DNA of 64,000 nucleotides. Source: an uncultured Gemmatimonadaceae bacterium (GTDB lineage Bacteria; Gemmatimonadota; Gemmatimonadetes; Gemmatimonadales; Gemmatimonadaceae). The notes below the pieces were generated by a model that searched no databases, was not told where the DNA came from, and saw only the letters and a program-made list of their open reading frames with translations. This document shows, one piece after another, positions 1 through 64,000 of this stretch. Where the stretch lies: positions 160,001 to 224,000 of the forward strand of contig CAWHHI010000017.1 in the NCBI GenBank assembly GCA_963829055.1, in the 5' to 3' direction. Made by a program: the position numbers and the translations under genes. Every line of letters starts with the position of its first letter. Positions within the stretch are counted from its first letter, which is position 1.

Positions 1-631
1 TGAGCCGCGCGACGTCGATCGGGATCTGGCCGACTGCCTGACAGGCATCGACGATGTACGGCACACCCGCCGCCTCGCACACGGCGCCAATGGCCTCGAC
101 GTCCTGCACGAGACCGGAGTTCGTCGGAATCCACGTCACGGCCACGACGCGGGGACGACGACGCGCGACGATCTCGCGGACCGATTGCGGATCCACACCG
201 CCTTCGGGCAGGTCATCGGCGTACGCGATCTCGACGCCGAGTCGGGCAGAGAGCGCGAGGTACTGGATCTGGTTCGACGTGTAGTCGCAGTGCGTCGTGA
301 CGATCACGTCGCCGGGCGCGAAGTCGAATGAGCTGAGCGCCTGGATGAACCCCGCGGTCGCGTTCGCAACCACGGCGATGTTCTCCGCCTTCGCCCCGAC
401 GATCTCCGCCAACGCGTCGTATCCGCCGGCGATCTCGTTGGCGCGGGTGTCGGCCGCCTCGTATCCACCGATCTCGGACTCGAGTGTCACGTGCTCCGTG
501 ATCGCGTCGATGACCGGCTGCGGCATCAGCGCCGCGCCCGCGTTGTTCAGGTGATTGCGATGCGCGCAGCCGGGCGTATCGGCGCGCCAGGCAGCGAGTT
601 GGTCGGTGGTCGAGAGAGTCGATACGGACAT
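1..631 (-). CDS. Class V PLP-dependent aminotransferase / cysteine desulfurase-like (C-S lyase), 3' end runs off the window
   Basis: Manual translation from ATG 631 (not in ORF track): MSVSTLSTTDQLAAWRADTPG..HLNNAGAALMP..IAVVANATAG..PGDVIVTT..DYTSN..TNSGLVQDV..YIVDACQAVGQIPID, typical class V motifs. Confidence 0.85.
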   Translation of the reverse strand, partial: MSVSTLSTTDQLAAWRADTPGCAHRNHLNNAGAALMPQPVIDAITEHVTLESEIGGYEAADTRANEIAGGYDALAEIVGAKAENIAVVANATAGFIQALSSFDFAPGDVIVTTHCDYTSNQIQYLALSARLGVEIAYADDLPEGGVDPQSVREIVARRRPRVVAVTWIPTNSGLVQDVEAIGAVCEAAGVPYIVDACQAVGQIPIDVARL

Positions 632-775
632 GTGCGAGTACAGGGAGGGTTGATTGCCAATGTAGTCGGCCGCGGACCGACTGTCGGCTGCCAGGGTTGG
701 GCCGCCGCCATCGCGTTTCATCCCATGTTCGTTGCCGCGAACCGATCAATCCATCACATTGTCGTCACACACACC

Positions 776-790
776 ATGAAGGCCGTTCAT
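776..790. promoter_or_regulatory. MetR-type LysR operator ATGAA-N5-TTCAT
   Basis: Dyad ATGAAggccgTTCAT fits the T-N11-A LysR rule and the TGAA-N5-TTCA MetR box; lies between the divergent aminotransferase and LysR genes. Confidence 0.6.
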
Positions 791-1745
791 GCATTCCGAA
801 GGCTCCGACGGACGCCCACTGCACCTCGATCTGCGGCATCTCCGACTCGTTGCCGCCATGGCCGACTCGGGAGGCCAGACCCGGGCAGCGAAGCGGCTCA
901 ACCTCACGCAGTCCGCCCTGAGTCACCAGCTTCGCGAGCTCGAATCGCGCATCGGCACGCCGTTGTTCATCCGGGCCAGCCGCCGCATGGTGCTGACGGC
1001 CGCCGGTGAGCGCGTGCTCGCGTCCGCGCGCCGGGTACTGCACGAGGTCGAGACGCTCGAGCGGGACCTCACGGAGGACGCGACGTCGGGGAGCGCCGGC
1101 GTGGTTCGCCTCGCCACCGAGTGCTACACCTGCTACCACTGGCTGCCCGGCGTCGTTACCGCGTTTCGGAAGGAGTGGCCGCGTGTCGACGTCCGTATCA
1201 TCGCCGAAGCGACGGCGGACCCGGTGCGGGCGCTGCTGGATGGCGCGCTCGACCTGGCGATCGTCGCCGGTGATGTCGACGAACGTCGACTCGGCTGTAC
1301 GTCCCTGTTCGAGGATGAGCAGGTGGTCGTGGTCGCGCCGGACCACCCGTTGGCCACACGACAGTTCGTGGCGCCGGAGGATCTGCGGAACGAGCATCTG
1401 ATCCTGTACACGACCCACAGTTCCGAGAACTCGGTACTTCGTGAGGTGCTGCGGCCGGCTGGCGTGGAGCCGCGCCAACTCACGCGCGTTCAGCTCACGG
1501 AGGCGATCGTCGAACTGGTGAAGGCGGGGCTGGGCGTGAGCGTCCTCGCGCGCTGGGCGATCGCGCCGCAGCTTCGTGACCGCACGCTGGTGGGCGTGCC
1601 GCTCACGGCTCGAGGCTTCCACCGCCGCTGGTGGGCGGTCACGCGCCCCCACGAGACCACGCCCGCGTTTCAGCAGAGCCTCGTCGAGCTGCTGGGCCGG
1701 CACCTTCACGGAGGACCGGCGCCGGAGCTGCAACTCAGGGCCTGA
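789..1745 (+). CDS. LysR-family transcriptional regulator, MetR-like
   Basis: HTH LRHLRLV..TRAAKRLNLTQSALSHQLRELE; LATECYTCYHWLP resembles the MetR ECHSC motif. Confidence 0.92.
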   Translation: MHSEGSDGRPLHLDLRHLRLVAAMADSGGQTRAAKRLNLTQSALSHQLRELESRIGTPLFIRASRRMVLTAAGERVLASARRVLHEVETLERDLTEDATSGSAGVVRLATECYTCYHWLPGVVTAFRKEWPRVDVRIIAEATADPVRALLDGALDLAIVAGDVDERRLGCTSLFEDEQVVVVAPDHPLATRQFVAPEDLRNEHLILYTTHSSENSVLREVLRPAGVEPRQLTRVQLTEAIVELVKAGLGVSVLARWAIAPQLRDRTLVGVPLTARGFHRRWWAVTRPHETTPAFQQSLVELLGRHLHGGPAPELQLRA

Positions 1746-1849
1746 ACGCAGCCGGCTGCAGCATGCTGCGTCGGAACCACTAGTCCCAGTACTCCGCGTG
1801 TCGTCACGTTCGTCTGTCTGGCCGATGCGTCCCTACTGACATTCACCGG

Positions 1850-2620
1850 ATGCACAGCCGCCTGATCCGGATTCTCGCCCTCGCCAGTCTCCTCGGCTGT
1901 CTCGGCGCCGATGCGCCCACCGAGACGAGTCTCCCGAGCCGCGAAGGGCGGCCCATCCTGTTCGTCGGGAACAGCCTGACGTACGTCAACGACCTGCCGT
2001 TCATCGTCGAGGCGCTCGCGGATTCGGTTCCAGGCCTAACGCCGGCCCAGCGACTCGCGCCCGCGATGACCGCGTACCCTGACTATGCGCTGCAGGATCA
2101 CTGGACCAACGGCGCCGCCGTGCGCGCCATCGACGACGGCAAGTGGGACATCGTGATCCTGCAGCAGGGATCCTCGGCCCTCGATGAGAGCCGCGTGCTC
2201 CTGCGCGAGTGGACGAAGAAGTTCGACGCGAAGATCAAAGCCGCCGGCGCGCGTACGGCCATGTACGCAGTCTGGCCACTCGCGACGCGCCAGTTCGACT
2301 TCGATCGGGTGAACGAGTCGTACACGCTCGCCGCCGCGGACGTGAACGGGATGCTGTTCCCGGTCGGCGAGGCCTGGCGTGCGGCGTGGCGGATCGACCC
2401 GAACCTGGCGCTCTATGCCGCCGACGGCCTGCATCCGAGCGTCCGCGGCTCGTACGTCGCGGGGCTCGTCATCACGTCGATGCTGCTCGACCGTTCGCCC
2501 GTCGGCATGCCCGCAAAATTGACGATCCGCACGGGCGCAACGATCACGATTCCCCCGGCCGAGGCCGCGACCCTCCAACGGGCCGCGGCGGAGGCGATCG
2601 AGAAGTTCGGAAAGCGTTAG
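1850..2620 (+). CDS. Secreted/lipoprotein SGNH-hydrolase-fold protein
   Basis: Signal with lipobox-like LLGC; block I ILFVGNSLT; C-terminal DGLHPS. Confidence 0.8.
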   Translation: MHSRLIRILALASLLGCLGADAPTETSLPSREGRPILFVGNSLTYVNDLPFIVEALADSVPGLTPAQRLAPAMTAYPDYALQDHWTNGAAVRAIDDGKWDIVILQQGSSALDESRVLLREWTKKFDAKIKAAGARTAMYAVWPLATRQFDFDRVNESYTLAAADVNGMLFPVGEAWRAAWRIDPNLALYAADGLHPSVRGSYVAGLVITSMLLDRSPVGMPAKLTIRTGATITIPPAEAATLQRAAAEAIEKFGKR

Positions 2621-2642
2621 GCGCCGAGTCGAGGAATCGTTG

Positions 2643-2782
2643 TGTCATTCCGAGCGGAGGCCGAAGGCCGCGGGTGCCCTCTGGGCGCATCGAGGACTCC
2701 TTGGCGTCGCGGTAGAAGCCCTCTGCCGCTGCAGGCCGAGGATTCTCGACTCCGCGCCTTCGGCGCTCCGCTCGGAATGACA
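2643..2782. repeat. REP-like palindromic element, family A (TGTCATTCCGAGCG...CGCTCGGAATGACA)
   Basis: Terminal inverted arms TGTCATTCCGAGCGGAG / CTCCGCTCGGAATGACA; related copies at 14.35, 17.5, 30.2, 40.3, 43.0 and 57.6-58.1 kb. Confidence 0.85.
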
Positions 2783-2985
2783 ACAGCTCACGCTCGCACT
2801 AGTAGATGTACACGCGCGTGCCGACGGGCATCATGTAGGAAAGCATTCACCGTGCCGCTGTTTCCGGGAGGAGCGATTGCCAGAATAGCGAGAAAATGGT
2901 TGAGTTTGGGAGCCGCCGGAATCGGTCATGCCGCCTAACGCAGCAGCGTCGCGCGGCCCCAACCCCAATCTGAAACGATGCGACA

Positions 2986-3019
2986 CGGCCTCGACATTTT
3001 CACCAAAATGTCGAGGCCG
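2986..3019. terminator. Perfect 15-bp inverted repeat, possible terminator or operator between convergent genes
   Basis: CGGCCTCGACATTTT-cacc-AAAATGTCGAGGCCG. Confidence 0.45.
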
Positions 3020-3060
3020 CCTAACGCGCCGTTCGGTCGGCAGAAATCAGCATCGGAAAG

Positions 3061-4296
3061 TCAATGCGACGTAGCGGCTTCCGTCTTCCAGAAGTCGATG
3101 CCGCCGGCCTGCTGGCCGACGTCGACGGACGCGACCTTCGTAGCGCGCGCAAGATCGATGATGTCGACGGTGCCGGGCTCCGACCCGATGCCTTCGACGG
3201 TGACGAACGCGTATCGATCGTCCGGCGAAATGGCGACGCCGCTCGCGACCTTTCGCGTTGTCGGAAGCACGCGCGACTTCCTTCCCCGTCGCGAGATCGA
3301 CGATCGATACGGACTGACCACGCTTGTTGGTGCCGACGAGCAGCTTGCCGTCGTGCGTCGACGGCGAGGTTGTAGACGCCCGGCGCCCATGGGAATACGC
3401 CGCGTCATGCGTCCAACTCGCCGCGTCGATCTCGACGATGTCACTCGCTCTTGTTGCAGGCGACGAAGATCTTCGAGCCGTCCGCCGACGGCTGCGCCCA
3501 CGTCGGCGAGCAGGAGACGTCGCCGGGCTTCGGCGGCGTCCATGCCGTGTCCGCTCATGTCGTCGCCTCCCGCGCCGCCATGCCCCGCTCCAGCGAGAGC
3601 GCCGCTCTCGCCATGCTCGTTTCCCTTCGTGAGCATGAAGTGCCGTGACACGACCATGAGTGCGCGCGTCGATCTCGACGAGCGCGTCGTTCATCATGCA
3701 GGCCGAGTAGTGCTTGGTGCCCTGCGGATTGAGTCGCGAGCCGTGCGGCATGATGCACGTCGTTATGCGCGCGATCTTCCGACCATGTCGTCGACGTACA
3801 CGACCGACACGGACGACGGCACCATGTCGCCGTGCAGGTTGAAGTTCACGACGTACACGTACGAGCCCATCGGGCGACACCTGCAGCGTCGCCGGAAAGC
3901 TGCCGAGCGTGCACCGGCCTTGCAGCGAATCGCCGACCGTCGAGTACTTCCACAGCTCGCCGTTCGGAAAGCCGTGCGCGGTGGAGACGTAGTAGTACGC
4001 TTGTCCGGCGACACTCCGATGCCGTGCGGTCCGACGAGCTCCGTGGGATTGCGTGCCGATTTCGAGACTCGTGATCGACCGTCGCGCCGGCGGGCCCGAA
4101 CCTAACGAGCGAAATGCGATCGTTGCCCTCGCTGGCGACGAAGACGCAGGTAGTCGACGGCAGGGGCGTGGGTGCTGGGGCGGTCGTGCTGGTGCGGCTG
4201 GCGTGACGCTGGGTGACTGCGGCTGGCTGCTGCGCACCCAGCGTCACCCAGCGACAAGCACAGATCACCCAGCCACCAGCTTGCGTCGTCAGTCAT
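3061..4296 (-). CDS. YVTN/YncE-type beta-propeller protein, multiply frameshifted
   Basis: Fragments in different frames: VFVASEGNDRISLV, YYYVSTAHGFPNG, YVYVVNFNLHGDMVPSSVSVV, TTCIMPHGSRLNP, GVAISPDDRYAFVTVEG; start approximate. Confidence 0.75.
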
Positions 4297-6324
4297 GGGA
4301 CGACCGGTCCTTCTTGGGATTCACGCGAATGACCCACAGCCCGTTGTTGAAATCGTTGACGTAGGCGAGGCCATCTTTCGGATTCACGACCACGCCCCAC
4401 TTGAACGCCGCGTTCTTCTGTTGCCGTTCATGTCCGCGGTGTTGAGCGATCGCGATCTCACGACCCTGCGACAGGAGATCGCCCTGCAGCTCGCCCGAGA
4501 TGTCGAACACGTGGAAACCGGCGTCGTACGCGCCGATGTAGAGCGTGTCCTGCACCGCCCACACGTTGTGCACGCCGCCCATCTCGGGCGTGTACCACGC
4601 GACCGACCTTCGGATGCTCGATGTCGCTCACGTCGATCGACCTGCAGCGTGCCGTACATCCGGCTCGCCGACGCGTCCTTCGCGCCTTCGACGGTGCCGT
4701 TGCGATAGACCTCGTCGGCGATGAAGACGTAGTTGCCCGCCGCGCTGACGCCACGCCGTGTGCGTGCCGCGCGTGAACCCGGTATTCGACACCGCTTCGA
4801 CTTCGCGATACAGCGAGTCGAGGTCGTACTTGCATCTGCGACACGATCACCGGCTTGTCGGGACGTCCGCCCTCACTTGCCGTTGCCGATGTCGAGGATC
4901 ACGAGGCCGTCGTTCCAGTAGCACGCGTACATCAGACCGTCGACGATGTCGAGGTCGTGAACATACCGCGCGGCATCGGGGCGGTCTCGTCTTGAAGCTC
5001 GTCGTACCTGCTTCGGCTTCGCGGGATCGGTGATGTCGATCGAGTGGATCGTGCCCGTGCCGTCGTTCGTGAGAAACACGAACTTGCCGAATTTCGGATT
5101 CTCGTAGATGTAGATCGAGTGCACGCCGCCGTGACGCCGTCGGTGAAGTCGGCGATCGCTTCGGGTGCAGCGGGTCGCGCGTGTCGGCGATGACGATGCC
5201 GTTCTTGCGGTCGGCCGCGCCCTCGCGCGTGAGCACCATGTAGTTGCCGTCGGCGGTCGTCTGCATGTCGTTCACGAGCCGCGTGTTCGACTGAATGGAG
5301 TCGACGATCATCGGATTCGCCGGGTGCGTGATGTCGATCGCGTAGACGCGATCGCCGCCGCCGTGCGTGCCGAGGTAGGCGACGTTCCCGTTCGGGTGAA
5401 TCCACACCTCCGACGTCGGAAACGCCGTCATCGGCAGCCGACCGACGACGCTGACCGATCGCCGAACGTCGCGCGCGCTCGAGGTGCACGACCGTGCTCG
5501 CCTGCTTGCCGCCGAGGTTGCGCGGTGACGAGGTAGTCGCCCGGCTCGTAGGCGACGAACGCGCCGTCCGGCTCGAGCTGGCCGTCACCGGGTGAGACGA
5601 TCCACGTCGGCGTGAGGCCCGCGATGTCTCGCCCGTTCGCGTCCTTCGCCGAGACGGCGAAGCGAATGACGTCGCCCTGTCGGGCGCGTGGCTTGACCGG
5701 CGAGATCGCGACCGACGTCAGCGTCGCCGGTAGCACCTCGATCGTCTTCATCGCCTTCACGCTCCCGGCCTGCGCGGTGAGCACGGCCTGGCCGGCCCCG
5801 ACTGCCGTCAGCATCCCATCGGCGTCGATGCGCGCGACGTTAGGCGCGGCACTGGCCCAGCGAATGGCCTCGCGCGAACGATCGTTCACCTTCGTGAACG
5901 CGAGGGCGGACATTTGCAGCTGCTGCCCCGCGACCATCTTCCGCACCGGGGTGCGGATCTCCACGCGCGAGGCGGGCCCCGGTACCATGCGAAACTCGAG
6001 CGGCTGCACTTTCGGGCGCGTGCCCGGCACGACCGCGACGACATTGATCGGCATCTTGCCGACCGAGCTCGCGATGAGCGTCCCGGTGGAGTCGATGGAT
6101 CCTTCGCCCTCTCCGCCGCGTGCGACGAAGCGGATGATGGCGTTATCGATCTTCCGGCCTGCCGCATCGAGTGCCTCGGCCGAGAACTTCACGGTGTCGC
6201 CGGCGACGACCTCGAACGTCGCTGGAGTGACGACGATGCGCGCGACGGGAGATTCGGGGATGGGAGGCGCGGGCTGCTGCGCCTGAAAGGACGCAACGAG
6301 CGCGAAGGGGAGGAGAAACGACAT
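4289..6324 (-). CDS. Secreted Ig-like (Big_2) plus LVIVD-repeat propeller protein, multiply frameshifted
   Basis: Signal MSFLLPFALVASFQA; Big_2-like IRWASAAPNVARIDADGMLTAVGAGQA; LVIVD-like YVHDLDIVDGLMYACYWNDGLVILDI and VHNVWAVQDTLYIGAYDAGFHVFDI in successive frames. Confidence 0.75.
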
Positions 6325-6474
6325 GAGGGCCGTGGTGTGAGCGCGAGCGGTGGGAAGCACAGTCCAGCCTGTTGAACGTCCGTTGTTGCCTGGGCGGTGT
6401 CAATGCTCGTTTGCGATACTCTGACGCAGGGACGGACTGCTGGATCACTGCGCATCGATCGATGCGCGTTGCGT

Positions 6475-6813
6475 CATCGCGCCGGGCCGGTGAGAACTAC
6501 GATTTTGCGGATGACACGGAAAACGGCCGGATCCGGCTTTGCATCGACGCTGGCCCTCACCGGACTGCTGAACGAGATCGGGAACGGCCGCTCGGGACGC
6601 GCCGGAGCGTCCCGAGCGGCCGTTCCCAAGAAATCCGGCTCGTCGGCGCGAGGGGCTCGACCTATCGAGCAGTATCCGGCTTCTTCCGTTTCATCCGCGC
6701 CATCGTTGTTCCCACCGGCCCCGGCGCAACGAAGCCGGGAATGCAAAGCCGTGTCCGGCCGTTTCGCAGTACAGATCCGCCCAATCGCAGTCCCCACCGG
6801 CCCCGGCGCGATG
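6475..6813. repeat. About 340-bp structured MITE-like element, family B copy 1
   Basis: Imperfect ~30-bp terminal inverted repeats; perfect 21-bp central stem 6580-6627; diverged copy at 33478-33809. Confidence 0.8.
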
Positions 6814-6882
6814 GAGCCTACGCCGTTGACGGCTCCGCGCCCATCCCCTACCTCTACGGCAGCCTTCACCGCCGAACCATAC

Positions 6883-7727
6883 ATGACATCACCCATCGGG
6901 CGACGCGACTTTCTCTCCAGCCTTGGCGCCGGCATCGGCGCGATCGCAGTCTCGGGATCGAACCTCGTGAAAGTGTCGCCCCCGCAACCGATCGGCCTCC
7001 AGCTCTACACCGTCCGCGACCTCATGGACCGCGACGTCGAGTACACGCTGCGCCAGGTCGCGGACATCGGGTATCTCGAAGTGGAGTTCGCCGGGCTGTT
7101 CGGCAAGGATCCGCGGAAGGTGAGGAGCTGGCTCAAGAAGTACGGCCTGACATCGCCGTCGAGTCACATCGCGCTCGATCGACTCACGGCGAGCCTGTCG
7201 AGCGTCGTCGACGAAGTGCAGGCGTTAGGCAACGACTACGTGGTCGTCCCGTCGGTCGACGCCGCACTCACCCGCGATGCCGATGGGTGGCGCCGCGTCG
7301 CGGCAACGTTCAATCGCGTCGGCGAGTCGCTGCAGCGCGTCGGGATGCGCTTCGCGTACCACAACCACGACGCTGAATTCAAGCCGCTCCCGGGCGGTGA
7401 GATCCCCTACGATATTCTGCTCGCCGAGCACCGATCCGAGATTCGTGAAGTTCGAGATGGACCTGTACTGGATCACGAAGGGCGGCCACGATCCGCTCGC
7501 GTACTTCGCGAAGTGGCCAGGCCGATTTCCCATTCGTGCACGTGAAGGACATGGCGGGCAACGGCGGCATGACGAATGTCGGCCAGGGCCACATCGACTG
7601 GACGAAGATCTTCGCCAAACGCCGCGAGGCTGGCATCGAGCACTACCTCGTGGAGAACGACGATACGAAGTCGCCGATCGAAGACATCCGCGTGAGCTAC
7701 GCGTACATGTCGAGATTGGGACTATGA
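6883..7727 (+). CDS. TAT-exported sugar phosphate isomerase/epimerase (xylose-isomerase-like TIM barrel), frameshifted near 7430 and 7535
   Basis: GRRDFL twin-arginine motif; IGLQLYTVRD, YHNHDAEF, FEMDLYW, HVKDM, YLVEND. Confidence 0.85.
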
Positions 7728-8655
7728 CTGATCGGGAATCGGGGAATCGGGGAACGGGGAACCGGGCGCGAGCGCAATCGCGGCGCGAGTTCTCAGCAGC
7801 CGGGCGTCGCCGCCGCTGGGCGCGGTTGCCGTTTCGATTCCCGATTCCCGATTCCCCATTCCCGACGCGTTCCCCGTTCCCGGTTCCCGGTCCGCCGCTT
7901 GCCGACAGGCAGCGGCCCGTTGGTGCTACGAGAAAATCCCGATCCGTGAATTCGCGCAGGCCGCGAAGCGCATCGGACTCGCCGGTATCGACCTGCTGCA
8001 GCCCGCGGAGTGGGATGTCGTTCGCGATCAGGGGCTCGCGTGCTCGATGGGCTACCCGACCGACCGCCGCGACTTCCTCACCGTCGGGTTCAACGACCGC
8101 GCGAACCACGCGATGTTGCTGAAGGAGCTCGAGCGCACCATTCCGCTCGCGGCCGAACACAAGGTGCCTAACGTCATCGCGATGTTCGGCAATCGTGGCG
8201 GACGCACGGACGCGGCCGCGATCGCGGCCTCAGTCGAAGGGCTCTCGAAGATCAAGCCGCTGGCCGAGCAGCACTCGGTCACCGTGTGCGTCGAGCTCCT
8301 GAACAGCAAGGTCGACCACCGCGACTACCAGGGCGACCACACGGCCTTCGGCGTCGAGGTCATGAAGGGCGTCGCATCACCGCGCGTGAAGCTGCTCTAC
8401 GACATCTACCACATGCAGATCATGGAAGGCGACGTGATCCGCACGATCCGCGACAACATCGCCTACATCGGCCACTTCCACACCGGCGGCGTCCCGGGCC
8501 GTCACGAGCTCGATGGTCGCCAGGAGCTCAACTGGCGCGCGATCGCGATCGCCATCGCCGCGACGGACTATGCGGGCTTCGTCGCCCACGAGTTCATGCC
8601 CACCGGCGATCCGCTGACGTCGCTCAAGGCGGCGTATGAGGTGTTCGCGGTTTGA
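7724..8655 (+). CDS. TAT-exported hydroxypyruvate-isomerase-family TIM barrel, frameshifted in the 5' part
   Basis: ATGA overlap with the previous stop; SRREF; RWCYEK..GIDLL..CSMGY; VELLNSKVDH.DY..D, LLYDIYHMQIMEGD, HFHTGGVPGRHE. Confidence 0.85.
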
Positions 8656-8663
8656 AGGCCGGA

Positions 8664-8780
8664 GGGCGGACGCAGGAAGGCGGATGGCGGAGAACGAAGA
8701 ACCTCGGGAGGCATTCTCGCGTCGAGAAGCGTCCCGAGGTTCCTTCGTCCGCCATCCGCCTTCCGCTTTCCGCCTTCCGG
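8664..8780. repeat. Long hairpin with GGCGGA/TCCGCC heptamer-like arms between convergent genes
   Basis: GGAAGGCGGATGGCGGA..GAACCTCGGGA / TCCCGAGGTTC..TCCGCCATCCGCCTTCC. Confidence 0.65.
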
Positions 8781-9760
8781 CTATTTGACGCCGAGGTTCT
8801 TCTTCAGGAACGCGACCGTCTTCGGCCACGCGTCCTTCGCCGCCGCGAGGTTCGCCGCTTCCTCCGCCTCGTCGCGCGGCGCCGTTCGTCTTCGGATCGT
8901 TCTGCGCGCGCAGGAAGCCGTGCACCGCACCCTCGTAGTTCGTGCCGCTGTAGTTCTTCTTGAGGGCCTTCATCGCCGAGTCGAGCGCCGGCATCGCCGC
9001 CGCGATGCGCGCGTCCTTCGAGCCGTTGAGCAGCATCACCGGCTTGGTGATCTTCGCCAGAGAATCGCGATCGACGGCGCCGTGGTCATGTACGGCAATC
9101 CGTAGAACGCGACGCCGCCGGAGAAGCCGTTGATGCCGCCGTTGACCGCGTGCAGCGAACGACGGTCGAGCCTCCCCAGCAATAGCCGATCACCGCATAA
9201 CGCGGCGCCGCCGACGGCTGCGACATCGCCTAGCGCGCGACCGCCGCGATGCCCTTGTTGCGTTCGGCGGCGTTCACGCCCTCGATGATCTTCCGCGCCG
9301 AGTCACCCGACAGCTCCTCGGTGGTCGGACCGCCACGCACGCGCGACACGAGATCCGGCGCGATCGCGATGAACCCATCGGCCGCCACCTGGTCGGCGAC
9401 ACCGCGCACCCAGGTCGACAGCCCGAAGATCTCGTGCACGACCACGACCACCGGCGTCTTCGCATTCGACGTCGTCGGATACACCACCCACGCCATCAGC
9501 GAATCGCTCGAGCCGGGCTCCCACGCCACCTTCACCCACTCGGCGTGACGCGGGGTGGCCGCGAGGCGTGCGGCCGCGTTGCTGTTACTCGCCGGAAGAC
9601 CGGGCGCGCCCTGCTTACCGCTCGCCGCGCCTGCGCCCGGCGCGGCCATGTCGCTCGACGACATGTGCGCCGTGTGGTCATCGAGGGCTGGTCCCTTGTG
9701 GCAGCCGGCGACCAGACCGGCGATCGCGCAGCTTCCGAACACAACACGAAGGACGTTCAT
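8781..9760 (-). CDS. Dienelactone hydrolase family lipoprotein, frameshifted
   Basis: Lipobox VAGC; VVVVHEIFGL..AADGFIAIAPDL; IGYCWGG nucleophile at ~9170-9190; YEGAVHGFLR; stop TAG at 8781-8783. Confidence 0.85.
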
Positions 9761-9856
9761 GACACACTCCGATCGATAAAGGTGGCGCTCCAGATTCGCC
9801 GGGAAGTCTTCCGCCTGCAAGGTAGCCGTTGAACCCATACCGCTCACAGTCGCATG

Positions 9857-11230
9857 TCAGAGCCGCATCGCTGCCGGCCCTGCGCCCGTCGTGAAGAACG
9901 TGGCACGCTGCGAGGGCTCTGGGAAGCGCCCCCGGTACCCCTCCTGCCAGCTTTCCGTGAACCGCTGCGCGTCGGCCTGCCCGACGAGCGCCCACACGCT
10001 GCCGCCGAACCCGGCACCGAACGCCGACGCCGCCACCGCGCCTAACGAGCGCGCCGACCGCGCGAGGTAGAACGTCTCCGGCACCTGGTTGCCGAGCAGC
10101 ACTTCCGCGCCCCGTTGCGAACGGTCGACCAGCTCGCCGAGTGCGGTCAGGTCGCCGCGCTCCAGTGCGTCGCCCGCCGCGGGAATGATCTCCCGACTCT
10201 CGGCGTCGAACTGATCGAGCCGGGTGATGAGATCCGTCACGTCGAATCCGTCGCCGGCGCCTTCGTTTCCGTTGACGTGCACGGCCGGGTCACGCACGAT
10301 GCGACGCAGCCGCGCGAGCGCATCGTCGGACGATGCGAGCACCGCCGCGAGCGTCGCTTCCTTGCCCCCGGTCGCCGCGCGCCAGCGATCGATCAGTGCG
10401 TGGACGCGTCGCGCCTGACGATTGTAGAGCGCCAGCGCCGCACCCGTCTTCTCCGCCAGCACGCCGCTCGCGCCAATGACGAACACATGGCTGGACGGCA
10501 GCGGCACGCTCCGCTCGAACCGAACCGGCGCGAACGAGTACTGCACGAGCGCATCGGCGCGCGAGCACAGAATCGCCGTGTGATCCTGACTGCCGCTGAA
10601 TGTGCCGACACCTCGATCGCCGTCCAGCGACCCGAACGGCGCGCCATTCTCCACCGCTCCGAGGTACCCGGCGAGGTGGTCGGCGTCGGGGATCTCGCGC
10701 CGATACTCCTCGTGCGCGCCTAACGCGTTGAGGTCGGAGATGGCGAGGAACGTCGCGATGACGAGCGCGCTCGAGCTGCTGAGCCCCGCGGCCGGCGGCA
10801 GGTCGCTCGCGAACGCGATGTCCGCGCCGCGCAGCGGTCCGGGAAAGTTGCGCGCGATACGACGCACGACCGTGATGGGGTAGTTCGTCCAGCTTCCCTC
10901 GGCGGGCGCGAGCGTCGCGCTCAGTTCCATCTCCACGTGGTCGCCGGTGACGGCGTCGGTCATCCGAACCATGCGATCGTCGCGGGCGGTCGCGACGACG
11001 GCAATCCCGCGCTCCACGGCGCAGATGAGGCTCCGTCCGCCGGCGTAGTCGGTATGCTTGCCGAGAAACTCGATGCGCCCCGGAACCCAGAGTCGCAGCG
11101 TCTGTCGCTTACCGAGGGCGGCTGCCGCTCGCGCGAACAATCGATTCTTTCGCCCGATCTCCGGCTCCGACATGCCGGCGAGCGCCAGGCGTTCGTCGAG
11201 AGCGTGTGCTGCTACGTCGCGCACATCCAT
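9857..11230 (-). CDS. galK: Galactokinase (GHMP kinase)
   Basis: PGRIEFLGKHTDY galactose-binding signature, LPPAAGLSSSSA, GAGFGGSV. Confidence 0.85.
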   Translation of the reverse strand: MDVRDVAAHALDERLALAGMSEPEIGRKNRLFARAAAALGKRQTLRLWVPGRIEFLGKHTDYAGGRSLICAVERGIAVVATARDDRMVRMTDAVTGDHVEMELSATLAPAEGSWTNYPITVVRRIARNFPGPLRGADIAFASDLPPAAGLSSSSALVIATFLAISDLNALGAHEEYRREIPDADHLAGYLGAVENGAPFGSLDGDRGVGTFSGSQDHTAILCSRADALVQYSFAPVRFERSVPLPSSHVFVIGASGVLAEKTGAALALYNRQARRVHALIDRWRAATGGKEATLAAVLASSDDALARLRRIVRDPAVHVNGNEGAGDGFDVTDLITRLDQFDAESREIIPAAGDALERGDLTALGELVDRSQRGAEVLLGNQVPETFYLARSARSLGAVAASAFGAGFGGSVWALVGQADAQRFTESWQEGYRGRFPEPSQRATFFTTGAGPAAMRL

Positions 11231-11239
11231 ACCCCCCAC

Positions 11240-12046
11240 TCAGAGTCTGACGTCGATACTCGCGAGCCCCTCGGCCACGCCGGCAATATCGGCGCGGCTC
11301 GAAAGATCGAGTACGGGAGCGTGCATCGGTATCGCGCGAAACCGCCGGCCGTACGCGTCGATCGCATGTTGGACCGCGACCGGTAGTTCGAGCTCGCCGC
11401 GCGATGACGGGGACACCGTCCGACACGGCTCGAAGATGCCCGCGTCGAAGCACCAGAGGTTCATGCTCACGAGCGCACTGGCTCCCATCGCGCGCGCGGT
11501 GTTCTCGTCGGGCTTCTCGACGATGCGCCGGAGATAGCCGTCAGACCCGATATCCAGTAGCGCGAACTTCATGATGCGCTCTGGATCGATCCGCCCATCG
11601 GCGAGCAGCGCGTCGCGCGCGAACGCTGCGAGCCCAGGCTCGCCGGCTTCGCGCAACGCCGCGTACGCGGCGACGGGATAGTAGTTGTCGGCATTCATTA
11701 CGAGGAACCGATCCTCTCCCGCGAACGACTCCGCCGCAAGGACCGCGTTGGCCGTCCCGACGGGGCGTTCCTGAATCGCGAAGCTCACGCGCACGCGCGA
11801 GAGCAGCCCGGCTCGCTCGTAATACTCGCGCACGGCGGTATGCTCGGGCCCGATGACGAGGCAGACGTCGCGACAGTCGGCGTCGGCAAGCGCGCTCAAC
11901 ACGTAGTCGAGGAACGGCCGCCCGATGGGGATCATGGCCTTGACGCCTTGGTCCGCCACCGCGGCCTGCTGTGGATCCAGCGCGGCGTGATCGTCGGCCT
12001 GACGCATCCGCTTACCGAGGCCGCGGGCAAGGATCACTGCTTTCAT
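11240..12046 (-). CDS. Sugar-1-phosphate nucleotidyltransferase (NTP_transferase family)
   Basis: KAVILARGLGKRMR, KAMIPIGRPFLDY, GTANAV, NADNYY, IVEKPD, RGELELP. Confidence 0.88.
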   Translation of the reverse strand: MKAVILARGLGKRMRQADDHAALDPQQAAVADQGVKAMIPIGRPFLDYVLSALADADCRDVCLVIGPEHTAVREYYERAGLLSRVRVSFAIQERPVGTANAVLAAESFAGEDRFLVMNADNYYPVAAYAALREAGEPGLAAFARDALLADGRIDPERIMKFALLDIGSDGYLRRIVEKPDENTARAMGASALVSMNLWCFDAGIFEPCRTVSPSSRGELELPVAVQHAIDAYGRRFRAIPMHAPVLDLSSRADIAGVAEGLASIDVRL

Positions 12047-12140
12047 GATTTCAGCGTTGCGAGGTCAGCAGGGAGGATCACACGGAACCTGTGTCCATAC
12101 TTCGCAAGTATGGGACAACAAGGAATCCGGGGTCGAATCC

Positions 12141-12164
12141 GGGGTCAGACTCGAGTCTGACCCC
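12141..12164. repeat. Perfect palindrome GGGGTCAGACTCGAGTCTGACCCC, family D copy 1
   Basis: Identical 24-mer core at 28745-28768. Confidence 0.85.
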
Positions 12165-12268
12165 ATTTGTATCCTTCGAACGCGTCGGGCCCAGCATCCT
12201 GCTGGCTGGTGAACTGCTTTCCACCGCAGAGTATGCCAGCGGCTGTTCGACAACCATCCAGACGAACC

Positions 12269-12489
12269 GCTTCGACACGCCATCCAGAGCGAAGGTGTTT
12301 TGAGAAGAAGCCGGAAACAACTGAAACGACCCGATCCGATCGCGACCCGGCCAGACCGCGGCGCGGGGCCCGTTGAAGAGGGGAACGGCCTCGTTTCCCT
12401 TTCATCATTGGCCCCATCCGCCCGATCCGATGTTTCCGGCCGTTTCCGTTCACACCCTCGGTTCTGGATGGTTGCTGAAGCAGTTCCCT
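12269..12489. repeat. MITE-like element, family C copy 1
   Basis: Shares CCCGATCCGATCGCGACCCGG and CCGATCCGATGTTTCCGGCCG.TTCCGTTCACACCCTCGGTTCTGGATGG with 23340-23613. Confidence 0.8.
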
Positions 12490-12537
12490 GCGTCCTCCGC
12501 GGTGAATGGCAGTTCAGTCCATACGTCGCCAGCATGC

Positions 12538-14313
12538 TCAGCTGCCGGAGAGATCTGCCCGCCACATCGCCCGGATCATTCTGATCAGCCCCGCAGCCGC
12601 GATGACGAACACGACGGTCCACATGATCCCCTGAGACGTGCGTCCATACAGGTAGCTCCCCGCCCCGAACAACGCGGCGTAGACCATGAAGCAGCCGAGC
12701 ACCCAGCCGAGTAGCGATTGCGTCAGGCTGTCCGGCGACGGGCCCACGCCCGCCTCCGATCGTACCGGCCCCCATCCGCCACCCGCCGGCCTAACGAGTC
12801 GATAGAAGTGCACGAGCGTCGTTCGGTCTGTCGGCGCCGTCGCGAACGTCACGGCTACCCACACGACTGTCGTCACCCCGACCGTGATGAGCAGTGATGT
12901 CTGCGCGGGAATCGCCGCGCCCATCTTCCCGGCAATGAAGAACGTGACAGCCACGGCGAACGAGCTCACCATCGCGGCGATCTCACTCCACGCGTTGATG
13001 CGCCACCAGTACCATCGCAGCAGGTAGATGAGACCCGTGCCTGCCCCGACCGAGAGCAGCAGGTTGAAGCTCGCCTGCGCGGTGTCGAGCACGAACGTCA
13101 ATCCGGCGGCGAGTACCATGAGCACCGCGGTCACCAACCGCCCGACGAGGATGTAGTGCCGCTCATCCGCGCCGGGCCGCATGAAGCGCCGGTAGAAGTC
13201 ATGGACGAGGTACGATGTGCCCCAGTTGAGATGCGTCGAGATGGTCGATACGTACGCGGCGAGCAGTCCGGCGACCATGAGACCGAGCAGCCCCGCGGGC
13301 AGGAAGGTCAGCATTGCCGGATATGCCATGTCGTGCCCGATCAGCGACGGATCCACGTACGGAAACGCGCGACGAATGTCGTCCAGCGTCGGGAACACGA
13401 GGATCGACGAGAGCGCCACGACGACCCATGGCCACGGCCGCAGGGCGTAGTGCGCGAAGTTGAAGAACAGCGTGCCGCCGAGTGCGTCCTTCTCGCTCTT
13501 GGCGGCGAGCATCCGCTGCGCGATGTAGCTCCCGCCGCCCGGCTCCGCGCCCGGATACCAGACCGACCACCACTGCACCGTGAGCGGGATGACGAACACC
13601 GCGAGCGCTGTCGTCCAGTCGCCGAAATCGGGAAGCATGGCGAGCGTCTTCGGTGCCGTGCGCACGAACAGCTCCGATAACCCGCCTACCTGCGGCTGCC
13701 TAACGGCATAGACCGCCGCGGCGACCGAGCCGGTCATCGCGATGCCGAACTGGATGAAGTCCGTCACCAGCACGCCCCAGAGCCCCGACGTCGCGGCGAA
13801 CGCGACGTTCAGCACGGCGCACACGAGCAGCGTCTGCGACATGGGCCAGCCGAGCAGCACGTTCGCGATCTTCGCGGCGGCGAGGTTGACGGTCGCCATG
13901 ATCGCGCAGTTGAAGAACAAGCCGAGATACAGCGCGCGAAAGCCGCGCACGAACGTCGCGGGTCGACCCGAATAACGGATCTCGTAGAACTCGAGATCTG
14001 TGAGCACGCCGGAGCGTCGCCAGACGCGCGCGTAGAAGAACACCGTGGCCATGCCGGTGAGCAGGAACGCCCACCAGAGCCAGTTGCCGGCGACACCGCT
14101 CGTACGGACGATGTTCGTGACGAGGTTCGGCGTGTCGGTGCTGAACGTGGTCGCGACCATGGACACGCCAATGAGCCACCACGGCGCCGCCCGCCCTGAC
14201 GTAAAGAACTCGGCCGTACTCGACCCGGCCCGCCGCGCCAGCACGATGGCGGGGATGAACGAGATGACGATCGAGACGGCGACGATGATCCAGTCGAGCG
14301 ACGTTAGGCGCAC
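12538..14313 (-). CDS. Sodium:solute symporter (SSS family), probably a sugar transporter
   Basis: Likely start GTG 14313 (RLTSLDWIIV); EFFTSGRAAPWWLIGVSMVATTFSTDTP; YIAQRMLAAKSE; many TM helices. Confidence 0.92.
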   Translation of the reverse strand: MRLTSLDWIIVAVSIVISFIPAIVLARRAGSSTAEFFTSGRAAPWWLIGVSMVATTFSTDTPNLVTNIVRTSGVAGNWLWWAFLLTGMATVFFYARVWRRSGVLTDLEFYEIRYSGRPATFVRGFRALYLGLFFNCAIMATVNLAAAKIANVLLGWPMSQTLLVCAVLNVAFAATSGLWGVLVTDFIQFGIAMTGSVAAAVYAVRQPQVGGLSELFVRTAPKTLAMLPDFGDWTTALAVFVIPLTVQWWSVWYPGAEPGGGSYIAQRMLAAKSEKDALGGTLFFNFAHYALRPWPWVVVALSSILVFPTLDDIRRAFPYVDPSLIGHDMAYPAMLTFLPAGLLGLMVAGLLAAYVSTISTHLNWGTSYLVHDFYRRFMRPGADERHYILVGRLVTAVLMVLAAGLTFVLDTAQASFNLLLSVGAGTGLIYLLRWYWWRINAWSEIAAMVSSFAVAVTFFIAGKMGAAIPAQTSLLITVGVTTVVWVAVTFATAPTDRTTLVHFYRLVRPAGGGWGPVRSEAGVGPSPDSLTQSLLGWVLGCFMVYAALFGAGSYLYGRTSQGIMWTVVFVIAAAGLIRMIRAMWRADLSGS

Positions 14314-14317
14314 TGTG

Positions 14318-14488
14318 TCGGGAATCGGGAATGGGGAATCGGGAATAGGGGGCATCCCGAGCGTCAGCGAGGGATCTTCTGTCGGGATCTCGTAGCTGGC
14401 TTCGCATGAACTTCTCACAGTCGTGCGCGCACCTCGCGAGCCAACCGTGTTGCGTGCAGCGCTTGCCCACGACAACAGTCGGGATGAC
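14318..14488. repeat. GGGAATC heptamer run plus family A-like element
   Basis: TCGGGAATCGGGAATGGGGAATCGGGAAT, then CATCCCGAGCGTCAGCGAGGGATC...TCGGGATGAC. Confidence 0.65.
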
Positions 14489-14492
14489 CGCG

Positions 14493-16598
14493 TTAGGGAG
14501 TCAGCTCCAGCGTCAGGACTTCGAACGGCTGCAGATCGATCCGCTGCGGCTGCGTAGCCACGAACCGCGTCGGGATCGTGCGGCCGCGGCCAACCTGAAA
14601 TGGATTGCGCGCCTTGTACACGCGGGCGGCACCGTCGGGGAGCTCGAACGCCTCCTGCGCATCCACCAGCATCCCCTGCACGCGATCGCTCGGGTTTCGC
14701 AGCGTGAGTATCCCACCACGTGGTGTCCATGACGCCCACCCATACGGCTGCAGCGCCGCCGGGTCGCCGCCAATCCAGTGCGTGTCCACCAGCGTCGCCG
14801 CGTTCCGTCGCGACCACTTCGCCGATTCCGCCAACGTGTCCCAGTTCTCCTTCGTCAGGAGACGCGGCGTCACGTACATCTCCTGCAACTGCGTCCCTGT
14901 ACCGAAGTACGAGCGGATCTCCGACGCGAAGTCATGCTGCGGATCGATCTCCAGGTTCTTCGCGGACTTCGCGTAGATCAGCCCGTGCAGCATGAGCGAA
15001 TTGATCGGGAACAGCGGACCGCGGCGCACCACGTTCGCGAACGTGTCCGCGTCACGATACGTGATCCACTGCTGCCGCTTCGAGCCCGTGCCCGCGAACT
15101 CGTGGTCTTCACCGCCGCGCCAGATCGAGTCCGCCCAGCGGAGCCAGAACGGTGACGGGTACGTTCCCGTCGTAAGGTTCACGTACAGATCCGGCTTCTC
15201 GCCCCGCAACGTCTCGATCAGCGAGATCGCCGCCTCGAAATCACTGCCGAACGCGCTGCCTGGAATCGCACGGTCGGCGTTGCCGGTGCCGTCGAACTTG
15301 AACTGGTTCACGCCATACCGCCGCACCATCGTCAGGCACGTCTCGAGAAAACGGCGATAGTACACCGGCCCCGATAACGCGAATCCGCCGGCGTTCGTCT
15401 CGAAGCCCTTGGTCTTCCCGTTCGTCAGGCGATCCTGCTTCGGCTTCCCATAGCCACCCCACGGCGACATCCACACGCCTGGCGCGGCGCCATAGCGCGC
15501 GGTTGCATCGCGCACGCCAGAAAATCCTCGCGGGAACCCGCTGTGAAATCCCCACAGCGTCTTCGGATCGTCCCACCCATCATCGAACAGGAACGAGTCC
15601 AGCTCGACGCCGCGCTTCCGCTGCAACTCCTCGCCGAACGTCGCGATCACCGCGAGCGCCTCGGGCTCGTTGAACTTCGAGAAATACCCGAGATCGTACC
15701 ACGAGTTGTAGTGCAGGAACGGTCGATACGGATGCGCGCGCTCATGCTCGACGTACGCGAGGAAATCCCGCCGCAGCTGACCAGGACGGGTGGTGCCGAT
15801 CACCGACGAGACGTCGAGCGTCGTCCCCATGCGCAGCGGCAACTGCCGCGGGAGCGACGATCGCGCGCGCGCGCCATCCAGCGCCGTCAGCGCGAGTGGA
15901 TGCTCTACCGCCGCGAACCAGCGGTCGATGATGAGTGGACTTCCCTTCACCGTCCCGTTCACGGTCGCGTTGAGCGCAGGGATGTCGACGAGCACCGCCT
16001 CGCGCAGCGGGATGTCTTTCGCGGTCGGCCGCACGGTGATCTCCTGCCGCACATAACGCGACCCGTCACGTAGCTCGGCGCGCCAGTCGACACGCAGCCG
16101 CCTGGCGTAGTCCTCGAACTGCGCCACGACCTGGCGTCCAGGAAGACGGTCCGCGAGCCGCGCCGAACTGGCACGCGTGGTGATGGGCCCGACACTCGGC
16201 GCCCCAACCAGCCGCATTTCACTCGATCGCACAGGCTCGCCATCGAGCAGAAGCACGAACGCGTCCGGCGAGACGTCCAGCACTGCGCCATTCGGCTCCC
16301 GCACCCGCACGACGCGCATCCGCCCGGCATACACGCCCCACTGGGCGAGGATGGCGGCGTTCGACAGCGTCAGCGTCTGCGCTTGTTGCGTACCGCGCGC
16401 CTGGAGCGCTGGGTCGGCGTCGCCTAACGTGTCATCACCGCTGGACGCGTCGGCAGCCGGCAACCAGAGCCCACTCGCCAACAGCGACGCCGCACCGATA
16501 CCGAGTCCGTAGCGCGTACCGTGCTCGAGAAAGTCGCGGCGGCTCACCGGATCCGCCGACTCCGTGGACAGCTGAGGTTTGCGCGGTCCGTCGGTCAT
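14493..16598 (-). CDS. TAT-exported glycoside hydrolase, alpha-galactosidase-like (clan GH-D-like TIM barrel)
   Basis: SRRDFL signal; FLHYNSWY, FLFDDGW, GVWMSPWGG and QFKFDG resemble GH27/GH36 motifs; galK context. Confidence 0.7.
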   Translation of the reverse strand: MTDGPRKPQLSTESADPVSRRDFLEHGTRYGLGIGAASLLASGLWLPAADASSGDDTLGDADPALQARGTQQAQTLTLSNAAILAQWGVYAGRMRVVRVREPNGAVLDVSPDAFVLLLDGEPVRSSEMRLVGAPSVGPITTRASSARLADRLPGRQVVAQFEDYARRLRVDWRAELRDGSRYVRQEITVRPTAKDIPLREAVLVDIPALNATVNGTVKGSPLIIDRWFAAVEHPLALTALDGARARSSLPRQLPLRMGTTLDVSSVIGTTRPGQLRRDFLAYVEHERAHPYRPFLHYNSWYDLGYFSKFNEPEALAVIATFGEELQRKRGVELDSFLFDDGWDDPKTLWGFHSGFPRGFSGVRDATARYGAAPGVWMSPWGGYGKPKQDRLTNGKTKGFETNAGGFALSGPVYYRRFLETCLTMVRRYGVNQFKFDGTGNADRAIPGSAFGSDFEAAISLIETLRGEKPDLYVNLTTGTYPSPFWLRWADSIWRGGEDHEFAGTGSKRQQWITYRDADTFANVVRRGPLFPINSLMLHGLIYAKSAKNLEIDPQHDFASEIRSYFGTGTQLQEMYVTPRLLTKENWDTLAESAKWSRRNAATLVDTHWIGGDPAALQPYGWASWTPRGGILTLRNPSDRVQGMLVDAQEAFELPDGAARVYKARNPFQVGRGRTIPTRFVATQPQRIDLQPFEVLTLELTP

Positions 16599-16755
16599 CC
16601 GGGTATCTCCTCGTCCGTCGGTATCATGGGCGAGCACGAAGGAACTGTGGCAGTGTTCGCGGCGGAAACTTGACCACCGGACGCGAGCCGATCAATGTCG
16701 GTGCGCAGTAGCACTCCAATTGTGTGCGAACCGCCGCTCCTCGAACGAACCAACA

Positions 16756-17535
16756 ATGCCCCGACGCTCCACTGGTGTCACCGTCGCCGGACTCGCCTGC
16801 GCACTACTCGCCGCCTTCCCCATGCACGACGTCAACGCTCAACCGTCCACGCGGTGGCCGATCCACTCCACCGACCGGCCGCAGCCTCGCGTCATCAAGC
16901 CACCGTCCACGAGTTGGACGGTCGCGCCGCCATCCGATGCGACGGTGCTCTTCGCCGGAACTGACCTCTCGCGCTGGGAGAAGGACGGCGGCGGCGCGGC
17001 GGCGTGGAAGGTCGCGGACGGATACATGGAAGTCGTGCCGAACGCGGGCGGGATCGTGTCCCGCGATCGCTTTGGCGACGCGCAGGTGCACGTCGAGTGG
17101 ATGGCGCCGTTGCCCGCGGTTGGCGAGAGTCAGGAGCGCGGCAACAGCGGCGTGTTCCTCATGGGACGCTACGAGGTGCAGGTGCTCGACTCGTACGGGA
17201 ACGTCACGTACGCGGACGGACAGGCGGCGTCGATCTTCGGTCAGTACCCGCCGCTCGTGAACGCGAGTCGTCCGCCCGGCGAATGGCAGACGTACGACAT
17301 CGTGTTCCATCGACCGCGATTCGACGCGGCTGGCAAGGTCACGAGTCCGGCGCGCATGACCGTCCTGCATAACGGGGTACTCGTGCAGGACAACGTGGTG
17401 CTCTCCGGCCCCACCGCGTACCAGCGCCGGCCACCGTACGAGAGGCACGACGACCGACTGCCGCTCTCGCTCCAGGACCACGGCACGCGCGTCCGCTTTC
17501 GGAACATCTGGGTGCGCGATCTGGAGCGTCAGTGA
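16756..17535 (+). CDS. DUF1080 (3-keto-disaccharide hydrolase/hydratase) secreted protein
   Basis: APPSDATVLF, FGDAQVHVEW, GNSGVFL, YEVQVLDS, GEWQTYDI, LQDHG..VRFRNIW. Confidence 0.92.
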   Translation: MPRRSTGVTVAGLACALLAAFPMHDVNAQPSTRWPIHSTDRPQPRVIKPPSTSWTVAPPSDATVLFAGTDLSRWEKDGGGAAAWKVADGYMEVVPNAGGIVSRDRFGDAQVHVEWMAPLPAVGESQERGNSGVFLMGRYEVQVLDSYGNVTYADGQAASIFGQYPPLVNASRPPGEWQTYDIVFHRPRFDAAGKVTSPARMTVLHNGVLVQDNVVLSGPTAYQRRPPYERHDDRLPLSLQDHGTRVRFRNIWVRDLERQ

Positions 17536-17537
17536 GA

Positions 17538-17671
17538 TGTCATTCCGAGCGGGTTGTCATTCCGAGCGGAGCCGCGAAGCGGCGGAGTCGAGGAATCCTT
17601 GCTCTCCGGGTAGAGCCCTCTACCGAGCAGAATCGCGATTCCTCGACTCACTGTCGTTCGCTCGGAATGAC
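17538..17671. repeat. REP-like family A element with duplicated left arm
   Basis: TGTCATTCCGAGCG twice, then GAGTCGAGGAATC / GATTCCTCGACTC..CGCTCGGAATGAC. Confidence 0.85.
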
Positions 17672-17676
17672 TGCGC

Positions 17677-19552
17677 CTAACGACTCACCGGATCGTCGAA
17701 CCGCCACTGCGCCTTGTAGTCCCGCTTCAACGGCAGATTCTCGAGCCGCGCGCGCACCATCTCCACCGGCATGCGCCCACCCTGCAGAATCGCGTCGTGA
17801 AACTGACGATTCGTCATGCGACCCGACTCGACCAACTCCTTGTGCAGCGCGCGGAACTGCAGCCCGCCGATCATGTACGCCACCTGATACAGCGGCGGGT
17901 ACGATCCATTGAACGACCGGCGCACCTCCGCCTCCGCGTTCGCGCGCTCGTGACCCACACGTTCCACGAGAAAATCGACCGCCTCCTGCGGCGTCATCGT
18001 GCCGAGGTGGAAGCGGAGCGAGAAGATGATCCGCGCCGTGCGATGCATGCGCCAGAACAACATGCCCACGCGATCCTCGGGCGTACGCGCGAAGCCCTGG
18101 TCCCAGAGCAGCATCTCCCAGTAGAGCGACCAGCCCTCCATCCAGAACGGCGTGCTGAAGACCTGCCGGTGCGTCATGTAGCGAGCGTTCATGAAGCCCT
18201 GCAGGTGATGCCCCGGAATCAGCTCGTGATGCACCGTCGCGCGTGAGAAGTGCGGGTTGTTCCCGCGCATGCTCATCATCTTCTCCTCGTGCGTCATCCC
18301 GTCGGTCGGATACGACACGAGAATCGTCTCACCGCCGAGGAAGAACGGCGCAACGCGTTGACGCTCCGGCGTCATCATCTCCATCCGCCAGATCTCGCTC
18401 GCGAGCGGCGGCACCGTGACGAGATCGCGCCTGGTGACGAACTCCTCCGCCTCGCGCGCGAGGTCACGGATGAGATCCGGCTGCTTCCCCGGCTCGACGT
18501 ACGTGTTCTTCACCTTCTCGACCGCCTTCCGCCAATCGTCGCCGAACCCCATCTCGCGCGACGCCTTCTTCATCTCGACCTCGCACCACGCGTACTCGCG
18601 CTCCGCGATCGCGATGAGGCGCTCCGGTGTGTACGGCATCATCTCGTGCGCGAGGTCAGCCTCGAGTCCCGCTGCGCCAATCGGATCACCGATGATTGGA
18701 TCGGTATCGCCCTGCTTGATGCCCACAACCTTCTCGCGGAGCATGGCTGAGTAGCCCTTGAGGGCCTCGTCCGACTTCTTGAACGGATCCTCGGCCCACC
18801 AGCTGAAGAGTGGATCGTACCCCGAGTAGTAGCGGTACCACTGGCCCAGTGTCGTGCGCAGCTCGTCCACGAAGCCGGCCGTGCGGAAGCCGACGAACCG
18901 CACGGTCCGAAGCGAATCGCGCACGTTCGGCGTTGGTGGTATCGACCTTCGTTGCCGCGACCTTCTCGACAGCCTTGCGCACGCTATCGACCTGTTTCGC
19001 GAGCAGGGCAAGCGTTCGCCCGGCGTCCTGCTGGTTGACGGGCTTGAGCTCACGACGCGCCTCCATGAGATCGAAGATCGTCCCCGCGAACGGCGTGTAC
19101 GACTGCATCTCGGCCAGCTGCTGTCGGCTGCGCTTCAGCTGATACTGCTGATATTCCAGCTCGTGGCGCAGGAGCACGTAGTCGACCCGTCCCTCCTGGG
19201 AGAGCTTGTCGAAGGCGACCTCACCGAGCCGCGCGGTCCATTGCGTCGTGAACGCTTCGAGTCGCTTCGCGCGTGCCGGCGAATAGTCGACGCCGTATCG
19301 CCTGCCTAACGCCTCCTGGTCCGCGTCATACCGCGCGACGACTTGGGCGAGCTCGCTCCGCGGCGTCGCCGCGTACGGAGCCAGCGCGGGAACGGCGGAC
19401 GTTTCGACGGACGGTCGAGGCGCTGCCGCCTTTTTTCCGCTCTGGCCCGATAGCGCGATGGGCGTAACGAACAGGATCGCGAGCACGACAAGCGCGCGGG
19501 CGCAGACGAACGTGCCTGACCGACCCCGAAGCGCCGCTGGCAAGGACACCAT
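17677..19552 (-). CDS. DUF885 family protein (metallopeptidase-like), one frameshift near 18920
   Basis: ATVHHELIPGHHLQ, EGWSLYWE, YQVAYMIGGL; N-terminal half in ORF 18686-19600. Confidence 0.85.
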
Positions 19553-19685
19553 GAGCTGTTCCACTCGTGAGAATGTGTCGAGCCGGCACCGCATGCTCAC
19601 CTGGCGACGGGACGGCCTGGAGAAGGCCGCAAATTACGCCTGTTGGGCTCGCGGCGCGAAGGGCATCGCGCCGCGAGCGGGTATC

Positions 19686-20186
19686 CTAACGTTTCTTCTG
19701 CTTCGCCGGTCCGTTCGCACCCTGATACGTGCCGATGACCTGCGCCTGCTCGAGGATGTGGCCGCGCATCGCTGCCTCGACGTCGGCCTTCGTCCCCGCT
19801 CCGAGATCGCCGAGCATCGTGTCCAGTGCGTAGAGCTTGAAGAAGTAGCGATGGCGCCCGATCGGCGGGCACGGACCTCCGTAACCCGTGTTGCCGAAGT
19901 CGTTCTTCCCCTCGCGCGCGCCTTTCGGTAACTGCGCTTTCGTCATGCCTTCGGGGAGACCCGGCGTCGACGGCGGAATGTCGTACAGCACCCAGTGCAC
20001 GTACACCATCTTCGGCGCGGCAGGGTCTGGCGCGTCCGGGTCATCGACGATGAGCGCGAGACTCTTCGTGCGCTCGGGCACGCCCGACCACTCGAGCGCG
20101 GGCGACACATCATCGTCCTCACACGTGTACTTGATGGACATCGGGCCGTTCGGCGCGAACGCTGTGGATTGGATCGTGAGAGCCAT
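19686..20186 (-). CDS. YbhB/YbcL family PEBP (Raf kinase inhibitor-like) protein
   Basis: DDPDAP, VHWVLY, YGGPCPPIGRHRYFFKLYALD. Confidence 0.93.
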   Translation of the reverse strand: MALTIQSTAFAPNGPMSIKYTCEDDDVSPALEWSGVPERTKSLALIVDDPDAPDPAAPKMVYVHWVLYDIPPSTPGLPEGMTKAQLPKGAREGKNDFGNTGYGGPCPPIGRHRYFFKLYALDTMLGDLGAGTKADVEAAMRGHILEQAQVIGTYQGANGPAKQKKR

Positions 20187-20391
20187 CGCTCGACCTCGTT
20201 GGTTGACATTGGTTGGCGTCGCAAGAGCGACGCTCAGGTGTGGCCCGGACGAACATGGGCAGACGTGCACTCGATACCGACTCACGCATTCGGCACAGGC
20301 GTTGCTCGATTGCGTTCCAGCGTTGGAACCGAGGCGCGGCGTCCGCCTACAATGATGCGACCGCTGTGCCCACACGCGAGGAGGAACCCAG

Positions 20392-20685
20392 ATGCCGAGA
20401 GGAGACAAGAGCGCCTACACCGACAAACAGAAACGCCAGGCCGAGCACATCGAGGAAGGCTACGAGGAACGCGGCGTGCCCGATGGTGAGGCGGAGCGCC
20501 GTGCCTGGGCGACGGTGAACGCCATGACGCACGGCGGGAAGAAGTCGGGCTCCGGTCGCGGACGGGCGGAGAACCACGAGCCCGCTCGGAAAGGCGGCCG
20601 CAAGGGCGGTCGGAGCGTCAGTGGCGACGAGCGCAGCCGCGCCGCGAAGAAAGGTTGGGAAACCAGACGTCGAAACGAGCGATGA
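20392..20685 (+). CDS. Small basic stress-associated protein with KGG-like repeats
   Basis: MPRGDKSAYTDKQKRQAEHIEEGY..AERRAWATVN; RKGGRKGG; GAGGAGG RBS. Confidence 0.8.
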   Translation: MPRGDKSAYTDKQKRQAEHIEEGYEERGVPDGEAERRAWATVNAMTHGGKKSGSGRGRAENHEPARKGGRKGGRSVSGDERSRAAKKGWETRRRNER

Positions 20686-20701
20686 TGCTCGAGATGACAC
20701 A

Positions 20702-21124
20702 ATGAGGCACCCGAGGCAGAGAAACGTCCACCGTTCGCCGACCGGCCGCTCCGCCCTCGTCGCGTTCGCGACGGCCATCGCCGCCGTCACCGTCGCAGCG
20801 TGTGGCACGTTCCATCGTGGCAGCGGCGAGCCACCGGCGTTGCTGTATTTCACGAACGAGTCGCTCGACCAGGCGGACGTCTATGCGGTGTCGTCCGGCG
20901 GTGCGTCGACCCGAATCGGCACGGTCTCCGGTGGTCGCACGGACACGCTCACGGTGCCGCGCGACGTCGTGGCCCGCAACGACAACGTGAATCTCGTGGC
21001 GCGTCTGCTGGCGCGATCGGCCATGCCCTCGAGTGGGCCGATCCCGATCCGTCCCGGCGACCATCTGGCGGTTCGGCTTCCGATCGATCAGAAGATGCTC
21101 GTGGTGCTGCCGGGCGACCCCTGA
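20702..21124 (+). CDS. Hypothetical lipoprotein
   Basis: Hydrophobic signal with lipobox VAAC; beta-rich mature part. Confidence 0.65.
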   Translation: MRHPRQRNVHRSPTGRSALVAFATAIAAVTVAACGTFHRGSGEPPALLYFTNESLDQADVYAVSSGGASTRIGTVSGGRTDTLTVPRDVVARNDNVNLVARLLARSAMPSSGPIPIRPGDHLAVRLPIDQKMLVVLPGDP

Positions 21125-21146
21125 TGGTCTGTCGTTAGGCCGACGC

Positions 21147-22167
21147 TCAGCGCGCCTTGAGCGCGAAGGTGATTGGCAGTCGGTCCCGCACGACCGTCAC
21201 GCTCATCGTCTCCGTCTGATTGACGCGGAGGAAGCGCAACGCACCGTCCTCCGAGAGGATGGACTTGCCGTCGATGTGCGAGATGGTGTCGCCGACGCGA
21301 ATGCCTGCGCGCTCGGCCGGACCTCCAGGCGTGAGCGCGACGATGGGAGGGTAGCCGTCGAACTTGTAGTACTCCGTACCGTCGGGCGTACGCGCGCGTG
21401 TGCACGCTGGCTGACAGCCGACCGCGAAACCGAAGCGTCGCCCGCCCGCGGACAGGTTCACCTCGACTCTCGGGCGCGCTGAATTGTGGCACGCCATCGA
21501 TGATGAACAGCGGCTCGTTCTTCGGTGCGGCTTGGGGCACCGTCTTTGGCCGGATCGTGCTGGCGCGCTTCGTCGTGATCAGGATGACTCCGTTGACGGC
21601 TCGCTCACCGTAGAGCGACCTGGCGGCAGGTCCCTTGAGCACCTCGATGGATTCGATCGAGGCGGAGTCGACCTGATTCAGATCGCTCACGACCCCGCCA
21701 TCCACGATCACGACCGGCGAGTTCGTAGGTGCCGACGACTGCTGCGGAACGGTCGAGGCGTCGCACCCGGGAGTCGTTGCGTCCACCTGCACGCGCGAGT
21801 TCCCGCGGCGTACCGTCACCGTCGCCTTCCCCGCCCGCGGGTACGTGAACTGATCGGCACCAGCCGCAGTCATGATCGGTTCGCCATTCACCGCCTCGAT
21901 CACATCGCCCGGCTGGAACGCGCTGGACTTCGCCGCATCGAGCACGATGGGCTCGGCCTGGAAGATCGTATGGAGCCGTGCTCTGTCACCACGCCTGACG
22001 GAGCAGCTCGCGCACTGGTACGACGTGATACCGAACGCGGCCCCCGGACCCGAGCACGATGCGGCTTCCTGAGCGGCGAGTGGAGGGACGCTGGCGATCA
22101 ACGCGACGAGCATCGCCGAGTAGTGCGTGCGACGTTCGCGAGATGTGCGACGATGTGCGTTAGGCAT
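21147..22167 (-). CDS. Secreted PDZ - TonB-receptor plug - PDZ protein, frameshift near 21480
   Basis: FQPGDVIEAVNGEP (PDZ); VVIVDG..IESIEVLKGPAARSLYGERAVNGVILITTK (SusC-type plug); PGGPAERAGIRVGDTISHIDG (PDZ). Confidence 0.72.
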
Positions 22168-22169
22168 GG

Positions 22170-22694
22170 TCAGAACCAGAGGACGCGTTGTGGTGGAGTC
22201 GACGTGGCGGGCACCCCACTCGTCCGCAGCGCCGCGGCAAGACCAGGCGTTAGGCCGCCATCGAGATTGTTGCGTGCGACCGCCTGCGCGGCACCGAGCA
22301 GGACGCGACTCGCGACCTCGATCGCTGTGGAGTCCGTTTTCGCGACCGCCCCAGCGTACCCGTTGGCCGCTCGCACGTAGGCAGACCCGGCTCGTTGCAT
22401 CAGCAGGATGCGATCGGACGTCGAGAGGTCGGTGCGCTCGAGACGCGCCTCGAGCGAGTTGCGTGTCGCCAGGTGCGCGCCGATTGCTCCACCGGCCACG
22501 AATAGCACGACGGCGGCGGCAAGCTGCAGCATCCACGATCGCCCTCGTCGCCGCGCCGCGAAGAAGCCTTCGCTTTCGAGCGAGGACACGAGCCGGTCCA
22601 GCTCACGCGGGGCGGGCAGACTCTCGCGAGGCAGCTCGGCGAACAGCTGGTCGAGCCGATCATCACGGCGCGGGAGATCGAGATCATCGGACAT
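22170..22694 (-). CDS. Single-pass membrane protein, putative anti-sigma factor
   Basis: Overlaps the ECF sigma stop; one TM segment WMLQLAAAVVLFVAGGAIG. Confidence 0.65.
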   Translation of the reverse strand: MSDDLDLPRRDDRLDQLFAELPRESLPAPRELDRLVSSLESEGFFAARRRGRSWMLQLAAAVVLFVAGGAIGAHLATRNSLEARLERTDLSTSDRILLMQRAGSAYVRAANGYAGAVAKTDSTAIEVASRVLLGAAQAVARNNLDGGLTPGLAAALRTSGVPATSTPPQRVLWF

Positions 22695-23238
22695 GAGACA
22701 CTCCGTCGATCAATAGTCGGCGCAGCGCGGAGCGCGCGCGTGAGAGCGTTGCCTTCGCGGTACCACTGGCGATCCCGAGTTGCACCGCGATCTCCTGATG
22801 TGTGAAGCCCTCGACGTCGTGCAGTACGACGACGACGCGTTGACGGTCGGTCAATCGGCTGAGCGCCCGCTCGAGATCGATCGCCGACGCCGGCCCCGAG
22901 TGGCTCGGCGCCGCGAGGTCGTCGAACAGATCGGTCTCGACATCCGCGGACCCACCGAACCGCGCGTAGGCAGTGCGGATGCCGATCGTCGTGAGCCACG
23001 TCGAGAACTTCGCCTCGCCGGAGTACCGATGAAGGCCGCGACACGCGGCGAGCCACGTCTCCTGCATCACGTCGTCGACCGCGTCCTGCCGCGCCGCACC
23101 GAGTAGCCGCGCGACGAGCATGCGAAGCCGCGGCGTGTGCCGCTGGTACAGCGCGCGAAACGCGTCCTCGCTGCCCCTGAGGAACCGACTGATCAGCGCC
23201 GCATCAGGTAGGTCAGCGAGAGAGCCGCGTATCGTCAC
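22684..23238 (-). CDS. ECF sigma-70 family RNA polymerase sigma factor
   Basis: DDVMQETWL..FSTWLTTI (region 2); VLHDVEGFTHQEIAVQLGIASGTAKATLSRAR (region 4). Confidence 0.93.
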   Translation of the reverse strand: MTIRGSLADLPDAALISRFLRGSEDAFRALYQRHTPRLRMLVARLLGAARQDAVDDVMQETWLAACRGLHRYSGEAKFSTWLTTIGIRTAYARFGGSADVETDLFDDLAAPSHSGPASAIDLERALSRLTDRQRVVVVLHDVEGFTHQEIAVQLGIASGTAKATLSRARSALRRLLIDGVSHVR

Positions 23239-23339
23239 GCTATCTATGTGGGCGCGCGTGCAGAAAAGGTTGCAGCGCGGATGGACGAGAGTTGCAATTC
23301 ACAACGAGGACTGCTCGCGGCGACCATCCGCACGGACCA

Positions 23340-23613
23340 CTTCGGCACGGCATCCAGAACGCGGAGTGTGAACTGATTGGACGGAAACAACGGAAACGGC
23401 CCGATCCGATCGCGACCCGGACAGACCGTGGAATGGGCCCGTCGAAGGAGAGGAACGGCCTCGCGACGCATTGGCCTCACGACGCCGTTCCCATTTCCGT
23501 CAGCGCTCGTTGCGCAGCGGCGCTCCCGACGTCAGACCGATCCGCCCGATCCGATGTTTCCGGCCGCTTCCGTTCACACCCTCGGTTCTGGATGGCTGGT
23601 GAAGCCGTTCCCT
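23340..23613. repeat. MITE-like element, family C copy 2
   Basis: Imperfect TIR CATCCAGAACGCGGAGTGTGAAC / GTTCACACCCTCGGTTCTGGATG; homologous to 12269-12489. Confidence 0.8.
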
Positions 23614-24568
23614 AGGGCCAGTCGCTGAACACCACCTCGCCCGGTCCCGCGAACGCCGCATAGAGATCATCATCGAACGTCCGGTACCGCGTCCCGAACG
23701 TCTGCTCGAAGTGCGTTCCCCAATCCGGACGCGATCCATCGACGTCCGTGAACCCATACTCGTGCGCCAGAGTCCACGACGCGAAGACCTTCCCCGATTT
23801 CGATTTCACATCAGGGTCGGCGGCAAGTGCCGCCACCCCGCGTCCCACATAGAGCGGTGACTCCGACGCGATGAAGTTCGAATCCTTCTTCGCGCCCTCG
23901 CGCCACGTCTCCGCCGTCACGCCGAAGTGCTCGAGCATGAACTCCGAGCGCAGAAAACCTGGCGTGACCGCGACCGCCGCGACGTCGTGCTTGCGGAGCT
24001 CACGCGCTTGAATGAACGCGAGCCTGATGACCGTCGACTTCACGAGGTCGTAGAAGATGTTGCCGCGATACCCGTAGAAATCGCCATCCGTGATCTCCAC
24101 GATCAGGCCCGGTCCGCGAGCGTCGCGCTCGAACATGAGCGGCGCCGCGTGGTGGCTCGTCAGAATGTGAGACCAGATGGCCTGGTCGATCATCTTGCGG
24201 CCGTTCTCGATATTCACCTGCCAGAACGTCTTGCCGAATTCCGTCAGGGCGTCGCCGCCCCACACGTCGTTGACGAGCACGTCGAGCCGACCCTGCTCGT
24301 GCCTAACGCGCTCGACGAGGGCGCGCACCTCGGCATCGACTGTGTGGTCGCACCGCACCGCCACACCCGTGCCGCCCGCGGCTGTCACCAGCTCGGCGGT
24401 CTCGTCAATGGTCTCGGGCCGACCAGCACCGCTCGCGAGATTCCCGCGCACCGAGCGCCCGGTGCAGTACACCGTCGCTCCCTGTTCGCCGAGCGCGACG
24501 GCGATGCCGCGTCCAGCCCCACGCGTCGCACCGGCGACGAGCGCCACTCGGCCGTCCAGTGAACCCAC
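23612..24568 (-). CDS. Short-chain dehydrogenase/reductase (DHRS1-like)
   Basis: AGATRGAGRG, GRLDVLVND, catalytic YDLVK. Confidence 0.9.
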   Translation of the reverse strand: MGSLDGRVALVAGATRGAGRGIAVALGEQGATVYCTGRSVRGNLASGAGRPETIDETAELVTAAGGTGVAVRCDHTVDAEVRALVERVRHEQGRLDVLVNDVWGGDALTEFGKTFWQVNIENGRKMIDQAIWSHILTSHHAAPLMFERDARGPGLIVEITDGDFYGYRGNIFYDLVKSTVIRLAFIQARELRKHDVAAVAVTPGFLRSEFMLEHFGVTAETWREGAKKDSNFIASESPLYVGRGVAALAADPDVKSKSGKVFASWTLAHEYGFTDVDGSRPDWGTHFEQTFGTRYRTFDDDLYAAFAGPGEVVFSDWP

Positions 24569-24757
24569 GTTGCCTCCTCAGAGAGAGACGACAGCATAAG
24601 TGAATCGCCGTTTACAATCAATCCTGCTACGAGAAGATGGGACCCCATCAACACGTCCCGCGTGTCGCGTCAAGAACACGTCTTGCACCCCTGGCCTCTT
24701 GCCGATGCAGGCATCGCAGAATCTGGAGCAAGTGCAAAATTGCAATCGGGAGGAATT

Positions 24758-25432
24758 GTGAACACTCGAGTGGCGGGTCGAACAGTGGCGGCGTTGACGG
24801 CTGTGCTCGTGGTAGGCGCGTGCAACACACGAGACCGGAACGCCACCGACACATTGGGCGCGCGAGCTGACACCGCGACCACACGTACTGCAGCAGCGAC
24901 GGACACCGCCGCACGGCGAGTCGATACGGCGGCCGGAACGGTCGCCAAGCGCGGCGGATGGACCGACGCTTCCATTCTCGCGTTCGCGGGTGCGGCGAAC
25001 ACGGGAGAGATTCGCGAAGGTGAGCTCGCCGCGAAGAAGGCGACGAACCCAGCCGTGAAGGCATTCGCTCGGCAAATGGCTGCGGATCATCGCACGCTCA
25101 TGAACGAAGGGAAGTCGCTCGCATTGAAGATGAGCGTGACACCGGATACGACCGACGATGACGTCCGGGACCTGATGAAGGAGTCGGCGGATGATCTCAA
25201 GGACCTCACCGAGAAGACTGCCGGCGCGGACTGGGACAAGGACTTCATCGATCACGAGATCAAGGGACACAAGGACGTGCTCGACAAGCTGCAGGACGCG
25301 GCAAAGAACACGACCAACCCGCAGCTCCGCACGGCGCTCGAGAAGGCGACGGGCAAGGTGCAGGAGCACCTGACGAAGGCGCAGGACATCAAGGACAACG
25401 CGCTGAACAAGGACAGCACCCGCAAGGGCTGA
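24758..25432 (+). CDS. DUF4142 family lipoprotein
   Basis: GGAGGA RBS, lipobox VGAC; EIREGELAAKKATNPAVKAFARQMAADH; WDKDFIDHEIKGH. Confidence 0.85.
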   Translation: MNTRVAGRTVAALTAVLVVGACNTRDRNATDTLGARADTATTRTAAATDTAARRVDTAAGTVAKRGGWTDASILAFAGAANTGEIREGELAAKKATNPAVKAFARQMAADHRTLMNEGKSLALKMSVTPDTTDDDVRDLMKESADDLKDLTEKTAGADWDKDFIDHEIKGHKDVLDKLQDAAKNTTNPQLRTALEKATGKVQEHLTKAQDIKDNALNKDSTRKG

Positions 25433-25446
25433 CCACCGAGCGACTG

Positions 25447-25479
25447 GAGGCGCCCGCGGCCTAACGCCGCGGGCGCCTC
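25447..25479 (+). terminator. 14-bp GC hairpin after DUF4142, loop CTAAC
   Basis: GAGGCGCCCGCGGC-ctaac-GCCGCGGGCGCCTC; no U-tract. Confidence 0.5.
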
Positions 25480-25627
25480 GTCGCATTGCTTCGGGACCCC
25501 GCCGCCAGGCCACCGGCCCTGTGTCATTGATCTCGGCCTCCGCTACCCGTTCGATTCGCGCCGGAATGCGAGCGGGGATAGCTTTTCGCACCACAACGCA
25601 TCGGCCGCGCGACAAGGAGATCGGTGA

Positions 25628-27322
25628 ATGCAGAGTCAGTCTCGTTCGACCACGTATGACGTGTGCATTGTCGGTTCGGGCGCCGGCGGGGGCATGGCGG
25701 CCCACGCCCTCACGAAGGCCGGCGCTCGGGTCGCGCTCCTCGAGGCCGGGCAGATGTGGGATCCGATCAAGGACGGCGCCATGCTCAAGTGGCCGTACGA
25801 CTCGCCACGTCGCGGTGCGTCCACGCGGGAAAAGCCGTTCGGCGAATACGACGGCTGCATCGGTGGCTGGCAGATCGACGGCGAGCCGTACACCACCGCG
25901 CCAGGCTCGAAGTTCGACTGGTGGCGCGCTCGCATGCTCGGCGGCCGTACGAACCACTGGGGCCGAATCTCCCTGCGATTCGGACCCTACGACTTTGCCC
26001 GCAAGAGCCGCGACGGACTCGGTGATGACTGGCCGATCACGTACGACGACGTGAAGCCGTGGTACGACGAGGTCGACAAGCTCATCGGGATCTTCGGCAG
26101 CGTCGAGGGACTGCCTAACGAACCGGATGGCATCTTCCATCCGCCGCCGGTGCCTCGCTGCTACGAGCGCCTCGCGAGCAACGCCGCGAAGAAGCTCGGC
26201 CTGACCGTCGTGCCGTCGCGGCTGTCGATCATCACGAAGCCGCACAATGGCCGCGCGCCGTGTCATTACTGCGGACAGTGCAACCGCGGGTGCATGACGA
26301 ACTCCAACTTCTCATCGACCGGCGTGCTCATTCCGCCCGCGCAGAAGACGGGGCGTCTGACGCTGATCACCAACGCCATGGCGCGCGAAGTCACGGTCGG
26401 CAAGGACGGCCTCGCGAACGGCGTCAGCTACATCGACAAGAAGACTGGACGAGATGCACACGTCTCGGCGCGCATCGTCGTACTCGCCGCGAGTGCGTGC
26501 GAGACGGCGCGTCTGCTGCTCAACTCGAAGTCGTCGACGTTTCCAAACGGCCTCGCGAACTCGAGCGGCACGGTGGGCAAGTATCTCACCGACACCACAG
26601 GATCCGACGTCTCGGGATTCATTCCGAAAATGATGGAGATGCCGCCGCATAACGAGGACGGCGTGGGCGGTATGCACATCTACATGCCGTGGTGGCTCGA
26701 CAATTCAAAGCTCGACTTCCCGCGCGGCTACCACATCGAGACATGGGGCGGCCGCGGCATGCCGGGCTCCGGCTTCATGGGCGGCATCCACCGCTACCCG
26801 AATGGCGGCGGCTACGGCGCATCGCTCAAGGATGACTACCGCCGCTATTACGGCTCGACGATCGGCTTCAGCGGCCGTGGCGAGATGATCCCTAACGATG
26901 ATTCATACTGCGAGATCGACCCGAACGTCGTCGACCAGTACGGCATCCCCGTGTTGCGCTTCCACTGGAAGTGGACGGACGCCGAATACAATCAGGTCAA
27001 GCACATGCAGGAGACGTTCAGGGCGATCATCGCCGAGATGGGCGGTGAGGTGTTCTCACCGATGCCGACGAAGGAGCAGGGCTACGGCATCGCGAACGGT
27101 GGCGCGATCATCCACGAGCTCGGCGGCGCGCGTATGGGCAAGGATCCGGCGACGTCGGTGGTGAATGCGAACTGTCAGGCGCACGACGTGAAGAATCTGT
27201 TCGTGACGGATGGCTCACCGTTCGTGAGTCAGGCAGACAAGAATCCGACGTGGACGATTCTCGCGTTGTCGATGCGCACGAGTGATTTCATCGCCTCCCA
27301 ACGAAAGGCTGGTGCCCTGTGA
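25628..27322 (+). CDS. GMC-family FAD oxidoreductase (glycoside 3-dehydrogenase-like flavoprotein)
   Basis: IVGSGAGGG, GGRTNHWGR, CHYCGQCNRGC Fe-S motif, IHELGGARMG, NPTWTILAL. Confidence 0.93.
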   Translation: MQSQSRSTTYDVCIVGSGAGGGMAAHALTKAGARVALLEAGQMWDPIKDGAMLKWPYDSPRRGASTREKPFGEYDGCIGGWQIDGEPYTTAPGSKFDWWRARMLGGRTNHWGRISLRFGPYDFARKSRDGLGDDWPITYDDVKPWYDEVDKLIGIFGSVEGLPNEPDGIFHPPPVPRCYERLASNAAKKLGLTVVPSRLSIITKPHNGRAPCHYCGQCNRGCMTNSNFSSTGVLIPPAQKTGRLTLITNAMAREVTVGKDGLANGVSYIDKKTGRDAHVSARIVVLAASACETARLLLNSKSSTFPNGLANSSGTVGKYLTDTTGSDVSGFIPKMMEMPPHNEDGVGGMHIYMPWWLDNSKLDFPRGYHIETWGGRGMPGSGFMGGIHRYPNGGGYGASLKDDYRRYYGSTIGFSGRGEMIPNDDSYCEIDPNVVDQYGIPVLRFHWKWTDAEYNQVKHMQETFRAIIAEMGGEVFSPMPTKEQGYGIANGGAIIHELGGARMGKDPATSVVNANCQAHDVKNLFVTDGSPFVSQADKNPTWTILALSMRTSDFIASQRKAGAL

Positions 27323-27981
27323 CGGAAATGGATCGGCGCGGGGCGCTCAAGGCGCTGGCGGCGGCCGCCGCGGTTCCCGTGTTAGGCACGTTCGAGATCG
27401 GCGAAGAAAAAATGCTGCGCGCGCGAGAAGCCGCGGAGTCGGCGGTGCTCGCGGAGATGCAGGGCACGCAGTACGCGCCGAAGTTCTTCACCCGTCACGA
27501 ATACCAGACCGTTCGCGTGCTCGTGGACTACATCATCCCACGTGATGCACGCTCCGGGTCGGCGACGGACGCCGGCGTCCCACAGTACATGGACTTCGTG
27601 CTCTCGGACCAGACGCCTCCGCCTGGCCCGCCGAACCCGACCCCGCGTTTCTACGTCGCGCCGACATCGTCGCAGATCAACGTCCGCGGTGGACTCGCGT
27701 GGCTGGACAACGAGTGCGCGCGCCGCTTCGGCGCCGGAACGACGTTCCTGTCCGCGACCGATGCTCAGCGCCGCCAGGTGCTCGACGACATTGCCTGGCC
27801 GGCGAAGGCGAAGCCCGAGATGAGCCACGGCGTGGCGTTCTTCACACGCGTGCGGGACATGACCGCATCGGGATTCTTCTCGAGCAAGATGGGCATTCAG
27901 GACGTCCGCTACATCGGCAACGTGCCTATGGCGAAGTGGGACGGGTGCCCGCCGGAGGTCATCGCGAAGCTCGGCGTTTGA
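27319..27981 (+). CDS. Gluconate 2-dehydrogenase subunit 3 family (TAT escort subunit)
   Basis: DRRGALK TAT-like signal; IIPRD..SATDAGVPQYMD; FFTRVRDMTASGFFSS; 4-nt overlap with the GMC gene. Confidence 0.9.
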   Translation: MTEMDRRGALKALAAAAAVPVLGTFEIGEEKMLRAREAAESAVLAEMQGTQYAPKFFTRHEYQTVRVLVDYIIPRDARSGSATDAGVPQYMDFVLSDQTPPPGPPNPTPRFYVAPTSSQINVRGGLAWLDNECARRFGAGTTFLSATDAQRRQVLDDIAWPAKAKPEMSHGVAFFTRVRDMTASGFFSSKMGIQDVRYIGNVPMAKWDGCPPEVIAKLGV

Positions 27982-28216
27982 ACCTCGGGTCGTCCCGGGT
28001 CGTCCCACTCACCGCCCGATCACAGTCCTTCGCCGCCTGTGCTTCGGCCCTCGCCGCGTGCGAATTGCCAATCCCGCCTCGCCTCCCCACTCATCGGGCG
28101 TCGCTCAGTAGCCGAATACCGTCGTCGCGGTCGCGAGTCGACTGCTGATTGGCGGTACCGGCCGCTGCGAGCGAGTCACCCAGGCGCGCGTCAAGCGCGA
28201 TCACCAGGCACTCGGA

Positions 28217-28636
28217 GTGGGCGCGATGCGGATGAGTTATGTTCTACTGGCAGTCGTGGCGATCGGATGTGGTGGCGGTGGTGGCGGCGACGGATACACC
28301 ACGGGGCCAGGGACGGGAAACGGGCCGGGGACTGGCGCCGGTGCGGCGGCGGGGACGGCATCTATCTCCATGCAACAATCCGATGACGGATACGGAACCG
28401 CAGTCTTCTCGTTCTCGCCTGGGTCCGTGACTATCGCCAAGGGCGGTACGGTGACCTGGACGAACGAGGCCGGAAAGGTCGCGCATAACGTGACGTTCGC
28501 GGCGACGACTGGCGCACCAGCGAATATCCCCAACATGACGAGCGGCTCCAACTCGCGATCATTCGCGGCCTCGGGATCGTACTCATATCAGTGCACGAAC
28601 CACCCAGGCATGAACGGGACAGTTTCCGTGCAGTGA
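28217..28636 (+). CDS. Cupredoxin (plastocyanin/amicyanin-like) lipoprotein
   Basis: Lipobox AIGC; TVTWTN..HNVTF and YQCTNHPGMNGTV type-1 copper ligands. Confidence 0.85.
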   Translation: MGAMRMSYVLLAVVAIGCGGGGGGDGYTTGPGTGNGPGTGAGAAAGTASISMQQSDDGYGTAVFSFSPGSVTIAKGGTVTWTNEAGKVAHNVTFAATTGAPANIPNMTSGSNSRSFAASGSYSYQCTNHPGMNGTVSVQ

Positions 28637-28741
28637 ACCACACCAGGACTGCAGTGCGAAGGGTGGGACCACGGCTCCTCGGCTAACCCCGGGGAGTCGT
28701 TTTTCTTTGGGGGTTGGCCGCGTAATTCCGGTACCTACGTC

Positions 28742-28771
28742 ATTGGGGTCAGACTCGAGTCTGACCCCAAT
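28742..28771. repeat. Perfect 30-bp palindrome, family D copy 2
   Basis: ATTGGGGTCAGACTCGAGTCTGACCCCAAT. Confidence 0.85.
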
Positions 28772-28875
28772 TGGCACCGCGTCGGCCGGCATCCTCCAGC
28801 GGCGCAACCAGCTCCCACTAGATTTTCGGGGTTTATTCGGCCATCCTCAAGCCTCAAGATCTGCGAGGAACCGGC

Positions 28876-30156
28876 ATGGCGCGAGAGCTGGAGCTGACCG
28901 AGAAGCTGAACATCCTCATGTCTCTCGCCGCCGAGGATCGCGAGGGGCCCCCGCAGGCAGCGCCGACGTTGCTGCCCCCGCGGCTCCGTCATGCAAGCGA
29001 CGCCGGCGCACTGCGGCCGCTCAACATCCGTGTGCTGCGTGGCGCCGGCGGGCCAGTGAAGCTGCTGCGCATCCTGATGACCAACGCCTGCGCGCTCAAC
29101 TGCCACTACTGCCCCATGCGCCGCGACCGCGCCATGCGCCGCACGCTTCTCAAGCCCGAGGAGCTCGTGCGGATCTTCCTCGGCGCGCTCCGCCGCGGTT
29201 GGTGCGAGGGGTTGTTCATCACCACCGGCATCCCCGCGCGCCCGGAGAAAGTCACCGACGATCTGATCGCCGTCCTCGAGCTGCTGCGCGTTAGGCACCG
29301 CTTCGCCGGCTACATCCACGTGAAGCTCGTCCCCGGCGCTCAGGAGGCGCAGATCCAGCGGATCACGGCGCTCGCGACGCGCGTATCCGTGAACCTCGAA
29401 GCCGCGTGCGGCGACACGCTGGAGCGCATTGCGCCCGAGAAGCAGCTCGCGAGGACGCTCGTGACGCTCGAACGCGCGCGCCGCGTGGTCGTCGACAACA
29501 CACAGGAGGAACGCGCCGGTCGCCCGCGCGACGCACGACGGCCCGGCGGCATCGCGGGTATGACCATGCAGTTCGTGGTCGGTGCCACGCCGGACTCAGA
29601 CAGAGCGATCATGGATCGTGTGACGAGCCTCTATGCCGGCGGCGGGATCCATCACGCGCACTTCAGCGCATTCCGGCCCATCCGCGATACGCCGATGGAA
29701 GGCGCGCCGGCGACCCCGGCGCTGCGCGAACATCGCCTGTATCAGGCGGATTGGCTCGTGCGCGACTACGGCTTCGCGCCTAACGAGGTCGTGTACGAGG
29801 ACACCGGCAACCTGCCGCTCGCGGTGGACCCCAAGGCGGCATGGGCGCTGGCGCACCCGGAACACTTTCCGGTGGACGTGAGCACCGGCACCTACGAGCA
29901 GCTGGTGCGCGTCCCGGGCATCGGCCCACGATCGGCACGTCGTCTCGTGAACGAGCGGCGCACCGCGGTCATCAACGGGCTGGCGGACCTTCGTCGCTTT
30001 GGCATGGTGACCACCCGCGCGGCGGGATTCCTGACGCTGCGCGGCCGGCGATTGCAAACGGTGCGCTGGACGCAGCAGCTCGGCCTCTGGCGCCCGGAAG
30101 ACGAGGTGGGCGCGCGACACGACGTCTACGAGTTCAGCCCCGGCACCTTTCGTTAG
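28876..30156 (+). CDS. Putative DNA modification/repair radical SAM protein with helix-hairpin-helix
   Basis: LLRILMTNACALNCHYC (CxxxCxxC), GYIHVKL, SVNLE, REHRLYQADWL, LVRVPGIGPRSA. Confidence 0.9.
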   Translation: MARELELTEKLNILMSLAAEDREGPPQAAPTLLPPRLRHASDAGALRPLNIRVLRGAGGPVKLLRILMTNACALNCHYCPMRRDRAMRRTLLKPEELVRIFLGALRRGWCEGLFITTGIPARPEKVTDDLIAVLELLRVRHRFAGYIHVKLVPGAQEAQIQRITALATRVSVNLEAACGDTLERIAPEKQLARTLVTLERARRVVVDNTQEERAGRPRDARRPGGIAGMTMQFVVGATPDSDRAIMDRVTSLYAGGGIHHAHFSAFRPIRDTPMEGAPATPALREHRLYQADWLVRDYGFAPNEVVYEDTGNLPLAVDPKAAWALAHPEHFPVDVSTGTYEQLVRVPGIGPRSARRLVNERRTAVINGLADLRRFGMVTTRAAGFLTLRGRRLQTVRWTQQLGLWRPEDEVGARHDVYEFSPGTFR

Positions 30157-30166
30157 GCAGGACTAC

Positions 30167-30348
30167 GGAACGCTGAACGCTCTGAACGCTCAGAACACGC
30201 AGAAGGCAGGAGCGGCGGTGAAATAGCGCTGTCATCCCGAGCGCCAGCGAGGGACCTCGTGTGATGTCACTCGTGGCCAGGCCGGCCACGAGGACTTCAC
30301 ACAAGTTCCCTCGTCCCCGCTGCCGGTTCCCGACTCCTCGGGATGACA
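30167..30348. repeat. GAACGC(T/A) short repeats followed by a family A (ATCCC variant) element
   Basis: GAACGCTGAACGCTCTGAACGCTCAGAAC; TGTCATCCCGAGCG 30230 ... CTCGGGATGACA 30348. Confidence 0.75.
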
Positions 30349-30356
30349 GCACACGA

Positions 30357-31562
30357 CTATTCAGTTGCCACCTGCGCCGCCGGCAGCGTCGCAAAGAAGT
30401 CCTCGCGAAAGCGCGGCATGTAGGCCGCCAGAAGGTCGTCGACGCGCGCTGCCGCCGACGACGCCACGATCAGCCCGGCGTGGTGGCGCTTGGACAGGCG
30501 CCAGACGATTTCCGGATCACCGAACGCCGAGAGGTCAGGCCATTCCTGGCGCGCCAGCGATATCAGCAGCCCCGCGTGGTCCGAGCGGCCCACGGGAAGT
30601 GCGTATTCGTCACCGTGCACGTCCGCGACCTCGACCCGCGCCCACTCGCGCCACAGGTTGAGCCCCGTCGCCGCCTCCACCAGCGCGACGATGTTCGCGC
30701 CGCCGACCCGCGCCGCGGTCTCGAGAAAGTAGTAGCGACCATCCTCCCTGCCCCGGATGAACTCCGTGTGCAGCGCGCCGCGCGTCATGCCTAACGCCGT
30801 CACGACCTGCTCGTTCCCGGTCACGAGCGCCGCCGATTCCTCCGACGCACGATCGAGCGTGCGCGTGCAGAACACGCCGCCGCCGTGATACACGTCGAAC
30901 GGCGGCTGGAAGTACCCGTGCGCCTCGGCGAATACCACCTTCCCACCCCACGCGATCGCGTCGACGTGAAAGACATCGCCGGGCACGTATCGCTCGAGCA
31001 GGTGAAACGACTGGCGATCGCCGAGAACGTCGAGCAGCGGCCAGAGCTCCTCGGCGCGCTCGATCTTCTTGATGCCGATGGCCGACGCCGAGAGACGCGG
31101 CTTGAGCAGCCACGGCGGCGGCACGCGCTCCATGAACGCGCGTATCCGATCGTGGTTGAAGATCGGCACGAACTCGGGCACGAGCACGCCGCGCGCCTCC
31201 GCCTGCATGCGCATCGCCAGCTTGTCACGAAAGAAGCGGACGGTGCTCTCGCCCATCCCTGGCACACGCATGTGCTCGCGAAGCGTCGACGCCATCTCCA
31301 GATCGAACTCGTCCAGCGGGACGATCCGGTCGATCGACTCCGTGCGCGCCAGCCAGCTGACGCCGTTGATCATGTGATCCCGATCCGTGAGATCCGGAAT
31401 CAGGAGGAGCTCGTCAATGCTGTCGCGGGGCCACTCCAGGTCGCGAAGTGCCTCGCGCGTGACGAGCAGCACGCGCGCACCCAGCCGGTGGCACTCACGG
31501 ATGAAGTCGTGGCCCTTGAAGTAGCTGGCCAGGCAGAGGATCGTGACGGGGCGTCGAGGCAT
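30357..31562 (-). CDS. ATP-grasp domain protein
   Basis: FRDKLAMR, WLLKPRLSASAIG, LLERYVPG, HTEFI..FLETAARVGG. Confidence 0.88.
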   Translation of the reverse strand: MPRRPVTILCLASYFKGHDFIRECHRLGARVLLVTREALRDLEWPRDSIDELLLIPDLTDRDHMINGVSWLARTESIDRIVPLDEFDLEMASTLREHMRVPGMGESTVRFFRDKLAMRMQAEARGVLVPEFVPIFNHDRIRAFMERVPPPWLLKPRLSASAIGIKKIERAEELWPLLDVLGDRQSFHLLERYVPGDVFHVDAIAWGGKVVFAEAHGYFQPPFDVYHGGGVFCTRTLDRASEESAALVTGNEQVVTALGMTRGALHTEFIRGREDGRYYFLETAARVGGANIVALVEAATGLNLWREWARVEVADVHGDEYALPVGRSDHAGLLISLARQEWPDLSAFGDPEIVWRLSKRHHAGLIVASSAAARVDDLLAAYMPRFREDFFATLPAAQVATE

Positions 31563-31735
31563 GTCCGATGCGTGAAGTCAGCCGGTCCGCGGTAGTCCGC
31601 GGGAATCTGCGATGGTTCGACGATTGTAACGATGCCCGTCCGCTGGTCGCGCTGTCACCCCTGGCGGCGGAGATTACCGACCCCGCGCCGTTACATTCAC
31701 CGCTGCACGTTCGCTCCTGGTCTCGCTCCTCGCCC

Positions 31736-33453
31736 ATGGCCCCGCGCGTCGACAACCTTCGTGAACCGGTGCATCGGACGGTGCGACTCGTGGCCCTCGG
31801 TCACCTGGCCGACGCGTCCGCGGCGCGCAACCGACTGGCCGACGCCAAGGACGGCGAGGCGCTGCACGACTTCCGGGTCGCGCTCCGTCGACTCCGGAGC
31901 TGGGAGCGCGCCTTTCGCCCGTACCTCCGAGCCGACCTCCCGAAGAAGCTTCGTCGACGACTGGGCGATGTCGCTGGCGACACGGGCGCGAGCCGCGACC
32001 TCGAGGTCCACCTCGCCTGGCTCTCCGAGCAACGTCGGTCACTCGGGCGTCGACAGCGTCCCGGGCTGAGCTGGATTCTGGCGAACCTCAAGCAGCAGAA
32101 GACCGATGCCGATGCGGTCCTCGCGCGAGACGTCGAAGCCCGATTCGAGCGGCTCGAGAAGAAGCTTCGCAAGGCACTCGAGTCGTATCGCGAGAAGCTG
32201 CGGCTGCGCGAGGACGGCCGTGGCATCGCGCCGATGCCATTCGCCGAAGCGCTGGCGCCGCGCGTGCGCGAGGCGGCCGCAGACCTTCGCAAACGGCTCG
32301 ACCGTGTTCACTCGGCCGTCGACCAGCGCGACTGCCACGAGGCTCGCATCTCGGCCAAGCGGCTTCGATACCTGCTCGAGCCGGTCGTAAAATCGGTGCG
32401 GGGCGCGAGCGAGATCGTGGAACGGCTCAAGGCACTCCAGGACGTGCTCGGTGACCTGCACGACGCTCAGGTGTTCGGTGCGGAAGTGTCCGCGATGGCC
32501 GCTGAAGCCGCGCCTCGTGCGGCGCCTGAGCGACGCGTCGCACGAACGAACGGCGCCGGCCGACAGCCGGAGCGGCGAGCGGCGGCGACGGCATTGACCG
32601 CTGCCGCGGCGACTGATGCGACGCCTAACGCCACGCCCGACGCGACGGCGAGCCCGCCCGTAGCCGAGCTCCCGAACGCCAGCGTGGAAACCAGCGTCTC
32701 TCCGGAAACCAGCGTCGCTCCGGCCGCTGAACCAGCGGCACCGGCGTTCCCGCCACCAGCCGCCGCCGGGTCAGCGACCCTTCGTGCACCAGCGGTCGCA
32801 GCGGCGGTGGCGCCGAGGGCAGACCCGCTGCCCGGCATCATCGCGATCAGCCAGCGTCTCAGCGACCGTGCCGACGAACGCCTTCTCGCAGTTCGCGGCC
32901 GAATGGCTTGGCGACCAACCGGCTCCCTTTTTCCGGGACCTCGAAGCCGTCGCGGAGCGCATCGGCGAGACGGCGCGCGTGGGCGTCGAGATCGAGCGGA
33001 AATACCTGCTCCGCTTCCTGCCTGATGAAGCGCGGGACGGACGACGCCTCGACATTGATCAGGGCTACATCCCGGGCAAACAACTGCACGAGCGTATCCG
33101 GCGCGTCTCGGTGCGTCACGGCAGCGGCCGCATCAGAGCTGCATTTCTATCGCACCGTGAAGCTCGGTGAGGGTGTCGCGCGAACGGAAATCGAGGAAGA
33201 GACGACGCAGGCCATCTTCGACGTCCTCTGGCCGCTGACAAAGGGGCGTCGCCTGCGAAAACGCCGCTTCGAAGTCACCGTCGATGGCGTGATCTGGGAG
33301 ATCGACGAGTTCAAGCATCGGGATCTCGTGATGGCGGAGATCGAGCTCGACACGGAGGACGACGCGGTGGTGTATCCCGACTGGCTCGCGCCCGCCGTCC
33401 AGCGCGAGGTGACGAAGGAGCCGGAGTTCCAGAATATCAACCTCGCGCGCTGA
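31736..33453 (+). CDS. CHAD domain plus C-terminal CYTH domain protein, frameshifts near 32875 and 33135
   Basis: CHAD: LHDFRVALRRLRS, HEARISAKRLRY, LQDVLGDLHD; CYTH: EIERKYL, QGY, RTEIE, WEIDEF..LVMAEIEL, REVT..EFQNINLA. Confidence 0.8.
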
Positions 33454-33477
33454 CGCGCACGTCGCGGAAGCAGTCCT

Positions 33478-33809
33478 CATCACGCCGGGCCGGTGAGAAC
33501 TGCGATTTGACGGGATCGACAGCAAAACAGCCGGATACAGCTCTGCGCTGACGCTGGCTCGTGCCGGACCGTGAATGAATGGGAACGGCCGCTCGGGAGA
33601 CTCCTGCGTCCCGAGCGGCCGTTCCCAAAGAATCTCGGCCTGTGCGTCAAGGGGCCCTACCGAACGCGATCGATCCTGCTTCTTCCGCGTCATCCGTCAA
33701 ATCGTCGTTCCCCCAGGCCGCGGCGCGATGATGCCTGAATGCAAAGCAGAATCCGGCAGTTTTGCAGTTGATCCGCCCAATCGCAGTTCCCACCGAGCCC
33801 GGCGCGTTG
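33478..33809. repeat. Structured MITE-like element, family B copy 2
   Basis: CGCCGGGCCGGTGAGAACTGCGATT start, 18-bp central stem 33581-33626, AATCGCAGTTCCCACCGAGCCCGGCG end. Confidence 0.8.
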
Positions 33810-33967
33810 ATACGTGGATGCAAAGTCGGACCCGCCGCGTTCCCTGGAACGGTGAGGTGAGGCCAGTGTATCAGCACCGGCACCGGTTTCGCACCACGGC
33901 GGTGACGAGTCGTTGACGAGTGGGTCGAGTGCAGGACAGCCGGTCACGAACGCCCCAGGAGCACGCC

Positions 33968-34777
33968 ATGTCGATTGCGCTCTCTCCTTTCCGGTTGGTC
34001 ACAAAATACGAACACGACGGCTCACACCCTCGTGTCACGAGGCGCGCCCTCACGCTCGCGGCGGCGCTCGCCTTCGTCGCGGTTGGTCAGCCGGCGAGCG
34101 CGCAGAAGGGGTTTCTGTTCAAGCGGCCCGTTGGCAGCTTCTCGCTCCGCGGCGGATACGCGCTCGCCAACGCGAGCAGCGACGTATTTTCCGAGAGCAC
34201 CCGGCAACTCACGTTGAGCAAGACCGACTTCAGCGCGTTCACGTGGGGCGGCGACATCTCGTACGCGGCCAAGCCTCGAATCGACCTCGTGTTCGACGGC
34301 GGGTACTCGTCCTCGACCACCCCCTCCGAGTTCCGGAATTTCATCGACAACAACGATCAGCCCATTCAGCAGACTACCAAGTACAAGCGCGTCCCTCTGA
34401 CAGTCGGGCTCAAGTACTACCTGACCGACCGCGGGCGGGCGGTGAGCGACTTCGCCTACATCCCGAGCAAGTACGCACCGTACCTGGGCGTGGGCGCCGG
34501 TACCATGTATTACCGTTTCCAGCAGAGCGGCGATTTCGTGGATTTCAACACCGACGATCTCGAGATTTTCTCGACGTCGTTGGAGTCGAACGGCTGGGCG
34601 CCAATGGCTCAGGGAACCGCGGGTATGGACTTCACGATCGGACCGTGGCTTGCGCTGACGGGTGAGGGGCGGTATCAGTGGGCGAGAGCACGTCTCGACC
34701 CTGCCGTTTTTGAAGGGTTCCAGAAGATCGATCTTTCGGGGTTCACCGGGACGGTTGGCTTCAAAGTCAGGTTCTAA
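33968..34777 (+). CDS. Outer-membrane beta-barrel protein
   Basis: AGGAG RBS, signal ending ASA, amphipathic strands PYLGVGAG, C-terminal GFKVRF. Confidence 0.8.
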   Translation: MSIALSPFRLVTKYEHDGSHPRVTRRALTLAAALAFVAVGQPASAQKGFLFKRPVGSFSLRGGYALANASSDVFSESTRQLTLSKTDFSAFTWGGDISYAAKPRIDLVFDGGYSSSTTPSEFRNFIDNNDQPIQQTTKYKRVPLTVGLKYYLTDRGRAVSDFAYIPSKYAPYLGVGAGTMYYRFQQSGDFVDFNTDDLEIFSTSLESNGWAPMAQGTAGMDFTIGPWLALTGEGRYQWARARLDPAVFEGFQKIDLSGFTGTVGFKVRF

Positions 34778-34789
34778 CAGGCGGTGATC

Positions 34790-36013
34790 ATGTCAACGCA
34801 ACTTGTTGTTGCACCGAAACTCAGCCGTTCGAGCGTCGTACTCGCCGCGGCTCTGATGCTCGGGTCGGCCGCAGCGGCCGGCGCACAGAACACACAACTG
34901 GCTTCGACCGACACCAGATGGACGCCGTGGGTCGGATGCTGGCAGGCGGTCGCGCGGGAAGGCGAAATCACGCTGGCGCCCAACAAGGCGCTGCCGGTGG
35001 TCTGCGTGATTCCTGCGGCAGGCACGCAGAGCGTGGATCTCGTCACCGTCGACAGCGGAGTCGCGACGCCCGAGCGGGTGGACGCGAACGGCACGCGCCG
35101 CGAGATCAACCGCGAGGGCTGCAACGGCTGGGAGAGGGCCGAGTTCTCGCCGGATGCCAAGCGCATCTATCTCCACTCGGAGCATCAGTGCACGGGCAAC
35201 CGCTCGCGCACGTCCACCGGCCTCATGTCCATCTCGCCTAACGGCGAGTGGCTGGACGTCGAGGGAGTGAGGGTGGGGGCGAACAGCGGTGTGCGCGTCG
35301 TGCATTACGGCCGAGTGCCGGTGCCGGCCGCGCTCGACGCGAACATGAAGGCTGCTCTCGCGGGCAACTTGCTGGCGACGACGACGGCCATGCTTGCCGC
35401 GGGCGACTCCGTGAAGGTCGCGGACGTCATCGAGGCGACGAAGCGGGTTGACCCGCTCGTCGTGCAGACGTGGCTCGCACAGCGCGGTCAGGGCTTCGGC
35501 ATCGATGCGAAGCGTCTCACTCAGCTGGCCGATGCCAAGGTGCCCCCGAACGTCATCGACGTGATGGTGGCGCTCTCGTATCCGCATCAGTTCGCGATCA
35601 ACCTCGCGACGTCAGACGGCCAGATGGTGCCGACGGGCCGGACACAGGCGAACGCCGACGACATGGGTGGTTACGGGCCCACGGTCTACATGAACTGGGA
35701 CCCAATGTCGTCGTACGGATACAGCCGGTATGGCTACAGCTTAGGCTATGGGAACGGCTACAGCGGATATCCGGGCTACTGGTACGGCGGCAGCACGCCG
35801 GTGGTCATCACGCGTCCTTCGGGTGTCGTGGACGTCCCAGAGGAAACGCGCGGCCGCATGGTGAAGGGCAGCGGCTACACGCGTCCGTCAGGCGGCAGCA
35901 GCGGCGCGCCGCGTGGCAGCACCTCGGACGGTGGGTCGAGCAGATCCGGTGGTTCGACGTCGACGTCGTCGGGCGGATCGTCAGAGCCGCGAACGGCCAA
36001 GCCGCGGCCGTAA
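34790..36013 (+). CDS. Secreted hypothetical protein with Tyr/Gly- and Ser/Gly-rich tail
   Basis: Signal peptide, WTPWVGCW, several Cys; 12 nt after the barrel gene. Confidence 0.75.
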   Translation: MSTQLVVAPKLSRSSVVLAAALMLGSAAAAGAQNTQLASTDTRWTPWVGCWQAVAREGEITLAPNKALPVVCVIPAAGTQSVDLVTVDSGVATPERVDANGTRREINREGCNGWERAEFSPDAKRIYLHSEHQCTGNRSRTSTGLMSISPNGEWLDVEGVRVGANSGVRVVHYGRVPVPAALDANMKAALAGNLLATTTAMLAAGDSVKVADVIEATKRVDPLVVQTWLAQRGQGFGIDAKRLTQLADAKVPPNVIDVMVALSYPHQFAINLATSDGQMVPTGRTQANADDMGGYGPTVYMNWDPMSSYGYSRYGYSLGYGNGYSGYPGYWYGGSTPVVITRPSGVVDVPEETRGRMVKGSGYTRPSGGSSGAPRGSTSDGGSSRSGGSTSTSSGGSSEPRTAKPRP

Positions 36014-36035
36014 GTCAGCGAGATCGGAAATGGAG

Positions 36036-36071
36036 AACCCTCGGGAGGCTTCGGCCCCCGAGGGTTTTTTC
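36036..36071 (+). terminator. Intrinsic terminator
   Basis: AACCCTCGGGAGGC-TTCG-GCCCCCGAGGGTT followed by a T run. Confidence 0.85.
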
Positions 36072-36214
36072 ATCCGCTGACACGGTGCTGGATGCTGAAC
36101 GGCATTCACGGCGGAAGACGCATCGGTGATGTCGCGATCAGCGTTGAAACCCGGTAGCGTGTAGATCGAAATGGCGTTAGGCTGACGTCCACCCACCAAC
36201 CTACTGGTCACCAC

Positions 36215-36400
36215 ATGCGCATCGCGTTGAATGTCGTAGGCGTCCTGTGTCTGCTCATGGGGTGCGTCTGGTTCCTGCAGGGAATCAACGTCCTTCCGGG
36301 CAGCTTCATGACTGGCCAGATGAAGTGGGCCGTTTACGGCGGCCTCCTCCTGCTCGCGGGTGCCGGTGTGCTGGTCGTGGCGAACCGTCGCCGAGTCTGA
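36215..36400 (+). CDS. Small two-TM membrane protein
   Basis: VWFLQGINVLPGSFMTGQMKW between two hydrophobic helices. Confidence 0.75.
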   Translation: MRIALNVVGVLCLLMGCVWFLQGINVLPGSFMTGQMKWAVYGGLLLLAGAGVLVVANRRRV

Positions 36401-36429
36401 ACGGTACCGCCGGCCCTGCATCCAGCCAC

Positions 36430-37008
36430 GTGAAGACCCAGTACTACACGGCGTCGAGCCTGGACGGCTTCATCGCCGGTCCGAATGATTCGCTCGACTG
36501 GCTGTTTCCGCTCGGGAACATTGAGGACACGAGCTACCCGACGTTCATCCGGGACGTCGGCGCGGTCGCCATGGGCTCCGCTACGTACGAGTGGATGCTG
36601 CGTCATCTCGTCGGCCCCGAGGCGGACCATCCGCAGCCATGGCCGTACCACCAGCCGACGTGGGTGTTCACGTCACGCGTGCTTCCGGCCATCCCCGGCG
36701 CCGACGTCCGATTCACCCGCGGCGATGTCCGACCCGTTCATCGCGTCATGGTGGAGGCAGCTGGCGGACGGAACGTCTGGATCGTCGGCGGCGGGGAGCT
36801 CGCCGGCCAGTTCTACGATGCCGGCCTACTCGACGAGCTCTACGTGCAGATCGGATCCGTCACGCTGGGAGCCGGGAAGCCGCTGCTGCCGCGGGCCATC
36901 ACGAGCCCGCCGCTTCGCCTCGTGTCGGTGAGGGCGGTTGGTACCGGGTTCGCGGAGTTGCACTATGAGGTTCCACCGCCGACGCAGCGTATCGCGCCAC
37001 GTACCTGA
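36430..37008 (+). CDS. Dihydrofolate-reductase-fold (RibD C-terminal) protein
   Basis: YYTASSLDGFIA, MGSATYE, VWIVGGGELA, GLLDEL, LGAGKPL. Confidence 0.9.
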   Translation: MKTQYYTASSLDGFIAGPNDSLDWLFPLGNIEDTSYPTFIRDVGAVAMGSATYEWMLRHLVGPEADHPQPWPYHQPTWVFTSRVLPAIPGADVRFTRGDVRPVHRVMVEAAGGRNVWIVGGGELAGQFYDAGLLDELYVQIGSVTLGAGKPLLPRAITSPPLRLVSVRAVGTGFAELHYEVPPPTQRIAPRT

Positions 37009-37068
37009 CGCAAGCAGCGTCGGCCAGCGAGCCGCGGATGGGCCCGCGGATGAGCGCACGGACGTGCG

Positions 37069-38052
37069 TTAGGCACCACCGAGGACGGTCGACAGCGTCG
37101 ACGCGCTCACGTTCCCGCCACACAGCACCACCGCGCTTTCCTGGTTCGCCAGTTGCGGCCGCCCGGCCGTGAACTTGCGCCACGCGGCTACGGCGACGCC
37201 GGCTGACCCCTCGATCACGAGGTGGTCCGCGAGCATGACGTCGCGCATTGCCGCCGCGATCTCCGCTTCGCTCACGAGCACCAGCTCGTCGATGAGATCG
37301 CGACACAGTGGAAACGTGACGGCGCCGGGCTCGATGTTCCCGGCAGTGCCATCCGACAGCGTCGGCTCGTCGGGCACCTCGATGATCCGGCCCGCGCGCA
37401 CCGATTCGTACATCGCCGCCGCCTGCTCAGGCCAGCATCCAATGACCGAGATGTCGGGGCGCACCGCGTCCAGATAGGACGCGATACCCGAGATGAGTCC
37501 ACCGCCGCCGACGGCGACAAACACCGCGGCGACCTCGGGTCGCTGCGCGATCATCTCGACGGCGACGGTGCCCTGCCCCGCGAGCACGTCCACGTCGTTG
37601 TAGGGCGAGATGTAGACCCGCGCACGACGCTCGGCGAGCGCACGGGCCTCGAGCTCCGCGGCCATCGGGTCCCCGTCGGACACGATCACCTCGAGGCCGG
37701 CTTTCGTTAGGCGATCGACTTTGTACCGGGAGGCAGCCGACGAGACGACGACCGTCCCGCGCCCGCCGGTCAGCCGCAACGCCTCGGCCACCGCGAGCCC
37801 GTGGTTTCCGGTGGACGACGTGACCACGCCTGTCTCGCGCTGCTCCGGTGACAGAAGAAGAACCTTGTTGAGCGCGCCACGGATCTTGAACGACCCGGTG
37901 CGCTGCAGGTTCTCGCACTTGAAGTACACGTGAGGCGCGAGCATCGGCGCGGGCCGCAGCGGCGTCTCGAGCGCGAATGGCGCGAGCCGCACACTCGCCG
38001 CGACGACCGCCGCGGCCTCGGAGGCGTAGAAGCATTCTGGGGAAGTCGTCAT
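37069..38052 (-). CDS. Threonine/serine dehydratase (PLP fold II)
   Basis: KCENLQRTGSFKIRGA, SSTGNHG, VAVGGGGLISG, VLCGGN. Confidence 0.92.
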   Translation of the reverse strand: MTTSPECFYASEAAAVVAASVRLAPFALETPLRPAPMLAPHVYFKCENLQRTGSFKIRGALNKVLLLSPEQRETGVVTSSTGNHGLAVAEALRLTGGRGTVVVSSAASRYKVDRLTKAGLEVIVSDGDPMAAELEARALAERRARVYISPYNDVDVLAGQGTVAVEMIAQRPEVAAVFVAVGGGGLISGIASYLDAVRPDISVIGCWPEQAAAMYESVRAGRIIEVPDEPTLSDGTAGNIEPGAVTFPLCRDLIDELVLVSEAEIAAAMRDVMLADHLVIEGSAGVAVAAWRKFTAGRPQLANQESAVVLCGGNVSASTLSTVLGGA

Positions 38053-38183
38053 GGGGGAAGAATACTGCCGCGACCATCAGCCGACACGGCGTACGCTCGC
38101 GCCGGCTTCGACGGGACGACGCCATGTCGTATCATTCGACGAGAGCGTCCGAGCAACGAGACACCTCAGTCCAACCGACCACG

Positions 38184-39125
38184 ATGCCCAGCTGGCAGGC
38201 GCGCGTCTTCAACACCGGCGTGACCGCGCTCATCCGGCGACGCGATTGGGGCGACGTGCCCACCGTCGCGAGACGGGCGCGGCTCGCACTCGGGGCGCCG
38301 GGGCCATACGGGTGGATCGCGCGTCAAGGGCTGGAGTGGCGGCCGGTCGAAACGAGCGGGGTTCGTGGTGAATGGCTGCTGCCCGGCAAACGGGAAGCGC
38401 CGCGAGGCGGGACGATCCTCTACATCCACGGCGGCGGCTTCGTTGCCTGCTCGGCCGCCAGCCATCGTCCGATCACGAGCTCGCTCGTTAGGCGCACGTC
38501 ATCGACCCTGTTCAGCGCCAACTATCGACTGGCACCCGAGTCGCCGTTCCCCGCGGCGCTCGACGACGTGATCGCCACCTACGAATGGCTGGTGGAGACC
38601 GCCCCTGGATCACCGATCGCGATCGCGGGCGACTCGGCGGGCGGCGGACTGGTGCTATCACTCGCGATTCACGCGCGCGACGCCGGGTTGCCGGCACCGG
38701 CGTGCCTCGTGGGATTCTCGCCGTGGACGGATCTCGCCGGCACGGGCGCGTCGCTCCACGCGAACGACGGCCGAGATCCCATGTTCCGTCCCGAGAACAT
38801 CCCGCAGTTCGCGTCCGTCTACCTCAATGGGACGAGGGCGGATGATCCGCGCGCGTCTCCGGTGTACGCGCCGCTGCACGGTCTGCCGCCGATGCTGCTG
38901 CAGGCTGGGTCGACGGAGTTGCTGCTCGACGACGCACGCCGAGTTCACGACCGCGTGCGTGCCACCGGCGGCTCAAGTCAGCTGTCGATCTACGACGCCG
39001 TCCATCACGGCTGGCAGATGACCACGCCCTGGGTCCCGGAGGCACGCGCGGCGTTAGGCGAGGCGGCTCGCTTCATCCGAATGCATCTCGATAGGAACGC
39101 GGCCGAGGTCAACACCGGTCGGTGA
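38184..39125 (+). CDS. Alpha/beta hydrolase, HSL-family esterase
   Basis: HGGGF, YRLAPE, GDSAGG, HGW; start approximate. Confidence 0.92.
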   Translation: MPSWQARVFNTGVTALIRRRDWGDVPTVARRARLALGAPGPYGWIARQGLEWRPVETSGVRGEWLLPGKREAPRGGTILYIHGGGFVACSAASHRPITSSLVRRTSSTLFSANYRLAPESPFPAALDDVIATYEWLVETAPGSPIAIAGDSAGGGLVLSLAIHARDAGLPAPACLVGFSPWTDLAGTGASLHANDGRDPMFRPENIPQFASVYLNGTRADDPRASPVYAPLHGLPPMLLQAGSTELLLDDARRVHDRVRATGGSSQLSIYDAVHHGWQMTTPWVPEARAALGEAARFIRMHLDRNAAEVNTGR

Positions 39126-40278
39126 CTGGAAGACTCTCGCCATCGAGTTTCGCCGAGCGTCCGCTGGCATCGGGCTGAATCCGAAAATACGCGATGAGGC
39201 TGTACGACGTGCCCGTGCCGTTCCACTGCGCCTTGACCATCGGTGTGCCGGCATAGAGGACGATTCCCCACGTACCCCGTCGTGTGACCGTGCTGCCCAT
39301 GCTGCCGCCGCCATCGGGCGATGACCCCACATCGCTGGCATCGTATTCGATGGTTCCATTTCCGCAGAGCGCGAAGCGCAGCCTGCCGCCGACGATCGCG
39401 CCGCCGCGTCCGCCCGCCTGGCTCGTGCGCGAATAGACCCGGCCGGTCACGGCGCGCGCGAGCGCCGCGGCCTCCGCCGACCCTTCTGCGCTCTGCGTGA
39501 GCGAACGACCGGGTCGCGCGTAGCCGGTCTCGCTCTCACCGATGCGCAGGATGAAGTACTCGCCGCGGAGTTGGCCGGTGGCGGCTTTCGCGTCGTCCGG
39601 CGACCCTTCCGCGTTCCAGAATCGCAGCTGCAAGGCGCCGTTGGCGAGCGAGCCGCGCACGATGAGACGCGCCTTCACCGTCGTACGGCGGGAGAAGTAG
39701 CCGTGCTGGAGTGCCGTGATCTCACCATTCACGTCGGTGCCCCGCACCGCGAGCTGCACGACTTCTTCGCTCGTGCTGTCGGGCGACGAGAATTGCCATT
39801 CTCCAGCGAAATCACTCGCGGCGCCGGCGCGGAAGCCACCATTGGGCGGTGACGTCGGGCCGGTGCTGGGAGCCACGGTCGGCAATGCGGTGGTCGGGTC
39901 GCCACGACGCACCATCGGCAGCGTCACAGGCGACTGGCCCGGCTGCGTCATGGTGAACATCAGGATCTTCCCCTGCAGCCGAGCGGTCATCGCGCCGTTG
40001 TCGGCGGACGCACGAACGTCGCCGAGTCGCTGAATCACGAGCGCGCCGGACGCAATGACGCCCTCGAACGGTGACGACTGGCCGAACAAGGACAGGTTGC
40101 CCGTGACGCGACTATTCGCGCGATCGTGGCGAACCTCGAGCTCGATGGTCTGTCCACTCTCCTCGTAGACCCACCGGCCGCTGAGATCCTGCGCGATTGC
40201 GGTGCTCCCGGCGAGCAGCATCGACGCGCTGACCACGACAATCCATCCTGCAACAGGCATCGGAAAGACCGAGCGCAT
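39109..40278 (-). CDS. Secreted hypothetical beta-rich protein
   Basis: AGGAGG RBS, signal ending AIA; two similar DLSGRW / DFAGEW modules. Confidence 0.7.
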   Translation of the reverse strand: MRSVFPMPVAGWIVVVSASMLLAGSTAIAQDLSGRWVYEESGQTIELEVRHDRANSRVTGNLSLFGQSSPFEGVIASGALVIQRLGDVRASADNGAMTARLQGKILMFTMTQPGQSPVTLPMVRRGDPTTALPTVAPSTGPTSPPNGGFRAGAASDFAGEWQFSSPDSTSEEVVQLAVRGTDVNGEITALQHGYFSRRTTVKARLIVRGSLANGALQLRFWNAEGSPDDAKAATGQLRGEYFILRIGESETGYARPGRSLTQSAEGSAEAAALARAVTGRVYSRTSQAGGRGGAIVGGRLRFALCGNGTIEYDASDVGSSPDGGGSMGSTVTRRGTWGIVLYAGTPMVKAQWNGTGTSYSLIAYFRIQPDASGRSAKLDGESLPVTDRC

Positions 40279-40320
40279 TGGCGCCTCCTGGAGGGCCGAG
40301 CCCTCGTTCTGGACGAACGC

Positions 40321-40449
40321 GATTCCTCGACGGAGCCCGCCACGAGCTAGCGAACGGCTCGGAATGACAACGCCCTCTACCCCGCAGGAACTCGATTCCT
40401 CACACGCCCAATGTCGTGGGCACCCGGCTATCGCTCGTTCGGAATGACA
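40321..40449 (-). repeat. Two tandem family A half-elements, one overlapping the DUF2238 3' end
   Basis: GATTCCTC...CGGAATGACA at 40321-40369 and 40394-40449. Confidence 0.75.
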
Positions 40450-41053
40450 CAACGCTGGCCAGCTGCCTGTCCTGCACCCTCGCGAGCGTGAGCTGCGCCG
40501 TGAGCGCGCCGATGAGCGCCATGAACATGTCCCACTGCGTGTCCCACACATCGCCCTGGGTGCCGAGGAATGCGTCGGCCGACGAGCCGCCAGCGAGCGC
40601 CGCGCCCCACTCCACGAACTCATAGCACGCACTGATCGCGAGACAGAGTCCGGTGACGATCACGAACAGCCACTTCCCACGCGTGAGCGGTGAGCGGCGC
40701 AGCAGGATCTCTCGCGCGACCAGCGCCGGCACGAAGCCCTGCGCGAAGTGGCCAATGCGGTCGTAGTGATTGCGGGTGAAGCCGAACACGTCCTGCATCC
40801 AGAAGCCGAGCGGCACCTGCGCGTAGGTGTAATGGCCGCCGAGCATCAGGATCATCGCGTGCACGAGCACGAGCCAGTACACGAGACGCGTGAACGGGAA
40901 GGTCCGGCTCGTCGCGAGCAGCACGGGCACCGCGATGAAGATCGGGAAGACCTCGAGCCACCAGGTCGTTCGGTCCGCCGGGCCAATGCCGGAGACGATC
41001 AGCGCGAGCGCGCCGACGATGAGAAGAACGATGGCTTCGGTCCGAGTGAGCAC
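40400..41053 (-). CDS. DUF2238 (YjdF-like) membrane protein
   Basis: WWLE, GGHYTYAQVP, RNHYDRIGHF, YEFVEW, FLGTQGDVWDTQWDM. Confidence 0.92.
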   Translation of the reverse strand: MLTRTEAIVLLIVGALALIVSGIGPADRTTWWLEVFPIFIAVPVLLATSRTFPFTRLVYWLVLVHAMILMLGGHYTYAQVPLGFWMQDVFGFTRNHYDRIGHFAQGFVPALVAREILLRRSPLTRGKWLFVIVTGLCLAISACYEFVEWGAALAGGSSADAFLGTQGDVWDTQWDMFMALIGALTAQLTLARVQDRQLASVVSFRTSDSRVPTTLGV

Positions 41054-41139
41054 GGCGGAGAGCTAGCTGGTTGCTGGGTGGCCAGGAACGAACTGGACAG
41101 GGTGACTAACATCATACGATTCACCTGCCACCTCTCGCC

Positions 41140-42579
41140 ATGACGACTGGCTCGCCGTCCCCGCTCGATCTCGATCACGCCACCATGCAGCGGCTCGGTC
41201 GCCAGGTCGCCGATACCGTTGCTGAGCATCTCGCGTCATTTCGCGAGCAACGAGTGCTCACCAATGGACTGCCTCCAAAAACGCGGCAGCGCCTCAGTGT
41301 CGCGCCGTCGGAGGACCCCGCCTCCTTCGACGACCTGCTCCGCGAGCTACGTGACGACATCTTTCCGTACTCCGCGCGCGAGCCTCACCCGGGCTTCATG
41401 GCGTACGTACCGGGCTGCCCGACCTTCCCCGCGGTCCTCGGCGACTGGCTCGCGACCGGGTACAACTTCTTCGCCGGCGTGTGGCCTGTGGCCGAGGGGC
41501 CTAACGCGGTGGAGCTTGCCGTGTTGGAGTGGTTCCGGCAGTGGACGGGAATGCCGGCGGGGACCGGCGGTCTGCTGACGAATGGCGGGTCGGGCGCGAC
41601 GCTCACCGCTATCATCGCCGCGCGCCACGCCGCGGTCGGCGACGATGCGAGTCGTCTCCCACGCCTCGCACTCTACGCGTCCGACCAGGCGCACTCGGCC
41701 GCCCTGCGAGCGGCGTGGATCGCGGGCGTCCCGCGATCGCAGGTCCGGGTGCTGGAGACCGGCTCGGACTATCGAGTGCGTCCCGACGACGTTCGGCGCG
41801 CGATAGCCGCCGATCGCGCAGCGGGCCTGATTCCGCTCGCCGTCGTCGTGAGTGCGGGCACCACGAACACGGGCGCCGTCGATCCGCTCGACGAGATCGC
41901 CGACCTGTGCGCGGCGGAGAACACGTGGCTCCACGCCGATGCAGCGTACGGCGGCTTCGCGGTGCTCACGGAACGCGGGGCGCGCATGCTCGCGGGGCTC
42001 GGTCGGTGCGACTCGGTCGCGCTGGACCCACACAAGTGGTTGTTCGTGCCGTTCGAGTGTGGCTCGCTGCTCGTTCGCGAGCCGGAGCGACTGCGCGCGG
42101 CGTTTCAGGTGCTGCCGGATTACCTCCGCGACGTCGCGGCTGGCCAGGACGGTGTGAACTTCGCCGACTACGGCGAGCAGCTCACGCGCCAGTCGCGCGC
42201 TCTCAAGGTGTGGATCGGCGTCAGGTACTTCGGCCTCGCGGCGATCCGCGGCGAGATCGATCGCGCGATGGACCTCGCCGTCTACGCCGAGGAGCTCGTG
42301 CGGGCGGAGCCTTTGCTCGAGGTACGGTCGTCGGCGCAGCTGGGCGTTCTCTGCTTCCGCGTGCATCCGGACGGTGTCGATGACGAAGCGGCGCTCGACG
42401 CGCTCAACGAGCGCGTGAACGCCGCGATCGGCGCAGACGGGCGGTACCTCATCTCCTCCACCCGTCTGCACGGCTCCTTCACGCTGCGGATGTGCATCCT
42501 CGGTTTTCGGACTACAAAGGCGGACGTCGAGGGGCTGATGCGGACGGTCGTCGAATGCGCCGCACGCGTCCGCGCCTAA
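41140..42579 (+). CDS. Group II PLP-dependent decarboxylase (aromatic amino acid decarboxylase-like)
   Basis: HPGFMAY, GTTNTGAVD, WLHADAAYGG, DPHKWL. Confidence 0.92.
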   Translation: MTTGSPSPLDLDHATMQRLGRQVADTVAEHLASFREQRVLTNGLPPKTRQRLSVAPSEDPASFDDLLRELRDDIFPYSAREPHPGFMAYVPGCPTFPAVLGDWLATGYNFFAGVWPVAEGPNAVELAVLEWFRQWTGMPAGTGGLLTNGGSGATLTAIIAARHAAVGDDASRLPRLALYASDQAHSAALRAAWIAGVPRSQVRVLETGSDYRVRPDDVRRAIAADRAAGLIPLAVVVSAGTTNTGAVDPLDEIADLCAAENTWLHADAAYGGFAVLTERGARMLAGLGRCDSVALDPHKWLFVPFECGSLLVREPERLRAAFQVLPDYLRDVAAGQDGVNFADYGEQLTRQSRALKVWIGVRYFGLAAIRGEIDRAMDLAVYAEELVRAEPLLEVRSSAQLGVLCFRVHPDGVDDEAALDALNERVNAAIGADGRYLISSTRLHGSFTLRMCILGFRTTKADVEGLMRTVVECAARVRA

Positions 42580-42597
42580 CGCCTCAGCGCCAACAGC

Positions 42598-42879
42598 TCA
42601 CGGCGTGAACACCTCGCCGCACCGATTGCACATGAACGACCGTTCCCAGCGTTGATACAGCTCGGGGAATTTCAGCGCGTTGTAGGCCTTCGCCTGCAGC
42701 GCAAAGCGGACGGACATCGCCGTGATGCCGATGGTGATCACTGTGCCGAAGCCCGGATGGGCCAACCCCGCCAGCGAGAAGAACCCGAACATCGCCGCCG
42801 AGATCGACCACAGGATGGTGTGCTTTTTGGCCGGCGGCGATGCCTGCGTCGACAGTGCGGAGACCTGGCCATCGACCAT
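42598..42879 (-). CDS. Small membrane protein with C-terminal CxxC, possibly 5' truncated
   Basis: Two TM segments followed by WERSFMCNRCGEVF. Confidence 0.55.
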   Translation of the reverse strand: MVDGQVSALSTQASPPAKKHTILWSISAAMFGFFSLAGLAHPGFGTVITIGITAMSVRFALQAKAYNALKFPELYQRWERSFMCNRCGEVFTP

Positions 42880-43046
42880 GATTCGTTAGGCAGGACGGCG
42901 GATGCAGCGAGGGTGAGAGCGGATAGCGCCGCGATGATAGGGGATGCAAGCCCGGGTGTGTCTGGCATCTCGACGTACACCCTCGGTCAGCAGTACCGAG
43001 GGGTCAGTCGTCGGTCATCAGTTTTCAGTCGGAGTCTGTCAGTCGG

Positions 43047-43189
43047 TGTCATTCCGAGCGAGCGGTAGCCGGATGCCCGCACAGGCGGGCGCAGTCGAGG
43101 AATCGCGCTCTCTCGGTCGAGAGCCCCTCTACCGCGTATGATCGCGGATTCCTCGACTCCGGCCCTGTCGGGCCTCCGCTCGGAATGAC
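43047..43189. repeat. REP-like family A element
   Basis: TGTCATTCCGAGCG..GTCGAGGAATC / GATTCCTCGAC..CGCTCGGAATGAC. Confidence 0.85.
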
Positions 43190-43298
43190 CCAAGCCGGCG
43201 GATACGGGGCCTGATGCCTGACACCTGCTGCTGAGCAGTCGCTGACGCACTTGGTACTGGCCAGGCCGCCGCCGAATGGCGTAGCGGTTCCAGACCGC

Positions 43299-44702
43299 CT
43301 AACGCCGGCCGTGCTCGACACGAACCGTCAACCACGTCACGACCGCGCCCAGAGCACAGAGGGCCGCACAGATCCACATGGCTCGCGCGAACCCCTGCGT
43401 CAGTCGGAGCCCGGACAGGCGCTCGAGCCCACCCATCCCCGCCGCCGCCGGCAACGCCGCCGCGGACAGCAGCCCCGCCAACCGCGACGCGGCGTTGTTC
43501 ACGCCTGACGCGACGCCCGCATCGCCCTCCGGCGCCGCGGCGAGTACCGCCGCCGTGAGCGGCGCCACGAGCGCCGAGAGGCCAAGGCCGAACACGATGG
43601 CCGCTGGCAGCACGCCGCTCACGTAGCTCACGCCCGGGGCCACGCGAGAGAACAGCAGCATCCCCGCACCAGCGACCAGCGCGCCCGCCGCCATCGGCAC
43701 GCGCGCGCCGGTCCGATGCGCCACGCGCCCCGCCAGCGGCGATAGCGTCAGCATGAGCACGTTCACCGGCAGTAACGACGCCCCACTCTGGAGCGCCGAG
43801 TAGCCGAGGTTTCCCTGCAGTTGCAGCACGAGCAGCAGGATCACACCGCTCAGCGCCGCGTAGATGAGCACCGTCGCGATGTTGGCGCCGCTGAACGCTC
43901 GCGAATGGAACAGCGACGGTGGCAAGAGCGGCGACACCGTGCGATGCTCGACGATCGCGAACACGACGAGCAGCACCGTCCCCGCCGCGAGCAGTCCGAG
44001 AATGATCGGCTGCGTGAATCCGACGCGCGGGCCGTCAATGAGCCCGGCGGTCAGCGCGCCGAGTCCGGTGATGATCAGCGCCGCGCCGGCGTAGTCGATC
44101 GACTGCTCTTTCCCGCGCGCGTCGCCGCGACTCGTGTCCACGCCGCCTAACGCCAACCAGGCCGCCACGAGCGCCACCGGCGCGATGCACGCGAACACCC
44201 ATCGCCACGACGCCGCATCCACCAGCGACCCGCCAATCAACGGCCCGAGTGCCGTCGATACGGCCGACCAGCCAGCCCATCGACCGATCGCGGTGCTGCG
44301 CTCCTCCTCACTGAACGACGCTTCGAGCATGGCGAGGCTGTTAGGCACCAGCATCGCGCCGGCCGATCCCTGCACGAAGCGCAGCGCCAGCAACGACAGC
44401 GAGCTTGGCGCGAGCGAGCACCCTACGGTCGCAACGGCAAACGCCACTGCTCCAACGACGAACAGCTTCCGACGCCCGTACCGGTCACCGAGCGCACCGC
44501 CGAGCAGGGTGAGGGCGCCAAGCGCGAGGAGATACGCGTTGATCACCCACTGGACGCCCTCGAGTCCGAGGCCGAGGTCGCGCGCGATGGCCGGCAACGC
44601 GACGTTGACCACTGTCCCTTCGAGAAATACCGCTCCGGACCCGACGATCGACGCAGCGAGTGTGCGCCGACCGCCCGAAGACCCGAGCGCGAGCGCACTC
44701 AC
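43299..44702 (-). CDS. MFS efflux transporter, DHA2 (EmrB/QacA-like)
   Basis: TVVNVALPAI, QWVINAY, GALGDRYGRR, GPLIGG..WRWVF. Confidence 0.92.
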   Translation of the reverse strand: MSALALGSSGGRRTLAASIVGSGAVFLEGTVVNVALPAIARDLGLGLEGVQWVINAYLLALGALTLLGGALGDRYGRRKLFVVGAVAFAVATVGCSLAPSSLSLLALRFVQGSAGAMLVPNSLAMLEASFSEEERSTAIGRWAGWSAVSTALGPLIGGSLVDAASWRWVFACIAPVALVAAWLALGGVDTSRGDARGKEQSIDYAGAALIITGLGALTAGLIDGPRVGFTQPIILGLLAAGTVLLVVFAIVEHRTVSPLLPPSLFHSRAFSGANIATVLIYAALSGVILLLVLQLQGNLGYSALQSGASLLPVNVLMLTLSPLAGRVAHRTGARVPMAAGALVAGAGMLLFSRVAPGVSYVSGVLPAAIVFGLGLSALVAPLTAAVLAAAPEGDAGVASGVNNAASRLAGLLSAAALPAAAGMGGLERLSGLRLTQGFARAMWICAALCALGAVVTWLTVRVEHGRR

Positions 44703-44720
44703 AGCGCACTCACAGTGCGC

Positions 44721-45032
44721 TCACGCTCGCTTTCGCTGCTCCAGCCCCTTCACGTAAGGCGGATCGACGAGCTCCAGCAGCTCCGGGTGCAGGCCAAGCC
44801 ACTTGCGCACGAACGGACACGTCGGAACCACCCGAAATCCACGCTCTCGCGCGTAGTCGAACGCCGCTTTCGCCAGCGCCTCGGCCACACCGTGGCCGCG
44901 CTCGTCCGGCGGGACATACGTGTGCTGAACGTCGATGAGCTTGGGGCCGACTCGCAGATACGTCAGCTCCGCTTCCTCACCGTCCACTGAAACGCTGAAG
45001 CGGCCAGCCTTCTCGTCGTGTTCGACTTTCAT
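44721..45032 (-). CDS. Minimal GNAT acetyltransferase (YjdJ-like)
   Basis: HTYVPPDERGHGVA, VVPTCPFV. Confidence 0.9.
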   Translation of the reverse strand: MKVEHDEKAGRFSVSVDGEEAELTYLRVGPKLIDVQHTYVPPDERGHGVAEALAKAAFDYARERGFRVVPTCPFVRKWLGLHPELLELVDPPYVKGLEQRKRA

Positions 45033-46084
45033 TCATCTCTCCGGGGCATCGGGCAATCGACGACATACATCGGGGACTCGCGTCCCTCGGCTGTCATTAA
45101 CAATGCCGCGCCGCGACCAAACCACGTGATACCCTCACCGCCCCATTCTCCGGTGGTCATCGTGTTGCACACCGCGGGAGGAATGCCGTTGATGACGCGA
45201 CCGGTGAGCGGATCCGTGACGAACACAAACACCTGCGCGTACGTGCGGACCGCGAGGTAGCGAGCGTCGGGTGAGAGCGCCGCATCGGTGATTATGCGGA
45301 GTGGAGCCGAGCCGGGAACGATCGGCAGGCTGTCCACGATCTGCGCGATCGCCGGCACGCCGGGGCGCCATGCCTCCGCCGGGAGGCGGAACACCAGCGC
45401 CGGCCGCATCCGGCCGGCCGCGTCCGTCAATCGGCGCTTGGTGATGAGATAGATGTCGGCGTTAGGCGCGACGTACATCGCCTCGACGTCGTGCGGCCCA
45501 TCGGCGTATGAATAGATGAGCGACTGCGCGGTCACGTCGCCGGTGAACCCGGCCTGTGCTGCCTTCGGCTCGGCGACGCGGTAGATGACCCGCGACGGTC
45601 GCTTCGCGTCGTTGTCGCCGGTGTCGCCGATGAAGACACATTCGCCCGAAGCAGGGCGGCTCGTGTCTGCAACCGCTGCCGCTGTCGGTGGCGCGCATGG
45701 ACCCACGGACGCCGACTCCCAGTCCACGTTGGACGCGCCGCCGACGCGCCACACGCCGCGGTCCCTGCCGGTCGTGTCCAATGCGAACAACCACGGATCG
45801 TTGCCGGAGTCGTTGATCGTGAACCACACGCCCGGCTGGGTGTGGCTCAGTGCGGCAGCGGAATTCTCCACCAACTCCGGCCGGGCCTCGAGCGGAACAG
45901 CGGCGAAGCTGGCCGGCGGGACGCCCATCGAATCGGTCTTGATGTAAGGGGCGCGCGCCGCTCGACGCGTGACCGGCCCATCAGGCCCGCTACACGCCGA
46001 TGCAATGAACACCACAGCGGCGGCGAGAGCCACCACAGCGGTGGCCCGACGCCCGGCTCGGACGACGACGTGCGACCGGCTCAC
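45029..46084 (-). CDS. Hypothetical lipoprotein, probable beta-propeller
   Basis: Lipobox ASAC; WFTINDSGN, NVDWE, FIGDTGDN, DVEAM, GEGITW. Confidence 0.75.
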   Translation of the reverse strand: MSRSHVVVRAGRRATAVVALAAAVVFIASACSGPDGPVTRRAARAPYIKTDSMGVPPASFAAVPLEARPELVENSAAALSHTQPGVWFTINDSGNDPWLFALDTTGRDRGVWRVGGASNVDWESASVGPCAPPTAAAVADTSRPASGECVFIGDTGDNDAKRPSRVIYRVAEPKAAQAGFTGDVTAQSLIYSYADGPHDVEAMYVAPNADIYLITKRRLTDAAGRMRPALVFRLPAEAWRPGVPAIAQIVDSLPIVPGSAPLRIITDAALSPDARYLAVRTYAQVFVFVTDPLTGRVINGIPPAVCNTMTTGEWGGEGITWFGRGAALLMTAEGRESPMYVVDCPMPRRDE

Positions 46085-46386
46085 TCCGGCCCGAGCCGGC
46101 GACGATCCTCGTTAGGCTCGGACGCTGTGATGGCGGACTGGTCGGGAAAGACCTCGAGCTTGGGGTCGAGCCCGCTCATGGACGCTGGCCCGCGAAGGGG
46201 GGCAGGACGCTGGCCGCGAACGGCGCGATACGCGAGGATCCCGGCCCCGAGCACGCCGCCAGCGACGGCCAGGCTCGCGAGCAAAGCGAGGCCTACCAGC
46301 AGCAGCGCCGCCCCCGCCCCAAGGACGACGAGCGTGGCGAGCAGTGCCACCAGCCGGTTCTTTGTGCTGAACGTGTAGACTGCCAT
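46081..46386 (-). CDS. Small membrane protein
   Basis: Long hydrophobic hairpin; 4-nt overlap with the next gene. Confidence 0.65.
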   Translation of the reverse strand: MAVYTFSTKNRLVALLATLVVLGAGAALLLVGLALLASLAVAGGVLGAGILAYRAVRGQRPAPLRGPASMSGLDPKLEVFPDQSAITASEPNEDRRRLGPE

Positions 46387-46416
46387 GCCGCGAAAACTAC
46401 TCGGCGTCCGTCCCTT

Positions 46417-47199
46417 TCATCTGGATCGAGAGCCCGCCACGGCTGCCACGGTAACCGACGCCGCCGCGTCCTGTAGCGTCCGCGCAAGCGCCGGCGGGAT
46501 CCGGATTACGACCCCGGAGTGCGTACGCAACGCTGCCGGCAGACCCACGGGCGTGCGGTCGAAGATGCGCGCGTACATCACGAGCGCGGCGAGGTAGGAG
46601 CCGGCGACCGACGCGTGCAGGCCATCGGAGTACAGCTGGATCGACGGGTCGAGCTTCCACGCCGCGAGCCACGCTCGAGCCACCGGAAACACCACGCCGC
46701 TCACGTCCGCGGCGGCGAGCTCGTACGACTCGATCGATCCCGCGAAGTCATTCGGGCGATCGACCGGCGGCCACGTCTGATACAGCGCCGGCTTGGCGCC
46801 GATCTTCGCGATCCCGACGCCGAAGTTCCGCGTCGCCAGGCGGAGCGTATCGCGGTAGATCCCGGCCGGCGTCCACCCCTGCTGCATCACGACCCACGCC
46901 CAGCCGCCCTGCGCGATGGTGTTCTGCGCGACGCCCTCGGTCCAATGATCGATCAGCGCGTAGTTGGGCAGTGCTCGGCTCGCGACGGCGAGCTTGTCGC
47001 CGCCGGCCGAATCGGCGAGCGCCTGCAGGATCCCGGGCACGTCGTTCACGTACGTGAGGCTGTTTCCGATGAACAGCACGCGCGTGCCCTCGCCCAGCGA
47101 CTGCGGACCCGCGGGCGAGCCGCCGAGGCACGCCGACAGCAGTGCTACGACGATGACGCCGCCAACTAGCCGGAATCGCGCGGACCTGTTTGCCCTCAC
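46417..47199 (-). CDS. SGNH-hydrolase-fold lipoprotein, paralog of 1850-2620
   Basis: GAGGAGG RBS, lipobox LSAC, VLFIGNSLTYVND, DGLHAS. Confidence 0.8.
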   Translation of the reverse strand: MRANRSARFRLVGGVIVVALLSACLGGSPAGPQSLGEGTRVLFIGNSLTYVNDVPGILQALADSAGGDKLAVASRALPNYALIDHWTEGVAQNTIAQGGWAWVVMQQGWTPAGIYRDTLRLATRNFGVGIAKIGAKPALYQTWPPVDRPNDFAGSIESYELAAADVSGVVFPVARAWLAAWKLDPSIQLYSDGLHASVAGSYLAALVMYARIFDRTPVGLPAALRTHSGVVIRIPPALARTLQDAAASVTVAAVAGSRSR

Positions 47200-47360
47200 G
47201 TGCCCCTCCTCTCGCACAGTGGACCGCGACAGGGTGGATCCCAGTGGCGGGAGCGACAACGCGGGGGTGACAAGGCGTTCCGGACGCGGGCAGGCCGATG
47301 CGTGCCGGTGGACCACTACGCGGGTCGATCGTATACTGCCGACGTCTTTTGCTGCATGGA

Positions 47361-49485
47361 GTGCATCTGCGGCTGTTGTCGGTGCGGGATCGCAAGCTTG
47401 CCATCGGGCTTGTAGCCGCGCTCGTTCTCATCGCCTTGGTCAGCCTTCGCGGCGCTGACCTGTGGCGGCGCCGGGGGCAGATCCTTCGCGCCGGCGATCA
47501 TCGCGCCGAGAATCTCGCACTGATCCTCGCGGGCTACCTGCGAGAGACGTTCGGGGCTGCTGACGCGGCGCTGCGCCAGGTGGCGTTGCAGAGCCGACGT
47601 GTCGGAGGCCCGGGTTCGGCGGACGCGGAATTGCTTGCCGTGCTCCAGGCCGCACGCGTAGGGCTCACCGGAGTCGGCTCGATCTCGCTCGTCGATGCGG
47701 GTGGCATCATCCGGCATGCGACGCAACCAGCGATCGTCGGTCAGTCCCGGCGCGATCAGTTCGTCTTCACGCAGCTCTCGTCAGATACGGTCGACCGTCT
47801 GGTCGTGGACCTGCCGTTCAAGATCGTCGTCCCCAACCGAGCGACGATCATCCCGCTTGGCCGACGCCTGACGACGCGGACGGGCGCATTCGATGGCATC
47901 GTCATCGCGTCGATGTTTCCCGACTCGCTCCGCGCGTTTTTCCGCAACGTCGATGTCGGGCGCGAAGGCAGCGTCTCGGTGCTCCACGATGGCGGCTCGG
48001 TGCTCATTCGCGAACCGTCTGATCGGGAATCCCATTGGCGAGCAGGCCACCGGAAGTCCGCTGTTCGAGACCGCCAAACGCATTGGCGGAAACGGTCTCT
48101 ATCGTGGGCGCATGGAGGCTGATGCGCCGATTCTTCGAACCGCATTCCGCGCGCTGGCCGACCAGCATCTGATTGTCGCGGTCTCACTGAGCGAGCACGA
48201 GCTGCTGGCCGAATGGACTCGAGATGCGGTGACATTGGTGTCCGTTGGGTTATTCGTCACGTTCGCGGTGGCGGCGTTTCTGCTTCTGCTCTACCGGCAG
48301 ATGGACATCCGCGACTCGGCCGAGCAGGCGCTGATTCGCGCGCAGCGGCTGGAGTCACTCGGCCAACTCACGGGCGGTGTCGCGCACGACTTCAACAACC
48401 TGCTCACCGTCGTGCTGGGCAATGTTTCGCTGCTCAAGGCGTTGGCTGGTCAGGACATGACGGCGCAGGACGAATCGCTCGCGGAGATCGAGCGTGCTGG
48501 CCGGCGCGCCGCCGATCTCACCAAGCAACTGCTGGCGTTTGCGCGCCGGCAGCCGCTCATGCCGCGGGTGGTGGACCTGGCAGTGTCGGTCGCGGGCGCC
48601 GAACCGATGCTTCGACGCGTGCTCGGCGATCGCGTGGCGCTGAAGGTCGTGCCTGCCGCGACCCAGTGCCTCGCCAACGCTGATCCGGTGCAGATCGAGA
48701 CCGCGCTGCTCAACCTGTGTGTCAACGCGCGCGACGCGATGCCAGGCGGTGGGACCGTGATCATCGAGGTGGGCAAGGCGACGCTGGACGAGAACTATGC
48801 GCGGAGCGTCGGCGACGCTGCACCCGGGCGGTACTCGCTCATTGCGGTCAACGATTCGGGCAGCGGCATTGCGCCCGAGCACCTCCCGCGCGTGTTCGAG
48901 CCCTTCTTCACGACGAAGCGGCCCGGCCAGGGAACCGGCCTCGGTCTGAGCATGGTGTACGGCTTCGTGAAGCAGTCTGGCGGACACCTGAAGGTGTACA
49001 GCGAGCCCGGTCGGGGGACGTCGGTCAAGATGTATTTCCCGGAGGCCACGGGTACCCCGGCTGTCGCGACGCCCCAGCCTGACGAGGAGCCGCGTGGCTA
49101 CGGGGAGGTCGTGCTGCTCGTGGAGGACGAGCCGGGGGTGCGCTCGCTCGCCGTGCGTATCCTCCGGCGGCTCGGCTACACGGTGCTCGAGGCAGCGGAT
49201 GGGGCGTCGGCCCTCGCGCTGGCGCAGACGAATACGCGGATCGATCTGTTGCTGACGGACGTCATGCTTCCGGGCGAGCTGACGGGCCCGCGCATCGCGG
49301 AGACGCTCCTGAAGCAGCGGCCGGACTTGCCGGTCGTGTTCGCGTCGGGGTACTCTCGGGAGATGATCGACCTGGGGGCGCGCACCGGGACGGCGTTGCG
49401 CTTTCTGCCGAAGCCGTACGATCGGCGGTCGCTGGCCGTGGCCGTGCGGGATGCGCTGCAGAATCGGCCGGCGCGTTCTCGTTAG
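47361..49485 (+). CDS. Hybrid sensor histidine kinase with periplasmic Cache-like domain, frameshift near 48030
   Basis: GGVAHDFNNLL, NARDAM, DSGSGI, FEPFFTTK, GTGLGL; receiver LLVEDE..LLLTDV..FLPKP; start approximate. Confidence 0.88.
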
Positions 49486-49679
49486 GCGCGAGAGGTGGAA
49501 TGATGCGGCCCGCTTGCGCCCTGGTGGTATGTGAAAGGCTTGTACCCCGTGCTATCTATCTACCGGACTATCTGCGTAGCGACCGGAGCGGGCACCGTCA
49601 CCGCCATGGTCGAAACAGATCACATCACTCGTCGCGGCCGCCCTGCGGCGACGATCACCGGACTGACGGAGGACATCGC

Positions 49680-50420
49680 ATGAACGCAGGATTTGTCAGC
49701 TCTGCACACGCATCTGCACACTCATCGGCACACCGGTCGAACCGGGTGCCTGCTCGTTTCGCTCGCGTGGCGCTCATTGCCGCGGTCACGATCGCGGCCG
49801 CCTGCGGCGGGGACGATGGAAGTACCGACCCATCGACCCCGCTCGCGATCAGTCGGGTCACTCCCGACAGCCAGTCGACGCCCGCGGGCGTGAAGATGGC
49901 GCAGCCGCTCGTCGTGCTGGTGACCGGTGGCGGGAGCGCGCCGCTCGCGAATACGCCGGTGGAATGGACGATCGGGGCAGGCGGCGGTACCCTGTCCGCG
50001 ACGGTGGGGCAGACGGACGCGCAGGGGCACGCGCAGACGACCTACACGCCTGGCTCGGCGCTCGGGGTCGCGCGCGTCACGGCTCAAGCGGGCTCGCTGC
50101 CCGGCCTGACGTTCACCATCACGCTCACGGCTGGTGCCCCGAAGGCGGTACAGAAGTTCGGGTCCGACAGCCCGGCTGCGATCGCGGGCTCGAAGCTGTC
50201 GTTCAGCGTGAAGGTCGTCGACGAATTCGGGAACGCGATCACGGGCAGCGTCGTGAACTGGAGCGCGCCGACGGGAACGGTGGGTGCGGCAACGAGCACG
50301 ACGGACGCGGGCGGCGTGGCGACGGTGCAGTACACGCTGGGCGCGGATCGCGGGACGTACACGCTGACGGCCACGGTTGCCGGGCTGCCACCACTGACAT
50401 TCTCGATTATTGCCATCTAG
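49680..50420 (+). CDS. Big_1 (Ig-like) tandem-domain lipoprotein
   Basis: GGAGGA RBS, lipobox AAAC, TDAQGHA / TDAGGVA repeats. Confidence 0.82.
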   Translation: MNAGFVSSAHASAHSSAHRSNRVPARFARVALIAAVTIAAACGGDDGSTDPSTPLAISRVTPDSQSTPAGVKMAQPLVVLVTGGGSAPLANTPVEWTIGAGGGTLSATVGQTDAQGHAQTTYTPGSALGVARVTAQAGSLPGLTFTITLTAGAPKAVQKFGSDSPAAIAGSKLSFSVKVVDEFGNAITGSVVNWSAPTGTVGAATSTTDAGGVATVQYTLGADRGTYTLTATVAGLPPLTFSIIAI

Positions 50421-50611
50421 CGTCGTGCTGCGTGCTGCGTGCATGGCGCACGGTGCTGCTTGTACGTCGCATTGGCCACTCGCTTTGTGCTGCTAACAGC
50501 GGCGGCATGCTGCGTGGAGCCGCATGCCGCATGCAGCCGCTGGTCGCAGCACGCGGCGAGCCGCCCGAGCGACGATACAAGCAGCAAGCTGCAGTGGACG
50601 CAGCCCGTAGC

Positions 50612-51150
50612 ATGGAGCAGAGCGACGCCGTAAGGCTGATCGGTGCGGCGGTACCCGCAGGTGCGGCGACGTGGGCTGACCTCGGCGCCGGATCCGGAAC
50701 GTTCACGCTGGCGCTCGCGTCGTTGCTCGGGCCAGGCGGTATCGTGTACGCGGTGGACCGAGACACGGATGCTCTGCGCAAGCTCGTGCGGCCCGGGCAT
50801 CGAACGCAGCGATCGAGCGCAGATCCAGCACCGTAGTCGCCGACTTCCGGGAGCCGCTCCAACTCCCGACGCTCGACGGCGTGCTGATCGCGAACGCCCT
50901 TCACTACGTGCCGTACGCCGACCAGGCCCGCGTCCTCCGGCAGATCGCGGCGCTGGTCACGCCAGCGGGCCCGCTCGTGGTCGTGGAGTACGAGCGGCGC
51001 AACGCGAATCCGTGGGTCCCCTACCCTATCCCAATCGCCACGCTGGCGGAGGTTGCGCGCGACGCCGGACTCGGGGCACCAACGCCGCTCGCCAGCCGGC
51101 CGTCCCGTTACAGCGGAGCCATCTACTCCGCCGTCGTCAGGCGCGACTGA
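50612..51150 (+). CDS. Class I SAM-dependent methyltransferase, frameshift near 50810
   Basis: WADLGAGSGTF, VYAVD, then ADF..LDGVLIANALHY in another frame. Confidence 0.82.
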
Positions 51151-51166
51151 GCTTGCCGCCGGGGCT

Positions 51167-53726
51167 TCAGTGCAGCGTCAGCAGCCGCCGGAACTCGGCG
51201 TCGTTCCGGAGCGACGCGAACTCCGCGTACTCGCGAATCGCCGGGACCATGAAACGACCGCCTTCGTCCAACGCCGCAGTCAGGAGCGTCAGCGCCTGAG
51301 CACGTCGGCCTAACGACGCAGCAATCCGCGCGCGGTACAGTGTGCGCGTGAACGTGTACGGCGTGCGCGACGTGGCGAGCCAGTGATCGGCGACGTCCAC
51401 GTCCGTGCTGTCGTCGCACGTTGCCGCGACCAGGCCAGCGTAGCCGCGCAGGTCCACGTTTGCGCTGTCACTCACCGCGAGATCCGCGAAGGCAGCCTGC
51501 GCGTCACCGTGACGACCGAGCTCGTAGAGAACCTGCGCGCGCTCCAACGGCAATGAGCGGTCTCCCGCCCGCCCCGCCATCGCGTCGAGAGCTCCGAGCG
51601 CCCGCGTTAGGGTTCGACGACCAGCCGCTGTGTCGCCGCGAGCGATGAGCGCGGCGGACACACGACGGAGGCCGCTCGCGACCGTGGACGAAGGCGCGAG
51701 CGGGCGCACGAGCATCGTGTCGACGAGATGCTCCGCCTGTTCTGGATGACCATCGCGCGCGAGGAGCGTCGCCTCGAGCACCCACGCGCGCGCGTAGCTC
51801 GGGGAGCGCGCTCGCGACCATCGCGCGACGTCGATGCCGTGCGATGCGTCGCCAGTCGCCGAGAGGACCTGCGCGTACACGAGCGCGAAGTTCGGCCCGA
51901 CCTCCGCCACGCCCTGCTCCAGCCGATGGCGGCCGAGGAGCTCCTTCGCCTCCATGAAGCGCCCGAGCTGCATGGCCTGAAGCGCGAGCGAGTACTCGAG
52001 AAACGCGGAACGCGGACGCAGGTCCGCGACGGCGCGGGCCTCGTCGTATGCGCGTTGCCAATCGCCGCGACACTGCGCGACCTGACCGTCGAGCACGTGG
52101 TGTTCGTATGGCGCGAGTCTCGTTACGCACGGCATCGAGCTCGGCGGCGATGGCCTCCGTGCGTTGGCATTCTCCGACCAGACGATGCAGGATGGCCGCC
52201 TCGACGCGGGCGGCGTAGAACGTCGAATCAAGCGCGGTCGCGCGGAGAAAGTGCCGTAACGCCCCGCGTCGATCGCTGCCCCAGATGCTTTGCCCCGTCA
52301 CGAACTCACGATACGCCTCGTAGCTCGGCGGCTTGGACGCGACGCGAACCCACGAGCTGAGTCGCGGGTCCACCAGCGATGCGAGACCACCTACCGTGCG
52401 CTGTCGCACCGCTTCGAGCGGCTGTGACGCGTCGCTCACGGTGCCTCCTTCGGCGTCGAAGGCGTCGAGGACTTCACCGCGCGCGACGTCGCTGATCTTG
52501 ACGTGAAATCGCAGGTGATCGCCGACGTTGTAGTACGCACCCGTGACGAGTGTGCCAGCGCCAAGATTCGCGGCGCGACGAGCATCGGCGTTCGCATCCG
52601 ACGACGCCTCTGGTGCACGAGGCGCGGGCTCCACGGCCTCGGCGCGACGTGCCGAGGCGACCGCGACGACGCCAGTGCGCTCGAGCCCCTCGGCGACCCA
52701 GTCGCTCGCCATCCCACCGACCTGATCGAGCGCGCGATCGCCGGTGCGGTTCTCGAACCACGCGACGTACACGCGCTTCGTGTCCAGCGGCTCGTCGTGT
52801 CGACGAGAGATTTCCACGCCTGCGAGGATGGCAGCCAGCGATGCGGCCGCCGCGGTCCCCCACGCGAATCTCCGCGCCCTCCGCCCGCGCGCATGGGGCG
52901 CTGCCACGTTAGGCGCCGTGATCGGCGTGGCGGTTGGCACCGTGATCGGCACGTCTGGCAGCGCCGGTGCCGGCGCGGGCACGGCTATCGTAGCCGAGCT
53001 GCGCGGCGCTTCATCGCGCGGGGCTGCAACGCGCAGCGCTTCGACGAACGCGATGAACGCCCGGTCGGGCTCTGCCTCGAGGTGCTCGCGAACGAGAGCC
53101 TCGTGAACGCGCGCCGCCTGTAGCGCACCAACGCTGTCTCCATCCGCGACAAGCGCCTGCACGAGCTCCAGCGCGACACGCGAGCTGAACGGGTCGCTCG
53201 ACGCGAGGCGGCGCCACCACTGCGCGGCCTCGTGTGCGCTCCCCTGACGCGCCGCATCACGGGCCAGCGACTCGACCGCGTCCGCATGGAGAATTCCAAG
53301 GCGCACGCGCTCGGCGTCGATAGTCTGCTGCAAGTCCGGCGAGCCGCGAAGGTGGATGCCGTCGAGATACGGGCCATCGTAGAGCGCGGCGACGGTCGAG
53401 AGCTCACCGCGACGATGCGCGGCCTCGAGCTCCCAGGCATCACACAGCACCACGTCCGCGTTCAGCCGCAGCACCGTCGTTCCCGTCACGACGCTGGCCG
53501 AGTCCGCGTCGCGGCGCAGCGCGTAGAGCGACTGACCGAGCGAGTGGCGGGCCTTTTCTTCGGGACTGTCGGGCCAGAGCAACGCGGCGGCTCGGTCCCG
53601 CGAGACGCCGCGCGGCCCCGCCGTCACGAGCAGCGCCAGCAGCGCCACGCGCTGCGATGGGATCTCGCGCGGGACGCCGTCGGACCGAACGGCGCACCAG
53701 CCGCCTAACGTCTTGAGTCGCAACAT
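51167..53726 (-). CDS. SARP/BTAD transcriptional activator with TM segment, TolB-N-like and TPR regions, frameshift near 52125
   Basis: LKTLGG, SRDRAAALLWPD, LYDGPYLDG, DPFSSR; VAWFENRTGD; C-terminal FASLRNDAEFRRL. Confidence 0.82.
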
Positions 53727-53854
53727 GATGCCCGGATGGAACGCGCGCCGATGACGCGCCGATGATCGATCGATGACCCCCGGAGGCGACCGTCGCGTGG
53801 TCCGTTCGGTCCGTCGTGGACCGCGAACCACTCACTCGACACTCTGGGGGACGC

Positions 53855-54732
53855 ATGGTGCGCCCGACGATGATCGCGCTCTGGTCAGTATTGCTCCTTG
53901 CCGTTCGCGAGGGGAACGATCCAGGGACGAACCGCGCTGGGGAGGCCTCCGGACGGCAGGCGCCTCCCCTGCCGACGGTTTCGCTGGGGACGGAACACGG
54001 GTGCGGGCTCGCCGCCGGCGGCCAGGCGTACTGCTGGGGCTCGAACCGGCTCGGCCAGCTCGGCGATGATCGCGTCACGTCCGTGGCCGCGACCGTGGCG
54101 AGCGCCGTCCCCGTGGCGACGTCGCAGTCGTTCACGACGATCAGCGCCGGCGCGAACCACACGTGCGCGATCACCGCGGTGGGCGAGGCGTACTGCTGGG
54201 GACTGAACCTCACCGGCGAGCTCGCCCAGCGCGCTGGTCGCGAACGAATGCGACGGATTTCCGTGCAGTCGGCGTCCGGTGCGAGTGGAGACGAGCGCGC
54301 GATTCGATACGGTCTCCGCGGGTTTTGGCCATACGTGCGCGCTGAGCCTGGGTCGCGCGCTCTGCTGGGGGCGAAACGATCGTGGACAACTGGGAACGGC
54401 GCACGCGGACGACAGGTGCGACGGCATTGCCTGCAACGTGACACCGAGCGCGGGTGTCTACCGCGGACGGGCTCGCGTCCATGACGTTCACGTCGATCTC
54501 CGCGGGCGGCGATCACACCTGCGGGATTGCCGGCGGCGTCGCGTACTGCTGGGGATCGAACCAGTACGGCCAGCTCGGCCTGCCGATGTCGGTGCAGCGC
54601 AGCAGTCGTCCGATCGCCGTCCCATCAGTCGAGCGGCTGATCTCGATCCAGGCGAAGGGGATTCGAACATGCGGGCGGACAACTACCGGCAGGGAGACGT
54701 GCTGGGGAGCTGTCGGTGCGACAATGCCGTAG
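53855..54732 (+). CDS. RCC1-repeat protein, multiply frameshifted
   Basis: Repeated ISAG..HTC..G.AYCWG.N..GQLG units across three frames. Confidence 0.82.
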
Positions 54733-54806
54733 CCGTTAGGCAGCGGAGTCCGGTGGCCGAGCCGGCCGCCGCTTTGCGGCGGCCGCGGCAGCACGTACAA
54801 TGCAGT

Positions 54807-55778
54807 ATGACCAAGCATCAGGTCCCGCAGGTGGATCGAACCGCCCGCGCGGCCGCGAGCACGCATCTCATCATCCCGACGGGAACGCAGGTCGTCTCAC
54901 GCGTCGAGGTGCGTGCCGCGTCCGGCGCGGTGGTGTGCCCGCTGGGCGCCGCGGGTGTCGTGGTGCGCGCCCCCGACGACGCGACGCACGCGTACCGCGT
55001 TAGGCTGCCGGACGGCACCGAGGTCTCGCTCCGGCGGCAGGAGATCTCCATCCGCAAGCACGTGCAGCAGGAAGATCTCGACGCCGTCGGCGAGGTGCTC
55101 GCCGATCACGATCTCTACGAGTTCGTCATCTACCGCTGCGTCCTCGGCTCGCACGCATACGGGCTCGCGCACGAGCAGTCCGATACCGACCGGCGTGGCA
55201 TCTACCTCCCGCCGGCAGAGCTCCACTGGTCATTGTACGGCGTGCCCGAGCAGCTCGAAGACAAGAAGACGGACGAGGTGTACTGGGAGATCCGGAAATT
55301 CGTGTCGCTGGCGCTCAAGTCCAATCCGAACATCCTCGAGTGCCTGTACACGCCGATCGTCGAGATCGCGACGCCGCTCGCGCAGGAGCTGCTCGAGATG
55401 CGCACGATGTTCCTCTCGAAGCTGATCTATCAGACGTACAACGGCTACGTGCTCAGCCAGTTCAAGCGGCTCGAGCAGGATCTGCGCACGACCGGGACGC
55501 TCAAGTGGAAGCACGCGATGCACCTCATCCGCCTGCTGATCGCGGGCGTGACGGCGTTGCGCGAAGGCTACGTGCCGGTGCGCGTCGACGCCCATCGCGA
55601 TCGACTACTGGCGATCAAGCGCGGCGAGGTCGAGTGGCCCGAGGTGGACGCATGGCGGCTCGCGCTGCACAAGGAGTTCGATCACGCGCTCGAGACCACT
55701 GCGCTCCCCGACAGGCCTGACTACGAGCGTGCGAATGCATTTCTCATCAGAGCTCGTCGCGCGATGGTCAATCCATGA
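54807..55778 (+). CDS. Pol-beta-superfamily nucleotidyltransferase (RlaP/YcgL-like) with an extra N-terminal beta domain
   Basis: GSHAYGL..SDTDRRG, SNPNILECL, WKHAMHLIRLL, LPDRPD; ATG 54807 lies within ORF 54279-55778. Confidence 0.88.
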   Translation: MTKHQVPQVDRTARAAASTHLIIPTGTQVVSRVEVRAASGAVVCPLGAAGVVVRAPDDATHAYRVRLPDGTEVSLRRQEISIRKHVQQEDLDAVGEVLADHDLYEFVIYRCVLGSHAYGLAHEQSDTDRRGIYLPPAELHWSLYGVPEQLEDKKTDEVYWEIRKFVSLALKSNPNILECLYTPIVEIATPLAQELLEMRTMFLSKLIYQTYNGYVLSQFKRLEQDLRTTGTLKWKHAMHLIRLLIAGVTALREGYVPVRVDAHRDRLLAIKRGEVEWPEVDAWRLALHKEFDHALETTALPDRPDYERANAFLIRARRAMVNP

Positions 55779-56584
55779 ACGCTCGGATGGCGGACGGCGC
55801 ACAGCGGATGGCGAACGATTCTCGGCTTCTCGCGGAGGTCGCGCAGCATCCGCATCGGCTGCTGTTCGCGACGGTGAGCGGTGCGCACCTGTACGGATTT
55901 CCGTCTCCGGATTCCGACTTCGACCTGCGCGGAACACACGTGACGCCGGTGGAGCTACTCACGGGTCTCGACCGCGTGAATGAAACCGTCAAGCTGTCGC
56001 ACGATCGCGACGGGGCGGAGATCGATCTCGTTACGCACGAGGTGCGGAAGTTCTTCTCGCTCCTGTTGCGCGACAACGGCTACGTGCTCGAGCAGTTGTA
56101 CTCGCCACTCATCGTGCACACGAGCCCTGCGCACGACGAGTTGAAGGACGTCGCACGCGGATGCATCACGCGCCGCTGCGTACGCCACTACCTCGGCTTC
56201 GCGGTCAATCAATGGGGGCTGTTCGAGAAAGAGGAGCCGAGGCGGGTGAAGCCGCTGCTGTACGTCGTGCGCGTGCTGCTGTCGGGGATACACATGATGC
56301 GCACAGGCACGGTGAACGCGAATCTCCAGGAGTGCAACGATGCGCTCGGTGTGCATCGACTGGACTGGGTCGACGAACTGATCGCGCGGAAGATGGCTGG
56401 CCCGGAGCGCGAGACGATCGGCGCGGAGGACTTCGCGTTCCACCATCGTGAGTATCTCCGGCTGCGTGAGTGGCTGGCACGTGAGGCGGAACAGAGCACG
56501 CTACCTGATCATGCGACCGCGGAGCCGGCGTTGCGGGATTTGTTACACCGTATCCGCTTCGGGGAAACCGAGCAGGCTGCGTGA
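55775..56584 (+). CDS. Second RlaP/YcgL-like nucleotidyltransferase
   Basis: SGAHLYGFPSPDSDFDLRG, NGYVLEQL, KPLLYVVRVL; ATGA overlap. Confidence 0.88.
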   Translation: MNARMADGAQRMANDSRLLAEVAQHPHRLLFATVSGAHLYGFPSPDSDFDLRGTHVTPVELLTGLDRVNETVKLSHDRDGAEIDLVTHEVRKFFSLLLRDNGYVLEQLYSPLIVHTSPAHDELKDVARGCITRRCVRHYLGFAVNQWGLFEKEEPRRVKPLLYVVRVLLSGIHMMRTGTVNANLQECNDALGVHRLDWVDELIARKMAGPERETIGAEDFAFHHREYLRLREWLAREAEQSTLPDHATAEPALRDLLHRIRFGETEQAA

Positions 56585-56593
56585 ACCGCAAAT

Positions 56594-56620
56594 GACAGGA
56601 TTGACAGGATTGACAGGATT
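56594..56620 (+). repeat. Tandem 9-mer TGACAGGAT x3
   Basis: TGACAGGATTGACAGGATTGACAGGAT; related unit forms a hairpin at 57833-57927. Confidence 0.75.
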
Positions 56621-56734
56621 CGCAGGAAGACGACCCACACTCCACGCGTCGATTCGGTGTCCGCAACGCCGTTGTACTTTTCGTTCTGCACGTGCCCTGT
56701 TCGCGATCACCGTTCACGTCGCTCGCCAACGCAG

Positions 56735-57559
56735 ATGCCCACGCTGACCGTCGCCGGCGGAGCCGGACCGATTCACGTTGTCGATCTTCACGAAGAGAGC
56801 CCGACGCCTTCGGGCGAGTTGCCGATCGTGTTCGTCCACGGCATGGTGGGCCACACCGGCTTCTGGAAAGCAGCGCTGGCGGCCTGTGCTGACCGGCGCC
56901 GCGCCATAGCGATCGACCTGCGAGGCCACGGGAATTCGAAGCCCCCGAGTGACGGCGACTACTCCGTGGAAGGGTGTGCGACGGACGTCCTCGCCGTCTT
57001 CGACGCGCTCGGCCTCGAGTCGGTGGTGCTCGTCGGTCACAGCTACGGCGCGCACGTGGTGATCGAAGCAGCCGCGCGGCAGCCATCCCGCGTTAGGCGT
57101 CTGATCCTCGTGGACCCGCCCGGCGACTTCACCACGTGGTCCGCTCAGATGCGCGAAGAGCAGATCGTTCCCTACCTCGCCTCCATGGACGGGGACAATT
57201 GGCGCGCCGTGGTCGAATCCGACTTCGACGACGCGCTCGTGGGCGGCACAAGCGCGACGGCCGCTGCGATACACGCGAGACTGGCCACGATGCCACACGA
57301 CGCGATGCGGTCGATGGCGCGCGGCATGATGAACTTCGGCGCGAAGGCGGCGCTGGAGCGCTACCTGGCCCATCCGGGCAGCTCGGTGCACGCGATCCTC
57401 GCGCCGCCTAACGCCTGGCCGTTCAGCCTCCACCTCCTCGTGCCGGCGATCACGACAACGGTCGTCCCCGACGTCGGCCACTGGATCATGCTCGACGCGC
57501 CCGAGCGATTCATACAGGCGTTGGAGGAGGCTATTCAGGTCGGAGGAAGGAGGCCGTAG
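56735..57559 (+). CDS. Alpha/beta fold hydrolase
   Basis: VFVHG, DLRGHG, GHSYG, GHWI. Confidence 0.9.
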   Translation: MPTLTVAGGAGPIHVVDLHEESPTPSGELPIVFVHGMVGHTGFWKAALAACADRRRAIAIDLRGHGNSKPPSDGDYSVEGCATDVLAVFDALGLESVVLVGHSYGAHVVIEAAARQPSRVRRLILVDPPGDFTTWSAQMREEQIVPYLASMDGDNWRAVVESDFDDALVGGTSATAAAIHARLATMPHDAMRSMARGMMNFGAKAALERYLAHPGSSVHAILAPPNAWPFSLHLLVPAITTTVVPDVGHWIMLDAPERFIQALEEAIQVGGRRP

Positions 57560-57570
57560 GAAGGAGGCGG

Positions 57571-58056
57571 TGTCATCCCGAGCGAAGCGAGGGACCTTCC
57601 GTGAAGTACTCGTGGCCGGCTGGCGTTCTGCGACTCGGAACGGCGGAACGCAGAGCGCTCTGAACGCGCAGACCTCGCAGAAAACTGCACCAGCAACGCG
57701 GGTTCTTTTCTGCGTCTTCTGGGCGGTCAGAGCGCTCTGCGTTGCGTAGTGCGGGCCAGCCTCGAGGCACTACCGGCTACGATGACCCTCGAGAAAGTCC
57801 CTCGCTGGCGCTCGGGATGACAACGAACAGCAGACAGGATTGCAGGATTGGGAGGATTCCGGGCGGGCGGATCGCGAGCGTCCCTCGAGACGTCTCTCCA
57901 ATCCTGCCAATCCTGGCAATCCTGTCTCCGTTGTTGTTTGCTTTTTCTTCTTGCCGCAGCGGCTCGGGGTGGGTCAGGGGACCTTCTGTGATGTCATGGT
58001 AGCCGGTCCGGCCGCGAGTACTTCACGAAGGTCCCTCGCTGCCGCTCGGGATGACA
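57571..58056. repeat. Composite nested palindromic element between convergent genes
   Basis: ~50-bp inverted arms 57571-57619 / 58007-58056 enclosing two short-repeat hairpins and an extra family A right arm. Confidence 0.8.
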
Positions 58057-58065
58057 GCCTCCTTC

Positions 58066-61000
58066 CTATGGCCTCCGTCCTCCTTCCTCCGGTGGCGCCA
58101 TATACACGAGCGACGGATCAAACGCCCACAACGCCACGCCCACCGTCGGCAGCATCGACTCGAACGTCATGTCGACCGCGCGATTCTTTCCCATCCCGCT
58201 GTGACTCTCGCGCAGATCCGTCACGAGATCACTCAACGAGTGGCCGCGCGCGAACGACTCGGCGATCATTCGCGTGATGCGCGCATGCTGGTCCGGCTCA
58301 CCGAGACCCACGCCTACCACCGCCACCGCCGTTCCCTGACGGAACAGATCGGCCGCGAAGCCGTTGCGCAGCAGCATCTGCAGCATCGCCTGCGTACGGC
58401 CGTGGCCGCGCGACGGGTCGAGCACCACGATCGGGCGATCCGGCCAGCGCGTCTGGCCCAGCGCCCGTGTCACGCCGCTTGGCGTCAGTGCGTCGCCGCG
58501 CACAGACGCGTTGTCACTCGAACCGGCAGCGCGCGCGTCCAGCACGATTCCGCCGAGCGACGCCGACTCGCGCAGCGGGGCGCGCACGTGAATGACCTCG
58601 GGGTGAAAGCTCCCGCACAGCTCGCGCAGCTCCGCCACCGCTACGCCCTCGCGCACCATCGTGTCGAACCCTGCCTCCTCGTAGGCGCGCGCGACGCGGT
58701 CCGCGGCTGCTTCATCCTCGCCGCCAATCGAGCGCGCGAGCTCCGGCGCCGGCGCGATCACGAGCGCGCGAAGCCGCTGGTCGCCGCGGTGCAACCGCCG
58801 CAGCCGATCGAACAGGAGGGCCGACGTCGGACCATCCGCGATCCCGCTTGGCGTTAGGCCCACGGACTTCTGGAATGCGGACACCGCCCCGCGGGTCTGC
58901 GGCCCCTCGATCCCGTCGGCAAAGATGCGCGTGCCGCCGATCGTCGAGAGCGCCCGCTGCACCCACGTCACGTGCGTACGGCGCGCGTCGGTCACGCGGA
59001 CGCTCCGATAGAGCGTGCCGACACGCGGATCCAACGCCAGGAACCCGGGCTCCTCACCACGATCCGGAAAGCATTCCAAAGGCAGCGTATCGAGCAGCGG
59101 CGAGTCGACCTCGAGGCGCACGTCCACCGGTGGCGCTGACGTATTGCCGCCCAGCGTCGTCTCCCATAACTCGCGCGTGCCCAGCAACGTGCCGAGGTCG
59201 CGGATCGCTCCGAACCACTCATCGGCGAGCAAGCGCGACACCTGGTACGGCACCGCCTGCGACCTCGCCGCTTCGAGATCGCTGCGCAGGTGATCGAGCG
59301 CCGGGTTGTGCGCGGTGCTCGTATCGAATGCGACCGTGCCGTGTTCGTCGTCGCCAGCCGGAACCTCGCAGCGCACGTTCGTGCCGTCCGCCATGAGCCG
59401 TACCGAGATCGGCGGCCGTTCGTCGCGAACGGTCAGCTCGACCGTCGACGGGCCACGCTGTTCACGCAGACGTTCGGCGGCATGCTGCTGACCTAACGCG
59501 TCGTACCGGGAGATCGCCTCGGCGAGGAAGTGCTGGCGATCGTCAGCGGTGGCGGCGAACTGCGCGCGAAGATCATCGCACTGCGCCGACCAGAAGCTCG
59601 GCAGCTCGCCACGCGGAGACAGAAGGGGCGCCGCCGCCTCGGCCATCATGCGGGATTCCTCGCGCTTCCCTTCGCGAGCCAGATGTGCTGCCTCGCGAGA
59701 CGCGACGATTCCGGCGAGCGTGCGGTACTCGCCGGGATTCGCGATGAGCGCACTCACCGCCGCGCGTGATTGTCGCTGCGTCTCCGGCACGCCCATCTCA
59801 CACTCGAGCGAGTGCGCCAACGCGACAAGGGGTGCCGACGCACTCATCAGCGCGGCCGCCGACACGCTCGCCAGCCACTGCAGCGCGTCCGCTTCGAGGC
59901 CGAGCGCGAACGCGACGCGCGCCCGATCGAGCCGGGACCACGGTGACAGCGACCTGGCTGGCCCCAATACGGCATCGAACGTCACGCCGATGCGTTCCGC
60001 GACACTGCGGCCGACCTCGCCGATAGACGAGAGCGGAGCGAAGTCCGGAATCGCGCGCGAGATGCACAGCCGCGCCGCACCCGGCGGGGAGATACGCTCG
60101 ACCGCGTTCGTCAGCAGCGTCGCGTAGCCCGCGGCATCCCTGGCCGCGGTGCCAGCCGAAGCAGCGTTAGGCTCGCTGCCGCTTCGGTCTTCCGATAGCG
60201 CCGCGATCGCGACGCCCACGTCGACGCGGGGAGTCCGCGCGGCGCCGGGCGGACAGGACGTTCGCAGCCGGTTCGCGGCATCGACCGGTCGGCCGCGGGC
60301 GTCGTCGAGCCGCACCGCGGCCACTCGCAGCGCCGTCCAGGCATCGCCGCGCGGAGGAAGCGTTATGCGCTCAGCCTCGTTCAGGTGCTGTTCGGCCATC
60401 TTGAGATCGCCAACGCGATAGATCAACAGCAACACTTTGCGGTGAAGGTCGGCCGCGCTCTGCTCGACGCGCTTGATGCGTTGCGCCCAGATCTGCCGCG
60501 ACGTTTCCAGCTCGTCGAGCGCTGCGCCGTGGCGTCCCATCGTCGCCAGCACGGCTCCCCGCGCGCTCCGCGCCGTGCCCTCGGCCACGATCGCCAGCAT
60601 CTCGAATCCGGGGCGCGCCAGCTGCAGTGTGCCCAGCTGAGTCGCCGTCGCGAGCGCCGCGTCCACCATTCCGAGCGCCTCGGCCACTTCCCCGCGCGCC
60701 AGCATCGCGCGCGCTTCCAGCACCTCGATCTCGGCACGTGCGCCGAGCCATCCAGCGCGTTCCTCGGCGGGCGCAGTGGCGGGTAGCGCTGCCAGCGCCG
60801 CCTGACATTCGCCGCGCGCATTCCTCACGGCGCCAAGTGCCTGACGCGGCTCGTCGCTGCCGAGCCAGGCTTCCGCGAGCCGCGCCGTCGCGTAACAGCG
60901 TTCCATGGAGCCGCGCGGCATGCGCCCACGCACGAGCAGCAGCTGTTCGGCAGCCAGGTCGTACCGGTCGTGCAGCATGCAATGCGCGGCCAGTAACTGC

Positions 61001-63678
61001 CGCAATTCCAGCAGCTGTCGCGGCGCAACATCCGTGTCCACCTCGGCGAGCTTCACCGCTTCGGTGAGGTGGTCGATCGCCGCTGGCTCCTCGCGCGTCG
61101 CGAAGACGCCCCCGAGCGCGATCGCCAGCTGCAGGCGGTCCGCCGGTGACGTCATCGAGGGACGGATGCGCTCGAGTCGCCGGAGCGCGTCGTCGGCCCT
61201 GCCGTATCGCGCGTCGATCTGCGCGCGCAGTACGTCGAGCGTGCCGCGATTCACGTGCGCGCCCTCACCGCGGCGGACGAGTGCCTCGAGATCCTCGAGC
61301 GCGCGCTCGCCCTCCGCCCACCAGTCGACGTCACCGCTGCCGCCACTCGACGCGCCGAGCTGGATCGCGGCGCGCGCCTTCGCGATCAGCGCGTCGCACA
61401 GCAGCGCCGGCGCAATGATCGGCGTGCCATCGTCCCGGAGAATTGGACGGCGATCGTCGTCGAGGTACTCGGGCTGCGTGGGCTCGGTAGCCACCTCGAA
61501 CGCGAGGCGCACATCGGTCTTCGTCATGGCGCGACGGAGCGAGCGGCGCCACGCACGCTCCGCTTCCGGACCGCCGAGCTGGAAGCGGTGGAACAGCATC
61601 GCGCGCGTGGCGCGTACCCAGCGCTCGTTGTCGACTCGTTCGACGGCCCGTGCGACACTCGCGTAGTACGTCGCCGCGCGCTGTTGCAGGCGGCGGAACA
61701 CCGGCTGGCGCTGCAGCTCGCGACGCATCGGGCGCACCGCGTCTTCGTGGAAGACGACGGTATCGCGGTCGGCGTCCGCGCGTACGAACGACAGGGTGCT
61801 CGCGTAGCCCTCGAGGCGAGACCAGAGGTCATCCACTTCCAGCGCGACGGCGCCCGCACTCGCCTCGCCAGGCGCGACGTAGTAGGGATGCAATCCAGTG
61901 GCGTCGAGACGTGGATCGTCTCGCTGCGACGTGCCACCTAACGCCGCGTGGAGCTCCGGCAGCAGCACATCGCGCAGGAAGCTCTTCGTCAGCTGACGCG
62001 GCACCACGCCGTAGCGCAGGAGCCAGCATAACGCCTGGTCCGATGCTTCGATCCGGCGCAGTACGCGATTGACGAGATACTCGAGCTCCGGATTCGGCGA
62101 TGCCCGCACCTGCTCGGCCGTCATCTCGCCCCCGATCTGCCATTCGTCGGCATACAGGGAGAGCGCGAACGGCAGCCCGCGCGAGCACTCCGCCATGGCG
62201 CGCACCGCGTCGCCGTCGGGGAGGCCACGAATGTCCACGAGATAGCGCACGCTCTCGTCGGGCTCGAAGCGCTGGATCCGGACGGACCGCGTGACATCGC
62301 CGAACTCGGTGCCGAATCCCTTCAGCTTCGTATCGTCCCGCAGATCGAATCGGCCGGCGAGGACCAACCGCAGATTCGGGTACGCGTCGTGGACGCTCGA
62401 CAGACACGCGATGACCGACATCAGGTTCGTGGTGCGCCGGCGGATGACATCCTCGAGCGTGTCGAGCACGACGACGACTGCACCGCCGACGGTATCCCGC
62501 AGCGTATCCGCGAAGTCTTCGGTGACCTGTCGCGCCAGGCGCTGCTCGCCGGTGACGTCGAGAATCTCTCCCGTGTGCTGCGCGCGTCCCTCGACGACCA
62601 GGTCTCGCGCGATGGACACGTACTCATCGTACCGCTCGATGAACCCGGAGAGCGGACGGCCGGCGATCTGCGCGTTGAGCTGCTCGGCGAGGCGGACCAA
62701 CAGCAGCCATGGCGCTTCGGGGAGTACCGTCGGATCCGTGAAGTCGAAGTCGATGCGCGCGTACGGCACGCGATTCGGTACGCACTTCCGCGCGGCAAGC
62801 CACTGCAGGAAGATCGTCTTCCCCATCCCGCCCTGCGCGGTGAGGTCGATGATCCACTCGCGGTCCACGGTGTTCACCGACGCGGCCGACGTCGTGTTGA
62901 TCCCTTGAATGCGGGCCCATTCGTCGCGCATGAACTGCCGTTCGAGCGCATGCGCGCTCTTCGCCAGATCGCCCGCGAACGCACAGCGCGCCTCGTAGTA
63001 CTGCTGCAACGAGTCGTGCATCTCGACCAGCCGCGTGATGGCCAGGCGACGGTCCGCCGCCTGGCCGCGCTGATCACGATGGCGCAACAGCAGCGCGCGC
63101 TGCCCGCCGATGATCTGCAGCACGCGGTAGCAGCGCGCCACGTTGAACTCGGCGTCCGCCTCGCGATACAGCTCGTTCAGCCGCTCGGCGGCTGCCGCCG
63201 GATCAGCCAGGGCGAGCTGGTAGAGGTGCTCGATGCGCCAACCGACGCGAACCGCCTTCCCCGGCGGCGCGAGGTAGTCTACGATCGCGCGACTCAGGGC
63301 GACGCCGTCGAGGACGTCCGAATACGCAGGTGCTTTGTCGTTAGGCGCGAACCATCGCTCCAACCGGGCCGCGCGCGCATCGGCGCGCATGCGGTACACG
63401 GGCTCGCTGCCACCAACGCGCTCGATATCGTTGTGCGCAGTGAGCCACGCGATGTCGGCGTCCGCGTCGGGCGTCGCGTCGCCAGCCGACGGCAGCTGGG
63501 CCAGCAGGACCGTGCGGGCCATCCCCTCATCGAAGATCACCGGAATCGCCGCGCGTCGCAGCAGCATGTGGCGCCGCTCCGGCACGAGCGTCTCGGCCAC
63601 CTCGCGCAGGCTGCCGAGATGATCGGCTTTCGCGAGGAGCGCGCGGAGCGCGGTGAGCGATTCCTGGCTGGTCGCCAC
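58066..63678 (-). CDS. 1870-aa STAND-class P-loop NTPase with TPR-like repeats and a C-terminal degenerate CHAT domain containing a peptidoglycan-binding insert
   Basis: Walker A AQGGMGKT, Walker B VVVVLDTLE, LRLVLAGR, RGLPFAL (GxP); long helical repeats; LDTLPLE, LRALVIAP, VIHVRAP, IVVLDPS; VQRAL..DGIEGPQTRGAVSAFQKSVGLTPSGIADGPT. Confidence 0.85.
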   Translation of the reverse strand: MATSQESLTALRALLAKADHLGSLREVAETLVPERRHMLLRRAAIPVIFDEGMARTVLLAQLPSAGDATPDADADIAWLTAHNDIERVGGSEPVYRMRADARAARLERWFAPNDKAPAYSDVLDGVALSRAIVDYLAPPGKAVRVGWRIEHLYQLALADPAAAAERLNELYREADAEFNVARCYRVLQIIGGQRALLLRHRDQRGQAADRRLAITRLVEMHDSLQQYYEARCAFAGDLAKSAHALERQFMRDEWARIQGINTTSAASVNTVDREWIIDLTAQGGMGKTIFLQWLAARKCVPNRVPYARIDFDFTDPTVLPEAPWLLLVRLAEQLNAQIAGRPLSGFIERYDEYVSIARDLVVEGRAQHTGEILDVTGEQRLARQVTEDFADTLRDTVGGAVVVVLDTLEDVIRRRTTNLMSVIACLSSVHDAYPNLRLVLAGRFDLRDDTKLKGFGTEFGDVTRSVRIQRFEPDESVRYLVDIRGLPDGDAVRAMAECSRGLPFALSLYADEWQIGGEMTAEQVRASPNPELEYLVNRVLRRIEASDQALCWLLRYGVVPRQLTKSFLRDVLLPELHAALGGTSQRDDPRLDATGLHPYYVAPGEASAGAVALEVDDLWSRLEGYASTLSFVRADADRDTVVFHEDAVRPMRRELQRQPVFRRLQQRAATYYASVARAVERVDNERWVRATRAMLFHRFQLGGPEAERAWRRSLRRAMTKTDVRLAFEVATEPTQPEYLDDDRRPILRDDGTPIIAPALLCDALIAKARAAIQLGASSGGSGDVDWWAEGERALEDLEALVRRGEGAHVNRGTLDVLRAQIDARYGRADDALRRLERIRPSMTSPADRLQLAIALGGVFATREEPAAIDHLTEAVKLAEVDTDVAPRQLLELRQLLAAHCMLHDRYDLAAEQLLLVRGRMPRGSMERCYATARLAEAWLGSDEPRQALGAVRNARGECQAALAALPATAPAEERAGWLGARAEIEVLEARAMLARGEVAEALGMVDAALATATQLGTLQLARPGFEMLAIVAEGTARSARGAVLATMGRHGAALDELETSRQIWAQRIKRVEQSAADLHRKVLLLIYRVGDLKMAEQHLNEAERITLPPRGDAWTALRVAAVRLDDARGRPVDAANRLRTSCPPGAARTPRVDVGVAIAALSEDRSGSEPNAASAGTAARDAAGYATLLTNAVERISPPGAARLCISRAIPDFAPLSSIGEVGRSVAERIGVTFDAVLGPARSLSPWSRLDRARVAFALGLEADALQWLASVSAAALMSASAPLVALAHSLECEMGVPETQRQSRAAVSALIANPGEYRTLAGIVASREAAHLAREGKREESRMMAEAAAPLLSPRGELPSFWSAQCDDLRAQFAATADDRQHFLAEAISRYDALGQQHAAERLREQRGPSTVELTVRDERPPISVRLMADGTNVRCEVPAGDDEHGTVAFDTSTAHNPALDHLRSDLEAARSQAVPYQVSRLLADEWFGAIRDLGTLLGTRELWETTLGGNTSAPPVDVRLEVDSPLLDTLPLECFPDRGEEPGFLALDPRVGTLYRSVRVTDARRTHVTWVQRALSTIGGTRIFADGIEGPQTRGAVSAFQKSVGLTPSGIADGPTSALLFDRLRRLHRGDQRLRALVIAPAPELARSIGGEDEAAADRVARAYEEAGFDTMVREGVAVAELRELCGSFHPEVIHVRAPLRESASLGGIVLDARAAGSSDNASVRGDALTPSGVTRALGQTRWPDRPIVVLDPSRGHGRTQAMLQMLLRNGFAADLFRQGTAVAVVGVGLGEPDQHARITRMIAESFARGHSLSDLVTDLRESHSGMGKNRAVDMTFESMLPTVGVALWAFDPSLVYMAPPEEGGRRP

Positions 63679-63681
63679 GAC

Positions 63682-64000
63682 CTATTTCACCTGCCCCATG
63701 AACGTGACCATGGCGTCCAGCTCGTCGCGACCCCAGCGCGCATCGGGCGACGCGTTGCGCAGCTTCTGGCTCTTCCACTCGATGAGCGGCTCGGCCAGCG
63801 CGCGGTCGAGTCCGCGGTCCACCGTGAACTCGCGGGCCAGGAGCTCCCAGTCGGCCGGCACGAACCACTGCAGCTCGCAGTCGGTGCCTAACGCCGCAAG
63901 GTCCGACAGGCCGAGCGCCTTGAGCTGCGACGCGCCGGCAGTGAGAATGAGCCGGACGTTCTTGATGTCGCCGTTCGCGATCGGGTCGATCAGCTCGCGA
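63682..64000 (-). CDS. 3' end of an upstream gene, STAND-NTPase-like C-terminal portion (partial)
   Basis: Manual translation (not in ORF track): RELIDPIANGDIKNVRLILTAGASQLKALGLSDLAALGTDCELQWFVPADWELLAREF...FMGQVK*; stop TAG 63682-63684, 3 nt before the next GTG. Confidence 0.7.
   Translation of the reverse strand, partial: RELIDPIANGDIKNVRLILTAGASQLKALGLSDLAALGTDCELQWFVPADWELLAREFTVDRGLDRALAEPLIEWKSQKLRNASPDARWGRDELDAMVTFMGQVK

Follow-up and report, generated by a model that had tools for sequence, protein, structure and literature searches.

Tagging of the genome with a hyper-abundant word is known from only a few bacterial groups, and the reader or purpose of such a tag is mostly disputed. 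Besides uptake sequences (DUS and USS), the closest described systems include HIP1 (GCGATCGC) of cyanobacteria, a hyper-abundant octamer that occurs about once per kb, across reading frames and patchily among relatives, and whose function is unsettled; HIP1 is palindromic and has been linked to methyltransferases. Chi (read by RecBCD or AddAB) and KOPS (read by FtsK) are asymmetric 8-mers recognized by translocating enzymes, with Chi marking self DNA; both are polarized with replication and only few-fold enriched. The attC site of integrons, in turn, is an imperfect hairpin of 55 to 140 nt with paired R''/R' and L''/L' boxes.

This work concerns GCCTAACG, a word that forms as strong a tag as those in Haemophilus or Neisseria, here in a soil phylum rich in uncultured members. 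The window (the whole 64-kb stretch of DNA analyzed) holds 51 exact copies, 26 as GCCTAACG and 25 as CGTTAGGC on the plus strand; an earlier note, made from the letters alone, had counted about 51 in the same split, and the copies lie where it had placed them. Its approximate figure of 9 edge-base variants is exact (7 at position 1 and 2 at position 8), while its estimate of ~69% G+C has to be lowered to 66.9%. The note expected 2 to 3 copies by chance; the strong excess stands, and 100 dinucleotide-preserving shuffles of the window gave a still lower mean of 1.10 copies, with a maximum of 4. Under our own conservative gene models, 30 of the 51 are intragenic, as had been said of most, another 7 serve as a stop codon, and the remaining 14 fall outside the calls. 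The codon examples singled out earlier are spelled in frame as xCG TTA GGC at 7223, xxC GTT AGG C at 29289, and xxG CCT AAC G at 26113. An Rfam search of the window returned zero family matches. The copies are listed by exact word position, strand of the copy, gene according to our calls, and reading-frame spelling.

2034..2041, plus: in gene 1850-2620(+), xGC CTA ACG
2615..2622, minus: TAG stop of gene 1850-2620(+)
2933..2940, plus: outside gene calls
3019..3026, plus: outside gene calls
5838..5845, minus: gene 5428-6360(-), xxG CCT AAC G
7223..7230, minus: gene 6397-7545(+), xCG TTA GGC, rare TTA
8166..8173, plus: gene 8047-8655(+), xxG CCT AAC G
10040..10047, plus: gene 9857-11239(-), xCG TTA GGC
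10718..10725, plus: gene 9857-11239(-), xCG TTA GGC
12789..12796, plus: gene 12538-14817(-), xxC GTT AGG C
13698..13705, plus: gene 12538-14817(-), xxC GTT AGG C
14302..14309, minus: gene 12538-14817(-), xGC CTA ACG
16422..16429, plus: outside gene calls
17675..17682, plus: TAG stop of gene 17677-19053(-)
19304..19311, plus: outside gene calls
21133..21140, minus: outside gene calls
22158..22165, minus: outside gene calls
22248..22255, minus: outside gene calls
24301..24308, plus: gene 23612-24568(-), xxC GTT AGG C; not retained in G001, G002, and G005
25459..25466, plus: outside gene calls
26113..26120, plus: gene 25628-27322(+), xxG CCT AAC G; kept in 3/5 genus relatives
29289..29296, minus: gene 28876-30156(+), xxC GTT AGG C; relatives have CGTCAGGC or other
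29778..29785, plus: gene 28876-30156(+), xxG CCT AAC G; kept in 3/5 relatives
30151..30158, minus: TAG stop of gene 28876-30156(+)
30789..30796, plus: gene 30357-31562(-), xCG TTA GGC; kept in 5/5 genus relatives
32623..32630, plus: outside gene calls
35236..35243, plus: gene 34784-36013(+), xxG CCT AAC G; kept in 1/4 relatives
36175..36182, minus: outside gene calls
37067..37074, minus: TAA stop of gene 37069-38052(-)
37705..37712, minus: gene 37069-38052(-), xGC CTA ACG
38486..38493, minus: outside gene calls
39052..39059, minus: outside gene calls
41499..41506, plus: gene 41140-42579(+), xxG CCT AAC G; relatives have ACCTAACG and others
42574..42581, plus: TAA stop of gene 41140-42579(+)
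42884..42891, minus: outside gene calls
43297..43304, plus: TAG stop of gene 43299-44702(-)
44145..44152, plus: gene 43299-44702(-), xCG TTA GGC
45460..45467, minus: gene 45029-46084(-), xxG CCT AAC G
46110..46117, minus: gene 46081-46386(-), xxG CCT AAC G
49480..49487, minus: TAG stop of gene 47893-49485(+)
51308..51315, plus: gene 51167-52231(-), xCG TTA GGC
52907..52914, minus: gene 52503-53123(+), xxC GTT AGG C
53703..53710, plus: outside gene calls
54734..54741, minus: gene 54279-55778(+), xxC GTT AGG C
54998..55005, minus: gene 54279-55778(+), xxC GTT AGG C
57091..57098, minus: gene 56657-57559(+), xxC GTT AGG C
57406..57413, plus: gene 56657-57559(+), xxG CCT AAC G
58852..58859, minus: gene 58066-63678(-), xGC CTA ACG
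60165..60172, minus: gene 58066-63678(-), xxG CCT AAC G
63339..63346, minus: gene 58066-63678(-), xxG CCT AAC G
63886..63893, plus: (-) gene extending past the window end, xCG TTA GGC

The source genome of the window (G000; 7.78 Mb) contains 5,004 copies, about one per 1.5 kb of chromosome. At 49 times the second-order Markov expectation, the word is by far the most enriched 8-mer, and it is not restricted to one contig, being spread over all 20. Its two orientations are balanced genome-wide (2,457 forward and 2,547 reverse), in keeping with the description of a non-palindromic word without strand bias, and replichore polarity is absent: forward/reverse counts are 840/900 at positive GC skew and 1,332/1,332 at negative skew, and orientation correlates with skew at r = −0.19 (137 bins of 50 kb). 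Spacing is more even than chance, with 213 gaps of <200 bp versus 610 expected and an excess at 500 to 2,000 bp. There are 20 pairs within 40 bp and 27 triples within 400 bp, and none of the clusters examined marked a regulatory locus. The spacing analysis of G000 gave no excess of inverted pairs, and no such pairs at terminators. Three segments of 31 to 50 kb lack the word entirely; they carry a second, 47%-identical FtsK and therefore look foreign. A repeat of the REP or MITE type was rejected, as the flanks carry ≤0.13 bit at any position, 4,998 of the 5,004 48-base contexts are distinct, and 3,167 copies lie within called genes.

Coding sequences pay for the word, which occupies all allowed frames and forces rare codons. 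It accounts for 1,222 of 2,751 TTA codons (44%), 599 of 3,990 CTA codons, 197 of 758 TAA stops (26%), and 172 of 1,589 TAG stops; between 11 and 56% of compatible peptide contexts are spelled as the word, and Pro-Asn dipeptides are over-represented 1.39 times. The 3,182 coding copies fall to 148 after synonymous-codon shuffling and to 64.5 (37.9 + 26.6) after codon-order shuffling. A dicodon Markov model, a null the earlier note had put forward as able to dissolve the enrichment, does reproduce 980 of the 1,222 xCG TTA GGC copies, which is the one point in favor of reading the word as a by-product, be it of composition, of the usage of codons or dicodons, of a repeat family, or of an artifact in assembly or polishing. 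We discarded this null as nearly circular: because 44% of all TTA codons sit in the word, the word itself generates those dicodons. The by-product reading is further contradicted by the unconserved flanks, by close relatives of similar G+C, which hold fewer copies of the word than of a reversed control word, and by independent data, in that all seven assemblies of the genus hold the word and contigs from four public runs, belonging to four different studies, cover word positions; metagenomes with this organism number 20 runs from 16 studies. The word is not an assembly artifact, and the by-product reading as a whole is already refuted by these controls. The force behind the word overrides codon preference and even alters protein sequence, favors one copy per ~0.5- to 2-kb stretch over clusters, and is indifferent to strand, frame, and replication direction.

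Within the phylum Gemmatimonadota, enrichment is confined to certain lineages of a single order. All enriched lineages share the same word (GCCTAACG is the top 8-mer in G014 and G010 as well), and a dialect search among 14 non-enriched relatives, covering 12 of them over 80 kb apiece, G009 over 60 kb, and G007 over 11 kb (too short to judge), found no comparable 8-mer. The distribution is patchy even within one genus, where G239 and G296 hold 3,896 and 4,141 copies versus 66 in G292; such close genera and species, which have or lack the word, offer clean contrasts for finding its reader. Word-rich genomes include G000 to G006, G014, G239, G296, G303, G164, and G210; among their word-poor close kin are G292, of the same genus as G239 and G296, and G007 to G009, G016, and G021. 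In genus g74 the enrichment is graded. In alignments within the genus of G000, 22 of 33 words of relatives are retained in G000 versus 17% of all aligned 8-mers, while between genera (G014) 3 of 52 are retained versus a 9% background. Sites thus outlast average sequence within the genus, and positions turn over between genera. Among mapped contig differences, none of the 40 listed falls in a word, a count uninformative on polymorphism, as a further 293 lie beyond the listing and only 64 of 10,000 bases belong to words.

These data bear on whether the word could be an element of chromosome architecture, comparable to KOPS or AIMS or to a nucleoid-protein site and selected site by site. Even spacing and whole-genome spread would suit such a role. 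It is nevertheless highly improbable given the missing polarity with GC skew, the failure to keep positions between genera (3/52), and the need for selection at each single site to prevail over codon bias thousands of times; nor does it predict the presence of the word in the phage virion genes described below.

The tolerance profile (G>A>C at position 1, C>A at position 3, G>A at position 8, the rest strict) is graded in a way typical of the site of a putative binding partner. Single-mismatch neighbors stand at 0.2 to 0.8 of expectation, like other TA-containing words, with none specially depleted; GCCTGACG is enriched 2.1 times, and GCCTAACA, the second-best position-8 variant, 14.8 times. 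A HIP1-type process, in which the site is marked by a methyltransferase and near-cognate sites are turned into it by repair of a very-short-patch-like kind, would share with our data a DNA-level force acting on both strands and, in HIP1 itself, an 8-mer found about once per kb across frames. We consider it improbable. The search for Vsr succeeded in 4 of 41 genomes and in no enriched one, the absence of a specially depleted neighbor and the 2.1-fold enrichment of GCCTGACG run against conversion, it would be unusual for a methyltransferase to recognize an asymmetric site with all 8 bp specified, and the Gemmatimonadaceae word is asymmetric where HIP1 is palindromic. Of the signal types proposed earlier, the modification-driven variant gained no support from Vsr or from the neighbors, and uptake-sequence-like statistics are borne out.

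In those statistics, the word resembles the USS. It likewise shares with DUS, as described in PMC2397512, a short non-palindromic form, a density of ~1 per 1 to 1.5 kb on both strands, a mostly genic location at coding cost, graded tolerance, spacing more even than chance, above-background conservation, restriction to certain lineages, and absence from foreign-looking DNA. Competence machinery is also encoded (ComEC, a PilQ-like secretin, and pilins), as it is in non-enriched genomes. We therefore propose, tentatively and with low confidence, that the word is a DNA-level tag maintained by biased transmission in the manner of an uptake sequence. GCCTAACG would be an isolated 8-bp recognition word acting on DNA rather than on RNA or protein, and a directional force would hold about one copy per 1.5 kb across the chromosome of the genus and of some related lineages. 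A putative sequence-specific protein may prefer word-bearing DNA when homologous DNA is acquired or recombined; word-bearing alleles would then be transmitted more often, a molecular drive like the one suggested for uptake sequences in Pasteurellaceae and Neisseriaceae. Treangen et al. is cited in support of this type of reading. The word differs from DUS/USS in having no dialects among relatives and no inverted pairs at terminators, in recurring unchanged across separate lineages and within the virion genes of phages, and in being spelled like an integron attC core. The lack of dialects, with the same word in every enriched lineage, speaks against an uptake drive.

Genes that might encode the reader were searched in 41 genomes, and a co-distributed partner, which the earlier note had suggested looking for, did not emerge: neither IntI, ComEC, the PilQ-like secretin, RecC, the AddAB-type nuclease, Vsr, nor one pilin tracks enrichment. 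ComEC occurs in 40/41 genomes, as does the PilQ-like secretin (best score 275 bits, below the curated 284). G000 encodes three type IV pilins, and the one tested, a non-PilA pilin, is matched most closely by orthologues from both kinds of genome, enriched and non-enriched (G004, 84%; G021, 78%); a specific receptor, such as the minor pilin ComP for DUS, would be expected to co-distribute with the word. ComEC, secretin, and pilin genes are permissive only, being present in non-enriched genomes too, and the patchy distribution is therefore not explained by them.

Phage DNA also carries the word. At least three bona fide phage contigs, chosen by a search requiring two copies, hold solo copies at 0.5 to 1.8 per kb, densities equal to or above those of the hosts, with one at ~3 times host density: L205 has 31 copies in 17 kb versus 0.41 by shuffles, L283 has 12 in 7.8 kb, and L254 has 7 in 13.6 kb. 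The copies lie in virion genes, within structural and packaging modules. A portal-protein search for relatives of L205 retrieved L205 only, and a search of G000 for terminases of families PF03354 and PF03237 found none, leaving no prophage probe. Solo copies on phage contigs are not predicted by an uptake drive. They would fit a Chi-like marker of self, in which the word tames a translocating nuclease or defense system of patchy, mobile distribution, resident DNA needs a copy every 1 to 2 kb in both orientations, and phages mimic the word to survive; if the phage copies are mimicry, they point to a new kind of self/non-self system. Saturation of the phage modules with solo copies, even spacing with equal orientations, the 3,896 and 4,141 versus 66 copies within one genus, the identical word wherever it is enriched, and the word-free, foreign-looking segments all agree with such a marker. 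Against it, RecC was found in just 1 of 41 genomes, and AddAB-type PDDEXK_1 nuclease pairs, present in 15 of 41, occur in many non-enriched genomes and were not found in the enriched G014, G010, G001, G002, and G005. The word is also unpolarized, unlike known Chi words and KOPS, its 49-fold enrichment lies far above that of Chi in Escherichia coli, its identity with an attC core would be left unexplained, and the phage contigs themselves came from a search that required two copies. We regard a Chi-like marker as possible, if unlikely.

The spelling of the word has a counterpart in integrons. In cassette arrays of the non-enriched relatives G025 and G027, the R' arm reads CGTTAGGC in 46 of 60 attC sites and the R'' arm reads GCCTAACA in 44 of 60, so that the word matches, at 8/8 letters, the dominant R' arm together with the base before it (C+GTTAGGC). 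GCCTAAC matches the R-box consensus RYYYAAC (RYYYAAC/GTTRRRY in PMC5027507), and the same text describes the R box as the point of strand exchange, conserved for micro-homology, with IntI exchanging strands at the AAC/GTT triplet, which the word also contains. For IntI1, bioRxiv 10.1101/2022.09.11.507474 describes the insertion of cassettes into genomes at double-stranded attG sites, with GWT as the minimum; the word fits through its GTT, as does ~1 position in 30 of any genome. The earlier note knew of no description of the word, and none surfaced: among the matches listed for the octamer strings, only primers or unrelated contexts appeared, and no paper with both 7-mers together with 'integron' was found. 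The spelling is nonetheless that of an attC core. No solo words occur in the G025 and G027 cassettes, and the attC spelling is therefore not derived from word-rich genomes. The spelling is probably not free: it coincides with the R' core arm of attC sites native to this order, which suggests a putative reader whose specificity would be integron-recombinase-like or tuned to cassette DNA.

As they stand in the genome, however similar in letters, the copies are not attC sites. They are single arms lacking a hairpin partner or L box, without excess inverted pairs, and lie inside conserved genes in four frames, in numbers independent of intI presence. A covariance model, derived from an alignment of 34 attC sites native to relatives, recovered the control arrays and gave 0 hits in the window at E≤0.01. 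A genome-wide search with the model scored just 150 of 7,379 candidates, gave one weak match, and is of little weight. In G000, scanning strictly for R''...R' yielded a handful of hits. In the cassette arrays searched and the G000 intI locus, a tRNA was the sole Rfam match. G000 does carry an integron, in which attC-like sites that end in the word lie next to intI. Its intI looks degenerate: the lysines of GKGxKDR and the first histidine are gone, and there is a 5-residue deletion. The open reading frame C4:2849-3281, considered as a stand-alone binding protein, was rejected as a truncated IntI N-terminal part of a broken gene.

It is doubtful, though conceivable, that the copies are dispersed integron-type core sites, i.e., double-stranded attI- or attG-like half-sites of an integrase or related tyrosine recombinase that would be preferred strand-exchange points in chromosome and phages and would spread by exchange. 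The 8/8 match to an arm found in 46/60 native sites, the rank of the R'' form GCCTAACA as second-best position-8 variant, the word-ended sites beside intI in G000, and the single spelling in all enriched lineages argue for such sites, as do the use of double-stranded attG (minimal GWT) by IntI1 (bioRxiv 10.1101/2022.09.11.507474) and the role of the R box in strand exchange (PMC5027507). Yet IntI presence does not match enrichment: of the 24 genomes (out of 41) in which it exceeds the cutoff, many are non-enriched, and the search found none in the enriched G002, G004, G010, and G020. The G000 copy with its lost lysines, lost first histidine, and 5-residue deletion looks degenerate, and the word copies lack a partner arm (0 model hits in the window, no inverted-pair excess). 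Tolerance is narrower than, and different from, RYYYAAC, with no T at positions 2 and 3 and A allowed at position 3, and selection should act against sites that direct cassettes into genes. If the integron link were causal, it would connect a genome-wide sequence drive with the cassette-exchange machinery. We know of no mechanism by which a recombinase writes its site into genes.

One word common to host chromosomes, phages, and an integron recombination core could also signal an undescribed, horizontally mobile system, with a recombinase-derived reader or a word-tamed nuclease, that decides which DNA is accepted, kept, or exchanged in soil Gemmatimonadota; we offer this as a speculation with the chances against it. 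If it were true, integron cassettes would bear the pass-word by construction. In practical terms, the word flags foreign or chimeric stretches in metagenome-assembled genomes. Runs of the word on one strand in the low-G+C viral contigs L142, L165, L186, and L255 had been taken as candidate cassette arrays, which folding refuted; the octamer there is part of longer intergenic motifs and is silent on attC.

The octamer sites claimed by the earlier note are all present: the window holds 51 perfect matches, split 26/25 between the + and - strands, whereas 100 dinucleotide-preserving shuffles average 1.10 and never exceed 4. Near-copies with a changed edge base number exactly 9, for the roughly 9 claimed, and the G+C content of the window is 66.9% rather than the approximately 69% given there. 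In the assembly of the window's own genome (G000; 7,784,024 bases, 20 contigs, completeness 85.86%), where the window corresponds to C17:160001-224000, the octamer occurs on all 20 contigs at one copy per 1,222 to 2,064 bases, for a total of 5,004. A second-order Markov model predicts 102; thus, the genome-wide count, a check that the note had proposed, gives a 49-fold enrichment, and the octamer and the 8-mers overlapping it head the ranking of all 8-mers in G000. The claimed absence of strand bias extends to the whole genome (2,457/2,547), and no replichore polarity is seen, since the orientation of the octamer is independent of GC skew (r = -0.19 over 137 bins; 840/900 and 1,332/1,332). Spacing is more even than exponential, with 213 gaps of <200 bp where 610 are expected and a surplus at 500 to 2,000 bp; this analysis of G000 gave no surplus of close inverted pairs. 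The 48-base contexts of the copies are distinct in 4,998 of 5,004 cases, and no flank position carries more than 0.13 bit of information. A repeat element is ruled out because the flanks share nothing, leaving only eight letters in common.

Gene calling in G000 used a simple, conservative GC3 rule that returned 6,014 genes, which together span 72.6% of the sequence. On these calls, 3,167 octamers lie within genes, 350 cross gene ends, and 1,487 fall outside. One frame per orientation is barred by the stop codon of the octamer itself (GCC TAA CG; CGT TAG GC), and all four remaining frames are occupied: xCG TTA GGC (1,219), xxG CCT AAC G (883), and, less often, xGC CTA ACG (595) and xxC GTT AGG C (470). 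As the note had asserted, rare codons are imposed in different frames: 1,222 of 2,751 TTA codons and 599 of 3,990 CTA codons lie within the octamer, as do 197 of 758 TAA and 172 of 1,589 TAG stops. Compatible peptide contexts are spelled as the octamer in 11 to 56% of cases. The Pro-Asn dipeptide is over-represented 1.39 times in G000 proteins; therefore, proteins are bent as well as codons. Neither synonymous shuffling inside genes (148 octamers) nor shuffling of codon order (64) accounts for the 3,182 real copies, whereas the dicodon null is circular: a dicodon Markov model yields 980 of the 1,222 octamers of one frame because the octamer itself creates those dicodons.

Among single-letter variants in G000, position 1 tolerates G>A>C (5,004, 827, and 428 copies), position 3 tolerates C>A (583 copies of the A variant), and position 8 tolerates G>A (435 copies of the A variant). 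The other positions are strict, and no one-letter neighbor is specially depleted. The genes of the window are ordinary (a LysR regulator, sugar kinase, symporter, SDR, threonine dehydratase, MFS pump, and histidine kinase). A 1,870-residue open reading frame at 58066-63678 (-) had no match at E<=1e-10 in an NCBIfam search. Separately, some 100 to 150 bases at ~43040-43200 match dozens of sites on both strands in two genomes of the same genus (G003 and G004), with a few matches in three others (G001, G002, and G005), and look like a palindromic MITE-like repeat.

The distribution of the octamer was surveyed in 41 relatives. Each of the 7 members of the genus carries 2,501 to 5,112 copies, and G014, from a different genus, carries 6,360 in 5.1 Mb. 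Six genomes (G010, G019, G020, G036, G038, and G040) are moderately enriched; the others have far fewer copies, nearly all below the count of a control word, the reversed octamer. In a phylum sample of 301 genomes, with enrichment defined as >400 octamers and at least twice the control count, 12 are enriched, all from two families of one order, and none of the 102 genomes in families f4 to f12 is. These tallies include the unpublished genomes G013, G084, G202, and G123, none of them enriched. Opposite states occur within a single genus, where G239 and G296 have 3,896 and 4,141 octamers compared to 66 in G292, the sharpest natural contrast for locating a protein that recognizes the octamer (its reader). 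Samples of 80 kb (60 kb for G009 and 11 kb for G007) from 14 non-enriched relatives contained no comparable 8-mer, while the identical octamer ranks first in samples of G014 (90 copies in 80 kb) and G010; therefore, there are no dialects. In a sample of G022 (contig C5; L061-L064), words around ACTAGTCA and ACTAGTGA occur 14 to 18 times in 80 kb, with 0.2 to 0.4 expected, which suggests that this relative has another repeat or word.

Conservation of the octamer between relatives was also examined, in line with a check proposed in the note. Within the genus, 22 of 33 octamers of relatives are kept in G000 compared to 17% of all aligned 8-mers, counts that are not independent because the loci overlap; between genera, 3 of 52 are kept between G014 and G000, compared to 9% of aligned 8-mers. 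Alternative states are mostly one step off (e.g., GCCTGACG and GCCGAACG). Density is thus kept up while positions turn over. The nearest relatives of a radical-SAM protein in the window (85 to 87% identity) are in Gemmatimonadaceae or Gemmatimonas MAGs, with 0.3 to 0.7 octamers per kb in their flanks. The force behind the octamer acts on DNA, strongly and in one direction; about one copy every 1 to 2 kb suffices for it, and only some lineages have it switched on.

As a check for an artefact, public metagenomes were examined: positions 24001-34000 of the window are present in 20 runs from 16 studies of rhizosphere, soil, and sediment, and contigs from four runs (four studies) span octamer positions with few differences. 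Summed contig depth in four runs rises 10- to 50-fold at 30013-30346 and 33353-33686, with numerous loose contig ends at 30264-30269 and 33630-33650; both stretches resemble intergenic repeats that are either multicopy or shared by many organisms.

Three segments of 31 to 50 kb at contig ends of G000 lack the octamer.

Octamer-free segments of G000
C6:5440-55037, contig end, G+C 69.9%
C11:1-46789, contig end, G+C 66.3%
C6:591808-623330, contig end, G+C 72.8%

Among their housekeeping-type genes are an additional FtsK, which shares only 47% identity with the one on C16, and an additional DAHP synthase. Part of one segment recurs, at 98% identity, at the end of C2. The probable origin of these segments is foreign DNA or chimeric joining in the MAG.

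In two non-enriched genomes, G027 and G025, the octamer occurs in single-strand runs at about every 550 bp. These runs are integron cassette arrays, with an adjoining integrase gene (intI) and units ending in a hairpin site, G[C/T]CTAAC-A ... C-GTTAGGC in cassette orientation. A covariance model of the recombination site (attC), built from 34 array sites, finds 60 in the arrays; R' with the preceding base reads CGTTAGGC in 46 of 60, a figure that leans high because the model was trained on sites picked for the octamer, and R'' with the next base reads GCCTAACA in 44 of 60. In one array stretch (L035), all 24 octamers lie within attC sites and no solo octamers occur in the cassettes; therefore, the attC spelling is not derived from octamer-rich genomes. 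The R-box consensus is given as 5'-RYYYAAC-3'/5'-GTTRRRY-3' in PMC5027507, which places strand exchange between A and C of AAC. Large arrays lie at G027:C95:1-24000 (L035 and L036), G027:C80, G027:C43, and G025:C3, with near-identical attC sites of 90 to 136 nt, at least 27 in 24 kb; on G027:C80, a fragmented intI lies upstream, co-oriented with the cassettes.

The octamer copies of the window are not themselves attC sites, as the covariance model has 0 matches there. In G000, an intI at C20:208007-208985 has a few weak attC-like sites alongside, and its product lacks the lysines of GKGxKDR as well as the first histidine and has a 5-residue deletion; a second, at C4:2849-3281, is cut after the N-terminal domain. 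The region C20:197000-209200 (L042) is a chromosomal integron whose degenerate intI is co-oriented with its few cassettes; from 197 to 209.1 kb, 12 of 13 octamers are on one strand, almost all left of the integron.

IntI exceeds its cutoff in 24 of the 41 genomes, including many non-enriched ones, and the search did not detect it in the enriched genomes G002, G004, G010, and G020 (79 to 93% complete); its distribution does not track enrichment. The search for a co-distributed reader gene suggested in the note was equally unproductive, as no candidate tested in the 41 genomes follows enrichment. ComEC and a PilQ-like secretin are each found in 40 genomes, RecC in 1, AddAB-type PDDEXK_1 in 15 (unrelated to enrichment), and Vsr in 4 (none enriched), and the one non-PilA pilin of G000 has close orthologues in genomes of both kinds, enriched or not. 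None accounts for the patchy distribution of the octamer.

Two scans of viral contigs, which required two octamers at a set spacing, yielded cassette arrays, pairs due to chance, and some contigs in which solo octamers abound. One phage contig (L205), encoding scaffold, portal, and terminase proteins, has 31 octamers in 17 kb on both strands, compared to 0.41 after shuffling, and no attC match. Another with virion proteins (L283) has 12 in 7.8 kb (0.21 shuffled), and a third with a large terminase and a major head protein (L254) has 7 in 13.6 kb. The two-copy design favors octamer-rich contigs, and the surplus far exceeds such a bias.

In anatomy, the octamer is closest to DNA uptake sequences, which Treangen et al. 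(2008; PMC2397512) describe as enriched in the core genome, absent from recent acquisitions, and spaced in relation to conversion tracts. For this reason, a transmission bias (molecular drive) is ranked first, tentatively, as the mechanism that would maintain it. The octamer departs from a plain uptake signal in its lack of dialects, its identity with the attC core, and its copies in phages. These features keep two rivals alive: a Chi-like self marker mimicked by phages, which we consider unlikely but credible, and dispersed recombinase core sites, the less probable of the two. A hypothetical connection of the integron core with the acquisition of DNA would not be far-fetched, since natural transformation is described as supplying cassettes to chromosomal integrons (PMC12614218) and IntI as able to use double-stranded genomic sites (bioRxiv 10.1101/2022.09.11.507474). 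A literature search without full texts found no published treatment of the octamer as a genome word.

A 44-kb contig labeled viral, with few phage-family matches (L266/L149; IMGVR_UViG_3300019458_000055), has 18 octamers in the 20-kb stretch analyzed; all but two lie on a single strand, the one opposite to its mostly co-oriented genes (16 of 18). In the right arm of L205, 18 of 23 lie on the coding strand. The octamer may thus be orientation-biased in phages, though not in the host. In four further viral contigs of 30 to 52% G+C (L142 and L165, IMGVR_UViG_3300023212_000464 and _000371; L255; L186), the octamer is one-stranded and part of longer conserved intergenic motifs; these are not attC sites. 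The motif is CCGTTAGGCGAT following AT-rich leaders in L142 and L165 and a G+C hairpin followed by CCGTTAGGCGG in L255, while in L186 the octamer sits within 108-bp tandem repeats. These motifs may be phage regulatory signals.

Follow-up and report, generated by a model that had tools for sequence, protein, structure and literature searches.

A predicted STAND-TPR protein with a dyad-less CHAT module, encoded directly after an active-looking CHAT protease gene

In animals, plants and bacteria alike, immunity and cell death depend centrally on STAND/NLR receptors and caspase-like proteases. A gene for an 1870 aa protein in the window examined here, which is the whole 64,000 bp stretch from an uncultured Gemmatimonadaceae bacterium, raises the question of what a protease-like module that has lost its catalytic residues might do at the end of an NLR-like protein. 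An earlier note had read this protein as a cytoplasmic STAND-TPR protein fused to a dead CHAT domain, with a peptidoglycan-binding unit inserted in it as a wall-fragment or lysin-mimic sensor.

Architecture of the large protein and its C-terminal module

The large gene is present in one copy in its genome, and its GTG start codon lies 3 nt past the stop codon of the gene upstream (Table 1). Its GC content resembles that of the remainder of the window, and terminator and promoter scans 3' of the gene found nothing. Twelve full-length close relatives share 72–99% identity with the large protein.

Table 1. Positions of the two genes and of the regions of the large protein in the window
Feature	Residues (aa)	Window position	Strand	Content or basis
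Large gene (P0001)	1-1870	58066..63678	(-)	STAND-TPR-pseudoCHAT; ORF list and translation
Partner gene, 3' end	751 in all	63682..64000, on past window to G000:C17:225937	(-)	CHAT (HFLGHG, INAC) and AAA_16 P-loop NTPase
N-terminal helical domain	1-230	62989..63678	(-)	Structure model, helices throughout
STAND NTPase (NBD, helical domain, winged helix)	about 236-660	61699..62973	(-)	Foldseek and VIA
Walker A	G284/G286/K287	62818-62829	(-)	STAND module of large protein
Walker B	D406/T407/E409	62452-62463	(-)	STAND module, which also has R443
TPR/helical repeat array	about 680-1400	59479..61641	(-)	Family profile against PDB sequences
N-terminal CHAT-like subdomain	about 1420-1559	59002..59421	(-)	Structural alignments (Csx29, separase, gingipain) begin at model 20-22
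PG_binding_1 three-helix unit	about 1562-1631	58786..58995	(-)	Pfam and structure model
PF01471 match	1568-1621	58816-58977	(-)	Pfam
Caspase-like C-terminal subdomain without dyad	about 1634-1864	58087..58779	(-)	Structural and profile alignments
Pro1701 at catalytic His position	1701	58576-58578	(-)	Alignment to active CHAT family
Ser1756 at catalytic Cys position	1756	58411-58413	(-)	Alignment to active CHAT family

The N-terminal helical domain had zero matches in Pfam, NCBIfam and PADLOC, and fold searches barely covered it. When the NTPase module was used as a Foldseek query, CED-4 was the best match (2a5y_B, E 5.6e-8), and NRC3, MalT and Dark were also returned. VIA alignments, which cover model residues 236-660, were obtained with Cdc6/ORC (Z 13.0), MalT (12.2), Dark (12.0), Avs3 (8dgc_A, 11.5) and EfAvs5 (10.6). 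A P-loop NBD is followed by a helical domain and then by a winged helix, the order that marks a STAND module, and the six Walker A and B residues in Table 1 are invariant in 36 full-length homologs, so that the NTPase is active-looking, as judged from conserved motifs. A Pfam search with the curated STAND family models (NB-ARC, NACHT etc.) gave zero matches to the window protein; among 16 homologs AAA_22 exceeded the cut-off in one, and NACHT was found in two, under the cut-off. For the repeat array, the family profile matched TPR proteins among PDB sequences with E values down to 4.8e-23, and the TPR region of AfsR at 7.6e-6. The Pfam TPR_12 match is weak. A Kyte-Doolittle scan, the sole basis for this point, revealed neither a signal peptide nor a TM segment; the maximum over the first 60 aa was 1.1, and the highest value overall (1.75) falls in an Ala-rich helix at aa 1269. 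The STAND-TPR identity and the cytoplasmic, NLR-like appearance claimed earlier are thus borne out by the fold and profile searches, the invariant Walker motifs and the hydropathy scan, which agrees with the earlier remark that a signal peptide and obvious TM segments are missing.

A caspase-like fold had been set beforehand as the test of the C-terminal module. The AlphaFold2 model of aa 1400-1870, made from a 42-row alignment, has a pLDDT of 86.4 and a pTM of 0.89. When it was compared with 48,161 PDB chains using VIA-align, the best match was Csx29 (7y9x_B; Z 19.2, rmsd 3.7, 295 aa, model 21-458), followed by 7zoq_A (Z 18.9), gingipain RgpB (16.2), separase (5fc2_B, 16.1), DdvA (16.0) and SAVED-CHAT (8tl0_A, 15.3). 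The top Foldseek matches were separase, SAVED-CHAT and the Craspase TPR-CHAT protein, at E values of about 1e-4. Structure model and Foldseek therefore both lead to clan-CD peptidases. SAVED-CHAT, legumain, metacaspase, caspases and c-FLIP superpose on model 213-469 (Z 9.8-15.3), and the N-terminal subdomain includes a PWE-type motif (LPLE, with E1535) and R1558, whose counterparts in the active CHAT family are LPWE and R; P1533, E1535 and R1558 are conserved in at least 90% of the family. As modelled, the C-terminal module is a complete two-subdomain CHAT/caspase fold.

At the sequence level, the Pfam CHAT model PF12770 did not match the large protein even at E<=1, the family profile matched just PG_binding and TPR relatives among PDB sequences, with caspase/CHAT chains not significant, and neither of the neighbouring CHAT proteins was significantly similar to aa 1400-1870 in pairwise BLASTP. 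Profile-to-profile comparison with hhalign aligned the family with the CHAT family of the partner (12 proteins) over 257 columns (Prob 97.1, E 5.9e-11), and with the full-length alignment the E value was 8.3e-11. Matches of the profile to single CHAT sequences were weak, at E 0.01 for the partner and 0.023 for the other CHAT protein of the operon. At this level the profile thus comes no nearer to the CHAT of the partner than to the second one, and specific duplication from the partner is not demonstrated. The nearest ESM Atlas clusters are CHAT families (score 0.83), which we note as a lead only.

The catalytic His and Cys positions are invariant in the active CHAT family, and profile alignment places Pro1701 and Ser1756 opposite them, the same residues that had been picked out by eye. 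Neither position is catalytic in the wider family: among 111 aligned members, His was found in 0/111 and Cys in 0/111, and no column of the family alignment has Cys as its commonest residue. The dyad is likewise lost in 19 homologs derived from related loci. We conclude that the module is a CHAT-fold pseudo-peptidase and not a peptidase. Near the strands that once held the active site, the polar residues Y1666, H1697, D1754, R1771 and N1772 are nevertheless invariant or kept in more than 87% of the 111 members, which share ~30% identity, and this suggests a retained function. In the HxxxHG motif, H1697 corresponds to the structural His that comes first, whereas the active CHAT family lacks an equivalent of R1771-N1772.

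The PG_binding_1 insert

The inserted unit named in the earlier note matches PF01471 with E 1.4e-9, scoring 38.4 bits where the gathering threshold is 23, and model residues 163-232 superpose on the PG-binding domains of SleC, CtpB, SleB and the AP3 endolysin with Z 9.4-10.0 and rmsd 1.3-2.3 over 59-68 aa, so that both the family and the three-helix fold hold. Its position can be refined to the linker joining the N- and C-terminal CHAT subdomains, outside the caspase core, where the active CHAT family shows a gap.

The role that had been given to this unit fared less well. The insert is carried by 9 of the 19 locus-derived homologs and absent from the other 10 (by Pfam, absent from 10/16), whereas the pseudo-CHAT domain is constant. 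The mechanism therefore cannot centre on a sensor of wall fragments or a lysin-mimic sensor, and we regard the insert as an optional accessory and a putative binding module. PG_binding_1 units occur mostly on exported wall enzymes, and the PG_binding matches of the family profile in the PDB are of this kind (spore lytic enzymes, endolysins and L,D-transpeptidases). However, the profile also matches a chain of cyanobacterial OpcA (9emm_E, E 1.3e-5), a protein that we take to be cytoplasmic. As the fold is thus also found in cytoplasmic or non-wall contexts, its presence does not imply wall binding.

Pairing with an upstream CHAT protease gene

The gene directly upstream encodes a protein in which Pfam finds CHAT (E 6.2e-22) and AAA_16 (E 1e-7). 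All 12 orthologs compared keep H297, C346, G500 and K501, and the CHAT protease of the partner looks active by these residues. A search for related loci with an 11-row alignment returned 5 genome loci and 17 metagenome loci. Wherever a full-length homolog and its upstream DNA were both available (a second Gemmatimonadota genome, Variovorax and nine metagenome contigs), a homolog of the partner directly precedes it on its own strand (11/11 loci); the two genes often overlap. This gene pairing is strict. As the large gene always comes right after the gene for a working protease, the pair looks like a two-gene switch for controlled proteolysis.

Other components differ between loci, and include an extra CHAT gene, a trypsin gene, a Metallophos gene and a third gene with no recognised family. 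In the window genome, a DUF7379 alpha/beta-hydrolase gene and a second CHAT gene (CHAT758) are further upstream of the partner, and the operon with its flanks contains CHAT, DUF7379, CHAT-AAA_16, the large gene, a hydrolase gene and RlaP. MoxR or vWA genes were not found in or beside the operon. Clustering at 50% identity gives at least 70 clusters with the architecture of the large protein, from several phyla, and Pfam and PADLOC have no model for the family. The family was found in 2/401 genomes of its own phylum and 1/401 of the order of the Variovorax genome; these two samples yielded one further full-length copy, and most matches were to PG_binding-only proteins. Patchy spread and variable accessory genes are typical of mobile conflict systems, and we infer an immune role only from architecture and this distribution.

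The reading that we favour, if tentatively, is a two-gene NLR-like system whose pseudo-protease would act on the partner protease by regulating or docking it. The large protein would do the sensing and serve as assembly platform, with the small partner as executioner. A trigger sensed by the TPR array and the C-terminal end would release NTP-dependent oligomerisation. The pseudo-CHAT module, as a non-catalytic relative of the partner's protease, may dock onto or hold that protease, either in the way that c-FLIP pairs with caspase-8, pseudo-protease with protease, or by serving as a peptide-binding clamp, and this would decide whether the partner is active. Where present, the PG_binding_1 insert could tune this step, and the second CHAT protease and its DUF7379 partner are likely to be downstream or parallel components in the source genome. 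Contact between the two proteins is putative, and the pairing could equally run through the two NTPase modules. A complex prediction for partner aa 27-445 and pseudo-CHAT aa 1419-1870, run without controls, scored 0.01 and 0.14, where the mark is 0.32, and weighs on neither side; a BLASTP comparison of the C-terminal 122 aa of the partner with the N-terminal 270 aa of the large protein, in which a shared adaptor was sought, returned nothing (E 0.3).

The pseudo-CHAT module lies C-terminally, in the usual place of the sensor in STAND proteins, and this favours a different reading, which we consider rather unlikely overall. The module, together with the insert where there is one, would be the ligand-recognition end of the receptor, a decoy that mimics the partner protease and captures an invader factor, such as an inhibitor, aimed at CHAT proteases. 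The ligand of the insert may then be a muropeptide, a lysin-like protein or a precursor of the cell wall, and binding would lead to STAND oligomerisation and activation of the CHAT-NTPase via the NTPase modules. This would fit the conservation of cleft-lining residues despite lost catalysis, and the retention of both family consensus and fold by the PG_binding_1 unit. On a small, weakly supported tree, forms with and without the insert are interleaved, as might be expected of a swappable recognition module. Plant sensor/helper NLR pairs can carry integrated decoys, and the strict pairing of a dead domain with an active relative recalls them by analogy. However, no ligand is known, the insert is missing from more than half of the locus-derived homologs and its fold has non-wall uses, and the long TPR array would already suffice as a sensor. 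A more elaborate version seems to us unlikely. It would make the pair a bacterial counterpart of the paired sensor/helper NLRs, with the dead protease copy as bait and, in insert-bearing lineages, a cytoplasmic sensor of peptidoglycan fragments or lysins, a NOD1/2-like logic made from other parts; an attack on the bait or the sensing of wall damage would set off the CHAT-NTPase executioner.

Nothing immediately around the locus speaks of defence: no recognisable defence genes were found within about 20 kb, the neighbouring genes are regulators, transporters and hydrolases, and PADLOC 2.0 (Avs, bNACHT, SAVED-CHAT etc.) matched the large protein with 0 families at E<=1 and the partner with just a weak SAVED_CHAT match (E 4.5e-4). 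Together with a GC content that is ordinary for the window, this could point to a non-immune role, as a housekeeping or developmental switch for regulated proteolysis or a response to envelope stress, in which the insert would report on the state of the cell itself by reading peptidoglycan precursors, or products of peptidoglycan recycling, in the cytoplasm. The very patchy distribution, which nevertheless spans several phyla, and the varying accessory genes argue against it, and we think such a role decidedly unlikely. The conserved polar set, with the R1771-N1772 pair foreign to active CHAT proteins, might alternatively mark a repurposed enzyme or small-molecule receptor in which H1697, D1754, R1771, N1772 and Y1666, set on the caspase scaffold, would bind or turn over a ligand, e.g. 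a nucleotide-derived signal. But H1697 is also kept by active CHAT proteins, and the structure searches gave clan-CD peptidases and no likeness to any other enzyme, which makes this improbable. An exported protein tethered to the sacculus through PG_binding_1, as the usual company of that unit might suggest, is scarcely credible for an 1870 aa protein translationally coupled to a second NTPase, with neither an N-terminal hydrophobic core nor a convincing TM segment in the hydropathy scan and with conserved Walker A and B motifs that require cytoplasmic NTP.

Comparison with known systems

The broad family that Pfam does not cover, the optional nature of the insert and the conserved active CHAT-NTPase gene upstream are new beyond the earlier note. 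The claim made there, that the architecture had not been described, stands for the exact arrangement and falls for inactive caspase-like domains in general: in prokaryotic conflict systems these are interpreted as dominant-negative regulators or peptide binders in the sections of Kaur et al. 2020 (PMC7159879) drawn on here. In the same sections, the caspase domain of VMAP in vWA-MoxR ternary systems accompanies a neighbouring alpha/beta-hydrolase gene, which recalls CHAT758 and DUF7379. Dyad-less domains of the caspase superfamily and regulation by an NTPase are further likenesses to those systems. Here, in contrast, the dead domain is fused to the C-terminus of an active-looking STAND-TPR protein and no MoxR or vWA gene was found in or beside the operon, and a PG_binding insert is unmentioned in those sections of PMC7159879.

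Csx29, the TPR-CHAT protein of the type III-E Craspase (7y9x, 7zoq, 7y83), is the best structural match (Z 17.1-19.2, 279-309 residues), and in both proteins a helical repeat array is followed by a two-subdomain CHAT module. Csx29 differs in having an active His/Cys dyad, no STAND NTPase, no insert and control by Cas7-11-crRNA, and no CRISPR genes were seen at the large-gene locus. Avs and bacterial NACHT proteins share a STAND NTPase and a C-terminal repeat sensor with the large protein, whereas here the repeats lead into a pseudo-protease, a second NTPase protein carries the effector separately and the PADLOC models are unmatched. A survey of STAND proteins places caspase-like proteases at the N-terminus of Apaf-1 orthologs and, in the part used here, makes no mention of a dead one at the C-terminus (bioRxiv 10.64898/2026.01.04.697583).

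The pair offers a concrete test, in a two-gene system, of dead proteases regulating live ones in bacteria, and its natural variants with and without the insert would permit testing of a cytoplasmic PG_binding_1 unit as a cell-wall sensor. The animal NLRs NOD1 and NOD2 sense peptidoglycan fragments through LRRs. The resemblance of the large protein to them, as an NLR-type protein tied to a peptidoglycan-related module, is an analogy; they use LRRs and not PG_binding_1, and the insert here is optional and a putative binder.

The animal apoptosome recruits its proteases via CARD/DED adaptors, and none were detected in the system described here. Its NTPases CED-4 and Dark are among the best Foldseek matches of the NTPase module, and the protease-like domain of c-FLIP (3h13_A) superposes on the dead subdomain with Z 9.8. 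The likeness to CED-4/Apaf-1/Dark with CED-3/caspase-9, and to c-FLIP, is one of analogy only: it sets a STAND platform in charge of a caspase-like protease, and a live protease under the influence of its dead paralog. A pseudo-caspase fused to an NLR-like receptor and coupled to a live protease would be the logic of the apoptosome and c-FLIP, or of plant NLR pairs, reached independently.

The C-terminal module and its catalytic positions

The large protein carries a single Pfam domain above threshold, PG_binding_1 (aa 1568–1621, E 1.4e-9, 38.4 bits against a cut-off of 23), and a weak TPR_12 match. CHAT was not returned by Pfam even at E ≤ 1, NCBIfam gave only sub-threshold matches, all through the PG_binding segment, and PADLOC gave no match. 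When aa 1400–1870 were used as a HMMER query against 1.84 billion cluster representatives, 1965 proteins were returned at E ≤ 1e-3, many of them matching in PG_binding repeats only. Among the 162 matches listed, 111 have alignments longer than 250 positions; 70 of these reach 1400 aa or more, and in 68 of the 70 the pseudo-CHAT domain lies at the extreme C-terminus. The shorter members (11 of 700–1399 aa and 30 of <700 aa) may include contig fragments.

An AlphaFold2 model of the module, built on a 42-row family alignment, had pLDDT 86.4 and pTM 0.89. Foldseek against the PDB placed separase, SAVED-CHAT and Craspase TPR-CHAT at the top (E about 1e-4). The Foldseek-independent VIA search returned Csx29 (Z 19.2, 295 aa, rmsd 3.7, model 21–458), 7zoq (18.9), gingipain RgpB (16.2), separase (16.1), DdvA (16.0) and SAVED-CHAT (15.3), with legumain, metacaspases, caspases, MALT1 and the c-FLIP protease-like domain at Z about 10–11.6. 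As the Csx29, separase and gingipain matches take in the two halves of the model, a complete CHAT unit is predicted, with an N-terminal subdomain and a caspase-like C-terminal subdomain. The earlier note had assigned the last ~450 aa to CHAT from motif order, and the predicted fold agrees.

Profile-profile comparison of the 42-row alignment with an alignment of 12 partner CHAT proteins gave Prob 97.1 and E 5.9e-11 over 257 columns (E 8.3e-11 with the full-length family alignment); the operon's other CHAT protein aligns in the same way, weakly. HVRAP is aligned with HFLGH, which sets Pro1701 opposite the invariant catalytic His, and LDPS with INAC, which sets Ser1756 opposite the invariant Cys, the same substitutions previously read by eye. 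A MAFFT alignment of the 111 members, which leaves out one 99%-identical sequence (P0002), has P35, G26, S16, T15, A7 and others in the His column and P57, S15, D12, A10 and others in the Cys column, with His and Cys, respectively, in 0/111. In a few sequences a stray His or Cys stands in a column next to these, and in no column of the family alignments is Cys the commonest residue. The 19 locus-derived homologs also lack both residues at these positions. Judged from the alignments, every member of the family has lost the dyad.

In the model, the PG_binding_1 unit forms three helices (163–232) between the last strand of the N-terminal subdomain and the first of the caspase-like subdomain. Structurally it matches the PG-binding domains of SleC, CtpB, SleB and a Burkholderia phage endolysin (Z 9.4–10.0, rmsd 1.3–2.3), and in the profile alignment the active CHAT family has a gap opposite it. 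Homologs for the insert count were fetched via a motif outside the insert, [QS]LLLRNAFA, and Pfam found PG_binding_1 in 6/16 metagenome homologs. Among 19 aligned C-termini, the insert is present in nine (the window's and those of loci L005, L023, L033, L035, L040, L042, L043 and L047) and replaced by a short linker in ten, several of which are mutual close kin; L036 has an apparent DGxxGP remnant. Insert-bearing and insert-less forms are interleaved in a FastTree phylogeny of the module minus insert, in which many supports are low (0.10 to 0.86). The unit is a real insertion, as had been proposed, and is optional in the family.

The STAND-TPR receptor and its partner gene

A model of aa 1–720 (pLDDT 84.1) matched CED-4 (E 5.6e-8), plant NRC3, MalT and Dark by Foldseek, and Cdc6/ORC (Z 13.0), MalT (12.2), Dark (12.0) and Avs3 (11.5) by VIA, with model 236–660 aligned. 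Taken together, the matches point to a STAND module made up of nucleotide-binding, helical and winged-helix parts; residues 1–230 are helical, without family assignment. G284, G286, K287, D406, T407, E409 and R443 do not vary among 36 full-length homologs, from which the NTPase looks active. At positions of about 740–1100, the family profile matched PDB TPR proteins with E-values as low as 4.8e-23, and the STAND-TPR architecture first claimed for the protein stands.

The large gene is single-copy in this genome and starts with GTG, 3 nt past the TAG of the preceding gene, the partner, which runs on past the window end. A partner homolog lies directly upstream on the same strand, often overlapping, in 11/11 loci with a full-length (at least 1400 aa) homolog and upstream DNA: Variovorax ureilyticus (L005), a second Gemmatimonadota genome (L023) and nine metagenome contigs. 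Ten further loci, cut by contig ends, are outside this count. H297, C346, G500 and K501 are invariant in 12 partner proteins. What is shown is an NLR-like STAND-TPR protein that ends in a dyad-less CHAT module and is strictly paired with an active CHAT-NTPase.

The remaining neighbours differ from locus to locus. A second CHAT gene is found in this genome's operon and L023, the DUF7379 gene only in this genome among the loci examined, CHAT-Clp_N in L037, trypsin in L040 and G094, and Metallophos in three related loci. The gene directly downstream of the large gene in five loci (about 450–577 aa, 30–42% mutual identity) had no match in Pfam or PADLOC, and tblastn found none in the window's genome; it is perhaps a third, optional component of the system.

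Coordinates of the operon, of related loci and of flanking genes (G000:C17, the window's contig; L001, this genome's own locus; other L numbers, loci with large-gene homologs)
Feature	Location	Strand	Product
Operon gene 1	within G000:C17:225918-229862 (L001 7919-11863), beyond window end	minus	758 aa, intact CHAT
Operon gene 2	within G000:C17:225918-229862 (L001 7919-11863), beyond window end	minus	527-aa DUF7379 alpha/beta-hydrolase, E 3.3e-50
Operon gene 3 (partner)		minus	751 aa, intact CHAT, E 6.2e-22 (HFLGHG, INAC), and AAA_16 P-loop NTPase
Operon gene 4 (large gene)	58066..63678	minus	1870 aa (1870 codons by ORF list and translation); pseudo-CHAT part at 3' end
Downstream gene	L023 3379-5112	minus	
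Downstream gene	L036 11657-13060	plus	
Downstream gene	L040 7236-8720	plus	
Downstream gene	L042 8675-10072	plus	
Downstream gene	L048 10368-11699	plus	
Short form	L003 8447-10735	plus	762 aa
Split homolog	L045 5319-10230	plus	306-aa and 1533-aa pieces, different frames
Two adjoining RlaP-family genes	window 54279-56584	plus	E 2.9e-43 and 1.2e-48
BTAD ORF	window 51504-53831	minus	775 aa, BTAD transcriptional-activator domain, then long Arg/Ala-rich low-complexity tail

The short form, in a Solirubrobacteraceae MAG, has the pseudo-CHAT and PG_binding parts behind a shorter N-terminal region of another kind; no CHAT-NTPase gene lies beside it, and its upstream genes are AlkZ-like and MMPL. The seeming split in L045 may reflect a frameshift or an error of assembly. 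Elsewhere in the window, RlaP is a DNA polymerase beta-like nucleotidyltransferase family of an RNA repair pathway; the N-terminal RCC1-repeat matches of the first RlaP ORF, taken from its earliest start, may come from an upstream gene that overlaps it. The 3' part of the BTAD ORF may be an over-extended call in high-GC DNA.

Possible roles and comparison with known systems

Tentatively, and with slightly less than even confidence, we favour a reading in which the large protein would be sensor and platform and the small CHAT-NTPase the executioner. The pseudo-CHAT module would dock onto or restrain the live protease, acting like c-FLIP or a peptide clamp, with the PG_binding unit as an accessory binder. 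That the pseudo-CHAT domain is itself a sensor or integrated decoy is possible, if rather unlikely. The earlier note had proposed a scaffold or decoy with a wall-fragment or lysin-mimic sensor; its NLR-like STAND-TPR protein with dyad-less CHAT and PG_binding_1 holds, but the insert is optional, being absent from 10/19 C-termini.

A non-immune regulatory switch is doubtful. In its favour, the flanks of the operon show no known defence genes to a distance of about 20 kb, and the GC content is unremarkable. Against it stands a patchy distribution: the full-length domain is found in 2/401 sampled genomes of the phylum (the other 13 matches are to the PG_binding part only) and in 1/401 of the Variovorax genome's order, the seed genome itself, yet MAGs titled Solirubrobacteraceae, Thermoanaerobaculia, Anaerolineae and Chthonomonadales also carry the family.

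That the pseudo-CHAT domain has been repurposed to bind a ligand or act as an enzyme seems a little less probable again. Y1666 and H1697 are invariant in the 42-row alignment, H1697 being the first, structural His of the HxxxHG motif, common to the active CHAT family. P1533, E1535, R1558, P1749, D1754, R1771, N1772, F1774, A1775, G1791 and L1792 are strongly conserved, and in the profile alignment nothing in the active family corresponds to R1771-N1772.

An exported, wall-anchored protein is highly improbable: a Kyte-Doolittle scan found no signal-like N-terminus and one window >1.6, borderline and Ala-rich, which, as far as so crude a scan goes, bears out the earlier statement that signal peptide and obvious TM segment are lacking and suggests a cytoplasmic location, fitting with the NTPase.

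Literature listings yielded no description of the STAND-TPR-pseudoCHAT/PG_binding architecture; source data or supplements of the Kaur papers or of the STAND survey cited below may list the gene pair. What is added here is a pseudo-CHAT family, carried by STAND receptors and not modelled before, whose active-CHAT partner is conserved. Excerpts of Kaur et al. 2020 (PMC7159879) give ~70% of effector-position caspase domains in vWA-MoxR systems as inactive, and as likely dominant-negative regulators or peptide binders. The VMAP-component caspase domains in the same excerpts accompany a neighbouring alpha/beta-hydrolase gene, a pairing matched by the 758-aa CHAT and DUF7379 genes of this operon. 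Bacterial Apaf-1 orthologs with N-terminal caspase-like proteases are mentioned in a 2026 STAND survey (bioRxiv 10.64898/2026.01.04.697583). In the two-STAND operons of Kaur et al. 2021 (PMC8195603, in extract), one NTPase is eroded, whereas both P-loops are intact in the gene pair described here.
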